This document shows, in pieces, positions 1-64,000 of a stretch of DNA of 64,000 nt (position 1 is the stretch's first letter; each line of letters opens with the position of its first letter). The notes beneath the pieces were generated by a model. The model saw only the letters and a list, made by a program, of their open reading frames with translations, was not told where the DNA came from and searched no databases. The position numbers and the translations under genes are program-made. Source of the stretch: Phyllosticta citribraziliensis (Eukaryota); assembly GCF_038025025.1 (NCBI RefSeq), contig NW_027117343.1, forward strand, positions 558,001 to 622,000, given 5' to 3'.

Positions 1-269
1 CTTGGGGTACGGCGCCACGATTGACATGTCGATGAATTGGTCTAGGTGCTTGTGCAGCCGGACCAAGTTGGCGCGGTGCGCAAAGGGGCAGAAGAGGCCT
101 GCGGTTGTCAGCTGGAGTGTTGGGGGGGAGGGTGTGGATTGTGGGTGGACGTGCCGATGTACAGGTGGTAGCGGTCGGCTTCGGGAGGGAATTGACTGCC
201 TGGAGCTATCATCGCGTGCCAGCCGTCGTCGGTGCCCGGCTTGTGAATGTCTGGGTTGGTGGTGCTCAT
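1..269 (-). CDS. Glutathione S-transferase, Xi/omega-like class (glutathionyl-hydroquinone reductase, ECM4/YqjG family); 5' part, runs off the window start
   Basis: ATG at 269 gives MSTTNPDIHKPGTDDGWHAMIAPGSQFPPEADRYHLYIG; after intron 154-99 it continues LFCPFAHRANLVRLHKHL. FPPExxRYHLY and CP(W/F)AHR are family motifs. Confidence 0.85.
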
Positions 270-600
270 GGTGTCTGCCGTTGTTGTCCAATTGGTGCCG
301 ACTTGCGCGCGAGGTTGATGATATATGGCGGGTAGAGGTCGCGCTCGCGTGAGAGCAGAGATCGAGAGGAGATTGGGAAGCGTAAGTCGCAATAGCGACC
401 GGATGTGTGTGGAAGAGCCGTTGTCTCGAGTAGTCGCGTCATCGAGCTTGAGTGGGGAGCTCTAGCGGAAGCGTTCCGCAGTTCGCAACTCGTCACGCAA
501 GCTACGGAGCACTCAATCAACATCGACAGCTCAGGCATCACTCTACTATTACATCTATTGACTACTCATCCTCCATCTACAGCCGCATTTACAGCACCAT

Positions 601-2669
601 TCACACTCTTCTCTTGTCGTACCCAACGCCTTTACCCACCGGACAATTGTCGATATTCGCCTTCCACTCGAGCTCCGCGAATTTGGGAATGACCTGGTTG
701 CTCTTGAACGAATCTGGGAGATAGGCCTTCGCGTCCTTCGCGGTATACTTTGCTCCGACCTTACTCAGCGCACCAACAACATACTTTTCGATGAAATTGA
801 TGTAGATGACGTCCACCTTGTCAGGCAGCGTCCCATCAGTCGGAAAAGACGCGTTCGCCTGCACGTCGTTGGGCAGCGGATACGCCGTAACGTTGACGTG
901 CGGCGTGTCGTCGCCGTCTTCTCCAAAGTCGTCCTTGGTCACGTATCCCGGCGTAGGGTCGTAATCTGAGCGGCGCGTGAGGCGGTTAGGCTCGCCACGC
1001 TTCACGAGACCGTCGTGAAAGACGGGCGGGTCGACACATTCCTCTTGGTCGACGAGAGACATTCCGTTGAAGCCAAAGTCGCGTGGCGTAAGATCCAGCG
1101 AGCGCTTCTGATATGGTCCGGCGTTCATGGTGTCGAGGACTGTCTTGGCCTGGTCCCACGGTACATCGGGAAGGTATTTGAATGTGTTTTCGAACGGGCT
1201 GACAATGAAGGAGTCGTCGTACGTGAATGGTCCCTGGACCAGGTCGAAGCGAATGTTTCCCGTGTTGACGAAGATGATGCGAGGTTTGTCTTTTCGCTCC
1301 TCGTTGACGACGATCTTGCTCAGTGCCTCCTCGAGCAGCTTGTAGATGCTGCCCTCGGTGCCAAACGGCTTGCAAAATATGCAATACGTTCTGGGAGCGC
1401 AACCAATCAGCCTAGTCAGGTTTAGTTGGCTGCGGACTCCAGTGATTGTGGCCGTCACGGCTTTGCCCTGCTGCGTGTCGAAATCCGTGTCCTGGCTGCG
1501 GTCCGCGTGGTAGGCAAAAGTCAATCGGTTCCAATCGAGATACCTCCGCGAGTAGACCAGTGAAGAGGGAGTCTTGGATTGTGGGAGGGACTTGTCTCGT
1601 TCTGCATCTTCGACTGGTTCTGCTGGACGCGAAGGGCCAGGAATTCCTAGTGGCTGCTGCGCCTTTGACGCCTCCAGGCCTGCAATGGAGATCCACCCCA
1701 GTGTCTCGCAATACCGTCCGGACTCTATGGCGGTGGCCTTGTTATCGTACACGACGAAATCTCGCATGTGCGTGTGTCCACCAAAGATTTGGATCGGCGT
1801 GTCAGGAAACTTGTCGCGAATGGCGCCGTAGTACTTGCCCATGGTGCTGGTCTTGTCCGTGGTCCGCGCCGCATTATGCCCAATCACGACAAACATGTCG
1901 ATTGGCTGGTCGAAGTTCAAGGCATCCTGGAACCACTGCTCCTTGAGCACGTCGTCGGCCTTGACGACCTTGGACACGTTGGAATTCTTGTCAAAGTCGA
2001 AGATGAATCCAAAAGCCATGATGCGGAGCCCGTGCTCCGTGGTAAAGTAGCGATACTGCTTGCCAATGTATTCGAACTGGCCGTTCGCTGGGTTCAGTAT
2101 CTTGACATTGGACGTCAAGTATCGATCTCCATAAACCTTGGCGAATTGGTTGAAATGCTCGTACGCAATCTCGGTGACGTACAGCTCGTGATTTCCAATC
2201 GTGAGCAAATCGTAGTCAATGTTTTGGAAAATGGGATTCGAAAGTTGGCCATTTGGGTCGGTTGCGTCTGAAAGGCCGATACCATCATGCAAATCCTGTC
2301 AAGTCTTAGAAAGCGTTGATGATTCGGGGACTGTCTTACACCAGTATCAATGAGGAGCAAGTCAACACCGTATTCTTGCGCTTGACATTTCATGGCTGCA
2401 ACAAACGACACAAAATCACCCCAATCAGCGCCATAATTTTCCTCTTTGATGTGTCCTTCGAGCCAGCCATGCGTGTCGGTTGTGTGCAAAAAGTTGATTT
2501 GACCCCATTCCAGTGGTCCCTTGGGCGGATGTGGAGCCTCTTCGGCGTCTGGCTGCATCCGCTTGACCTTGCGGGTCATGACCGCGTCGTTTTGCGGCCC
2601 ATTGCAATCTTCGCAGGCGAGCGCGGGCACTCCAACACCAACAAGATACAACAAGTTGGAAAAACGCAT
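601..2669 (-). CDS. Secreted/vacuolar calcineurin-like metallophosphoesterase, 5'-nucleotidase family
   Basis: Signal peptide [18 protein letters not shown]; metal-binding motifs HTTDTHG, DTGDLHDG (across GT-AG intron 2339-2296), GNHE, GH, GGHTH; C-terminal nucleotidase-like domain (NTGNIRFD). Confidence 0.88.
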
Positions 2670-3282
2670 GCTCGACCGAAATGTCGGAAATGGCAAACCT
2701 AGACTAGCTTGGCTTGAGCCGCGAATGAGGAGTGAAAGCGGCACCAGCACTTATCAACTATTCGGCCAATAATTTGCTTGGCTGCCTTGCATGGGGTAGA
2801 CAACCTATCACCGCGTGCGAATGCTTAGCGTGGGCAGGCCGTGTAAGAAGGATGACACCCCTGCCGTTGTCCGCCGTTTGTCCGCCGTCTGTCAGCTGTA
2901 CCAAGTGTTCAGCCACCGCCGCCGTTGAGAAAAGAACAAAATCTGTTCTTTATCCGTTAATGTTTCGGGAATTTGTTCCACACGCCCGACTCCGACCGCT
3001 CCAACCGGGAAACTCGCTACGTTTAACGTGCTATTCGCTGGACGTTAATGAGCTGTCAGCGAACCCCTGTTTCGACAATGGTTCTTCCCCGCCTTGCGTC
3101 TTGGCTGCATTGTGTCTAAAGATCAACTGCCGTCACCTGCCGTTTCTGCTTCCATGTGTCGATCAAGGCACTGTTTAAATCTGCTGTGTAATTCTGGGTG
3201 CCAGTGCTGAATCAGCTACCATGGCAATGCCAACGTGACAAATCATCAACAACCGGCCATGCGCAGACGTCTCTCTGCAAGT

Positions 3283-4138
3283 CTACCATGCCCTAACCTT
3301 TTCCACAAAATTCATCTCTTCCGCGTCAAACTTCACTTGCAAAGCCTCTGCGATCCGCGACACAAGCTTCGCAGCAGCGCAAATTTCGACGCCCGAGTTC
3401 CCCATGTTGCGCGCACCATACATATGGCTGTTCACCGTCAATACCAAGACAACGCCAACGGGTTTTCATAGCCAGACGGCGTGGAGCGGAAGACCTTACC
3501 CTTTGGCTTGCGGCGCTGCCGAGACGGCATAGCAGCAGACAAACTCCATCAGCGCGCTCTCTTTGGCATTCAAAACCCGCTCGTCCGCCATCAAATCCCC
3601 GTATACGCACGTAACCGCAACGTCTCCAAGCACCCCGCCGGACGAAATATTGAGGTTGTGTAGCACTCGCTCCGTATGCTGCGCATACAGCCGTCGAAAG
3701 AACTCTTTGCCACGCTTCTGTCGCTTGGTCACTGGAACATGTTCTCGCGCTTCTTGGTCTTGCTCGATTTCAGCCGCGATGCGCGGAGAGGTGCCCTGAA
3801 CGGCGGTCCGGAGGATGGCGAGGCCGTTGATGCCCTGTCACTGTAAGAGTTCTGGCCGACCACATCGATTACGAGGTCGATCTTACTCGGGGGAAGCCAA
3901 CCAGTGGAGTCGCTTTCAGCAGCGCTTCTCGAACGCGCCGTGCCGCCGTCCCTTGCGCCGCTGGATTCCCGGCATGCGCAGCTGCGATTTGTTGCCAGAG
4001 CTCGGCAACGCGCTTCTCGGCTGCAAAGGCAAGCAGTGCTGCTGCTGCATACACGTATGCGATGCTGTATTCCAGGCCTCGTGGGTCATGGGGGAAGAGC
4101 TCGGTCAGCGAGTGGATATCCAGTACCGGGGCAACCAT
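3283..4138 (-). CDS. AhpD/carboxymuconolactone decarboxylase-like protein (about 2 introns)
   Basis: Exons MVAPVLDIHSL...VREALLKATPLVGFPR / GINGL...RGKEFFRRLYAQH...YGDL...PQAK / GHMYGARNMG...AW*; REALLK..L.GFPR and GH..GA.N.G are typical of the fungal AhpD-like family. Confidence 0.7.
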
Positions 4139-4728
4139 TTTGACTTGAAGCAGCGACAGCGAAGACGATAACAGCACGCAGAGCTCACACAGCTCGGGAA
4201 ACGCGTTCTTTTGCTTTGTCGCGTTTTGAGGAAGGACGTCGCAGGTAATTTGGCGATGCTGCAGTCATCCTTCGGCGCCAGAACTAGCTCCGCGGGCGAT
4301 GTTACAGCTCTCGCGGACGCACCACGCCAACATGTGAGTTCACCATTTCAATTGTCCAAACGAGTTTGATCTTGATCAGGATCCGCTCGCAGAAAATAGG
4401 CAAAATTTAATCTTGTCCAAATCGGGTTCGTTGCCTTCACACAATGCCCTCGTTCGATTGTGCTGCTGATTGTCACACATTTTATGACGAGCACGATGAT
4501 AGGCATTCGCTACTATATCCAGCGACTTTTTTTTTCTTCTCTCGGCTTAACCAACTTTTCTCCTATAACCTCGTTCTGTCTGCCTGCGAGTATTCCGACA
4601 ACTTGACACTGAACAATCATAGCCACATATCGGTATTCCCCTTGCCAGATGCTCCAGATTGGAGTGTCTCTAAGCGATAAGGGCTGTAGAATCAAATAGC
4701 AATATTTTTGGAAACCTTTCATCAAAAT

Positions 4729-4807
4729 GCGCCAGTGGTTTAGTGGTAAAATTGATCGTTGCCATTCATGACTCGATCAGCCCCGCGTTCGATTCGCGGC
4801 TGGCGCA
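4729..4807 (+). tRNA. tRNA-Gly(GCC) with an 8-nt intron (4765-4772)
   Basis: Cloverleaf: acceptor GCGCCAG/CTGGCGC, D arm GTTTAGTGGTAAAAT, anticodon stem GATCG/CGATC with TT-GCC-A, T arm CCGCG-TTCGATT-CGCGG, A73; downstream T-run (Pol III terminator). Confidence 0.93.
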
Positions 4808-4823
4808 AGTTTCTTTTTTTTTC

Positions 4824-5070
4824 TTTCTCAACACCATGAGATGGTGACCATGGTGAGGATGGTAGGATGGTAAGGTGCTTGGTTAAGAGTGGTGGTAGCT
4901 AAGGTGGTGGTGGAGGAGTCACTTACCTTTTTTTCTTTCTTTTTCTTTCTTTTTTTTCTCAACACCATGAGATGGTGGTGATGATGGTGAGGATGCTACA
5001 TATTCCGTAAGGATGATGAGGTGCATGGTCAAGAGTGGTAGCTAAGGTGGTGGTGGGGCAGTTACTTACC
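4824..5070. repeat. Imperfect tandem duplication (~105-115 bp units at 4824-4927 and 4955-5070) separated by a T/C tract
   Basis: Both copies start TTTCTCAACACCATGAGATGGTG, contain AAGAGTGGT..GGTAGCTAAGGTGGTGGTGG and end ACTTACC. Confidence 0.85.
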
Positions 5071-5176
5071 GACTGAGGCGCCAGTAGCGCCTTACTTACC
5101 TCATAAAATTTCACTCATACTTACATCTCACACCTCAGGTAAAGCCTAAGGTCTAAGATACTTAGGATAGGTAGTA

Positions 5177-5238
5177 CAGCCCTGGGTTCGGTTCGATTCC
5201 CGGCTGACGCAGTTGTTTTTGCCATTCATGACTGCGTC
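5177..5238 (+). pseudogene. Rearranged tRNA-Gly-like relic (T arm/acceptor 3' half followed by an anticodon+intron segment)
   Basis: CAGCCCTGGGTTCGGTTCGATTCCCGGCTGACGCA resembles 4778-4807; TTGCCATTCATGACT at 5219-5233 is identical to 4759-4773; no 5' half or D arm visible. Confidence 0.55.
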
Positions 5239-6710
5239 AAAGCGTTGTGGTGGTGTTTGGAGTGTGTTGTTTTGATCAGGGGGTGATCCGGAGCATTTTG
5301 GTGTCGGGGAGTCGGGGAAGTGGAAAACTGAACTCCAGCGCACGGACGCGGTTGATTCCCTTTCTGCACGGGTACAGTGATGGCGAACTGCCATTGGCCA
5401 GCTTAAAGCTACTGCAGAGTCCTCCTCACCCGATTGGGAGCTTTTTGTGTCTCACTCAGCAGCTTGGGGTGTTCGCTGCGACTTCACTTCTTTCCATGCA
5501 GTAGAGAGGCTTCGACAATATCTGCGACTCAACACTGCGGGGACACGCAGCGGGAACGGGGATCCGAGCTATGGTTGAGCCGATTGGATCGTTTCGCCCT
5601 TGGTTCGCCGCCCGCACCACTTTTGCCCAACGGGCACCGGACCAGCGGAAGAACCTCTTCAACCAAGGAAGTAACTTTTTCCATCCTGCGATACAACGTC
5701 ATCAAACGCCAGGCTACGACACGCAGCTCTTGTCAGTCCCACACTGTGCCCCATCAAAACTTTGCGAAGTGCACATTCGAGAGTCAGCGGAGCTGCGCAA
5801 AGCACCGTGGCTCAGACTGGTCCTTGACTCGGTCCACAAGCCAAGAAATCTGATCCGCTGCCCAATTTGAACCAAGAGATTGTGGTTGTGGTTTGCGAAT
5901 CATCACCCCAGCGTTCAACAAGGCGCGCTTGACCGGAACGCTTGGGCAATTGTTGAGCTCGCCTAAGCGCAGCATCAGAGTGCGGTTGAGCTCCAGTCGA
6001 GATATGCTCGACCAGGATAGTCGTTGTGGTCTCATTCGGATAGCGACGCACCTCATCAACCTTGGATCTACCCGATGGCAGCAACTGATGTTGGGCGAGC
6101 AAACATTCAGTCAAACGGCGGCCGGAGCGTTCTCCATTCGGATAGATCCGGCCAACATGCTAACCGTAAATGGCAAGTTTGGCAACCGCCGGACTCCTTG
6201 CTGTGATCATCAAGTGGTGCTCAGTCATCGGTCCTTTGATGCTTGAAGAGCATTTCTACACCATTCTGACCGCATATAGAATGCCCCATGCCAGCATTTC
6301 AGGGGCATCTCCAAATGGTACCCGACAAGCCCTCTCGTATCTGGAAGATTGATATCTTAGACTGTTCTGACTCGAAGGTCGTCTGGATTAAGTAAAGGCA
6401 ATATTCGTTGATCAAAATTGGGGCTTCTAAGAATCGCAACCGTCATTTGCCAAGTGGAATTATTCTGGATTAACTAAGCCACGCGCATGCATCGGCACCA
6501 CGGCTAGCGCCCCGGACTGAATCAAGTCCACGAAGTATTGCGATAGTCAAGAGACACGTCGCAAACGCTGGCTTTCAGAAACTCAAAAGTGGGACAAGAT
6601 GATGATATTTGTAGGCGTCGAAGCGACCAGGTTGAATCGAAACTTCTCTCCAGTCTTCTCGTTTCGTTGAACTCCAATCGTTCTTGTCCCCGGCAGACAG
6701 GCGAGCTATC

Positions 6711-8350
6711 ATGGCAGTAACACGACCCAAGAACATCATCTTCGACATTGGCGACGTCTTTTGCAGCTGGACACCGCCAACGACTCCAACCATCTCACCA
6801 AAGCTCCTCAAAGAGTTTCTCGATTCGCCAACGTGGCACGCGTACGATTGCGGCTCATTCGGCCAAGAAGAATGCTACACACGACTGGCCGAGCAGTTTG
6901 GCGTCGCCGCAGCCGATATCGCCCACGCGTTCCAGCGCGCTCGGGATTCATTGGCGCAAGAAAAAGTCCTGGTCGACACCATTCTCGAGCTGAGAAGAGC
7001 ACATCCGGAACTGAAGGTGTTTGCCATGTCCAACATCTCCGGACCAGATTGGGCGTATTTGAAGAAGAAGGAGTTCAACTGGGAGATTTTCGACCGCGTG
7101 TTCACGTCGTGCGAAGCCGGCATGTCGAAACCTGACCTCCGATTCTACCGCCTTGTGCTGGAGCAAGCAAACGCATCGCCCAGCGAGACCGTCTTTGTTG
7201 ATGACAAGCTGGAAAACGTCATTGCTGCGCGCTCGCTTGGAGTGACCGGCATTGTTTGCGAAAACTCTGCAGAAGTCCGTCGAAAGCTCCTCAATCTTCT
7301 CAGTGATCCAGTTCAAAGGGGAAAAGAGTGGCTCCAGAGAAACAAAAAGACCCTCTACTCTCAGACTGACAATGGGGTTGTTGTGCGCGATAACTTTGCC
7401 CAGCTCCTCGCCTTCGAAGTGACCGGAGATTTGTGAGAAATCTCCACCCATACTTGGAATTTGTGAGCTGATGTCGTGTGGCAGAGATCTCTTCGAGCTG
7501 AGGTACCACGATCGCACTTGGAACTATTTTATCGGTCAGTCTGTGGTTTTCATGGGGGTCGATTAAAGCGTTGACGATGTTCAGATACTTTGGAAGGGTT
7601 CCCGAATGACGTCGACACCACTTCATACGCGTACAAACTGTTGCCCCTGGATCCAAAGATGGCGCATTCAATCATTGACGAGATGTTGTCTTCAAAAGGA
7701 CTGACGGGCGATGGAATTTTAAAGGTAATAGCCTGCCTCTTTCCGCATAGAAACGCCCGAAACTGACGGTCTTCAAGGTTTACTTTTACCCCGGTCGAGC
7801 GCGGACAGACCCCACTGTCTGCATCAATGCATTGCGGCTGTTGTACAAGTACGGTCGCGGAAACGAAGAACAAGTGAAGCCGACCAAGGATTGGATCCAC
7901 AACGTGCTCTTCTATCGCGCGTACTTGCAAGGCACGCGGTACTACCACAGCCCAGACACCTTCTTGTACTTTTTTGCGCGCCTACTGGCAGAAAATCCGG
8001 GGTCAGATATGTATCGCAGCACAGCGGCGCTTTTGCAAGAGCGTCTGCGAGAACGGACAAATGTGCAATCGGACGCCTTGGAGCTAGGGATGCGCATTGT
8101 GGCATGCCATTTGATGGGGATCCGAGACGATCTGGACCTCGTCCAGCTGTTGGATATGCAAGCTGAGGATGGTTCTTTCGAGATGGGCTACCTCTGCATG
8201 TACGGAAAGACAGGGGTGAAGCTCGGCCACCGAGGTCTTACGACCGCGCTTGCAATTCGCGCGGTGGAAGCGTCGGTGCCTTCGAAATCATCATCGGCCA
8301 ATCAAGAGATGGGCGTGCATCGAGGCAGAAGTAGCCTGAAACGGCTGTAG
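6711..8350 (+). CDS. HAD-like phosphatase fused to class II terpene cyclase (AstC/DrtB/AncC-type drimane sesquiterpene synthase family); 3 introns
   Basis: N-terminal HAD domain (IIFDIGDV, MSN, KPD, VFVDDKLEN); spliced C-terminal part gives WNYFI, FPNDVDTTS (DxDTT at 7608-7622), RTDPTVCINAL, GTRYY.SPD.FLYF and the QW-like repeat QAEDGSF. Confidence 0.85.
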
Positions 8351-9912
8351 GAAGTTGAGGTTGGCGAATGTAAGAGTCGGCCTGGAGGCAGTGGACTTCA
8401 ATAAGGTGGGTCAGGGTTGATCAAAAGAGTCCGTACAGACGTCCATGTGACAGCGTTTCGACATGCCCCTGGAGGTGCAGAAATCGGAGTCTTTAGCTTC
8501 ATTTTTTTGCTCACTCACCAAGATCGCGGTCCGAGCCATGTTTGAATTCGACGTTACAAGGTGCGATTCGATCACGACTTGAAGTGATCTTTTCGGTGGC
8601 GAGTGTCGCGTTCCCAGCGTTGCTGGGTGAACGGAGTCGCGATCCATGGTAAGAAAGCAGACACTTTCACGGTCGCTTAGCGGTCCAGTTTCGGCCGGCG
8701 TCGCATGGAATCAGTCGTCGCGCCGCCTCAGTCCTCATCACACTTCATCTCGAACTCCCCAGGCCGCAGACAATTTTCATCACCGCCTTTGATTGTGGCT
8801 TTTTTCGCGACTCATTAGTCTCGAACCCTAGACTCTGGAGCTCTTCGGCGTCATCTTCAACCAATCCACTGGCGCTAACCTGATGATGGGGGAAGAGGAA
8901 GCCCGTGGGAACCGAATTTCCAATTCTCAGGGCGTCGATCCAGTTCCATGGTTCACGAGGACAACACCCAATCGCTCATATCCTACATAACAGAAAACAA
9001 TCGCGACGGTCTTGCTATCTGACGAGGTCTTTGCGAGTGGTTGGTGAAGAATGTACTCTGATCTTGGGCGACTCGGTCCGTTTGTCGGCGGAGTGATGAG
9101 CACTGCTCGATTCTCAGAGGGCAAAAGGAATGACGTTCTCTATTCAAGTATATCCTCACTTTCCCACCAATTTCCGGGCAAAACTGAAATTTTCAAGACG
9201 AGACGTAGGAAAGTGGTCAAGGAAGAACAAACCTGTCCAAGATGTGCGCAACTGTTTAAAAGAGAGAGAACGCTTAGCAGCGATCAGCCATGTCCGCAAC
9301 TTTGCGGGAGTCAAAAGAGGCGGCCCGTAGGTCGCTTGTAATTCACCGCTATTGGACGGCTGCTCGATTCTGACGATACGGCTGCTGCAAGTTTCGGGGA
9401 ATACATGTTCGTGGACCAGTTTGACCCAAGAGCCATCGAGCGCGCAACGTACCAAACATCGCTTCCGGGTACCTCACGTTATTGCTGCCACGTACAATCC
9501 TCGACCTAATCTTGCAACTCTCAGAAACCTGGTTCAAGTCCCAACAACCTTCAAGCCCTGGTTTTGGTCGGCACTAGTGGCCTGGTTTCCAAAGATGCCT
9601 TCGCCCACACATTGTGACGAGGACTCGAAAGACAGTCCAAAGTCAAATTGTAGCCTCATGTTTTGGTTGTCTCTCAGTCAGTACCGAAATCGTTCGAAAG
9701 CTCGAGACTTTAAGATGCTCTGGAATCCCCCGGCCAGGTTGCAGAAACGATCTCCAACAGCGACCTCTTTCAATCGAAGACTCGATCTCCGAACCGCACG
9801 AAAAGTCCCCTTCTTACGCCTCTGCAACCGTCAGCCTAAGTCCCTGAAAGCCCCTGGCTGCCAAAAACTCTACTTGGCATCGTCTCAACAAGTAAAAACA
9901 CCCAACGAAGCA

Positions 9913-12392
9913 ATGGGCACCTACGGATTCAAGCAGCAGCAGGGCGAGCACAACAACAGCGCCAACGTAAGTGCAGACACAATCCCTACTCTTTCATACA
10001 ACATGCTGACTTTGGCAGTCTGTTGGCCCCCTTTACGGCCATGAGAATGATGACTCCATGTTCACCATAGGACATCCCCATGAATCTGGTAATCTCCATG
10101 CACAGGGACACGTCCAGGGATCCGCTCAAATGCCAAAATTCCATCAGGGTCCTTCTGATGTCTTGCAGCATCCCCAGAATCACGCCTTGCATCAGGGAGT
10201 ACCCTATGCCCCAAACCCGCTCGAACAACACATGGAGCAGTTCCCATCACAGCTGAAATTTGAGCTGTCCACGTTGACATCCCGCGTTGAGACGCGATTT
10301 AAAGTCACTTTCACCCTGTCCAATGCGCAAATGGGAGTGAAGAGGGTCCGTCTCCCTCGCCACTTAATCAGCAACGACAGGTATCTGGCTAAGAACGAAG
10401 AGGCGGCGAATCGCCAGACCTTGCAATTGCGCACTTTGCTGGTGAGCGCAGATACCATGGAGAGGCCGGAGATCAAGCTTGAGGCGCTGAAAGAAGCGGC
10501 TACCGGCTCGCAGAAGTCGGCGCGGGAAGTGAAAATCTGTACGGCTTGCATTAACCGCGAAATCAAGCGGGCAAACAGAAAGAAGGACAACAGTAAGAAT
10601 CCTTGGAAAGGAGAGCAAGGGAAGCGGGCAGTCATCCTCAGCGGTGAGGAGTACTCCACTTGGGAGCGTCACCAGGTCGAGAATGGGAAAATTGACCTGC
10701 AGTTACAAATGGATGTACGCATTGCCTGTTACTGCCGACATCATGACAGCAAGCAAGGCTTCTGGTAAGCTAACTCCAGTCCCCCACATGAAGCAGCAAT
10801 TGCTAACTCTACTTAGCATAATCTTCACGCTCGTGGATTGTGAAGGTAGATGGGTTGCACAGGGAATGACACCTCCCATCTACATCACTGATAACCACAA
10901 GGACACTCCTGCCAAGGGGGAGAAGTTGGAGGAAAAGACCACCGGCAGCCAAAGGGTCCACAAGCGTTCTAGGCCAGCGGAAGCGGGTCCTGAAGAACCT
11001 GCAGCGCGTATAAAGCCTCCAGCTAAAAGAGTTTGCAAAGAGGACCCTCGCAAACGCCAGATCCGGAAGTTGCAGGACATGCCACCCATGGGCCCAAACA
11101 ACCTTCCACCCAACCTTGCCGCTACCTCTCGCCCTGTATTCCAACCAACACACGGTTTCGATCTGAACACCGGTATGGGACAGATATTGGCGTCCCATCA
11201 ACCACAGTTTCCATCGAATAATGCTCTTCCCCTGGGAGCTTCCGCCCACATTCCGAACAACCCGCAACAGACTTTCTTAGAAATGGATCCAACGCAGCAG
11301 CAGCCCCACTACTCATACGCTAGTGCCAACGCGCATCCGCAGCAGCCTTTCATGGAAGGAATGCCTCCAATGCAGCAACAGTCCGACTACGCATACTCCA
11401 GTGCCAACGCGCATCCGCAGCAGCCTTTCATGGAAGGAATGCCTCCGATGCAGCAGCAGTCCGACTACGCATACTCCAGTGCCAACGCGCAGCCACAGGG
11501 TGAAAGAGCTCATAATATTTACAATGTCAATTTCGTCAGTATGGCCCAAAACCTGGCGCAAAACGTCTATACGAATCGGGCAGACTATGCGAGCACTTTC
11601 GGCATGAATCAAGCACAAACGGCAGGCGCAAATCCGCTGAGTACTTCTGGAACGAACCCGTATCCAAACATGGCAGCAGACGCGGGGTACTCCCGTACCA
11701 ATGGCGGCGTGGACCTCACTGATTTTGCCAACACTGGACCGTACAATAACGTCGGCATGGGCTCTCCGGACATGGCCCGACATAGAGGACCATTGAAGTG
11801 TGACTTCGGGATCCTGCCGAACGCTCCCAATGCGAGCGCGTTGAATGATGGCGCCATGGGCCAGTCGAACATGGTCCCACACGAGGAACCGTTGAAATAT
11901 GTCGCAATGATCCCGAATGCTCCTAATGCGAGCTCGGTGAATAATGGCGGCATGCTACCGTTCACTCCCTATCCGAGTGCGTTGGATAATGGTGGCATGC
12001 CTCCGAACGCTCCCAATGCGAGCGCGTTGAAAAATCGTGCCATGGCCCCGTCGAACACGGCCGCAGCCCCGACCCCATGGGAAAATAGCAATATGGACGC
12101 TCCTTATTTTTTCAACATGTCCCAAGCTGGGGAAGGGGCTTACGCCAACGCCGCAGAAATTGCCTTGCCCAACGCTGCCAGCATGGGCTCGTCGAGTCCT
12201 CCTGAAGGGGGCCCTGCGGGCGCAGTCGACTTATCTACGCAGGATGTAACCAATCCGTGCCCAAGGAACATGGTCACGTCGGGTACTGCGGGCACGGTTG
12301 ACGACTTCTATCCGGAAACGTGCGAAACGTCCGGCTGGGGCGATTTCGACGAAGAAGAGTTCATGACGAGTTTCGATAATTTTGCGTCCTGA
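9913..12392 (+). CDS. Spt23/Mga2-like transcription factor fragment (N-terminal domain plus low-complexity tail; no IPT, ankyrin or TM region)
   Basis: Introns 9967-10018 and ~10765-10816 join in frame; motifs SRVET, ICTACINREIKRANRKK, RIACYCRHH, IFTL.D..G, PIYITDNHK match the Spt23/Mga2 N-terminal region; the rest is Q/N/P/M-rich with an acidic end. Confidence 0.7.
11322..11495 (+). repeat. In-frame 78-bp (26-aa) tandem repeat, ~2.2 copies
   Basis: SANAHPQQPFMEGMPPMQQQSDYAYS at 11322-11399 and 11400-11477, near-identical at DNA level, plus a partial third copy. Confidence 0.9.
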
Positions 12393-13403
12393 GGCTGCTC
12401 GAGTGTTGGATACGACGCAGACTTTCGACGTCCGGCATGACGTTGGTGTCTGTGTGAAGAGTTTCGGATTTCTTTTTGTCAATCTCAAGGTCTTTGTACC
12501 ACCATTGTTTCATTTTTATTTCTCTGTCTTCGAGCCTCGGAGTTGGGAAGAGCTAGAGGGATACCCAGTCAAAGTTCCAAGCAACATCACTGGTCATGGC
12601 GTTTGTTTTTTCTTGAAATCATCTCGTCTTTTCATACTCCGCTTCGTCGCATTTTGTCTGCTTTATCTTGGCTTCAACGCATCTCCAACTCGCTGCTAGC
12701 TGCTATACCCGATCGTACCTGGACAAAATTGCTATGCAACCAGGCTCTCTCTTGTACATGATGTACAAGAACGAATGTAAAAATGTCAAGGATCCACAAT
12801 TTTCAGTGTTTGAACAGCTTGTGAAGCAAAGCTCCATGTGGTCAAAGTCCATGAAGCCAAATCCAGTTGCTCCTGAAAGTAATTGGAGCTGACCCATCGA
12901 TCGCACGCCATATGTGCGGACTTCTACTGCGGACAGCGCACTCCATTCGATCCAACGTAGATACGCTGCACCTGAATCATCAGGCAGTCAACTGACCACC
13001 ACACGGAGATTAACGAGTAATGCGACTCCCGAAAAGCGGAGGAATTTGTGTCTTGATCGAGGAGGAGCAAGGGTAGAAAGACGCGGTCACGTGCACAGGC
13101 GTCTGTTTTGGGGTAGCTTTGCGCTCATCACCCAACTGTCGGGGAAATTTGTATCATGTCTTTCGTGTCGTCTTTGCAAATCATGTAGTCTTTGCATTTC
13201 TCTGTTCTGTTCGAGAGCGGATTGCCGTGTTCATGCTGCGTCGGCCGGTTCGGGCAAGAGGAAGACGAGAGTAGATTTGTAGACTTTTGATTATGTACAT
13301 TAAGCAGTGGTAAAAAGCGAAAGAAAAACGAGAGAGTCCAACTACAAACGCAATTTACCCAGGTATTCAGTGTGCTTCATGAAGAAGCGGGAGTTGTCCT
13401 TGC

Positions 13404-14208
13404 TTAGTAAGTGATGGAGACGTTCCGAGCGCCTTCCCCGCGTTTGCCCTCCTTGACGGCACTCTCAAAGAGCCACAATCCGACGTCGTCTCTGCTAATC
13501 GTGTACCCAATCTGGGGTTCCTTGTCGCTGCCCACCCGAATCTTGTCCATCGATGTCATTGGGCCGTTGGTCAACAGGCTGGGCCGGATGATGATGGCGC
13601 TGTCAATGGCCCGCTCAGCTTCAGGCTTCCGCGTCTCGGCCACGATCATGTCCTCCATCACCTTCTTGTCCTTGTGTGGAACCGCCAACAACCAATGGTA
13701 TAGAGGCATCATGGCGATGGGAATGTCTCGACCAGTGTCACTGATGCCAGTGGTGCTCAGAACCACCAGCTGAGGCCGCGGCCCTCCGAGGCGACGGATT
13801 GCATCAAAGATTGTACGAGTTGCGTCCTGGCAGATGGTGGGATCGTCCAAGGTCGGCTTCAGTGGATTCGGAGTAAACTGCGGCTTGCCACCGACACCAG
13901 AAATGACGATGTCGACGGCTGGCTCGAGGGTGCGGTAGACAGCTTCGGAATCCTTGACGGAGCCGGTGACGATGCGGAGGTGGTTGGCGATGGCCGCGTC
14001 GGAGACGTTGCGCTCCTTGAGGATACCGAGTAGCTTCTGCTCACTACGAACCACTGCGTGTCGATGTCAGCGCCTTATTGTCAATTCCTGGGATGCCAAA
14101 GCACAAACGCGTCGAGCATTGGTAGCCGCCCTGCAACGCGAGAACAAGGCTCGCCGCGATGGAGCCGCCGGTGGCACCGAAAAAGGCGAGACGGAGAGGT
14201 TGCGCCAT
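13404..14208 (-). CDS. NAD(P)-binding Rossmann-fold oxidoreductase (AvfA/OrdB-like; PynE/PytE-type reductase candidate)
   Basis: MAQPLRLAFFGATGGS glycine-rich motif; one intron; HKDKKVME, IIRPSLLTNG, GYTISRDDVG; divergent from the PKS-NRPS across a 329-bp promoter. Confidence 0.82.
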
Positions 14209-14373
14209 GTTTACCAACAACAATCAGATTATTTTGCGGAATGGTCCAATCCTGCTCGTTCGCGGAGGCGTCTTTTACTTCGGAGTGGCGGAGCAATTCG
14301 ATGTTCGTCCGCGCTGCACGTCGCGTTCACGAGTCGGCGCTCCGTCCCGCGGCGGCGGCGAGATACCCTGCAG

Positions 14374-14389
14374 TCCGCCTGCTGACGGA
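14374..14389. promoter_or_regulatory. TCCG-N8-CGGA everted repeat, candidate Zn2Cys6 site (variant TCCG-N8-CGGC at 14341-14356)
   Basis: TCCG CCTGCTGA CGGA in the reductase/PKS-NRPS bidirectional promoter; same spacing recurs in other cluster promoters. Confidence 0.65.
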
Positions 14390-14537
14390 TACCACCGCGG
14401 ACACCACCACGTCCAATGGGATTATTATCCTGCCCAGAGGTAATTCAGAGTCTCTTATATTCGAGTACATTTTCCTCCGCTCTGCAGGTATCCAATTCGT
14501 TACTTGTCCAAACCTGCTCACCCCCTCTTCCCTAATA

Positions 14538-17500
14538 ATGTCTACCTCAAGCACTCCCAAAGCATCAAGCGAGGCTTCTAGCCCCAGACTCGCTGCCTCG
14601 CTGTCTTCGGCCAGCTCTGCACCTCCCACCGAGGACCCTTCTGTCATTGTCGGTCTGGCCTGCCGCGTGCCGGGCGCCCAGAACTATGGCCAACTATGGG
14701 ACCACATCGTCGCTCAGAAGGACATGCGGCGCAAGATGCCCGAGAACCGCTTCAATGTTGACAACTTTTACCATGCTGATGGTGCAAACAAGGGAACAGT
14801 GAGTGTTCTCCATCTACGACATTCAAGCTTACTGACGATGTGCAGACAAATTCCAAGTGGGGTTATTTCCTTGAACAGGACATTGGAAACTTTGATCCTG
14901 GATTCTTTGGTATCTCCGGCGCAGAAGCCGAGGCCATGGATCCGCAACAGCGGTTGCTGCTAGAAGTTGTTTATGAGGCACTCGAAGATGCCGGAATCAC
15001 CCTCGACGAAATCAGCGGCACACAAACGTCTGTTTACTGCGGATCCTTTACCAACGACTACAATGCCATGACCACGAAAGACCTTGCACACTATCCCAAG
15101 TACACGGTCACCGGCACTGGCAATGCAATTCTTTCCAACCGAATTTCCTACTTCTACAACCTTCACGGGCCGAGCGTGACAGTGGATACGGCCTGTTCTT
15201 CGTCCCTGGTCTGCTTTCATCTGGGAAACCGCTCTCTCCACGACAAGGAAGCCGACATCTCCATTGTCGTAGGATCTTCCCTCCACTTCGACCCCAACAT
15301 CTTCATCACCATGACCGACCTCGGAATGCTTTCAACCGACGGTCGTTGCCGGGCGTTTGACGAAAAGGGCTCTGGTTATGTTCGTGGTGAGGGTATCTGC
15401 GCTGTGGTTCTCAAGCGCCGCAGCGACGCGGAGTTGAGCGGAGACAGGATTCGCGCAGTCGTGCGTACCACCGGAGTAAACCACGACGGTCGCAAACAGG
15501 GTATTACCTACCCGAACACGGACGCCCAGGAGGCGCTCATCCGGGCCACGTACGAGAATGCCGGGCTGGATCCCGCCGAAACCCAGTACTTCGAGGCCCA
15601 CGGCACTGGCACGAAGGCGGGTGATCCGAACGAGACCCGCGCGATCGGTGCTGTGTTTTCTCCCAACAGGAACGACAACATCGTCGTCGGCTCCGTCAAG
15701 ACCAACATTGGCCACCTGGAGGGTGCGTCCGGCCTTGCGGCTCTCGTCAAGACGACCATGGCCCTCGAAAAAGCCCAAATCCCGCCGAACATGCACTTTG
15801 AAGACCCCAACCCGGCTATCAAGTTCAGCGACTGGAAAATCACCGTTCCCCAGAAGTTGATGGACTGGAAGCCCGGTCCAACCGGTGTTCGCAGGGCGAG
15901 TATCAACTCTTTTGGCTACGGAGGTACCAACGCCCACGTGGTGCTCGAGGATTACCAACCGCCCGAGCCTATCGTCGAGGCTATGCCACTTCTCCCGGAG
16001 CCTTTGGCTCCCATGGTCACTCAGAGGCCCTTCCTTGCTCCTCTTTCAGCCCACACCGACAGGGCCGGCAAACTTCAGGTTGCACAGCTCATTGAGTACC
16101 TGAAAGAACGCCCAAGCTCCAAGGTGGCAGATCTCGTCCACAGTCTTTCCGTGCGCCGTACTCGCCACACGTCACGGTCTTTTGCAATTGGCAAGGATAT
16201 TGAAGAGCTCATCAAGGATATGAGCGAGCCGCCGCCAGTCGCCAACTGGAGAAACGCCAACACTACCAGCCCCCGTCTGGGCTTCGTCTTCACCGGCCAG
16301 GGTGCACAGTGGTTTGCTATGGGCAGACAGCTCATTCAGCAGTCGCCCCTCTTCAGGCAGACTCTGGAGAAGTGCGACCGGGTGCTCCAATCCCTTCCCG
16401 ACCGCCCCGATTGGTCTGTCGTCGGAGAGCTGTCTCGCGGAAAGGAGGACTCTCAGCTCGGCCAGACTCGCTTCTCTCAGCCCATCTGCACGGCCCTGCA
16501 GCTTGCTGTCGTGGATCAACTCAAGGCCTGGGGTATCGAGCCCTCCGCTTGCGTCGGCCACTCGTCTGGAGAGATGGGTGCCGCCTATGCCTCTGGAATC
16601 CTCGACTTTGAGAGCGCCATCATCGCTGCGTACTACAGAGGTCTCTACATGTCCAACTCGACGGAGGTCAAGGACGCGGTTCAAAAGAAGGGCGCCATGA
16701 TGGCTGTTGGTCTGACGGAAGCCGAATGCCAGGTCGAGCTTGAGCCCTACAAGGGTCGCGTCGGCATCGCTGCCATCAACAGCATGTCCAGCATTACGCT
16801 CTCTGGTGACGAAGATGCCATCGTCGAGATCAAGGACAAGCTCACCGAGCGCAAGGTCTTTGCTCGTCAGCTTCAGGTCGCTCAAGCTTTCCACTCTCAC
16901 CACATGGATCCTTTGGCCCCTGCCTACGAACGTGCCCTGCAGCACTGCCCTCAGTTCAAGACCAAGGAACCGTCTTGCCGCATGTTCAGCTCCGTCACAG
17001 CGCGTCTTGCTGACTGGCAGAGCATGGGCGGCAAGTACTGGGCTCAGAACATGAAGGGCACCGTCCGATTCTCCGATGCCCTTACTGGAATCCTCCTTGA
17101 CGACGAGGACATTCAGAACATTGACCTGCTCGTCGAGATTGGTCCTCACCCCGCACTCAAGGGACCGGCTCGCCAGGTCATCCAGTCTCTGCGCCTTGAG
17201 GTTCCCTATTTGGCCAGTTTGACCAGGAACGAGCCCGACTACAACGGTCTGCTCCAGCTCGCAGGTCAGCTCTTCGCCCACGGATACTCTGTCGATTTGG
17301 ATGCTGTCAACCGCGACCACTTTTTGTCTGAGATGGGCCCGAGCGTCAGCGTTCCTACCGGTGCCAAGCTGCTTGACCTCCCCACATACGCCTGGGACCA
17401 CAAGCGCTACTGGGCCGAGACCAGGTACATCAAGGAGCATCGTCAGAGGAAGCACAGGCACTCGCTCCTCGGAGCTCCCATACCCGGATCGGTGGAGGGT

Positions 17501-20500
17501 CACCCTCGCTGGAGGAACTACCTTCATCTCAACGAGCTGCCTTGGTTGTCGGAGCACGTTGTCGATGGCAAGACCATTTTCCCCGGTGCTGGTTACGTCT
17601 GCATGGCAATTGAAGCTGCGATTCGCTTGAATGACCAGCCTCTGTCTTCCATCAAGAGCGTGGTCCTCAGGGATATTGTGATCAAGTCTGCCCTGACTCT
17701 GAGCGACACCACCATGGGCTCCGAAATTCTGCTTGAGCTCAAGCCTCTGAGGACGTCTTCCAAGAGCCACTCCGATGTCTGGCATGAATTCATCGTTTCT
17801 TCCTACGAAGATTCTGGTCGTTGCACCGAGCATTGTCATGGTATCGTTTGTGTCGAGAGCGGCGAGCCCTGCACTGTCCAGACTCTGGCTTCCTACCCAA
17901 GCCTCGAGTCTTTGAGCAAGGACACTGTTAGGTCCGTCGGTCGCGATGCGTTCTACAGGCACCTCGACAAGCTTGGCCTTTCGTACGGAGAAAACTTCCG
18001 CCTCCTTTCTGGAGACTTGGAGAGCGCTCCAGGATACGCCATCGCACCCTTGACGTACAAGCCGCTTGCTGTTGGAAGCGAGGAGCCCTACGACGCGACG
18101 ATTCTGCACCCGAGTCTATTGGACGCTGTTTTCCACGTCATTTTCAATGCCATTGAGTCTCGCCTCGGTCGTCCGCTCCAGGAGCCTTACGTCCCCAACT
18201 TTGTCCGCTCCCTGACTGTCTCGGGCGCCTTCGTCAACGCTCCCCTCTTCGAGGACAAGGAATTCAAGGTGTGCTCCTTGACCGAGCTTCCCACTGCCAG
18301 AGTTGCCATCAACGACCTCTTGGTTTACTCAAAGGACGCTGATCAGCTCCTCGTCGAACTCCAAGGCCTGCAAGTCACCTCTTTGGGCAAGGACGACGAA
18401 GACAGCAGTTCCAAGCGCTCGCTCTTCTTCAGACAGCGCTGGCAGCCTTGCTTTGAGCTCATCAAGCCTGAAATGGCGATCCCCTCTCTTGACAGCCTGT
18501 CCCACGTCGTTGACCTCTTTGCCCACCAATACCCGGACACTCAAATCTTCCATCTCACTACGGGTATTGAGAGGACTCAAGAGGTGCTCCAGACCCTTGG
18601 AGGCACCAGGTATGAGCGTCGCCGCTTCAAGAACCTCGAAGTCTTCTCTCCCTACCTCTCTGCTGAACAATTTGACGACTTGAAGGAGCAGCGTTCCGGT
18701 CTGGTGGAGTTCTCCGAACCCAAGGAGGACAACTACGACTTGGTTATTCTGAGCACGAAGACTGAAATCAACGCTTCTTCTTTGGTCAAGGAGGGCGGAT
18801 TCGTCATTCTCGACGGTGCTGACGCGAAGACTGCGCAGTCAGCCGACTTGGCTGAGATCTTTACTGCTGGCAGCCTCAGCATCTGGCGCAAGCCTGAGCA
18901 GAAAGCTGGTATCGATGGCACTGTCAACGTCGTCATGCCAGAGCAAAAGTCAGAGGTTGCCAGCTCTGTTCTCGCCGGTCTGCGCAAGACGCTCAAGGTC
19001 CCAGTCACTACCACCACCTTCCCGATCCTGGCCAAGGATGCGCCTCCTGCTGGCAACTTCGTTGTCCTGGCCAGCCTTGGAGACGACTTTGAAAGGCCAC
19101 AGTTTTATGAGGGTGCGCAGGCTCTGCTGAGGGAAGAGTCCGTCAACGCCGTCTGGCTCACCCACGGAGCGACCATGGAGTCCACCAACCCCGAGCACGC
19201 AATGGTCATTGGTCTTGCTCGTGTTGCTCACATGGAGAACGAGCAGCTTCGTCTCGTCGTGGTTGATCTCGAAGACAACTTTGCTGCAGACTCGGCTGTT
19301 GAGACCATCGCCCAGGCTCTCGATCCCGACTTCAACGAGGATGAGCTCACGAAGCGTAACGGTGTTCCGTACATCCCCAGGGTGGAGGCAGACGACTCGC
19401 TCAACTCCAAGCTTCGCAACGGTGTTGGCCATGAGCCCAGACTCGAGCCTTTCGGCGAGAGGCGCCCTCTTGCTCTCAAGGTCGGCAAGGTTGGTCTTCT
19501 TGAGACCCTCTACTTTGAGGAGGACGAGGAGATTCTCGACAACCCCCTCGCCGACGATGAGATTGAGATTGAGAACAAGGCCTCCGCCATCAACTTCAGG
19601 GACATTGCATCCGCCATGGGTATCATCGAGGACTACAAGCTCGGTGACGAATGCGCTGGTATCGTCATCCGCACTGGATCCAAGGTCAACCCCGACGACT
19701 TCAAGCCTGGCGACCGTGTTGTGGCATGGAGGCCCGGCCAGGGTGCTCACAGGGGCATCGTCCGCAACCCCGCTTCCCTGTGCTGGAGGCTCACCGGAGA
19801 CATGCCATTCTCTGCGGCCACTGCTCTGCCGCTGATCATCACCACTGCGTACTACGCACTTGTCGATGTCGCCAACATGCAACCCGGCGAGAACATCTTG
19901 ATCCACGGTGCTATGGGTGGTGTCGGTCAAATGGCGGTGCAGCTCGCTCAGCGCGCCGGATGCAAAGTTCTTGCCACTGTCGGATCTCAAGCCAAGCGTG
20001 ATGCTCTCAAGGCCAAGTATGGTGTCCCCGACGACTGTATCTTCTCCTCCCGCGACGACAGCTTTGTCGAGGGTGTTCTCAAGGCGACGGACGGCAGGGG
20101 CGCCGACGTCGTCTTGAACAGTCTTGCTGGCAAGCTGCTGCACGCAGCTTGGAACAGCATGGCGCCGTTCGGCCGCTTCGTCGAGATTGGCAAGAGGGAC
20201 ATTCACGAAAACACCAAGCTCGACATGGATCCCTTCCGCAAGAACGTCACCTTCGCCTGCGTCGACCTCATCACCATCTTTGAGCTCAACAAGACCCTCG
20301 GAGCCCGCATCTTCAAGAAGTGCTGCGAACTTGTGCACGAAGGCGAGATTCAGCTTCCCGAGGTCAAGGAGGTCTCCTACGCGGAGGCGCAGGCTGGTTT
20401 CCGTCTTCTCCAGATGGGTAAGCACATGGGCAAGGTTGTTCTCGTTCCCCACAAGGAGGATATCGTGCCCGTCCTTCCGCCTAGCTACCGGAACGTCAAC

Positions 20501-23500
20501 ATCTTTGACCCCTCCAAGGCTTATCTGCTTGTCGGCGGCCTCGGTGGTCTTGGCCGCACGTTGGCGCAGTGGATGGTGAGGAAGGGCGCGAAGCACCTCG
20601 TCTTCCTGTCTCGTTCTGGCGCCGACCGTCCGGAAGCCAAGATCACCATTGATTGGTTGCAGAAGAGGAACGTCGCTGTCGATGTGTACCGTGGAGATGT
20701 CTCGAGCTTTGCCGACGTTGACGGCTGCGTGCAGTCGATCGGAAGCAAGCTGGGCGGTATCTTCCAAGCCGCCATGGTCCTGCAAGACGCGCCTCTCGAA
20801 AAAATGACTTTCCAGCAATGGCAAAAGTGTGTCCAGCCCAAGGTCAACGGTACCTTCAACCTTCACAAGGCCACGTCTGGCCTCTCCCTCGACTTCTTCG
20901 TCTGCTTCTCGTCCGTCTCTGGTGTCATTGGCAGCAAAGCCCAGGCCAACTATGCTGCGGCGAACAACTACATGGATTCGTTGATGCGCCAGCGCCGTGA
21001 ACACGGCCTTGCTGGTACCACCATGAACGTTGGTGCCATCACCGGCATCGGTGTCGTCGCAGAGGACATTGCGCTTCAGAAGCACATGGAACGTATTGGC
21101 ATGGACCTTGTCAACGAGGAAGAGCTGCTGTACCTCCTGGAGGAAGCCGTCAAGTCCAACAAGCACGAAACGGTTGACAACAGGGGAGTTGACAAGCACC
21201 AGATCATCACCGGACTCAACCTCTCCCGCAAGGATGTCGACTGGGCCCTCAAGCCGCTGCAGCGCAACCTCTACGCCAACCACGACTTCAACCAGACCGG
21301 CAACACTTCTGGTGCGACCAAGAACCTCACGGCTCAGCTGGAATCGGCAACCACCCTTGAGGAGAAGACTGCTATTCTCCTCGAGGCATTCATTGCCAAG
21401 GTTGCCGCTGTGTTGGCCACTCCCGTTGAAATCATCCAAGCCAGCAACCCTCTCTCTGCCTACGGCCTGGACTCCATTGTCGCTGTCGAGTTCCGCAAGT
21501 GGTTCCGCAAGGCTGTCGGAGTTGACATTGCTCTGTTCGATGTCCTTAGCGCCAAGTCCATCAATGCTTTGGTCACCAAGGTCGCTGAGATGCTTGCCAC
21601 GCAGGCTAAGACCACCGCAACCGCTGCTGCGACCGAGTCGAAGGGAGCCAAGGAGACTGAAGGCAAGAAGGACAAGCTGGTCGTTGCCAAATCCACCCTT
21701 GGCGACATTCCCGTTGCCGATAAGTCTCAACCAGTGCCGCTGTCGACCTTCCAAAGCCGCATGTGGTGGGTACACAACCTGGCGGAAGACAAGTCTCAGC
21801 TCAACCTCTCCACCGTCTTCCATCTCAAGGGCGCTCCCAAGATCTCTGCCCTTGCCGAGACCTACCGCGAAATCGTACGCCGCGACGCAATCCTCCGGAC
21901 TGCGTACTTTGAAGGAGACGAATTCGCTGAGCAGGAGATTCTTGACGACGTTGGCTTCGAGATGGACTTTTTGGATTTGTCGACCCAGCGTGACCAGAAG
22001 TCTGCGCTGCAGACCTTCATCACCGAGTCCAAGAGCCAGGAGTTGGACATTGAGAGCGGCGAAAACATGAGAGCGACCATGGTCAAGCTGGGCGAGGACG
22101 AATTCGCCATCGTTCACATTTTCCACCACATTGCAGTCGACCGTGGCTCGTCCAAGGCATGGCTGCAGCGTCTTGTTGCCATTTACGACACCGTCGAGAG
22201 CAAGAAGGACCTTTCGACCGTCGCCTGGCCATCCATCAGCTACGCCGACTTTGCGATCTGGCACAACGCTCTCCTCATCTCGCCAGAATTCGAGTCGGAA
22301 ATCCGCTTCTGGAAGGACGAGCTTGCGGGAGCGCCCGAGGCATCCAAGCTCCTGCCATTCTCCAAGGGCGAGAGACCAGCTGTTGACAGCCGCGAGCGCG
22401 CTTTGCACAAGACCAAGCTGAACCTCAACCTCCTCAACCGCATGAAGCGCATTTGCTCTCAGTCCAACGCCACGCCGTTCCACTTCTTGCTGGCGGCATT
22501 CCGTGCCTTTTACTACCGGTACACCGAAGACAAGGACGTCACCATCCTCATGATTGACGGCAGCCGTCCTCACCCTGACTTGGAAGATGTGACTGGCTTC
22601 TACGTCAACATGATCCCTATCCGGTGCCGCGACGAATGCGAGACCAGCTTCGACGACCTGTTCGCCTCTTGCCGCCGCCGCACCCTCGACGCCATGTCCC
22701 ACAAGGACGTTCCCTTTGACAAGATCGTCGAAGTTGTCCAGGCGAAGAAGACTACGAGCCACTTCCCGATCGGCCAGATTGCCGTCAACTACCAAATCCA
22801 CGGCGAGATGCCCACGTTCCACGCCCGCGACTTTGACATCGACAATGTCGAATCAAGCGACATTCCCACCGCCTGCGACCTCCAGCTGGAAGCTCTGGCT
22901 GTCTCTGATGGCCTCAACCTCAACCTGGAGTACTCCACGGACCTCTACGGTGCTGAGGACATGGAGCGCTTCCTCGACAACTTCTTGACTTTCCTGGCAA
23001 GCTGCGTCAAGGACCACCGCCAGCCCATCGAGGAGATTGACATGTCTGGCTGCAAGGAACTTTTGCACCTCAAGGAAAAGTACTGGAACACTCAGTACAC
23101 CGAAAACGCCTGGAAAGAGGAGACTGTCCTGACCAAGATTCTCCGCGCTGCCCAGGACAGCCCCAACGCCATTGCCATCAACACTTCCGACGGCGACAGC
23201 ATCACTTACGAGAAACTCGTGGACAAGGCACAGCGGATCGGTGCCGTCCTGACCAAGTCTGGCGTGGAGCCTGCTCACCGTGTCGCCATTCTGTCGAACC
23301 CTGGAGTTGAAGCCATCAGCAGCATGTTGGGAGTACTTCTTGCACGCAACGGATACGTCGCGCTTGATCCCACTTTCGCCGTCGATCGTCTGGCCTTCAT
23401 GGTCTCCGACTCTGCCGCTCAGGTGATTTTGGTCGGTGAAGGATTGGAGTCTGTTGGAGAGGAGGTTGTGAGGAAGGCGGGTCAGTCGGTGCGCCTTGTT

Positions 23501-26324
23501 GGCATTGCAAGTTGCGCCACAGAGGCGTCCAAGCTGGGTCAGTCTCCCGTCTCGAGCCCTTCAGATCCGTTCTACATGATCTACACATCGGTAAGACGGT
23601 CAACCATGGCCTTGAGCCAAAGCTAATCTGTTACAATTACAGGGAAGTACTGGAAAGCCTAAGGGCGTCGTCCTCACCCAGTCCAACACGCAAGCGATGC
23701 TGAGTACGCTGCAACGCGATTACGAATTTTCTTCGTCCGACAAGTTTTTGCATCAGTCTTCCATCTGTTTCGATCTTTCCATTGTACAAATTTTCTCGGC
23801 GCTTACCACTGGAGCCACTGTTTGTGTCGCCTCCCCGGAAACAAGAAAAGACCCAGCGGCCCTGGCCGACTTCATGCGCGACGAGGGCGTCACTGTTACC
23901 TACTTCACGCCAACTCAATTCGCCCTCCTTCTCGAGCACAACTCGGCCGCTCTTCACGAATGCAAGGACTACCGAGTTGCCTACTTTGCAGGCGAACGTC
24001 TTCCCGTGCGAGTCGCAAAAGCCTTCTACGACCTCTCAACTCCTGCTACCGCCTACAACACATGGAGCCCCAGTGAGCTCGTCGTTCAGACCACCATCCA
24101 CAAAGTTGAGTACCCCGGAGAAGATGTCATTAGCATTCCCATCGGATACCCCATGTCCAACTGTCGCCATTATATTGTCGACTCCCGTCTTCACCCTCTC
24201 CCGACCGGCATGGTTGGAGAGATTGTGGTTGGCGGTGCTCAGGTCGGTGCTGGATACCTCAACCGCCCAGAGGCCAACGCACACTCTTTTGTGCTCGACC
24301 CTTGGTGTCCGGACGAAGACCGCGAGCGAGGATGGACGAGAATGTTCCGCACCGGAGACAAGGGTCGCTTCCGTCCTGATGCGCAACTGGAATTCCACGG
24401 ACGCATTGCTGGAGACAAGCAGATCAAGCTGAGAGGGTTCCGCATCGACCTCGGAGAAGTTGAACAGCAGCTCTACAAGCAGTCTTTCGAAGGCTCTCAA
24501 GGCTTGGTCGACATATCTGTCGTCGCTCGCTCTGACGACAACTCCGGCTTGGTTGACAACCGCAAGCTGATTGCCTTCATCGTCACCAAGGTTTCCATCG
24601 AATCTCCGGCTGAGCGGGCCAAGTATGTGACCATGCTCCATGACCGCATCGCGAAGAACCTCAACACCTACATGCTGCCGAGCGGTTACCAACTCCTCGA
24701 CGCTCTTCCCGTCACGATCGGTGGCAAGGTCGACCGTCAGAACCTGCTGACCCGGAAGTTGGATCTCATCTACCCAGGCAGTGAAGCCCAACAGACCTCG
24801 AACACGGAGACTTCGGCCCAAAATGAGAACCTTGGAGAGAACGAGACCAAGGTACTCCAGATGATCAAGGACGTTGTCGGCAGAGATACTACCATCGGTC
24901 TTCAAGACAACTTCTTTGCCATTGGAGGAAACAGTATTCTCCTCCTGCGCCTGCAGTCGAAAGTCAAGCGTACCTTCAAGACGGCTCCTTCGATGCAACA
25001 ACTCCTCAAGAATCCGACAGCTGAAGCGATCTGCTCCTTCATCCAATCTGGTGGCAAAGCTCCTACTTCCAAGTCTCGCAAGTCCGATGAAGCTGCCATT
25101 GACTGGGAGAAGGAATCTGCCCTGCCTTTGGTTCCGAAATACCAGCTCACGACCAAGTCTTCTGCGGTCCAACGCTCCACAATCCGCACTGTTCTCATGA
25201 CTGGTGCCGAGTCTTACATTGGAATCCACCTTCTCGCTACCATTCTCAGCAACGAGCCCAACACGACTGTCCACGTTCTTGGATCCGACGAGATTTGTGA
25301 CAAGGCAGTGCTCCTCCAGGAATTCAAGACATACGGCTTACTCAGTGAGGAGATGGAACTGGCCATTTTCACTCGCGTCCGTTCCGTCCGCGGGTTCCTT
25401 TCCAAGCCTCGCTTCGGCCTCAGTGACTCCCAGTTCGAAGTTCTTGGAAAGTCTGTCCAGGCCATTTACCACCTGGGCGGTCATGTCAACCTGCTCAAAA
25501 ACTACCGCGACCTCAAGCAGTCCAACGTGGGTCCCGTCCTTGATCTCATCGAACTCTCTGGAATTGGAGCGTCCTTGGCAGAAATTCACTACCTGTCGAC
25601 TTGGAGTGTGCCGCACCTCCAGGCCTGGGTCAACGCCAAACTGACCCGCAACACCATCTCCGTTGCTGAAGAGGATGTCGAGCACTTTTCGCCGCCAGCC
25701 ACGGATGACTTTGGCTACTTCAAGACTCGCTGGGTGGCCGAGCGCCTCCTCACTCGCGCAGCTCGTCGCGGCTTCCCCGTCACCATCTACCGCGCCTCAG
25801 CCGTGACAGCCAGCTCCGCCACCAAAGTCCCTGAGCCGTCTGACGGCTTCATCGGGCGCATGATTTTCGGAATGGTCGACACGGGCCTCATCCCAGCGGA
25901 CGAACCCAACAAGCCCGGCTGGGACATCGACTTCGTCCCAGTCGATACGCTGGCAACGACGATGCACACGCTGGCGATGCACGGCGAGCTCGCCCACGAC
26001 GACCTGGCCATCTTCCACATCGGCAACCCGCGGCCGCTCCCGCTCAAGGACCTGGCCCCGGTCATTCCGCAAATCAACCCGCACCAGGGCGAGGGCCGGC
26101 TCATCCCGCTCGCCGACTGGCTTAACAAGCACGCCACATCGCTCGACGAGGACGGCAAGCTCAAGTGGGAGGTGCTCCGCGGCTACTTTAGCAATGGGCA
26201 CACCATCTTTTCGCTCGATAGGGAGAAGACGGCGCAGGCGTTGGCGAAGGTCGGCATGAAGGTTGAGTGTCCTCCTGTTGATGGCAAGTACCTGGGTGAG
26301 GTGTGGGAGAGGCATGCGGAGTAG
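14538..26324 (+). CDS. Hybrid PKS-NRPS: KS-AT-DH-(degenerate MT)-ER-KR-ACP-C-A-T-(degenerate R); PynA/PytA-like
   Basis: KS DTACSSS/HGTGT/GHLE; AT GHSSG, AFHSH; DH HVVDGKTIFP; ER INFRD, LIHGAMGGVG; KR VGGLGGLG, YAAAN; ACP GLDSI; C HHIAVD; A YTSGSTGKPKG, FRTGD, GRIAGDKQIKLRGFRIDLGEVE, GKVDR; T GGNS; SDR-like tail. Introns ~14799-14846 and ~23591-23643. Confidence 0.95.
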
Positions 26325-27963
26325 TCTGGTCGCTTTGCGTCTTTGAGTTTTGTTTCTTGTATATATTTGGTCTTTCTTTGTTTCTTGCAGGTTGGATTAA
26401 TTCTTGGTGGTTGTCTTGTCTTGGGATTTTCTTTGGTTTTCATTTCCGTATGCGTTTCCTTGGGCCTTAGACTTTGTGTGTTCTCATCTCATCTTTGTAT
26501 ATCTGAAACAATTCACGCTCTTCATTTTATCTTTTGAATCAAACGATGCCGCCTTTGTGAAACTACTTTTCTCGCCGCGTCTTTCACGGAAACTCAACCG
26601 AATTGCTGAAAAAGTCGCCCTTACCAACAAAAGCATATTGTTGGTACTCCAGACCCTCAGGCTTGGTAGCATTTGAATCAAGCCATCCACAAATCTCAGT
26701 TGGTCGCATAGATGAAGCACGCGTCCGCATCAAGTGATTGAGCTATGGAAAGCTGAATTCCCAGATTCTACACTCAGGAGACGGGAGAAGCTCTCTGTTG
26801 CTATACCACTTGCTTCCTCCACTCCATTCCCATCCACACTGTAGATTGCGCACAACTCCCCAAATTATTCTATTTGCTGGACATGTCTGATATGCCTTGC
26901 CACCTTCGAGCCATTGAGTCATCGAGACGCGCCTCTCCCTGCATACTGCATACCGCATACTCCGTGCTCCTCTACTTCGAAAAAGCACAGCACGTTACAG
27001 CCCAGAAAGCCTGATTCGTATCCGGCTTATGCGTGAATCTCACTCTTACAGTGTGGTGCTGCGTCAGCAAAGCCACCGACGGTCTAGACTCAATCAAAGC
27101 CAAGCGACAATTTTGCTTTGTGGTGTTGAAGCCGGCGACTTGGTTAATGATGATAAGCTTAACCAGCTGGGAGATAAACAGCGTGGCATGCTAGAGGGTG
27201 GACAGACAGGTAGAGGTACAGTTGGATGTGAGGAGTCAGGAATAGATAGATGTGATTTGGATTCTTGGATTCTTGGATTGACTTTGTTGTGCACGTGTTT
27301 TACTACATTGAGAGATAGACAAGACTGCAACACGAAAGAGAAAAAGAAGAAGGAGAAGGAGAGAGGAAAACCCTACCCGGCCAGGCAGCAAATTCAACGG
27401 GCACGCCGTGACCTCCAAACAGGACTGACTGGCAAACCACCTGCCTGCCTCCTCACAGCAGGCAACAAACAGCAAACAAGCGACGTCAAGCGCCAGTCAG
27501 GGCAACAGACAAACAATGCCCGCACGCAGACCTATCCGGTCGTACGCGTACGTAAACGCATCGAACGACGCAAACTCAAAGCCAGAAAGAAAGGACGAGC
27601 ACGACGAAAAGGTCAGACGCAAGAAGCATTTGAGTTTAGGTCGAGCCCGCACCGCATACCTAGAACTTACCCACTGTGGCGGAAGGCTAATCCGTGCAGG
27701 GGAGAGGTAAATTAGAGTGAGGGTGTAGTAATCAGGTGGGTAGGACAGGGAGCAACGGGTCAATTGCGAGACGTATTTCGGTCAGCGGGACGGCCAACCG
27801 GTGTATGCGCTCAACCCACCAGGCAGAGACGAAAGTGGTCTGACAGGGCGATGAAGCTCTGAGCTCTGCTGCGATCACCGTGAAGAGTCTAGGTGACGTT
27901 GGAGCGGTGCTCGGTGCCTGAGAATCACGTTACCAGGCGGCGCGCGGCGGGGCAGCTCCGCGC

Positions 27964-27979
27964 TCCGCTCCGGCGCGGA
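27964..27979. promoter_or_regulatory. TCCG-N8-CGGA candidate Zn2Cys6 site upstream of the flavin monooxygenase
   Basis: TCCG CTCCGGCG CGGA, ~280 bp upstream of ATG 28255. Confidence 0.6.
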
Positions 27980-28254
27980 CGCAGCGCCGCGACGCGGAGG
28001 GACGACTCGACGGGGGACGACACGCTGTTCGACGAGACGGCGCTGGACGAGGCGCTTGCGATGCAACCTTATGAGAGGCAGGGCGGCTGCTGCGATGGCG
28101 AGTGTTGGATTGCTCTCACACACGCCCTCGCTGTTGACGAGACGCCCTTTTTTGATACCACATCGTTGTCATTCCCCTGTTGGTTTGTTTGTTTATTCCG
28201 ATATCGCGCGCGAAATACCTCATTTACCCACGTTTCGATTCACGGATTGCCGCC

Positions 28255-29790
28255 ATGAGCTCAGCAACGCAGGAGAAGCAGCGGAAGCCCGACACGCAGG
28301 TGCTGATCGTGGGCGGCGGATTGGGCGGATTGATGCTCGCAGCGATATGCCGGCGGATAAACATATCGTGCAAAGTGCTGGAGCGCACCGCAGAGCTGAC
28401 GCCGGCCGGCGCCGGAATCTCGCTGGCACCCAATGCGCTGCGCGTGCTGGACCAGATGGGCCTGTATGGAGCGATTCAGGAGCACGGCCAGAAGCTGCGC
28501 AGCATCAAGATCCACCACAACACGACCTTCTGGCGTGAGCTCGACTTCAACATGGAGCCCTGGTTCAAGTACCCCGTCTACTCGATTGAGCGCCACTTGT
28601 TCCACCACATGCTGTACGAGGCGGCTGGCGGCGACGAGACCGTCGTGCTGGGGGCCAAGGTCGTCGATGTGCTGGACAAGACTGACGATGCGGTGGTGAG
28701 GGCGCGACTGGACGATGGGCGCGAGTTCACGGGCGAGCTGCTCGTGGCCGCTGACGGCATTCGATCCGTCGTCCGCCGCATCCTGGCGCGCAACAGCGGC
28801 ATGGAAAATGCCGCCAATACGATCCGCTTCACCGGGCGCGTTCACATGTCGGGCTACACGCAGCCGCTGGAGCACCTCAGCCAGTCCGACCTGGGCGTGG
28901 GCAACTGGCTGTTCTTCGACGACTCGGTCCTCACCACCTGGCCGTGCATCGAGAACCGTCAATGGTACATTGGTGTCAAGGTTGTTGATCCTTCATCCGT
29001 CAGAAGCGACCGCTCCGTATGGGAGAATACGACCCTCGACACAATCAACGACGTCTACGGCAAGAAGTTCCACCCTTTTGCGGAGCATGGTCGTTTCGAA
29101 GAAAGTAAGTCGGGTCCATCGTGAGCTTCGCTTTCGTTTGTGGCCTGCAGGGCAACCATTCGGCAAGCGAACGGTGCAGCCGAGAGCAAGAATAGGCTGC
29201 ATTGAAACTGAGCTTTGACGCTAACAATCGTCTAGTCGTCAACAAATCCGAGCGTTTCGTGGCGAGCAATGTCTTTTCCGAGCTGTCCTTTCCCACAATG
29301 TCGAGCGGACGCGTCGCGTTGCTTGGAGATGGTTAGTACTGACCTGACCCCCACCCCCTCTGACCGTCACCACCTCCCCCCTGCTCCTACCCCGCAGACC
29401 CTTTCAGCCACCGACACAACGAGACTGATCCTTGCTTTAGCCGCCCATTCAATGACCTCGTTCTTCGGGCAAGGAGCCTGTCAAGCCATCGAAGACGCCA
29501 CGATCCTGGCCAATCTGCTCCACCGCCACTTCCACTCTTCCTCGTCGACCAAAAATATACCAGATGTGTTGAAGAAGTATGCCCGGGAGCGCGAGGACCG
29601 AGCCAAAGCCGTTGCCGACTTTTCGGCCAGCTATGCCAAGATCCACACGGCGAACCTGCCGTTGGGGACTGGACCGCTCATCCGAAAGCTGATTTACGGT
29701 TATGCGCCTGCTTGGGTCTGGATGTGGTACCTGAAGTGGCTTTACGGCTACCAGCCTTCGGTTGATGCGCTGGACAAGAAGAGGCAGTAG
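28255..29790 (+). CDS. FAD-dependent monooxygenase (salicylate hydroxylase-like, group A; PynG-type candidate)
   Basis: VLIVGGGLGG, GAGISL, ADGIRS, and across introns GRVALLGD/AAHSMTSFFGQGACQAIED. Confidence 0.9.
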
Positions 29791-31111
29791 GCAGCAGTAT
29801 TGCGTGCAGGAAATGATGGGTGGGAGAGACATCATGCGTGCATGTCGTGCGGAATGGGGCGGTGAATCATGGCCAGAGAGGTGTCGTTCATGTTGGCGCA
29901 AGTAATTTGGATAATGCAATACCAGTTTGATTTCCACAAGACAGTTGAAAATGGCAATGAAGTGATACTGCATGCCACATGGCGTGGAGCCTCTTGTGTT
30001 GGTATTGGCTGGTTGTGGTCGCCCTGGGATGCGAATCATGGCGGCAGTGGCGGCACGACTCGACAATTGTCGCGCCGAACGTCAATCTCTGGGGGTTGAT
30101 CATTGCGCCAAGCGTTTCGTTGCCCTGGCTAGGCTGATTTCTCTCAGATTCAGCCTTTCGGGTTGAGCCCCATTACTCGGGTCTCGCAGCTCTTGTCAGG
30201 TGTGTGGTGCCATGGCACTCCGTGGTCCGTATGTAGCTGGCCGACGGCACAGCACAACGCGGTCCGTTCCTGGGCTCTTGCGCTGCTCTCTAGGCGTCTG
30301 TCCATCCGTCCGGAACGCGTCTGCGGGGTGGAGACGAAGAAACAGGCGTACGGAGAATCCGGTCATTCGTTTTTGCCACGCATACACGTGAGGAATTGTG
30401 TCGCAGAGAAGACGCGGCGGCACCGATTTCCCGCTTGGTCGACCTCATAATGAGCGCAGTGTCGGTAACCGCCGCTCAGGCCTCGACCCAACAAAGCTTA
30501 ATGGCAGAGTACCTGTGGGACAAGCTTTGAGATTCATACGGATGGACGTTTCCAGTCTCCACCTGACCGGGCGCTCAGAGGGAGGGAACGACAGAGAGCG
30601 AGGTGTGCGCGAGAGGCGCGATTGCGATTCGCCAAGCAAACGGCCCAGCCCGGCAAAGGCGCCCACGCAAAGGTCCAAGGGTCAGCGGCGGACGAGTCGA
30701 GCGGATGTGGTTGAGAGTCAAGGAGTTGGTGAGGGACGAATGAGGGGGGCGCAACGTTTGTTTAAACTTTCGGTCCTGATGCGCAGGCAGGGGTCCAGCG
30801 CTCCGGCCCGATATGCCCCCGGCACTCGGCTAGCCGCATCAGTCTTGGTGCTGCGCGGCTCGGGCCTGCCCCTGCTCCTGCCGCCAGACCTCACTTCATC
30901 CTCTCCCTGGGCTCTCACTCCGTCGTCCCTGGACCCGGACCTCTGTCTTCCTCGCTGCCCCTCGTTGCCCGTCCTTCCAGTGCCCTTGGATCCAGCCTCA
31001 CCGGCCACCTGGAGACTGGGGGGGATCGTTGTCGATTGGACCCGTTCTCGCCTGTTTCTGCCAGGCCGGGAGATGGACCACCTCTTCGCCTGCTGTTGCC
31101 GGCCTGCCTTA

Positions 31112-31153
31112 ACTACTCGCACCCTTCCGGATACTACTCGCACCCTTCCGGAT
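31112..31153. repeat. Perfect 21-bp direct tandem repeat
   Basis: ACTACTCGCACCCTTCCGGAT x2. Confidence 0.9.
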
Positions 31154-31667
31154 CCCGGTTAAAAGTCACTCCGGGCACTCCATTGCGGGCCATGACTCTG
31201 CATCTGCGCACCTGGATGGCGCTGACAAGACATTGGCTCACGACGCTTCTTCGGAGCTCGTGATTGGCAAGTGACCTTGGTGGTGAGGTACTGACGCTGA
31301 GGCTGTCGAAATGATGATGTTCTGCGTCGCGATGACGCTAGCTGAGTTCAACCCCAGCATGGGTGCATGCAAGTCGCCGTCACTTGCAGCATTGCGTGCA
31401 GTTTGCCGCTCGCGGCTCAAACGCGCTTCACCAAAGTTTGTGGGAGTTGCATGTTTGCCAAAGATTCAATTTTTGACCATTTACAGTGTAGAAATCAACA
31501 AACGACTGCCGAGGGTATTTACGTGACAAATTACCAAGGAAGCAAAGACAATCTCTCCAAAAAAGAAGGAAGCGTTCGTAACGTGAAACATGACAAAAGA
31601 GACAGGAAAATTCACTCTCCAAAGAGGGGTAGTCGTAACCAGATCAAGAACAAATGAAAGAGGAAAA

Positions 31668-34316
31668 TCATTCACCGAAGAAAATGTCGTCATAACGAGG
31701 CCACCGAGGTTTCTGGAAGTCCCAACCGTTGGCCCCCGATGTAGTCGCCGTGGCCCCAAAATAATCATTCTGCGGGCTGGTTACAGAATTGCTTCTGAGG
31801 CTGGCTGAGCTGAGGCTGACGGGCGTCATCTGTGGCTCGTTTCCCAACAGTGTGGCGGCAAGATCAGCCTCCGACGTGCCCAGGTACAGCGAAGGAACAT
31901 CAAAATCCTTGGTGCCGGCCGAATCGAAAAATCCAAACGAGGACCCTGAAGCGGAATTCGTGTTAGGAGTCAGTGAGGGCGTCGTCATGCCAGCACTGGT
32001 TGCAATGGTAGGCTGCGAAGTCGTGTTGCAGTAGGCCTGCGAGAGACAAAAGTCGCCATTGCCGTTGAGACCGACAGGATCCGACCCGTCAACCGGCGTA
32101 GACCTCCTCTTTCGGACAGGAAAGTGCTGAAAATTCGGCATCACCGGCGCATCTTCCAGGCCCTGCAGCAGCGGAGAGCCGCACCCACTGGCAATGTACC
32201 CCATGTTGTCCCAAGAGTCAGCCAGGAACTCGGCCATCTTGCGCTTTGGAGATCTCGAAAGGCCCTGAACGGGGGAGCGTTTCCTGCAACGGCTGATGGG
32301 CGTCGCTGACGACTCCTCGCTACTGCTCGAGTCATCGGATCCGTTCGGGGTGATTACTGGAGTTGGTACCCATTCTCCGACCGCCTGGCCCGGCTGTTGC
32401 TGCTCGATCTCAACCCTGTCCCGCTTGCTGCACCCGTAAAAGAAGACGCGCGAAGCTTTGAGGCGCTTCATCACGGGCCGGAGAGACTTGGCTGGAGCCT
32501 CAACCTTGTTTTGGGCGAACCCTTTAACCTGAGTAGCCACCCGGTAGAGCCCTTCAGCATGGGTAGTGATCGTCTTGGTCACGTGGAATGAGCCATTCTG
32601 TGCGCAGCAAGAAAAGAACTCAAAGCCACGGCTACAAGCATCGACAGCTTGCAAGTGAAGCCCGGCTAGACAAGAGTGGTAGCCGGCCTTGGACCCCGCA
32701 AAGTTGATCTGATTCGACTTTTCCATCAGGGAGAGGAGGGCGTCAGCAAAGGACAGGAAGTCCCGCAACATTTGATGGATTTCGACAGAATCGGATATCA
32801 CGGGCGATGAATCTTCCTTTGCGTTTCGTGGAAAGACAAAGTGGATGAGGAGGATGTAAAAAGATGTCAGGACCACCGCCGAGGTGACGTGGTTGGATGA
32901 CTGTTCCTGGAACAACGCGATGCAGTCGGAAAAGACGCGTCGAGCCGTGTTGCACACCTCTGCAGCTTCTTGGTTCTGGCTGAATCTCAGGAGACGCCGA
33001 AATTGGTGAAGGGACCTCTCTTGCCAGTTGGCCGACATGGCCACGCTGTTGAGGTTTTCAGAAGTCTGTGGCCAAGAGGCATAGGCGTGAGCCACTGCTG
33101 AGGCAATATGGCTCAGAGACCAGATTTGGCGCACCATGCGTCGCTGAGATGGCAGTGTCGAGAGGTTCTCTGACGCGATGTCGAGCTTGATTGAGACCGA
33201 CGCGGATCCTTCTGTTGGGAGGAAGCTGGGCGGCAAGAAGGAATGCAAAAGAGGAAGAAAAGGGCGGTCGTCCTGCATGAAAGACCAGAGGCTGAGGGCA
33301 AATGTCGTCCACCATGCATAAGCCAAGAGTTCCGCCTCAATCTGCACCTCGTCAGTAAAAGGGTGGCGGTTGAAGTAGAGTCGACTTACCTCTGCTACTG
33401 AGATCCCGTTGATCCTGCTGTGGGTATCCGGCGCGCTATCCTTGACTGTCGCCATCATTCGACCAGCATACCGGACATAGCATGCAGCTCTGCGCAACGA
33501 GCCTCGGCACAACTCATGCCATGCAAGAATGAGGAGTACCTGGACCGTGGAAAGATCGATTGTCGAGGATGGACGAGATCGGAGTTGATGAGCAGCCCAC
33601 GCTAGCAGCTGCCTGCCACATTCCCTCGCACCCTCATCTTCTTGAGCAAGTTCCGCATCGCCGAGAATGACTGCCAGCAGAGCCTCGTCGATTGGCTTGG
33701 TCTTGGGACCACGGAGAAGCAGTGTCTTGGAGACGATGACGGTGAGAGGGTGCATGGAAAACCAAATGTCAATCATCTGAGAGCTTCGGCGCCCGCTTCC
33801 AACCTCGTAGCGAGCAAGCGGAGGATCGACCGGGGGTGGGTCGAACATTGTCTCGGTTGTGTCTTCAGCGATGCCGCGGCGGCAAAGAGAACCACCGCCA
33901 TTAACAATGTGTTGGCAGCCGAGGCGGCCCAGCTTTACGGCAGCCAGGCCGACAAAGTCGTGGACGAGAAGAGGCAAGACATCGTGATAGTCGAGGTGTT
34001 CGCGGGTGGCGTGCGGTGGCGGCGAGGGTCCTGCGGCCGATGGCGGCGTATACGATGTGGCGAAGTCTGCTTCGAGGTCGGCAGCGACAGTGGTGGTACT
34101 CGAGGAAGTGCTGCTGCTCAAGGGAGAGGGAGTCGAGGTGTTTGCGTCGGACGGCTCAGCCCTGGGTTTTGGAACCTCGAAGTCGTAGACGCAGTCGATG
34201 TCCCTTTCGCGGCACGCATCACAGATCCCATGGCCAGAGCAACGGATCTTCCGGGCGCGACAAAAGCGGCAGCTCCTCCGAAGAGACTGTTTGACTGTCG
34301 ACGTGGTGGTTGTCAT
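31668..34316 (-). CDS. Zn(II)2Cys6 transcription factor with fungal-specific TF domain (probable cluster regulator)
   Basis: CRFCRARKIRCSGHGICDACRERDIDC binuclear cluster; middle homology region; probable in-frame 48-nt intron 33389-33342 (GTAAGT...ACTGAC...CAG). Confidence 0.9.
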   Translation of the reverse strand: MTTTTSTVKQSLRRSCRFCRARKIRCSGHGICDACRERDIDCVYDFEVPKPRAEPSDANTSTPSPLSSSTSSSTTTVAADLEADFATSYTPPSAAGPSPPPHATREHLDYHDVLPLLVHDFVGLAAVKLGRLGCQHIVNGGGSLCRRGIAEDTTETMFDPPPVDPPLARYEVGSGRRSSQMIDIWFSMHPLTVIVSKTLLLRGPKTKPIDEALLAVILGDAELAQEDEGARECGRQLLAWAAHQLRSRPSSTIDLSTVQVLLILAWHELCRGSLRRAACYVRYAGRMMATVKDSAPDTHSRINGISVAEVSRLYFNRHPFTDEVQIEAELLAYAWWTTFALSLWSFMQDDRPFLPLLHSFLPPSFLPTEGSASVSIKLDIASENLSTLPSQRRMVRQIWSLSHIASAVAHAYASWPQTSENLNSVAMSANWQERSLHQFRRLLRFSQNQEAAEVCNTARRVFSDCIALFQEQSSNHVTSAVVLTSFYILLIHFVFPRNAKEDSSPVISDSVEIHQMLRDFLSFADALLSLMEKSNQINFAGSKAGYHSCLAGLHLQAVDACSRGFEFFSCCAQNGSFHVTKTITTHAEGLYRVATQVKGFAQNKVEAPAKSLRPVMKRLKASRVFFYGCSKRDRVEIEQQQPGQAVGEWVPTPVITPNGSDDSSSSEESSATPISRCRKRSPVQGLSRSPKRKMAEFLADSWDNMGYIASGCGSPLLQGLEDAPVMPNFQHFPVRKRRSTPVDGSDPVGLNGNGDFCLSQAYCNTTSQPTIATSAGMTTPSLTPNTNSASGSSFGFFDSAGTKDFDVPSLYLGTSEADLAATLLGNEPQMTPVSLSSASLRSNSVTSPQNDYFGATATTSGANGWDFQKPRWPRYDDIFFGE

Positions 34317-35075
34317 GTTGAGCTTGGTTCTCTACAGACTTAGCCGCACCTGTCCGCAGCCCGTGGTCCCCCAACATAACCTTATATCTCTGGTCTGGTA
34401 ACTGCCCATGCATATGGCAGGGGATCGCGCCGAAGTTCTGGTGGTGGCTGACCACGTTCTCGCTTGACTCGCGGCTTGGAGCGACACGCGGACAACCTAA
34501 AGCCAGTCCATGTCGCGGCGGGACTGACGAGCCGGGGTGCTTTGGATCGACAGGGCACGCTCCCTACATCGGGAATCTCCACCCTCCTCCACCAAACGCC
34601 CGCAACCGCCACTGGAGCTGTGATCAATCCTTTGCCTCTGCTCAACCGCCGCAGGTGCCGACATGTCTAGTGTGTTGCCGAACCACAGGCCATCTCCGTC
34701 TCGCACGGAAACTGGCCCCCCCCACAACTACTCGTACCGAGACACTGTCCATCTTAAAAGTGCTCACCCAAAACGGCCAATCACGAGTTTCGCTATATTG
34801 AGCATTCACCTCGACCCGTGGCGCCGCTCCGTGCGCACAGCTGTGCGGTGTGCCAGGACTCAGTCGAAACCATGTATGCTTTACGAGCTACAACTATGAA
34901 CCCACAGTGCCTGACGGCGTCGACAGACAGATCCCCCACACATTACTCGGCGTAATAATTGCTACATACACAACAATGTCACCATGACGGGTGATCAGAA
35001 TCAGAAAATCGAGTAATGGGCCACCCTCCACCTGCTTGTCCCATATACTGCTCCCATGACCACACGCGCCCTGGT

Positions 35076-36379
35076 CTACCAGGCGAGATCGGCAATGCCG
35101 ACCTGGAGCTTCTCAAAGTCAAACAGGACGTACTTGTCCTTGGCAAAGGTTTCGCCAAAGTTGCCGGCCACCATGTCGCCGTAGCCCAGCGTGCGCACGT
35201 TGAGTACGCAGGTGCCGTTTCCAAAGTCCTCGACGTAATTGGCGGGCAAGATTTCCCAAATCTTGTCATGGCCGGCAAAAGTGTAGGAGAGCGTGGGGAA
35301 GGCGTCGACTTGGCCGCACTCGACCTCGTAAAAGGACTGCTCGCCGTTGTTGGGCGGCTCGGCTATGGTGATTGGCTTGCCGCTCGTCAACTCGACCAGG
35401 CGCGTGTAGGCGTCCACGGACAGCGGAGCCCCGCGTCCGTAGCTGGCGTGGTCGAAGATGGCGCCGGACCCGACGGTCGTGTTGAGCGCCTGCGGCTCGT
35501 CGCCGATGCTCAGCGAGGTGAGAGTGAGCGCCCAGTAGTTGATGACTGGCGGCGTGTAGATGAAGTCGACGTTGTTGACCTCGGGGAAGACGATGTTCTC
35601 ATACCACAAGATCTCGTCCTTGACCAGCGCTGGGTTGTATCCGCCCAAGGTCTGCAGGCCGTCGGCGCCGCCGCAAGTTCCCTTGAGCGTGTCGACGGAG
35701 CCGTTGTAGCAGTAGTGGAAGGCGACAATCGGAGCCGACCAGGTACCCGCCTGCCAGCCTTGGAAGAATGGTGATTGGTACGAGGCTAATGGTGAGTGGC
35801 ATCATGTGTAAGTTTGTGTTGCTGTATGATCGGCGAGCGGATTGGGGGCCATGTGCACAACTTACCATTGTCATTGGCAAAAACAGGCGAGAGGCCAAAA
35901 ACGCCGTCGAAGGGGTAGTAATCTTCGCCCTGGTCAAACTGAAAGTCGGCGGCCTGGATGACGGTGCGCTGCCCGTAAGGGCCAACGGCAAGGATGTCAG
36001 AGGCGTAGTCGACAGTCAGGTCCAGGTCGAAGAAGAAGTGGTTTGGGTTCCACGTGCGGCTTGGGAAGAGGACGGTCTCGTCCCTGAAGGTCGAAGAGTC
36101 GGCCGTTCGGAAGTACGACTGCTTGTCGTTCAGGCAGGCGCTGGTGTTGTCGGTGCCGTGACAAGTCTCTGTGATGAGGTACTGGCTGATCCATGTCCAG
36201 TCGACAAAGACGGTAACGTTCTGCGGTGGCGTGCCAACTGTGATGGAGTCCTTTGCTAGGAAGCCAAACGAATTCCATGTCAGTGGCAATTCCCACGACC
36301 TCGCCTGGGTTGGTGCAGCCGCTACACGGCCCAAACCGCCTAGTGCGAAAAGGGCTTGGAGGAGGCTGGGTGACTTCAT
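35076..36379 (-). CDS. Secreted pepsin-fold aspartic-protease-like protein with atypical catalytic motifs (PynH/PytH-type candidate)
   Basis: Signal peptide MKSPSLLQALFALGGLGRVAA; ITVGTPPQ, DGVFGL, LGGY, YW.L.L, Y.V.C, FP.L...F, YVLFD....VGIA; catalytic positions read VDWTW and FDHAS rather than DTGS/DTGT. Confidence 0.82.
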
Positions 36380-36491
36380 GGTGGAACGATATTGTGAGTC
36401 TTGTCTGGAGTTGGTGCCATCGTCGCGTTCCAATTCCAGCTAATTATCAACTCGATACAAAATTGTGCAAGTTGAGGGGCCTCCGGGTGTG

Positions 36492-36507
36492 TCCGCTCGC
36501 AGGCGGA
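36492..36507. promoter_or_regulatory. TCCG-N8-CGGA candidate Zn2Cys6 site (variant ACCG-N8-CGGA at 36549-36564)
   Basis: TCCG CTCGCAGG CGGA in the protease-like/thioesterase bidirectional promoter. Confidence 0.65.
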
Positions 36508-36725
36508 GCAGACGGAGCGGCGGGCGGAACCGCATCGGCGTGCTCTGTACCGCGACTCAGCGGAGCACCCCCTGCCAGGCATGGAATCATTTTTTCTCTG
36601 CTTCTCTGGATATCAAAACTACCGCGCGTGCGGCACCTTGGAGAGCCGCAAACCTTGCGACTCAAAGACTAACTCTATTCTTCACCACCCTACCTCTCAA
36701 GTCAGCCGCATACAAGGACAGAACA

Positions 36726-37613
36726 ATGGAGACCATCGAGCTTCTGCAGGGCAGGACCGACTCTAACCTTACGCCTCTCTTCCTGGTGCATGCGGTTTCC
36801 GGGCTTGCACTTCCATACTTTGCCCTCGGCCCTCTTGATTCCAGCGACCAGGCGCGGCCAGTCTACGGCATCACGTCGCCGACGTACAGCGATCTCCGTT
36901 ACCAGCTTCCATCGTCTCTCGACAGACTCGCCGCAGAGTATGTCAGTCGAATCCGCCGCGAGATCCAACCGACAGGGCCATATCTGCTGGGGGGCTGGTC
37001 GATGGGCGGCATGATTGCCGTCAAGATGGCTCAGATTCTCGAAGCCATGGGACAAACGGTGCGACGCGTCATCATGGTCGACTCCGCAAACCCAGACACG
37101 ATGAGCCAGCTGCGCAAGTCGCCCGAGCTCGATGCGCGCGCCAACGGCCTGTTCGAGGCCATCGCCAGGCGCATGCCCGGCTTCAACGTCGACTACGACA
37201 GCTCTTCCTGCGCCTGCTCCGTCTGCTCGTCCTGCAACTCGTCCTGCGTCTCGCAAGACGGCTTCGAAGACGCGCTCGAGGACGAGATCGACCTGCTGGA
37301 CCGCGACCTCATCCTTTGCCGCATGCGGCAGCACATCAAGAACGGCCTCGAAATCATCTCGCAAGCCGGCCACGAAGGCTTCCTGCGGCGCAAACTGTCG
37401 ACTGGGGTGATTCTCGTGCGATGTACGACGTTGAAGGCGCCGTACCGGCGAGCGCTCCCGTCCAAGCACAGAGGAACCATGGGGTGGAAGGCGAGCGACT
37501 TTGGCGGCGGACTGCAAGTCATCGACTTCAGCGGGGATCACGACGGGGCGTTTGACCGCCACAACGTCGGTGAGCTGACGGAAATCCTTAGGCGCGTTGT
37601 GTCTTCACTTTGA
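36726..37613 (+). CDS. Stand-alone thioesterase (alpha/beta hydrolase; PynI/PytI-type release enzyme candidate)
   Basis: PLFLVHAVSG, GPYLLGGWSMGG nucleophile elbow, MVDS, GDH catalytic His; intronless. Confidence 0.9.
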   Translation: METIELLQGRTDSNLTPLFLVHAVSGLALPYFALGPLDSSDQARPVYGITSPTYSDLRYQLPSSLDRLAAEYVSRIRREIQPTGPYLLGGWSMGGMIAVKMAQILEAMGQTVRRVIMVDSANPDTMSQLRKSPELDARANGLFEAIARRMPGFNVDYDSSSCACSVCSSCNSSCVSQDGFEDALEDEIDLLDRDLILCRMRQHIKNGLEIISQAGHEGFLRRKLSTGVILVRCTTLKAPYRRALPSKHRGTMGWKASDFGGGLQVIDFSGDHDGAFDRHNVGELTEILRRVVSSL

Positions 37614-38007
37614 GGCTGGACTGGGGTTGGCATATAGGCGGGCAGCATGATTCGGTAGGTTTTGTTTTGGTTTTCGTTGCCATTGATGGAGTCTGGGGGT
37701 TTGGGCGGTTTGATGATTCATGTTTGGGCATTTCTTTTGTTCGAGAAACACATGGGCGGCGTTTGGGGTTCCCGATGGAACGAGTTTAGAACGTTGTGAA
37801 GTGCAAAAAAGAGTTTTATCCAAGCCGGCTGCCAAGTGGTGATTGTTGTGCTGTGTCGGTGCTCATGGCCGCTGACAAGGGCACCCCTGCAGTCGGCAGC
37901 TTTTGAGACATGGCGAGCCACGAGCTTCGGGTTGCGAGGCGATTGGAGCTGACCGACAAAAAGCCACTTCTATTATCTAACTAAAACTACGAAACGATTT
38001 TGTCTGC

Positions 38008-39572
38008 TCAAACAGCCGCCTTGCGAGAGATGCGCACGGCGGCGTCGCCCTTCAACCACGGACTGCCAATCTTGGTGAAGTCGAGGTCGAACTTTGCGGG
38101 GCGCCCGGGCTTCCCCCAGTCAAACGTGCACTCCTTGACGAAAAAGCCAACCACCTCGCGAGTGACGAAGCCAGCCATCTTCTCTCCAGGACACCTGTGC
38201 GAGCCCTGGCCAAAGCCCAAGAAGACGGAGGCGTCGGCCGCCTTGGGCGCAATCAGCTGCGCCTTGCCATCGATCCATCGCTCGGGAAGCCACTCGTACG
38301 GGCGCGCAAAGTTGTCGGCGTCGTGATGGGTCAGGTACGGCGAGATGGAGACGATGGAGCCGGCCGGCACGACGACGTTGGACTCGGGAAGCGTGACGGG
38401 GTCGTGCGACAGGCGCAGCATGTTGACGCCCGAATAGTGACGACCCGTCTCCTTGAGGCAGGCCACCAGCAGCGGCGACGAGTGGACGTTGTCGACCGTG
38501 CTCAGCTCGTGGCGCAGTTTGTCGAGGATGTCGGGGTTCCGAAGGAGCTGCCAGCAGATCGATCATCAGTTCCTTCCGCTCCCGCTCGCCGGCCGATCTT
38601 TGCTCGGAAACAGACTTACCTCCGTCATGGTCCAGGAGATGCTTGCAACGGTCGACGTGTGCGCCGCGAACATCAAAAGGGTGTGGTGTGCGGGGAAGAA
38701 GTCCTTGAGCGTCAGAGCCACCTTGTCTCGCAGCGTGTGCGAGATGTAGTCTTCGGCGTGGGCCCACTGCTCCGGACTCTGTTCGCGCTCCCTCAGTCGC
38801 TCGCGGAAGATTTCCTGCATCTCATCGCGCTTCTTCCACAGCCGACGGGCCGCAGGATGAGGAACCCAGTCGGGCAGGAGAAAGTGCAGTATGTTGCCAA
38901 TGTCGGCCTCGACGGCGTGCAAGAGGTGGTACAGGTCGTCGACGTTCTTCTCGTAAAAGTCGGGGCCCATGAGGCAGCGGACGATGATTTTGTGGACGAG
39001 ATAGGACACTGACTCGAACAGCTCGATATCGGTGCCGGAGCGAGTCCAGTCATCGACAGACTTGGATGCCTCCTCGCGCGCCACACCAGCATAGTGGTTC
39101 AGAGCCTCGCTCTTGTTGATGCAACGATTCAGCGAACCGACGAGAGTGCGAAGATGGTCGAAATAGCCCGGTACGACGACTTTGTTCAGAAAGAGTCCCT
39201 GGAAAAGGTCAACAAAAGAAATTCTTGGGAGAAGAATAGAGACTGGAACTCTCGGAAACTTCTGGTACTCACCATTCCACCGCCAAACGACCAGGTATCT
39301 TCCTTGACGTGCGTGTAGAACTTGTTCAACTTGTTTCCCCGGAGCCACACATTGTCGCGGAAGAGCATGCGCACCGCGAAAATGGGACCGCACTGCGACT
39401 CTGACTGCGTAATGGCAGCAACTGGATTGTTGGCAAACGCAGCCGCATCTCCCAGCAGCGGAGGGCCACCGAGACGCGGCCGCTTCAGCTTCTTCGACGC
39501 GCCGGCGCGGGCGACGGCCGCCAGAACCACCACCAGCGTGCAAAAGAGAATGTAAACTGCCTTGGCCTCCAT
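38008..39572 (-). CDS. Cytochrome P450 (CYP51-clan-like; PynD/PytD-type candidate); 2 introns
   Basis: N-terminal TM anchor; I-helix FAAHTST; ETGR (ExxR); PERW; heme motif FGQGSHRCPG. Confidence 0.92.
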
Positions 39573-39657
39573 GTTTGCCGTGCAAAGGCGTGGTTCTCGC
39601 AGCACGCAGGCTATATCAGAGGCGGCACTGGCCGCCGTGATTTGCTCGCGCCGCGTC

Positions 39658-39673
39658 TCCGTGCGCGGACGGG
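39658..39673. promoter_or_regulatory. TCCG-N8-CGGG variant candidate Zn2Cys6 site
   Basis: TCCG TGCGCGGA CGGG in the 223-bp P450/MFS bidirectional promoter. Confidence 0.5.
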
Positions 39674-39795
39674 GACAGCGCGCGGGAAGACGGACCTGCA
39701 GCCAACCAGGCATTTGAGTTGAATATAGAGGCCAATTATCATGCGAGTGCCGTGCCATCAGAGTTCGTTTCAGTCGTCGCAAACTACGGTCAACC

Positions 39796-41365
39796 ATGGG
39801 TGAGAAAGCAGAGCTCTCCGAGTCTAATTACGCATCGTCCGAGGCGCTGCCTCCTTCGTACACGGCAGATGACGCGCATGGCGGCTCTGCGGAAAAACCC
39901 AATCGCACGCGGGCTGCGGTCGTGGTCGCAGGTGGATTCATCGCCTATTTCGTAACTTTTGGTAAAGCTTCCGGCAATCTGGAGTCTGGCGGATGCTAAT
40001 GTCTGCGTTTTAGGGTTGCTCAACACGTTTGGAACCTTTGAAACCTTTTATCACGATGAGCTTCTTCATGGATACAACCCTAGCACGATCTCATGGATTG
40101 GATCTATCCAGGTAGGCGGTATTCTGTGCAGTTGCTCCGACGGCTGGCTGACGCTGGCAGCTTTTCCTCTTGTTCATTGGCGGCATGTTTGCTGGGCCTG
40201 CCTTTGACGCTTTTGGAGCACGCGCAGTCTTCATTCCCGGAGGCGTGCTCTACGTCTTCTCGCTCATGATGACCAGCCTGTGCACCAAGTACTACCAGCT
40301 CATTCTGGCCCAAGGCATTCTCTACGGAACCGCAAACGCAATGCTGTGAGTCTATCTGCGCCCGCATCAAGCTCACAAGCGCAAAGTTTCTGACGCACGC
40401 AACAAACAAGGTTCTATCCGACCATTTCCACAATCCAGTCTTGGTTCAGCCACCACAGAGGCTTGGCCACGGGCATTGTGATCTCTGGCTCGTCCATTGG
40501 AGGCATCGTGTGGCCCATCATCATCCAGAAGCTTTTCAACACGATTGGATTTGCATGGGCCGTCCGCACCGTCGGTTTCATCTGCCTCGCCCTCCTCATT
40601 CCTGCCTCTTGGTTTATCGTTGAGAAGAAGTCTGCCGGCCCAAAGCCTCCTCTGCCAAAGGATGCTTTCAGCGCTCCTTTCAAAGACGGAACTTACTTGG
40701 TCACCACTGCTGCGTTCTTCTTCATCTTTTGGGGAATGTTCCTTCCGTTCTACTACCTCCCGACGTACGGCCTCAGCCACGGCATGAGCAAAGATGGAGC
40801 CAACTACCTCTTGGCATACCTGAACGCAGGCTCCTTTGTCGGGCGTCTGTTCTCTGGCTACATGGCTGACAAGATTGGACCGTAAGTGTTTTTGCACCCC
40901 TCGACGTTCCAGTCGCTAATGGATACCAGCTTCAACATTTCCATCTTCTGCTCACTGGTCGCCGGCGTGCTTGCCTTGGGCCTCTACGCCAACCAAGAGG
41001 AGTACAGCCTTGCAGGGACGGTCACCTTTTCCGTGCTCTTTGGTCTGTTTTCCGGTGGTTTGATCTCGCTCCAAGCAACCTGCGTCACGCGCATCACCCC
41101 AACCCTCAATGTCATCGGCCTCCGCATTGGTCTGATGCTCGCCATCTGCTCTATTGGGTAAGTTGCCCCTGAAACAACTCGAGTCGATCCCTTGCTGATT
41201 TTCAAAAGCGCACTCACGGGAGCCCCACTCGGTGGAGCACTCCTCTCCGACAGGAGTGACTGGGATGGCTTCCTAGGCTTCACTGCCGCGTCGCTCCTCT
41301 TCGGCGCCCTTCTCGCCATCTGGGCTCGCTTCAAAGGCGACAAGAGATTGATGGCCGCGTTCTAA
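39796..41365 (+). CDS. MFS transporter, monocarboxylate porter (MCT/Mch) family; ~5 introns
   Basis: TFG/LLNTFGTFE, SWIGSIQ, GPAFDAFG, QLILAQG, RGLATGIVISGSSIGG, GRLFSGYMADKIG; multiple hydrophobic helices. Confidence 0.88.
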
Positions 41366-41686
41366 TCTTTCACTCTTCATCATTAATCGCTCAAATTGCT
41401 AATGGTCACGACATCTCATGTTTTCATATTGTTCGGATTCGGGTCGGATAGAGGCGGTAGGGGCTAGAGGTCTAGACAAACAATCATGCAAATACGAACG
41501 CATCAATCTTTTCTGCCTCAGGGGGTGATGCGCGGCCGTCATCTCCCTCGGACCCTCTTGTTCTCGAAAGTCGTGACACCGGAGAAGAAGAAGCCACAAC
41601 GCTCCGGAGCGTGGCATGAGTAGCGTCATTCGTACCAATATGGCAGTTCTCGTCAAGTGCCGGCCGGGGACTGCCGGCATTAGCGC

Positions 41687-41702
41687 TCCGCCCGTCGACG
41701 GA
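41687..41702. promoter_or_regulatory. TCCG-N8-CGGA candidate Zn2Cys6 site upstream of the BBE-like oxidase
   Basis: TCCG CCCGTCGA CGGA, ~225 bp upstream of ATG 41926. Confidence 0.62.
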
Positions 41703-41925
41703 GGCTCTGCGGGCCTCCGCAAAGTCATGGAGTGCGGTCAGGCGAGTCCCACACCAGGCGGGCCACATGACAGCGGGTCGATGTCGAGCCCACCGCCGAC
41801 GGGCTGCATCTCAAATAGTCGAAAAATGGTCGTGTAGCCAAGGGGATACTGTGCTTGCCGTCGACTACGACACGCATTCTTTTCGCTCCTCGTCCGTCTT
41901 GAACGAGTCTGGCTTGCCGCAGGTC

Positions 41926-43871
41926 ATGTTCTTCCAATCACTTGCGTGCGGCGCGCTGTTCGCCGCCGTGGCGGCTGCCGCGCCTGCCAGTTCCAGCGCC
42001 AGTTCCAGCAGCTTGGCGTCTTGCGTGAGCCAGGTCTTCGCAGCGTCGGACCCGAGCCAAAGAATCGTAACTCCGGAGAACTCGACATACACGGACGCGC
42101 GATTGGGGGAGAAGATCCAGTCAGTAGCCAGCCAGCCTCCTTCCATTTTTGACCCCAGTCCCCCGTATCCATCCCAGACAGGGGTACAGGTTGTTTCCGA
42201 AACTGATTGTTGAGCTTCTTTGCAGGTTTGAAGAGTTCCCCGCCATCATAGCGTACGCGAAGGACGTGGCGGAAGTCGCCCCGTTGGTCAACTGCGCCGT
42301 CGCGCATGGCGTCCCTCCCGTGGCGCGGTCTGGCGGCCATCAGTGAGTCCCCCTGGGCCTAGACCCCTTACCCCTGTCCTGCTCTGTCCTGTCCTGTTCT
42401 GTCCGCACGAAACTGACTCCGGCGCGCAGTTTTCTGGCCTACTCGTCGCTCAACGGGTCGCTGGTGATTGACCTCTCGCACGTGAACCACGTGAGCGTAT
42501 CCGCCGACAAGCAGACGGCCGTCGTGGGCGGCGGCATCCGTCTGGGCGCGCTGTACATGGCGCTGGACGCACACGACGTGACGTTTGTCGGGGGCATCTG
42601 TCCGACAGTCGGGCTCTCGGGCTTGCTGTCCGCCGGCGGCTTCAACATGCAGATGCGCGCGCTGGGCCTGACGGCCGACTACATTGCAGCTGCCAAGGTG
42701 GTGCTGGCCAACGGCACGACGGTCGAGGCGTCGCCGTCGTCCAACGCCGACCTGTTCTGGGCCATTCGTGGCGGCGGCGGGAGCACGTATGGCATCGTTG
42801 TCGAGGCTACGCTCAAGTTGGTCACGTTCCCGCGCTTTGCGGCTATGAGTCTGGAGTGGAGTGGTGGTGACGCGCAGACGCGGTTTGATATTGCCAAACG
42901 CTTCCTGGAATGGGGGCCCGCGCTGCCCAAGGAGGTCACTTCGCAGATCAACGTGTACAAGGACACCATCTCGATTGTCGGCGTGGGTGTTGGGCTTAGC
43001 AAGGATGAGCTCCAGGCGCTCGTGGACGATTCGGGACTGGGCGCGTTGGGCAATGCCACGGTAGGTGTCTTTGGCGGTTGCAGCACCGACAACATGCGCA
43101 CATTGTAAGTCGATTGCCCCAAAACCACACGCCGCGATGAGAGAAAGGAGAGAAGCTCACCGCTTCCAAACATAGCGGCTACACCTCCTTCGCCTGCGAA
43201 GCAGACGACAAAGTCGACAAGAAGATCCTCAACGTCGTGCCAGACCCCTTCTCGAAACTCGACAGCTACCCGCAATTCAGCTACGACGAAGCCACCAAGT
43301 CGTCCACCGTCGCGCAAGCGGACCCCTGGTCGCGCTTCCGGCGGCTGAGCAAGTCGTTCTTCGTGCTCGACTCGCAGCCGCTGCCCGACGACGTGCTGGC
43401 GCGGGTGCTGCAGCTGATCGCGGCGGCCGACGACGCCAGCCAGATCTGGGGCGAGTGGCACGCGTGGAACCTGACGGCCGCGCCGGCCGGCGACAGCGCG
43501 TTCCCCTGGCGTGAGAGCGCCGTCGCGCACCTCGAGTTCCAGATCCACGGCAGCAACGACACGGCGCAGCAGCAGTCGTACGAGACGCTGTTTGCGGAGT
43601 TGGAGTCGGTGCTGAGGCCCGCCGTTGGGTGAGTGTTGCGATCCTGTTCTCCTTGATGGCGAAAGTTGTGTTTTTGCTGACGGCTTTGCGCAGGCCCGCT
43701 TCGTACTCTGGGTACATGGATGCCAGCATCTCGGTCGACCATCTCGAGGCTTACTACGGCGACAACGTCGAGCGACTGGTCGGCATCAAGCAGGCGTATG
43801 ACCCAAACAATGTTTTCCACAACCTCTATTCCATTCCTGTCGAGCTGCCGGCCAATGTGTCGAGTTACTAG
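41926..43871 (+). CDS. Secreted FAD-linked oxidoreductase, berberine-bridge-enzyme-like (PynB/PytB-type candidate); ~4 introns
   Basis: Signal peptide; RSGGH (FAD-linked His), GICPTVGLSG (second covalent Cys), DLFWAIRGGG..YGIV, C-terminal YYGDNVERLVGIKQAYDPNNVF. Confidence 0.9.
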
Positions 43872-44249
43872 CGGGGGAGTCGCCGGCTTTGTGTAGACTT
43901 TTCCGTTGTACTTTTGTAGCGTTGCGAGTACCCTAATGGATCAATCAGTTGCTCAATGTAGGAATTGGACGGTTTGTAGATAGAATCAATCCAAAGACTC
44001 GAACAGCATACTCGGGATGAACCAGATGGCGAGCACGCCTCGTTCATGCAAAGTGTCCGGGATGGAACGATCCCAATGGCCGCATGGGCAGGTAGGTAGA
44101 CAACCTCAAAGCAACCACGGAACAACAAGACCCTACCTGGCACACACCCCTTCCCCGTAACCCCTTCCGTCAACATGCCCAACCGGCAAAACCAAGGGCC
44201 AAAACGCAAAAGAGCAAAAAGAAGAAAGGGCAAAAACAGCTCCTGTGGT

Positions 44250-44336
44250 CAGACTGGCCAGGACTTGAACCTGGGACTTGCCGTGGATGCGAATGTGTGA
44301 ACCAGCGACATGCGTTACCAACTACGCCACCCGTCC
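44250..44336 (-). tRNA. tRNA-like gene with ~15-nt intron; canonical reading gives anticodon GGT (Thr), possibly a pseudogene
   Basis: Minus strand: GGACGGG TG GCGT-AGTTGGTA-ACGC A TGTCG CT GGT T [CACACATTCGCATCC] A CGGCA AGTC CCAGG-TTCAAGT-CCTGG CCAGTCT G; intact A and B boxes, TTTTT terminator ~13 nt downstream; one acceptor-stem mismatch and T37. Confidence 0.7.
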
Positions 44337-44785
44337 ATAAACGTTTGTGTGTGGTGCTGTATGGTGCATTAGCTGTTGCGACACAATATATACCAATGAA
44401 ATGATTTACTGCTTCGTTTGATATTTGATGTCTGATGATCCAAGAACTGTCTCGCATCGGGGTGATTGGAAAGCAGTTAGTCGACACATCAGAGGTGACT
44501 TTACAGAGCACCGAGTAGATCGTTCCATTGCGACCTTTCTGCCTGACGGCCTCAAAATAAGCCCTTTCAATCAACCAGTCAACCAAGCGAGTGAGTTTTG
44601 TCCGTTACTTCCTTCTCTTTTTCTTTCGTCTTCACATTTCAAATTCCGTTTCTCCCGTCGGCGGAACAACGTCACTTGCGCTCCCACCACACAAAGCAGA
44701 CAGCAAAGAGACACAAAATCCGAAACGTATCCCCACCTCTCACGCAGCAACCTTGGCCTTCATTGTCCGTCCTCTTCTTCCTACC

Positions 44786-45687
44786 CTACTCGTCGGCGGG
44801 CGGCTGCTTTGGCTTCCCCGTCGGCTTCGGGTCCTTGGGCTTCGGAGGGTCCTTGTGATCAGGCTTGCCGGTAGGTTTGGGGCCCTCAGGCTTCTTGTGA
44901 TGCTCATCGCCGCGAGCTTCGACGGGAGGCTTACCCGTCGGCTTCGGGCCCTTGGACTTTGGTGGCTCCTTGTGGTCAGGCTTGCCAGTCGGCTTTGGGC
45001 CCTTGGGCTCCGGTTTCTTTGATTCGTGGCCCTCGGGCTTCTTGTGCTCCTCATCGCGTGCTTCGACGGGAGGCTTGCCGTGCGGCTTTTCGGTGGGCTT
45101 GGGGCCTTTAGGTTTGAGATCCTCAGGCTTCGGCTTCGGCTTCTTGTGCTCCTCATCGCGGGCCTCTACAGGAGGCTTGCCGTGCGGCTTGCCATGAGGC
45201 TTGTCAGTGGGCTTTGGTCCCTTGGGTTCCGGCTTCTTCGACTCGTGGCCTTCAGGTTTCTCGTGCTCCTCACCGCGCGCCTCAACAGGCGGCTTGCCGC
45301 TCGGCTTCGGGGCCCCAGGCTTCGGGGCGCCATGCGGCTTGGGCTTCGGCTTCTTCTTGTGCTCCTCATCGCGCGCCGCGAGGGCAGCGGCAGCTGGCGG
45401 TTGGTCCGCGTGGTGGTGCTCCTTTGGCGGGTCACCGGGGTGCTTGTGGTCGTTGGAGTCCGGGTGGTGCTGCTGGGTCGCGACGTCTCCGGGCAGCGAG
45501 GACGCCGCTGCGGTGGGGAGGCCGGTGACTGCGACGCTGGTGGATGGGTGCGTGTTAGTTGGGGAGAGGAAGGGAAGGGAGGGTGAGTGGGTGTGGGAAA
45601 GGAGGAGGGAGAGAGGAGGGAGAGGGGGAAGCAGTAGACTCACCTCGCAGACGCAAGCGTAAGCAGCAGCGTGTTCGAAAAACGCAT
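44786..45687 (-). CDS. Secreted Pro/Lys/His/Glu-rich repeat protein
   Basis: Exon 1 MRFSNTLLLTLASA plus intron from 45643 gives a signal peptide ...SVAVTGLPT; five units each preceded by (E/A)AR and starting DEEH, GEEH or GDEH. Confidence 0.75.
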
Positions 45688-47467
45688 AATGGCGAATGCT
45701 GCTTCGTTTCTTGACCGCGAAGTGATGAAAAAGGCTGTGGAAATGTCGTCTGTTCCTGCAATGGCGAATTGGGTTGCTTGCTTGCCTGCCTCCAAACCCA
45801 GCCAGCGGCTTCCAAACACCCTTTTATATTCCTCCTCTTCCACGCTTCTCCAGTCCAGCCTGTACGACATTCCTCTTTCCCCTCCCTCTTCTTTTCCTTT
45901 CCTTTCTTTCCATTTCCTTGACACACTGTTACACCCATCTCTTTCCCAATCCATGGCCATTGGCTTCAGGCCCATCTCCAACACCCCCTCCCGCACACAG
46001 AAAGAATGGCACGAAATGAAGCCAAGAAAATGGGCGACGCAAGCACACCCACCTACCCAGTCACTCACTGACGCAGCCCATTCCACAGCCATGCCGTCAT
46101 GCGGAGCCACAAAGGCACTCAAGCTGCTGCACGACGTAGCTGCTGTTCACAGTCGACGGCCTTCTTTCGACGCCCAGGACCATGGCGGTGGTGTTGGCGG
46201 CATGCCGCCGTGTACGCCTCTTCCTTCAAGTAGATGTGGATGTGTGGTTTGCCCTGCCTACCTCGCAAGGCGTGATGCGTCGTCGTTGGCCTTAGGAACC
46301 CGTAGCCGTAGCACATCAATCACAGCACGCAATGCAGTGGCGGCAGCGGCAGCAGCAAAACAACAGCGAGCGAGCGAGCGGTCAGTAGCTGGCTAGCCCT
46401 GCCGTGGCTGCTAGTAGTAGCACATAGACAGTAGTAGCGCAAGGACGAAGCTAAGCTTTTGCGGCTCGATCTGATCTGGGGTATATAGACGACTGTGTGT
46501 GCATGATGTGTGTACAGTGATGCTGCAGTGCTCCCACCGAAAGCAAAAGAGCTGACGCGTCAGTCAGTCGGTTGGCGGGTTGCTGACGACGCCCAGGGGT
46601 ATTGTGCTACCATGAGGTGCTGCCATGCAATGCCGTTGTTGACTGACGACATTTGATGAAACACCTCCAGTGTTCATTCAACGCGCAACGGCCCGCCCGC
46701 TTCGATCACGCCTTGTCTTGTCTTCCTCGTCTTGTGTTCTGTTGCTGTTCCATGCTGTCACCTCTCAGGGCACGTCACAGACGCTGGCTCTTGGTTCAGT
46801 TGGTTACCTGAGGTTGCCGTATTCCCGGCCATGCAAGCATGTTTCTGTTATTTTGTCATTCTGTAGTCTTGGTTTGCTTGTACTGCTGTAGAGAGGATGG
46901 GAAGAGAGAGACAGGACGGAGAAAGACAGGATGGCAAGAGAGAGGATGGGCAGAGGAAGCGGGGCGTGCAAGCATATATCGTCAGACGTCCTCTTCTCTG
47001 CCTCAAGGCCGCGGTGCAATTTCGCCGCTCTCTCCGCGCGTCTACGCCCACTTCGAAGGGTAGAGAGAAGAACGGGGAATCTGTAGACCGCGGCATGGCG
47101 ACGCGATGTCCACCACTGTCTTACTGACAGACAGGCAGACAGACAGACAAACAGACTGGCTACCCATAGCTCAAGAGGCAAGGAGGCAGCCAGCGCCGTC
47201 CACAAGACCGCCGTACCGCCGTACTGCCGTACTGCCGTCACTGCCGTCCCATCCAGCCCAGCTCAGCCAGTCCAGTCCAGTCCAGTCAGTGCCCCACGAC
47301 GACCCGACACGTCTGTCCGTCTGCGGCATTTACCATGCATTCTCCATCTGGCCCTTCCCCGCCTTGCCACTGCAGCCGACTAGGGGGTACGATGGTGGTG
47401 ATGATGGTGCTGGTGCGGCATATGCTACATGCCACGACAGAGCTTGGAGTCGAACACAACGCTGTGC

Positions 47468-47516
47468 TGCTCTGCTCTGCTCTGCTCTGCTCTGCTCTGC
47501 TCTGCTCTGCTCTGCT
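47468..47516. repeat. (GCTCT)n pentanucleotide microsatellite
   Basis: About nine consecutive GCTCT units. Confidence 0.9.
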
Positions 47517-47744
47517 CCCAACACCACCGATGAGAGGGCACCACCAGCCAGATCAGAGACAGAGTCCTAACGCCGAGAGCGAGAGCGAGAGCCTTCGGTG
47601 TTGACGGGGCTGTCCAACATACGGATTGGTCGAGGAGCGGCTTTTCGATGCTCGGCACCATGGGAGGAGTGCCCCATATCGCACAACTCTTTTCCGGATG
47701 GGTTGTGATGGACCCAAGATAATCCCATCCCTCCCCCCCATCAC

Positions 47745-50086
47745 TCACCCCCTCCCAAAAGCCAATTTCATCTGCCCCTTCTCCTTCGCGCGATTCGCAG
47801 CGCCAGGCGGACGCCCGCGCCCTCTGCCCCCACCTCGCCCGCGACCACCGCCATGCACATGCCCTGATGCCGGAGCCGGCGAAGCAGACGACGCAGACGC
47901 GGCGGACGCCTCTTCGGCCTGAAGCTCGCGGGCCAGGTCTTTGGCAAAGTGCCAGTCCAGGTGCTCGGCCTGCTCGGCGAGGGGGATGGGCTCGTTGCAG
48001 CGGGGACAGGGGGAGGAGGGCGCGGGGATTGGGGAGGGGTCTGTGGGCAGTGGTGGTGGCGGTTGTGCTGATGGTGGTAATAGGTCGTCGGTGTTGGAGG
48101 GGAAGAGGAAGGGGTCGGTGTGGTTGCGGGTGTGGTTTGCTGAGGTGTTTCCTTCGTCCTGGAGGGCCGTAGGGTCTGATGGGTGGCTGTTGTGGTGGTG
48201 CGAGTCCAGGCCTACGATTGGTTCGAATGGAGAAGATGGCGGCGATGGAGACGGGTCCGATGGCATCGGCTCCTCTTGCAGGTAGTTTGGGTTGTCTGCA
48301 GGGTCGTCGGTGATGGCTTCGTCGTGCTGAAAGGGGTCGTGTGGCACAGAGTCATCATGCGGTTCAGCTTGATCATTTCCCTTGCTCACATTCGAGCTGG
48401 AGCCAGCGTCTTGTCGCGACGACGCAGTCCTGCTATCATTAGGAAAGACTCAAGATCTAAGGCAGGCAGAACTCACATGGGCTGGAGAAACGACACGAGT
48501 CCGCGCGGCGCGTTGGTAGCATTGTCGAGCTTCCGCCTCTTTGCGCGCTTCGCATCACTGCTTCTCATTTTGATGATTTGGCCTGGCTGCGGCGCAGCGC
48601 TCTCCTTCATCGCCTTGGCCTCCTCTCCGCGCACCAGGAAGCCGCCAATGCCCTTGTTGTTGGTGATGCCGTCCTCGAAGCCGCCGACGCTGAGCGACAG
48701 GTTGGAGCAGGGCCAGGCTCGTCCGTCCACGACGACCTGCGCGAGGAGGTTCTTGGCCAAGTTGAACAGCATTTCCTCGCTGAATGCCCTGCCCGCGGGT
48801 ATGGGCGCCTGCTTGGAGCGAGTCTGCATGCCCTGGCGGTGATGCAGGTTGATGGTCTTGGGCCGCCGTCTGTTTTCCAAGACGCCCTCCTCGACACAGC
48901 GCGAAAAGATGTCGGCGCAAAAGATGCGAAGCCAGCGGACAGCTTGGTCTATGCTATGGATGGAAGGACGAAAGGACTTGGCGGACAGCATGCTCTTGAT
49001 CTGTATCCTAGGATTGACCTCGCTCGCGTCGATTCCTCGCGCAGTATTGTACAGCCACTGTCCTGTATCGTCCCCAAGCTTCTTGAGCTGTTCCAGCGGC
49101 ACCTCGAGCAGCTCCTTGACGAGGTCCGTGTTGAACATGGCGACCACTTCGTCCCCCAGCTTCCCGCCCAAGTTTCGGATCTTGGTGAACTTCATGTCTC
49201 CGAGGAAGCGCTGGACGGCGCGATTTCGCACGACCGTCTGCTGGTTTGGCTTCTTGTAGCCCGACCCCAGCTTTGCTATCATCTTGTTGCGCGCGATGCC
49301 GGCCGAGCAAGTATATTTCAACTTGTCATGTATCGCAGCCCGCACGTCGCGCACAATTTCTGACGCCACTAGAAGCGCAATGTCATCCCAGTCTGGATCC
49401 TCGTCCTCCGTCTCTTGCGGATCCAAATCTATCAGGTGGTCCGTCTGCCAGTCGAGTGCCGACGTTGGTGGCCTGGGCAGATTTTCCGTTGGGTCGTCGT
49501 ATGGCGGCGGGCCTCTAAGCTCCAGGTAGCGCTCCAGCAAGATGCGATGGACATGGGCGCTGAGATCCATGAAGACCTCGTCGATGCTTGCCTTTTCGAC
49601 CCTCTGCGCGTCGGCCGGCAAGCTTTCCTTGATCAGCGCAAGAATCTTGCGCGACTGGGCACGGTACGGGTCCAACGAGACCTTGTGCGAGCCCATGTTC
49701 TTGAACGCGTCTTCGTGGTATTCCCAGGCGGCATCGCCCTCCTTCCACGTGGCGACGTGCTGCATGATCAGGTCTGGACACAGCTTCTGTGCCTCCGCCG
49801 ACGTAATGTGTCTATTCAGGCCAAACGCGCGCGCCGGATAGTTGATGGCGATGAGGCCCTGCCACTGCTGCACGGCGAGCGGCTGCTCCGGCGGCACCCC
49901 AAGCCGCACCATTTCGCATTGCGCATAAAAGGCATCCAGGTCGATGTGGGCAATGACGCGGAGTGGGGTGGTGGGCGAGTAGCTGCCGAGGGCGGCGAGC
50001 TGTTTGAAGGTGAATTGCGATTTGCGCCGGCGGCCGTCGCCACTGGCGGAGAGCGGGGACGACTGGAAGCCTGGCGAAAAGGACAT
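47745..50086 (-). CDS. RAD30: DNA polymerase eta (Y-family translesion polymerase)
   Basis: HIDLDAFYAQCE, IAINYPAR, ASIDEVF, SAGIARNKMIAKL, LGGKLG, IKSMLSAKSF; after an intron, C-terminal UBZ (CPRC...H.DWHFAKDL) and PIP-like QMKLAF. Confidence 0.93.
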
Positions 50087-51195
50087 TACGGCGGATTGAG
50101 GACGCGATTGGAGAGAGGTCTGGGCGGGCACCTCATGGTTTGGGCGACGAGCCGGGTGTGGGCTGGCAAGTGGTGATGAGATTGAGTGTCGTCGCGTCTC
50201 GCGTTGACGAGTGCGCGTGCACAGGGTCCGATTAGGCTAACCCAAAACAGCAGGGGGTCGCAGAGCCTCCACCACAGGTGAATTATGAGGATGGAAACCA
50301 GTGAAGCCAAGATTTTCATAGCGTAGGCAAACATACGGTCGAGACTTGAAATGCACATGAGCTTGATCAAGTACCAGCAACCAAGATGGACGGCAAGGAA
50401 AAAGCAACAACGCCAGCATACAGCAGACGACTTGTGAATGCCTCGATCTTGCACCGAAAACCTGCTCTCCGGGGCTTTGGTCTCGATCTTGTATTCGTTT
50501 TGTCTGCCGCTGCAGCACTCGATCAAAGCACGAACACAGGTCTGCCGAAGCGACATGCATCGTTCCCCTCTTTGCATGCTTTTTGTTGTATGAAATTGAT
50601 GTCCGGCTGCGTTTGGTGTCTGGTTCAGCCGTGCGTCAATTTCGACACTGGCCCCGCACGGTTTGATAAGGTGGCAGCAGGTGCTTGTCGCGTGGCCAAG
50701 GGTTATCGACATCAGAGGGATTCTCGTCAATAATAACAAAAAACAAAAAATGAATAAAAACGCGCTTTTGCGTGCATCCGATCTTCGTGATGTTGGCGTC
50801 GGAAGTGGCGTCGAGGATGATGGCGCAATGATGACGGATCCCACATTTGCGCAGTGAGATCGAGCGGGCTGACGGGATTTAGATCATGGTGAAAAGAGCA
50901 CACCGGCACTCACGACGTTGATTCTCGATTCCAGCGTGCAGCAGAGACAGCCGGTCAGGGACTAGAGGAGCCGAGGTAAAAGAACAAAGCTGGGACATCC
51001 CCACCACTGACGTGAGACGTCTGTCGACGGACGGCTGCGTCACAAACCCCAGCGTCGCCCTACCGGTACAAAGCACCAAGCTTCCAACGCCTCTCTGGTT
51101 CGAGATTCTCTGGTTTCTGGATTTTGCTTCACTTGTAATCACTTTTTTACTCCAGCCGCCCACGCAGTCGGCGCCGCAGCGAGACAATTCGAGTC

Positions 51196-52477
51196 ATGGA
51201 AGCGCCCAACGGCCTCATCGTCTACCACTACCCCTTCTCTCCTTACGCCCGCCGTGTCATCTGGTATCTGCAGCTGCGCGGTCTGAGCTATGCGGAATGC
51301 GTGCGTGCCTCCCATCCTGTCCAACCCGACGGCTGCCGCAGCGGTACCTACATACATACAAGGGGGGGGAAAAAAAAGAGCTGCGCGCGGTGCCTGACGT
51401 CAATCCCTGAACGCTGACAGACAGACTGACTGGCGTGCCCGATGTGCAGATGCAACCGCATATCATGCCGCGCCCCGACCTCAGCGCGCTGGGCATCTCG
51501 TATCGGCGCATCCCGGTCATGGCCATGGGGCGTGATGTGTATTGCGACACACGGCTGATGCTGCGCAAGCTGGAGGAGCGGTTTCCTCAGGGCGCGTTGG
51601 GCGCGACGGGCGGCGAGCAGAGGGCGATTCAGCGGCTGCTGGACCGCTGGATCACCGACGGCGGCGTCTTTATGCGGGCCGCGTCGTCCATGCCGCCCAG
51701 CCTGCCGATTCTGCAGGACCCCAAGTTTCTCAACGACCGCAGGGACTTTGTAGGGCGGGCGTGGAGCAAAGAGGCGATTGAGCAGGGCAGACCCGAGAGC
51801 ATCGTGGCCATGCGCGACGCGTTTGATCTGCTGGAGAGCACGCTGCTGGCCGACGGACGCGAGTGGATACTCAAGACGGAGGCACCAAGCCTTGGAGACA
51901 TTGAAGGTGAGTACAGTCTGGTACAGGCGGGTAGACTAGCGGACGGGAAGGGTCGAGTGGCGGGCACTAGCGGCGGGCGTCGTAACCACGCAGCGGACGG
52001 GAATATGACTAACAAAGCACAGCCATCTGGCCGTTCGACTGGCTCGTCGACATGGACGGGGCGCTGCCGGGCGAAGTGATTTCGGAAAAACAGTTTCCAA
52101 AGGTTTTTGGGTGGATCCAGCGGTTCCGCGGGAGGTTGAGGCGGGCTCAGGCTCAGGCTCAGGGCTCGGGCTCCAAGGCTGTCAAGGTTGATGGAGAGGC
52201 GGCGGCCAAAGTCATTTGCGGAGCCAGCTTCGCGGAAAGTGGCGGCAAGATTGATGCGGCTGAGCCGTTGGGCCTGGCGCTGGGCACAGAGGTCGAAGTC
52301 TGGCCGATCGACAGTGGCTCATCGCATCACGACAAGGGCAGACTGGTGAGCCTGACGTGGGACGAGGTGGTGCTGGCGACGAGGGCGGACAAGTGGGAGG
52401 CAGAGATTCATGTACACTTTCCGCGGTGGGGATTCAGGGTAGCGCGGGCATCGGCATCAGCATCGGCCAAGATGTAG
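51196..52477 (+). CDS. Glutathione S-transferase-like protein; 2 introns
   Basis: YPFSPYARRV, PRPDL..LG..YRRIPV..GRDVYCDTRL, PSLGDIE, HVHFPRWGF. Confidence 0.85.
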
Positions 52478-53223
52478 ACAGACGGTGGTGTTGAGCGTCG
52501 AGTGATGTGCGTGGCTGCGAGGGGGGCATGGGTAGGACATGGACATGGGTTGTGCAGTCTGCAGGCATGCCCGAGCCAAGCACACGCAGGGCAGCCTAAC
52601 AGTCCGGTCCCGTCAGGCGCGTGCCCGAGAGTTGGTCTACATACAGGGTCGACAGGGTCAACAGTAAACAGTTACAGCTAGAGACAAGAGGAGACATGAG
52701 GGGTCCGCTCAGTGGTTGGCCCTGGCCCTGGCCCTGGCCCTGGCTCTGGTGTTGGGTGCAGTGCAGTGCGAGTTACGGTACGGTAACTGGTGAGATTCAT
52801 TCATGCCCGACGGGCGAGCGATCCACTGGCGCCGCCTCCCAACATCCATCGACCAAGTCATCCATGCCATGGCATATATCATGGCCTGCGCTGCCTCTAT
52901 TCTCGAAATTTTCCCACCTTTGCTGCTCGCTCCGTCGAACCTGCGCCCCCCCCCCCCCCCCTGGCCCTGGCTCTTGCGCCGTTGAGAGAGAGAGAAAACC
53001 CGTCATCACTGTGTATCGCGCCGGGCAGCTTGCCGTGGTGTTGCTCAGCCGACAGCCAGTCGCGAGTAGGGGCCAAGGTCCACGTCCAGTCCAAAAAAGC
53101 CCCGCACCGCACACGTTCCGCTCCGCTCACGTCGCTGCTCTGCCTGCCTGCCTGCCTCTTTGCCCTTTTCTTCTCTCCTCTTGCATCTCACCTCGCCTCG
53201 CCCTCGCCACTCCCGTCGTCCCT

Positions 53224-53254
53224 CTCGCCTCGCCTCGCCTCGCCTCGCCTCGCC
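53224..53254. repeat. (CTCGC)n microsatellite upstream of rfeG
   Basis: About six consecutive CTCGC units. Confidence 0.85.
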
Positions 53255-53406
53255 TGCACCTAGCCACCGGTGCATGAGCTGCTTGCGACCCCTCCACGCT
53301 GCTCGGGTTACCCCGGCCTCGATCCTTTGCCTTTTGCCTCGACGACTACCAGGGCCCGCCCGCCGCCCTCAGCCTCCCGCCCCAAACCTCCTCCTCCTCC
53401 TCCTCA

Positions 53407-54449
53407 ATGCCTCCGACCATGCCATCCTCCATATCGCGCGCCACGCCCACGAGGCAGTGGTTCCAGCCCGGCGACGGCATCGCTCGCGAAGTCATCACCG
53501 CCGACATTCAGCGCTACCTCGGCCCTGATGCCCTCGTCAAGCCCGGAATTGGCACCCATGAATTCGAGGTTAGCTTCCTTGACACTCGGTCCGTCGACCC
53601 ATCTGACTTGCATCCAGGGCGTCGAAGGCTACTGGATAACCGCCTACCGGACCCTGACGACGGTTAGTCCCCCCCCTCCCTCTCTTCATCCCCTCCCTTC
53701 ACTGACGTCCCCAGCAAATGGTTCAGGATCTCAAGACAGACTCGGCTCGTTGGCGTGCCGAGGTCCAGCAGGGACGAGGTAGCCCACACGCGCGAGACGC
53801 AAAGTTGTCCAAGCCCCCTGACAAGCCTGTAGTTGCATATCAAGACTCAAGAACCCACCAGTCCAGGCAATACTATGGCCCCAGCACTCCTGGCCCGGAT
53901 GCTTCCTACGGCGCTGCCCCGCCTGCCCAAGGATACGCCGACCACCCGGCCGCTGCTGGATACCGTGCCCCGGCCCAGAATTCCTACGGAGGAGACTACA
54001 CCTACGCACAACCCCAGTCAGGATACCCCCAGCAAGGAGCCCCCTATGTGCCCGCCCCGGGATATGGACAAGGCCAAGTTAGGACCGCCCCGGCCTATGG
54101 CTACAGCCAACCTTCTGCCAGGGAACCGGACCCTCACTACCCAGGCCACCAGGACTCTCCTAGATATGGCTATCCGCCGTCAACCTCGGCGCCGCCAGAG
54201 CGCGTCTACCCTCCACCCCAGCCAAGGTATTTCATGGAAGACCACATCCCCACGGATTTATTGGATTTGGCTAAGTTTCCTGTGTGTAGTACATCCCAGC
54301 CGTACTACTACCCGGACAGCAGAAGCAGTAAGTTTGCCTTGCGCGCTGCAAACATCGAGACACGAAAACTGAATTGATAGACTGACAGTGCCATCTTAGC
54401 TCCGACGCAGCCTCCGCCGCAAGCTAATGATCGTCGCCGTCGCCAGTAG
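53407..54449 (+). CDS. rfeG: RfeG-like fungal regulator (conserved N-terminal domain, Pro/Tyr/Gln-rich tail); several introns
   Basis: RQWFQPGDGIAREVITADIQRYLGPDALVKPG / GYWITAYRTLT / MVQDLKTDSARW. Confidence 0.75.
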
Positions 54450-55973
54450 CCATGCGAAAACTGGGAAAAAATCCACCGTCTCACATCTTGGCATTCTGCT
54501 GGAATTGCCTCGAATCTGCTGGTCGGCCTCTTCTGGACTGGACCGAACATCTGGGATACTTCCGTGGGGGCCTCCATCCGTCAGGATGCTTCAAAAACTC
54601 CGGATTTCGTACGCTTGACCTCCAGTCTGGCACCGGCCGCCTGAAAATTTCCGGAAAAGAAACCCGAGGCCTGGATTTCCACTGCTTCAAGAAGCGTCCG
54701 TCATATGGGAGTTTTTGCTGGACCATCCTGAATGAGGCCGGACTAGAAGAACCGTTTCCCACCAACGCGGACTGACTGCCATGATTCTCCTACCTAGCTG
54801 AGGTTCTGTTCCACGGATCATTCTAGCGCACGGGCGCACGCGCAACGAAGGAGCGAGCGACATGGGCTTTTTCTCTTGCAAGCTAATGTGTTTTATTTCC
54901 CGGGGCATCATGGCTTTTCCTTTTTCTCTCTTCACTGTCTATTCTGCTACTTTTGCCACACTGCCTTGTGGGTTCAACAAGCGACCGGCGTTTCGCATAG
55001 GTGGTATGTTGCTTGCGATTATCTATCCATCCTGGGACCATCCATCTCTGCCGCCACCGCCACCAGTACCAGTACCACGACCGTTACCATGCTTTGTTTC
55101 CGGCTACCGTACCTACCGCTTTTTTGCGCGCGCGCGACATTCTCATTCGTCTCCCGTCTCGTCTCCCTGGCTGCTGTTCTTTTAGCGATCTGGATGATTT
55201 GCCCCACCTACACACTACCACCATTACCACCCCGTCGGATTGTAGTAGCTACACGATGGCATTCGCACTTAATGCGTTGCTTCTCTTCACAGCTGCTGTT
55301 GCTGAAAAGCAGACCGCTCGCTCGCTCGCTAGGTGTGGCACTGCGGATAGCTAGCTAGCGGGCGTAAAAAACGTTTGCTCCCCATTGACTTTTGCCTGTC
55401 TGGTCAGTCCATTGCGGATTGGAGTGCGGTGGACCAATGGATGGGTGGGCGTGAGGCGTACGTAGGCAGGGAGGTTGTTTGGTTGACTGGCTGGCTAGCA
55501 CTTGGCGACAGTGAGCGTGCGAGCGTGCATAGCGTAAGAATGGAGTTTGCTGCCTCTTATCGACCAATCCTACCCATCTACCCGACTGTCCCTCTATCCG
55601 TCTACCTTCCCAACTCCCTACTATCTCATTCGCTGTGGTCACACAGATCATCCCACATATCTCACCTGCCTGTCCTCACGCGGCTCGTCTTGGCACAGCA
55701 CTGCATGCTGCTCACATCTATTTGTTGCCCGTCCGTCCGTTCGTTCGTTGTTGTCGTTGGTGTGTGTCTGCTTCAAGGATGGTTCGGTTGCTTGGAAGGA
55801 TGAGGCTCCTCGCCATCGTGTTGGCAGTGAACTTAAAACCAGAGAAAGAAGGACAGGGGCACGGTGTACGCACGGCAAGGTACATGCGAAGCCTATCTTC
55901 AAATACGGCATTCATATCACATCATATAGTCAAGCCCCCTCACCACCCTCCCCTCCCCTCCCGCACGCCCAAA

Positions 55974-58486
55974 CTAAACCCACGTCCCATTCTGCAACCC
56001 AAACCAGCCCTGCGCCGGCATGCTCAGCCACGGCGTGCCATCGGCATCGTCCGTATTCAGATACACGGTATTGCCCCACCAGTCCGGGAACACGGCGCCC
56101 GGGTAGCTGACGCAGAAGAAGATGACGATGCCGGCCAGCGCCGTGCCCGTGTCCAGCGCGGCGGCCAGCACGTAGTTGTACTTGGTCCACCAGGCGAAGA
56201 ACTTGCGGCGCAGGTGCGCGTTGAAGATGTAGTTCACCAGCGCCCAGGAGGAGTAGTTGATGCCCGTGGCCGGGGGCACGTTGTACGTGCCGACGAAGAT
56301 CTGCGGAGAGAGGAGGTTAGCCAGACATTCTGCCGACGCACACGAAACGACGAAGGAGAGAAGGACGACATACCAACGGCCAGTTGACCTTCCTGTAAAA
56401 CTCCCTCCCCGTCTTCTTCCACAGCGCCCACGTCACGACCGGCATCAGCAGGCCGATCCAGAAGAAGTGCAGCAAGCCCGAGTATATCTTGCCCACGCTG
56501 TACAGCCGCGCCGGCCCGATCAGCCCCCAGATGACCGACGACGACGCCACCGTGCGCCCGTTCGGGCACGTGAAGCCGCTCGGCTGGTCCGTCGAGCAGA
56601 TGTCGTGGATGTTGCCCAGCATCCACGACGTCACGCCGACTTGGGTCAGCGCGCCGAGGACGGTGGCCAGGCCTTGGGCGGTGAAGACGAGGCGCGGGGC
56701 CAGTTTCATGTAGTGGCCTAGTTTCATGCTTGGGGATGTTAGTGAGGAGTGGATTGTAGATGTTGGGATGGAGAGATGATGATAGGGGGTGGAGCTGAAG
56801 GGGAAGGGGGAAGAGAAATAGAAAAACTCACTCCTGACAAAAAAAGATGCCCTGCGTAACGACATCCTGGCTCAGCATCTTGAAAATCATATTGGCCAGC
56901 GGCTTCCCCTGAAACATGTAGCCGCCAATAAACTCGGAGAGCACGTTGAGCTGCTGCGCGTCGACATTCGTGATGCCCTGGATGATGGCGCACGGGATGA
57001 GGTACAGCGCCGGGATGAGCAGCGCCAGGAACACGCCGTAGACGGGCAGCAGCGTGTCGTACGCCTCGACCATGGCGATCGACATGGCGATGGTGACGAC
57101 CGTGATGGCCGCGTAGTACCACCACGGTGTCTTCGCGTACGAGCGCATCAGGCGCGCGTGGATGTCGTTGTTTTGGCTGCTGCCGCCGCCGCGCAGCGTG
57201 CGCCAGATGTCCTTGCCGTGCCACAGGCCGACGTGAACGAGGACCGACGTGATGGAGGCGAAGGACAGGCCGTAGACGAAGGCGAACGACGCGCCCAGGT
57301 ACGGCGGCGAGTAGTCTTGGTACATGGTCGCGTTGAACGAGCCGTCCGGCGTCAGGACCTTGGTCGTGTTGTACGTGTCGCCGAAGCGGTCGTACACCTC
57401 AGCCGTCATCAGCGGCAGGTAGCCGGTAAACCAGGTGTTGGTGTAGTAGATTGCCGGGACGATGATCCAGAAGGCGGCGACGAAGCCACCTAGGACGTTG
57501 AGGGCTGCCCACGACGGCGACAGCAGCGGGTTCGTGTTGTATGCTATTTGCGTCCAGTCAAACGTGATGGGCGACAGTCCGAGGCCCGTCTGCATGCCGA
57601 AGACGTGGTTGACGACCTTGTTGCGCGGCGCGATCCAGCAGACCCACGTGAAGTAGGACAGCCCGACCCAGATGAGGCCCGGGAACCAGTAGAAGCAGAA
57701 CGCGCCGGCCAGGACGTACATGAAGAAGCGCAGACGCGTGATTATCCAGCCGTTAGCCAGGGCGTTGGCGCGCGAGTGCAGCGTCGTCAACAGCGCGCAT
57801 ATCGCCAGACTGCCCGGCCAGATGATGTTTGCGGGCTCAACAGTCCAAGGGGCCGACAAGCCGGCGACGCCAAAACCCAGCAGTTGTGTGCAGAGGACAA
57901 CCAGCACACTGAAGCCGGCGGATAGCTTGAAGCCGTAGAACTTTGTCGCGGCCTGAATGATGCTCGTGCCATCCGCACTGCCGAATCCGATGGAGACGTT
58001 GGACATGATTGTGATCAACGTGTGTTCCTTGATGTTGAAGTGTCGGTCTGGGTTGATTGTCCATTTTCCAAGCCGACCGAGATCCACGGTCCAGAGGGGA
58101 AGCACTTGGGCCAGGAAGACTCCGCAGGGGTACGCCAACAACTCGGCGACGAGGGCGACAATCTTGACAGAGGGATACCGCAGCGAAAAGAAGTTGTTGA
58201 TGCCGGATCCCAGCATGGTAAAGACGAATCCAATCACCCAAGCACGCAGCGTTGATACGGGCATCGAAGTATCGTCTACCTCGGGAACCACAGAGCGGAC
58301 TTCGGGGTAGGGCGAGTGATTGGAGTCGATGTCGTCCAGCTTCTCCCCATCCGCTCGCAGCACCTCTGCGACGTCCACCTCCAACTCTTGCAAATGGCCA
58401 TGTTCGGCGTCTTTCTCCTGCCCGGCGACGACGGGCTCCTTCTTCTCGTCGACTGGCTGCGGCATCTCCGTGCTGCTGACGGACAT
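55974..58486 (-). CDS. OPT-family oligopeptide transporter; 2 introns
   Basis: SPYPEVRSVV, TLRAW, FNIKEHTLITIM, YSPPY, DIHARLMRSY, KLGHYMKLAPR, IWGLIGP, KYNYVLAAALD, WWGN. Confidence 0.93.
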
Positions 58487-59474
58487 GTTGGGCGGACTGC
58501 GTAGGGTCGAATGCTCCCAATAACGGGAGAGGCAAAGCGGCGACAGCTACCAACTCCCCCCACGAGACTGGGGCAGCATGTTATACGGAGAAGCCGAAAT
58601 TCGCCGCGCGGCGGCCGCAAAAAATGGTGACATTCTGGCTGGCGATAAGGTAGATATCCGCTGCGAGGACTTGCAACCGCAACGCTGAACGGCGACGGCC
58701 TTTCTAACGATTCTGGCTTGCGAGCATGGTTCTACTGCGGCGAGGCTTCGATAAGCGACGACTCGTGTAGTTCGCAGTGTCGTCGCCGGTGCGTGATTGG
58801 TTCGTGATCGGCATCTGGGGTTGTTTTCCCGCGATAACGCTTGGGTGACATGCGAAGCTCTGATCAAGACATCTTGGCCGCGCCGAGCCCAAGACATTCG
58901 TATCCTTCGCACTGTGTGGCCAAAGTCTCAAGAGGTGTGGCACGGAAGAGTCCGCATACTGAACGTCTCAAAGCCAGCGACAAGCAGCACTCAATCGCAA
59001 GCTCGTGGTTCTCGACCAAAGTGGGATGAGGTCCAGCGTTGCAATGTCGGCCTTCCCCGGTCAAGGCGGTCAACTCTACGCTTGTAACCCTACGTTCATG
59101 TTAGCCAAGTATTCCAAGCCGTTATCAAAAGCAAGCAATGCTTGTGGCGAGCTTGCGGAAGGCTTGGTGGAAGAAGACGCCTTGGATCGGAGGAGTGGCA
59201 AGGACCGTGACAAAACAGGAAGGAGCCCGGAAAAGACACCGACGAATTTTTAAGGTTTTGAACTGCTTAGCCCCAGGTTTGTGGTGTCGCGCGAGCAAGA
59301 TGGCCGACATTTTTTCATCGAGGATTTCTCTTCCATTTTCAGTCCGACCTTGTCGATTACCCCCGAATGCTCCTGGAAAGGCAATGCCCCTCTTTCTAAT
59401 GCAATCCCAAATTCGCCGTGACCATGACCTCAACTCCATTGCCATGCTGAAACAAAACTTTTATCGCCAGCTCT

Positions 59475-61182
59475 TCAATCATCGCCAAAACCCTTGAGCG
59501 CTCTCGTCATTCGTTCTTTCCGCCTCCTCTTCTCCTCGTCATCGTCCTTGTTGGCAGCGCCACCAGCTTCGTTAGTGGAGGCCTGCCACTTTTTCTTTTC
59601 CTCCTTCAAGTCGGCTATTTGCTTGCTTTTCGCTGTTTGCATGCTCTGCAGCGCCGCGACCTGCTTCTTGAGCTCGGCATTTTGCTGCTCCAAGTCTTGA
59701 TTTCCGTTCGAGGCGCCAGAGTCGATTGCCATGAAGTCCTCCTCGGTGGAAACAGGTTTCGGCTCGGAGACTGCAACGGTAGAAACACCAGAAGCAGAGT
59801 TTGTAAATGTAGCCAGCTCCGCTAGTGACTGTTCGAGGAAATCAGGAGGAAACGAAACATGAGTGAGAGCTTCCTCAAATGCGCTCTTTTGTCCTTTGCG
59901 TGGCGACTCGAATGCAGAGACCCTCGGGATCGAAAGATTGCCAACCAGTTGCGCGCTAAGTGTGTAATTCTGCGGCGCGGGCGACACAACCTCGCCCTCT
60001 GATATCTTGCCTCTGAGATCCAGCCTAGGTTTCACTATCGCATGGATTTTGAATTTCTCTTCTTCCGAGTCCGAGGAAAATCCGCTGGGAGCAGTAAACG
60101 AAAGATTCGTAACTGGTCCAGGTAGAGTTGCCATTCCATGCGAACTTGAGCCCCCGCTTGCAGACCACTTGACAACTTTCCCGCTGGAGTGACCTGTGAG
60201 AACGACAGTGCCATCCCAGCTCAGTGTTATGCTCAGGCCAGCCCCAAGACCTAGCCCCAGATCCGACGGCCGTCTGCTACTCGATGGAGGGGTTATGGGT
60301 GTGTATGATGTTTCTGGGTTGCGCAGGGAATCGGTTGCGCCCAGCGTGGGTTCATTGTCGGCTTGGGCGTAGAAATCGATATACTGTAAGCTTCCATCCT
60401 CATACGTCGCGAAGAATCCACGGTCCGCGGGGTCCAGAGCGAGGGCGAGAGGCGTATCTCCCAACAGATATGTGGCCAGCAGCGCGTTTTTCTTGTAGTC
60501 CCAGACTATTGCGGTATTGTCTTTCGAAGCAGACACGACAGTGTTGGCGGCGGAGCTGCTGTGTCCAATGGCCAAAGCGGTGATTGCACCACGGTGGTTG
60601 GAGAGAGTGTGAACGGGTGAGGGATTCGGACCCGCGAGGAACGATGAAAGATTTGGGAGAGACCAAACGTGGATGTTGGAATCGGCAGAGGCGGAGAGCA
60701 AAAAGTGGGAGCTTGGGTCGACGGCGACGGAGGTTACGGGCTGAAGGTGCGCTTGCGGTCCATTGATGAGGCGGCCGGTACAAATCTAGTTTGTTATCAG
60801 CATTGCAGGCTCATCGAATACTGAACGACAAATTTACCTCCCAGAGTATCACTCTACCGCCATCGGTTCCCAGACACAGCATGGTATCATCAAAAGCAAG
60901 CGCAAGACTTGAAATCTTCTCCGGAAAAGGCACCGTAGCTTCTTGATTACCCTTGTCGCGATTATATACATGCACGACCGCTTTATCCACCTGCGCTGCA
61001 AAGATATGGCTCCTGCTCACTGCGACGCAATTGGCCGCGGCGGCACTCTTCTTGAACGCATGGCGTTGCGCGAGTAGAGGCTGGTGCTCGTAAACGAAGA
61101 TGCCGGCGTCCTTGGTAACGGAAGAAGTATCTGGTTTCTTGTTGGGAATGGAAATGGAAGCGACGAAATGCTCAGACAACAT
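59475..61182 (-). CDS. IPI3: Pre-rRNA processing WD40 protein (Rix1 complex)
   Basis: MLSEHFVAS...FKKS...HIFAAQ.DKAVVHVY..GNQEATVPFPEKI; WD repeats (AHLQPVT, SASADSNIHVW, SASKDNTAIVWD); C-terminal coiled coil. Confidence 0.85.
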
Positions 61183-61519
61183 GGTGAAGAGGCGGTGCGC
61201 GAGGCGCGGGTATCTCGAGATTGATTTGGGAGAGGAAGCTGTGGTCGCGGTGCTTGCTGGGGAAATTTCAGCGGAGACGGCAAAACGGCGTCCCACTTGC
61301 GTCACCGCCTCCAGCCCTACGCATCGTCTGATGTCGGCCACCGTCGGAGCTGTGACTCGCAGCTCTTCCCTCGCTGTGCTCTGGATGATTTGTGACAATT
61401 TAATAAGGCCGCTCCTCGCCCGTGCAAGGTCTGCGCAAACGTCCATCGCCCGTCTCAATCTCCTCCGCGGCCACTTTCCTCAAAACTCGTCCACCATCGC
61501 CCACACCCAAACCACCGAA

Positions 61520-62359
61520 ATGGCTCAGCGCAATCCCACCAAGCCAATCAAGATTCTCATGCTCCATGGCTACACTCAAACTGGCCCTCTCTTCCGGAAC
61601 AAGACGCGCGCCCTCGAGAAAAGCCTCTCCAAAGCCTTCCCCGCCGGCCTGACGCTCTCGTACCCCACCGCTCCTATCAAGCTCTCGCGCGCTCAAATCC
61701 CCACCTTTGACACCGACGGCGTCAAGGCTGACGAGGCCGAAGAGGAAGAACCCGAGGCGTACGCGTGGTGGGTGCGCAAAGACAAGGTGGAACAGGCCAA
61801 CGGCAAAGTCGAAGGAGAGGGATTCTCGTACGAGGGCCTCGAGACGGGATTCGCAAAGCTCGCTGAGGTACTCAAGGAGGAGGGCCCGTTTGATGGAGTG
61901 ATTGGCTTCTCGCAAGGCGGTGCCGCGGCAGGCATGCTGGCGTCCGTCCTCGAGCCAGAGAGAAAGGTCGCTTTTGAAAAGGCACAGGAAAAAGGCGGAA
62001 TGCCGTATCCTCAGGCCATTGAAGGCGTGCATCCGCCACTCAAATTCGCCGTGAGCTACTCTGGTTTTGCACCTGCTGCCAATGAGCTCTACCAGGCTTT
62101 CTACGAACCCAAGATCAAGACTCCAATGCTGCATTTCATTGGAAGCCTGGACACCGTGGTAGAGGAGACTCGGAGCTTGCGGTTAGTCGACGCATGCGAG
62201 AAGAAAGAGGGCCGAGTTGTATACCACCCGGGTGGACACTTCTTGCCCAGTCAGAAGCAACCCGTTAGCGCACTGGTCGGCTTCATTAGGGAGATCATGG
62301 CAGAGGCTGAAGGTGCGAATAAAGAAGAGAGCGTCGAGGACATGGACGTGCCTTTCTAG
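61520..62359 (+). CDS. FSH1/OVCA2-family serine hydrolase
   Basis: KILMLHGYTQ, GPFDGVIGFSQG, HFIGSLD, HPGGHFLP. Confidence 0.9.
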   Translation: MAQRNPTKPIKILMLHGYTQTGPLFRNKTRALEKSLSKAFPAGLTLSYPTAPIKLSRAQIPTFDTDGVKADEAEEEEPEAYAWWVRKDKVEQANGKVEGEGFSYEGLETGFAKLAEVLKEEGPFDGVIGFSQGGAAAGMLASVLEPERKVAFEKAQEKGGMPYPQAIEGVHPPLKFAVSYSGFAPAANELYQAFYEPKIKTPMLHFIGSLDTVVEETRSLRLVDACEKKEGRVVYHPGGHFLPSQKQPVSALVGFIREIMAEAEGANKEESVEDMDVPF

Positions 62360-62597
62360 AACAAGCATAGACAACGGCGATAGACATAGACTTGGGAAGA
62401 TCACCAGATGACTCAGACGGTTTTCACATCGCGCTTTGGAATTGCTGACTCTATGGGGGTACATTACAAGTTGCCCTCGACGGGCGGATCGCCTCTTGAA
62501 AGCCTCGCAGAGATGATTCCTGGCGCATCTATTTGTGACCACCATGCACCGCCCGAACTCCAGAATGGCTGACTGCAAGCAACTTTGGCGGAAGCGC

Positions 62598-64000
62598 TCA
62601 ATGCACCTTGCTCGTCTTGCCCTTGTCAACCTTGGTGGGCTGGATCCTGGCCATCATCTCCTCCTTGGTAATGAGGTGGTCGATCCGTTCAAGCAGGCCA
62701 AGCAAGCTCCTCATGTTTCCGCTCCACTCGTTCAAAACGTCGTCCGCATCGCGAGGCTTGGCAAAGTTGACAATCTTGGCCGGACGGTCAATCTTGGCAT
62801 AGATTGTCTTGGACGTGACGAGGTCACTGATGTACTTCTCCGTCTCGTCCTCGTTCAGGTCGAGGAGCTCCCGAAGACGGGGGATCTGGATGCGCGTGTA
62901 GTACTTGGCAACGACGCGCACGTTGTGCTCGATCACCCTCTTGCGCAAGTCCTGCCATCTTTGATTTGCCTTGGGGTCGGTGGACTGGCCAAGCTTCTCG
63001 TCGAAAATGTCGGTGGAACACAGGTGCTTGCCAAATTGCTGCTCAATGATCGGCCACCTCATCAGCTCCGGAATGGTGAAAAGCTTCAGAAGTTGAGCCT
63101 CTGAGGGAATCTGAGCGTTGCGGGAGTCTTTGAAGATGCGGTGAAGAAGATCTGACTGTTCGTTGTCGTGGGGCGCGAGGATGACAAAGTAAATGACGCG
63201 TTGAAGCACCTGCCAATGTTAGTGATGAGCGTTTGTAAAAGTCCGTTTACTCACAGCCTTCAGCTTCTCGGGGTCCTCCTCCACAGCCTCCGTGTCCAGG
63301 ACCTGTCTGTAGTGCTTGCACGCCTCGAGGTACTTGTCATCGTGCTTGGACAACAAGATCTGCTGCTCGTAGTAGCGCAGCTTGAGGTCCGTCACGTCAT
63401 CCTCCGGTTCGACAGGAGGATCGTCCACACTTCGGTTCTTCTCAGCCTCCTCCCGTTCCTTCTTCTCTTTCTCGAGTTGTTCCGGAGTCTTCTTCGGCTT
63501 CCTGGCAAAGTATCTTGTGCTGATCTTCCGGCTCAGAATGCCAGCCGACGTCCAGTCTCCCTTCTCGATGCACAGTGCCACCTGCTCCAGGATGAACTCG
63601 GTCTTCTCCCTTCGCGTCATCGAACCAAATGTCTCGACTTGCAGCTCGCACAGAATGTCCGTTGCCGATTTGATATCGCCTTGCTGCTTCTTGATGTCCG
63701 AGAGAATGCGGGTCACCCTCGCGCGCTCAACCTCGACGAAGATCTGATTCCAAACATTAGCGCTCCCCATGTGTGAAGACTGAAGCTGTTTACCTTGCCC
63801 TCCGTAACCGTCCTCAAAGTCTCAATCACCGAAAGCTTGGTCTCCAGGTTGGGAGTGTCCTCCAAGAAGCTCATGACCACCTGGACCATCTTCGTGATGG
63901 CCTGCTTGAGTTGACCATGCTTCTTGGACAGGAGCAGAACCTGCTCGTTCAAGAGGCTCCAGTTTGCTTTGGTTTTGCATAGTGTGACGATGGTGACGAT
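62598..64000 (-). CDS. RPN5: 26S proteasome lid subunit (PSMD12 orthologue), 5' end outside the window
   Basis: LSKKHGQLKQAITKMVQ, TVTEGK/IFVEVERARVT, ELQVETFGSM, PHDNEQSDL, PCI domain RVIEHNVRVVAKYYTRI, AKIDRP, HLITKEEM. Confidence 0.95.

Follow-up and report, generated by a model that had tools for sequence, protein, structure and literature searches.

The clusters of the pyranonigrin clade are numerous, 79 having been listed in 2020 (Minami et al. 2020), and related compounds are radical scavengers. The pyn cluster of Aspergillus niger, a pathway of serine type, makes pyranonigrin E, has been reported silent and in its strict form includes the N-methyltransferase PynC. The pyt cluster of Aspergillus terreus (pyranterrones, cordylactam) has been described as cryptic and presumably carries a methyltransferase, PytC. 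The pyr and pyv clusters (pyranonigrin A and pyranoviolin A) use the same family of scaffold-forming FAD-dependent monooxygenase (FMO) and have no N-methyltransferase; their amino acid is glycine, release relies on an alpha/beta hydrolase, and a PynH-type protein is absent from their gene lists. The cpa and nopp clusters (curvupallides, olumilides) and the phyllostictines arrive at a pyrano[2,3-c]pyrrole scaffold through epoxide-driven cyclisation, and this type adds N-hydroxylation and O-methylation.

Here we describe a locus of Phyllosticta citribraziliensis that probably encodes a further pathway of the serine type (pyn/pyt), working as a whole without N-methylation and under a regulator that may act through a promoter repeat. 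Within the window (the whole stretch of DNA analysed, 64,000 nucleotides), gene models place nine intact genes between 13404 and 43871. All reading frames are open, the introns have GT-AG borders, and Pfam matches back the family of each gene. The ends of the cluster are the stop of a reductase (13404) and that of a BBE-like oxidase (43871). An earlier note had read nine contiguous genes here, in this same order, and had proposed kinship with pyn and pyt; both claims hold. The models of the PKS-NRPS, FMO and pepsin-like protein are 100% identical to named full-length P. citribraziliensis proteins, and the single-exon thioesterase model is 100% identical to its own collection entry. Where proteins were compared directly, identity was 57% to PynA (PKS-NRPS), 53% to PynH (pepsin-like protein), 43.5% to PytI (thioesterase) and, for the FMO, 54% to PynG and 56% to the full-length protein of the A. 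terreus PytG cluster. With the sole exception of pynC, all gene classes of pyn are represented, among them those of the P450, the thioesterase, the reductase, the FAD oxidase and the Zn2Cys6 factor. The gene set adds to a large clade that has already been mapped, and the pathway belongs to a known family of antioxidant alkaloids. Given the absence of PynC, we do not class the locus as a pyranonigrin E cluster.

The core enzyme is a PKS-NRPS of 3895 aa (14538..26324, + strand; introns at 14799-14845 and 23591-23642) with the architecture KS-AT-DH-(truncated MT)-ER-KR-ACP-C-A-T-R*, as drawn from Pfam matches and comparison with PynA. Per-domain alignment shows intact KS, AT, DH, KR, ACP, C and T motifs. 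Identity to PynA is 47% in the DH and 71% in the ER, which has a GGVG motif; this ER is in cis, and neither Pfam nor the scan of intergenic segments turned up a trans-ER gene in the cluster. In this respect, in its likeness to PynA and in its 67% identity to the hybrid of Coniosporium apollinis, a species that Minami et al. (2020) list under clade Ia-A, the enzyme corresponds to the hybrids of that clade. A degenerate MT domain in the PKS had been put forward as a distinguishing trait. The domain is indeed truncated, with no Pfam match to a C-methyltransferase, but it distinguishes nothing: PynA has the same truncated region (the DH-ER stretch is 349 aa here and 356 aa in PynA), and the MT domain of CpaA is likewise short and inactive. 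Nor is this region an argument for missing N-methylation, since the PKS MT concerns C-methylation.

In the adenylation domain, nine of ten pocket positions (numbering anchored on sequence motifs) equal those of PynA, which loads serine. The tenth, a tyrosine, differs from PynA and might be taken to indicate threonine, alanine or glycine; a threonine version of the scaffold does exist in the olumilides. However, tyrosine is the common state among 16 aligned hybrids, and a PynH-type dehydratase would have a purpose only if the loaded residue carried a beta-hydroxy group. The tailoring genes within the RNA-examined interval (24500-44400) are, moreover, intact and spliced. Loading of another amino acid, or a pathway that halts at the tetramic acid or dihydropyrone, is accordingly unlikely. 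In the terminal domain the reductase GxxG is missing and YFKTR stands in place of YxxxK, much as PynA has YFKSR. A non-reductive terminal domain like PynA's, together with a stand-alone thioesterase, is a feature of the serine sub-type, and the latter is encoded by an intronless gene (36726..37613, + strand; 295 aa, PF00975) with a GWSMG nucleophile motif.

By direct comparison, the FMO (28255..29790, + strand; 431 aa, two introns) belongs to the PynG/PytG/PyrC family. It is also 54% identical to both PyrC and PyvC, so that all these values lie above the >40% identity of the key FMO to pyranonigrin FMOs that serves as a criterion of clade Ia-A (Minami et al. 2020). Its similarity to PyrC and PyvC, which are of glycine type, is about as high as that to PynG, and in a tree of 44 chosen rows the enzyme stands beside Coniosporium, with no grouping with PynG or PytG in particular. 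Unlike the pyr and pyv clusters, however, this locus has PynH-type and PytI-type genes. The PynH-type pepsin-fold protein (35076..36379, - strand; 407 aa, one intron) keeps both aspartates when aligned to the catalytic motifs of proteinase A, in DWT and DHA, and shares the altered motifs DWTW and DHASY with PynH. Its best PDB match was yeast proteinase A (E 1e-12), no close solved structure being found, and in a tree of 24 chosen rows its companions are the proteins of Coniosporium and Eremomyces (83/98, not starred). Neither tree gives any sign of horizontal transfer. The presence of both gene types also argues against a curvupallide/phyllostictine-type cluster making N-methoxy phytotoxins, a reading suggested by the report of phyllostictines, which are related to curvupallides, from 'Phyllosticta cirsii'. 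Such a route needs N-hydroxylation and O-methylation, and the cluster holds no O-methyltransferase, in contrast to pyv, which has an additional one; we find this alternative barely credible.

The resemblance to pyn extends to further genes, whose putative equation with PynB, PynD, PynE, PynI and PynR is by family and synteny. A cytochrome P450 (38008..39572, - strand; 472 aa, two introns, PF00067), PynD-like by context, is 47-50% identical to the P450s of two syntenic loci (L009 and L015); for the key P450, the clade Ia-A criterion is >40% identity to PynD/PyrB. The reductase, FAD oxidase and regulator are of the right families for PynE, PynB and PynR and are conserved in related loci. Specifically, the NAD(P)H-binding reductase (13404..14208, - strand; 249 aa, one intron, PF13460) has a 50% match in locus L013, and its relative ROT41468 is two accessions from the clade Ia-A hybrid ROT41466; the ESM Atlas returned generic NAD-binding clusters and nothing more specific. 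The BBE-like FAD-linked oxidase (41926..43871, + strand; 538 aa, four introns, PF01565) has matches in L009, L013 and L015 and a hydrophobic N-terminus, as scored by a crude hydropathy test for signal peptides that gives positives for the reductase, FMO and thioesterase as well. An MFS transporter (39796..41365, + strand; 434 aa, five introns, PF07690) lies between the P450 and oxidase genes. In L009 and L015, the block from the oxidase through MFS, P450 and thioesterase to the pepsin-like gene is arranged in the same way, with each gene pointing in the same direction.

The claim that the cluster contains no methyltransferase gene was borne out in several ways. We found none among the 38 ORFs flanking the cluster, none in 148 intergenic six-frame segments covered out of the 197 that reach at least 45 aa (including all 119 between 12390 and 41925) and no remnant in the two 1.9-kb gaps; nine of the 148 segments gave weak, unrelated matches under the cut-offs. 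A regular expression for methyltransferase motif I, a weak test, hit nothing in the window. A genome-wide search for four methyltransferase families likewise gave no match in the window. Three related 20-kb loci, none of which spans a whole cluster, also showed none among the ORFs scanned. Elsewhere in the genome, the searches with these family queries gave about 55 methyltransferase-family loci, and an unlinked PynC-like enzyme could in principle methylate the nitrogen. We consider this very unlikely: the nearest such locus on the contig is about 129 kb away, and the strict promoter repeat described below occurs upstream of 1 of the 55, against 1.24 expected by chance, so a co-regulated methyltransferase in trans was rejected. 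The earlier note had also seen novelty in an unmethylated product. This does not stand, because N-H members of the family are known: deletion of pynC gives an unmethylated lactam (compound 20), pyranoviolin A is 6-NH, and the later Pyn enzymes tolerate a substrate that lacks the methyl group. The absent methyltransferase is unremarkable and predicts chemistry already seen.

The Zn2Cys6 transcription factor (31668..34316, - strand; PF00172, PF04082) is an open frame of 882 aa, or 866 aa if an in-frame intron-like stretch (33389-33342) is spliced; this stretch was not skipped in run X1. It is 31-34% identical to regulators in L009, L013 and L015. An everted repeat, (T)CCG-N8-CGG(A), occurs at eight sites in five of six cluster promoters: two of the form CCG-N8-CGG in the reductase/PKS divergent promoter (14342 and 14375; 14342..14389), one, TCCG-N8-CGGA, upstream of the FMO (27964..27979), two in the pepsin-like/thioesterase divergent promoter (36493 and 36550; 36492..36563), one in the P450/MFS divergent promoter (39658..39672) and two upstream of the BBE-like oxidase (41664 and 41688; 41664..41702). 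Shuffles scored at the best of 32 spacings reached eight sites in 2 of 1000 cases. The repeat is also present in 10 of 11 promoters of three distant loci, which none of 1000 shuffles matched. We interpret it as a candidate operator of the PynR family; it offers a testable binding site for the regulator and supports the cluster boundaries. Shared 7-9-mers among the promoters were not above shuffles. A direct repeat, CGGCGG, found in all six, probably reflects no more than a simple, GC-rich sequence composition and was discarded.

We infer each chemical step from orthology. The PKS would build an unbranched chain, partly reduced by its own ER and without C-methylation, to which the NRPS would add L-serine; the free thioesterase and the non-reductive terminal domain would release a tetramic acid. 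The FMO is predicted to form an epoxide on a chain alkene, leading to pyran ring closure, and the P450 to oxidise the ring to the gamma-pyrone. Loss of water from the serine side chain, catalysed by the pepsin-fold protein, would then give an exo-methylene group; conversion between this form and the methyl form, in either direction, would fall to the reductase and the BBE-like oxidase. The MFS protein would export the product, the lactam being left N-H. To judge from the sequence, the Zn2Cys6 factor may use (T)CCG-N8-CGG(A) to switch on all eight of its companion genes, and dehydration and re-oxidation may take place in the secretory pathway with reduction in the cytosol, as self-protection. 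The best reading of the product is a putative serine-derived N-H pyrano[2,3-c]pyrrole-dione with an exo-methylene/methyl redox pair, which would make the cluster an N-H substrate system for PynH-type dehydratases.

Alternatively, the same mechanism may lead to a compound already described, which contests novelty and not the pathway. Cordylactam and 7-hydroxycordylactam are known from the pyt cluster and from Cordyceps, the pynC mutant yields its demethyl pyranonigrin, and known chain lengths cover only a few values. Counter to this, the PKS is distant enough from PynA, above all in the DH, that its programme may differ, and literature searches surfaced no report of such a compound from Phyllosticta. 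A known product is thus a serious possibility, though on balance we lean against it.

The nearest relative found outside Phyllosticta is the uncharacterised cluster of C. apollinis, with an FMO 67% and a pepsin-like protein 61% identical; there, five accessions separate the PKS gene from the pepsin-like gene, compared with three here. The Phyllosticta hybrid is the only PKS-NRPS in the P. citribraziliensis genome and has orthologues in six Phyllosticta species. The cluster is kept in endophytic and pathogenic citrus Phyllosticta alike, and so probably serves shared biology and is no pathogenicity marker. Tentatively, and with considerable doubt that all parts hold together, we propose that the sole Phyllosticta PKS-NRPS directs a core, routinely expressed pathway, active in plant tissue too, to an undescribed N-H exo-methylene pyranopyrrolone, whose reactive form would be made in the secretory pathway by the pepsin-fold dehydratase and BBE-like oxidase and quenched in the cytosol by the reductase, with TCCG-N8-CGGA as operator of the whole PynR family. 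If true, this motif could be used to delimit PynR-family clusters across ascomycetes.

In contrast to pyn, reported silent, and pyt, described as cryptic, the Phyllosticta cluster is transcribed. Spliced transcripts occur in all four RNA runs examined, one of them a plant transcriptome, and RNA contigs contain the joints of 13 of the 14 introns that the gene models place between 24500 and 44400. These include both introns of the FMO, the pepsin-like gene's intron (in all four runs), both of the P450, all five of the MFS gene and three of the four in the BBE-like oxidase. The cluster thus seems to be expressed without engineering, so that a wild-type and knockout comparison, in a fungus that is a harmless endophyte, should give access to its product. 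There also seems to be a plus-strand transcript near the Zn2Cys6 gene. No RNA contig of run X7 covered the thioesterase, an absence that is uninformative. A poly(A) trace marks the P450 transcript at 37950.

The gene models describe a nine-gene cluster that is real and intact, as the earlier note had claimed. Exon models and Pfam families identify a NAD(P)H-binding reductase (14208-13404, minus strand), PKS-NRPS (14538-26324, plus), FMO (28255-29790, plus), Zn2Cys6 factor (34316-31668, minus), pepsin-like protein (36379-35076, minus), thioesterase (36726-37613, plus), P450 (39572-38008, minus), MFS transporter (39796-41365, plus) and BBE-like oxidase (41926-43871, plus). Each of the nine models has a single stop, at its end, and the three of 14 scanned exon pieces that lack a Pfam match belong to genes covered via other exons. 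Proteins named Phyllosticta citribraziliensis match three of the models, PKS-NRPS, pepsin-like and FMO, at 100% identity; the excerpts of PMC12506662 describe this species as endophytic. Flanking ORFs encode a nucleotidase, HAD protein, SPT23-like factor, Y-family polymerase, GST, OPT, WD40, FSH1 and Rpn5, and the cluster is therefore bounded.

Some neighbouring elements deserve mention in their own right. A gene at 6711-8350 (plus), about 5 kb from the cluster, joins a HAD-like domain to one that resembles class II terpene cyclases and carries a DVDTT motif; in the PDB it matches AstC and a drimenol synthase best (E 7e-38). At 10010-12389 (plus), an SPT23/MGA2-like DNA-binding domain is followed by a long repetitive frame. 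Just beyond the right end lies a tRNA-like element (ARAGORN: Thr; 44246-44337, minus) on which many look-alike contigs stack, possibly a repeated tRNA-derived element.

The assignment of the cluster to the pyranonigrin family is correct. The proposed pyn/pyt kinship is supported by the identity of the PKS-NRPS to PynA (57%), of the pepsin-like protein to PynH (53%), of the FMO to PynG (54%), an A. terreus PytG-cluster protein (56%), PyrC (54%) and PyvC (54%), and of the thioesterase to PytI (43.5%). A curvupallide/phyllostictine type of cluster is very improbable. For the P450, the reductase, the oxidase, the MFS transporter and the regulator, the comparison was with related metagenome loci (L009, L013, L015), where each has a match; the order and orientation of the oxidase-MFS-P450-thioesterase-pepsin-like block are kept in two of the three. 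In the pepsin-like protein both aspartates are retained in the contexts DWT and DHA, as in PynH, and six cysteines are invariant across 33 homologues. In the PKS-NRPS, the KS, AT, DH, KR, ACP, C and T catalytic motifs are intact, the terminal domain lacks reductase motifs, like that of PynA, and the ER is in cis (71% identity to that of PynA). The C-methyltransferase region is degenerate, as previously noted, and not distinctive: the DH-ER stretch is 349 aa versus 356 aa in PynA, so degeneracy is a family trait, and excerpts of PMC12340962 describe CpaA likewise. We place the cluster in the serine sub-type of clade Ia-A; as PynC is absent, it is not classed as a pyranonigrin E cluster. The adenylation pocket equals that of PynA at nine of ten positions, under an assumed position numbering; loading of another amino acid, or a truncated route, is unlikely.

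A stand-alone enoyl reductase-like gene adjoins the regulator of a pyn-like cluster at L015:18585-19664, although the sections of PMC7421883 seen list trans-ER as absent from the pyranonigrin clade. At L013:931-7721, also a pyn-like locus, an ABC transporter lies beside an FMO matched only in C-terminal pieces, possibly degraded.

Contigs from four sequencing runs, mapped to 24500-44400 (the reductase lies outside), show the presence of transcripts, not levels or production. Two runs from the same species (X1, X2) join 13 of 14 predicted introns among the rows listed, which do not include the BBE intron 2 joint. A relative about 94-97% alike (X4) joins 10 of 14, and a plant-metagenome RNA-seq run from a single study, a relative about 89-95% alike (X7), joins 12 of 14. 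RNA nature was guessed for three of the four runs, but the GT-AG joints demonstrate a spliced origin. X2 also has a trace of poly(A) beyond the end of the P450 gene. These spliced transcripts contrast with pyn, 'thoroughly silent' in the part of PMC7902601 available, and pyt, 'cryptic' in that of PMC12790562. In X1, a plus-strand GT-AG intron (31436-31486) is skipped just past the stop of the minus-strand regulator, which suggests a spliced antisense or non-coding transcript. Within the regulator, an in-frame 48-nt stretch with perfect intron signals (33389-33342, minus) is not skipped in X1 and is possibly a retained intron.

Among 48 CGG-pair spacings tested, CCG-N8-CGG occurs at eight sites in five of six cluster promoters; the regulator's promoter lacks it, as do six control promoters. 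Dinucleotide shuffles average 1.29 sites and none of 1000 reaches eight; the best of 32 palindromic spacings does so in 2 of 1000. The pattern, derived from the window alone, recurs in 10 of 11 promoters from L009, L013 and L015 (shuffle mean 1.0; 0/1000), these promoters stemming from three loci and the L013 ABC/FMO promoter window being approximate. The stricter TCCG-N8-CGGA also occurs in 10 of 11, and strict forms with spacers of 4-7 and 9-12 in none of the 11; site positions were seen before the relatives' promoter windows were drawn and the strict form chosen. With 393 occurrences in 31.35 Mb, the strict form has a genome-wide density of about one per 80 kb, whereas the cluster promoters hold four in 2.4 kb. 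Zn2Cys6 factors usually target CGG pairs, so the repeat is a candidate PynR-family operator. No published PynR site was found in the literature covered, including excerpts of PMC12368960 (the primary pyn and pyt papers fall outside this scope). Elsewhere, strict and half-strict repeats lie upstream of the SPT23/MGA2-like gene, at 9077 and 9293, possibly by chance, and no promoter repeat lies in the 500 bases upstream of the HAD/terpene cyclase-like gene.

The missing methyltransferase, also claimed earlier, is real. No METHYLTRANSFERASE (methyltransferase) occurs among 38 flanking ORFs. Of 197 intergenic six-frame segments, 148 were scanned, again with no methyltransferase: all 119 lying between 12390 and 41925 and, further downstream, 29 of 50, the 28 upstream ones falling outside the scan. 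Genome-wide searches with PF13489, PF13649, PF08241 and PF00891, best candidates scored, gave 23, 41, 34 and 9 matches, none inside the window; the closest among those candidates, about 129 kb upstream, encodes an O-methyltransferase. As a positive control, these searches also recover the methyltransferase domain of a further PKS (contig C12). N-methylation in trans by an unlinked PynC orthologue is improbable: the strict repeat precedes one of 55 methyltransferase loci, where 1.24 are expected. That locus (G000:C3:1702907, about 0.7 kb downstream of the repeat at its domain match), at chance level, would be the first candidate if N-methylation were found.

This absence is weak grounds for novelty, as N-H members of the family are already known. 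The lactam of cordylactam is N-H. Cordylactam is made by pyt (PMC12790562, in part), and excerpts of PMC7575713 and PMC7902601 describe pyranoviolin A and demethyl compound 20 as N-H members. By orthology to pyn (excerpts of PMC7902601, PMC8362661 and PMC7345139), an acyl chain would be joined to serine, the thioesterase would release a tetramic acid, FMO and P450 would form the pyranone, PynH-type dehydration would give an exo-methylene, and reductase and oxidase would then interconvert the exo-methylene and methyl forms. The lactam would stay N-H without PynC; the pynC mutant shows that later pyn enzymes tolerate unmethylated substrate (PMC7902601, in part). The passages seen of PMC7575713 and PMC7345139 give known members a starting chain of four to seven C2 units. 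The product may be a known compound, a reading compatible with this mechanism that we consider possible and somewhat doubtful. No compound linked to the cluster was found in the literature covered, including parts of PMC9073689, PMC12506662, PMC6965161, PMC8067579, PMC8403587 and PMC6266709; supplementary cluster tables of the Phyllosticta genome papers, outside this scope, may name it. Both the pepsin-like protein and the oxidase begin with a hydrophobic stretch and carry 6-7 glycosylation sequons; 29 of 33 pepsin-like homologues give a similar score. This suggests that a reactive form may arise in the secretory pathway and be reduced in the cytosol, only a hypothesis because the score is unspecific.

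What is new here is conservation across the genus, the evidence of transcription and the conserved promoter repeat. PKS-NRPS and pepsin-like orthologues (92-98%) occur in P. citricarpa, paracitricarpa (pepsin-like entry not separately named), citriasiana, citrichinaensis and capitalensis. In the contigs of one related species, 27 of 36 codons change synonymously among 39 listed differences (a subset of 854 rows). No KS locus elsewhere in the genome lies beside an adenylation locus, so this PKS-NRPS is the genome's only hybrid; the part of PMC6965161 seen counts one such cluster in three Phyllosticta species. The pyranonigrin clade comprises 79 clusters in the sections seen of PMC7421883, whose supplement includes Coniosporium apollinis, to which the closest relative identified for this cluster belongs; the word 'Phyllosticta' is absent from its six text supplements. 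Our trees gave no sign of recent transfer. Separately, the basidiomycete Tilletia has a PynH-type protein (P0065), on a long branch unplaced in the tree, and related hybrids, which hints at transfer from ascomycetes.
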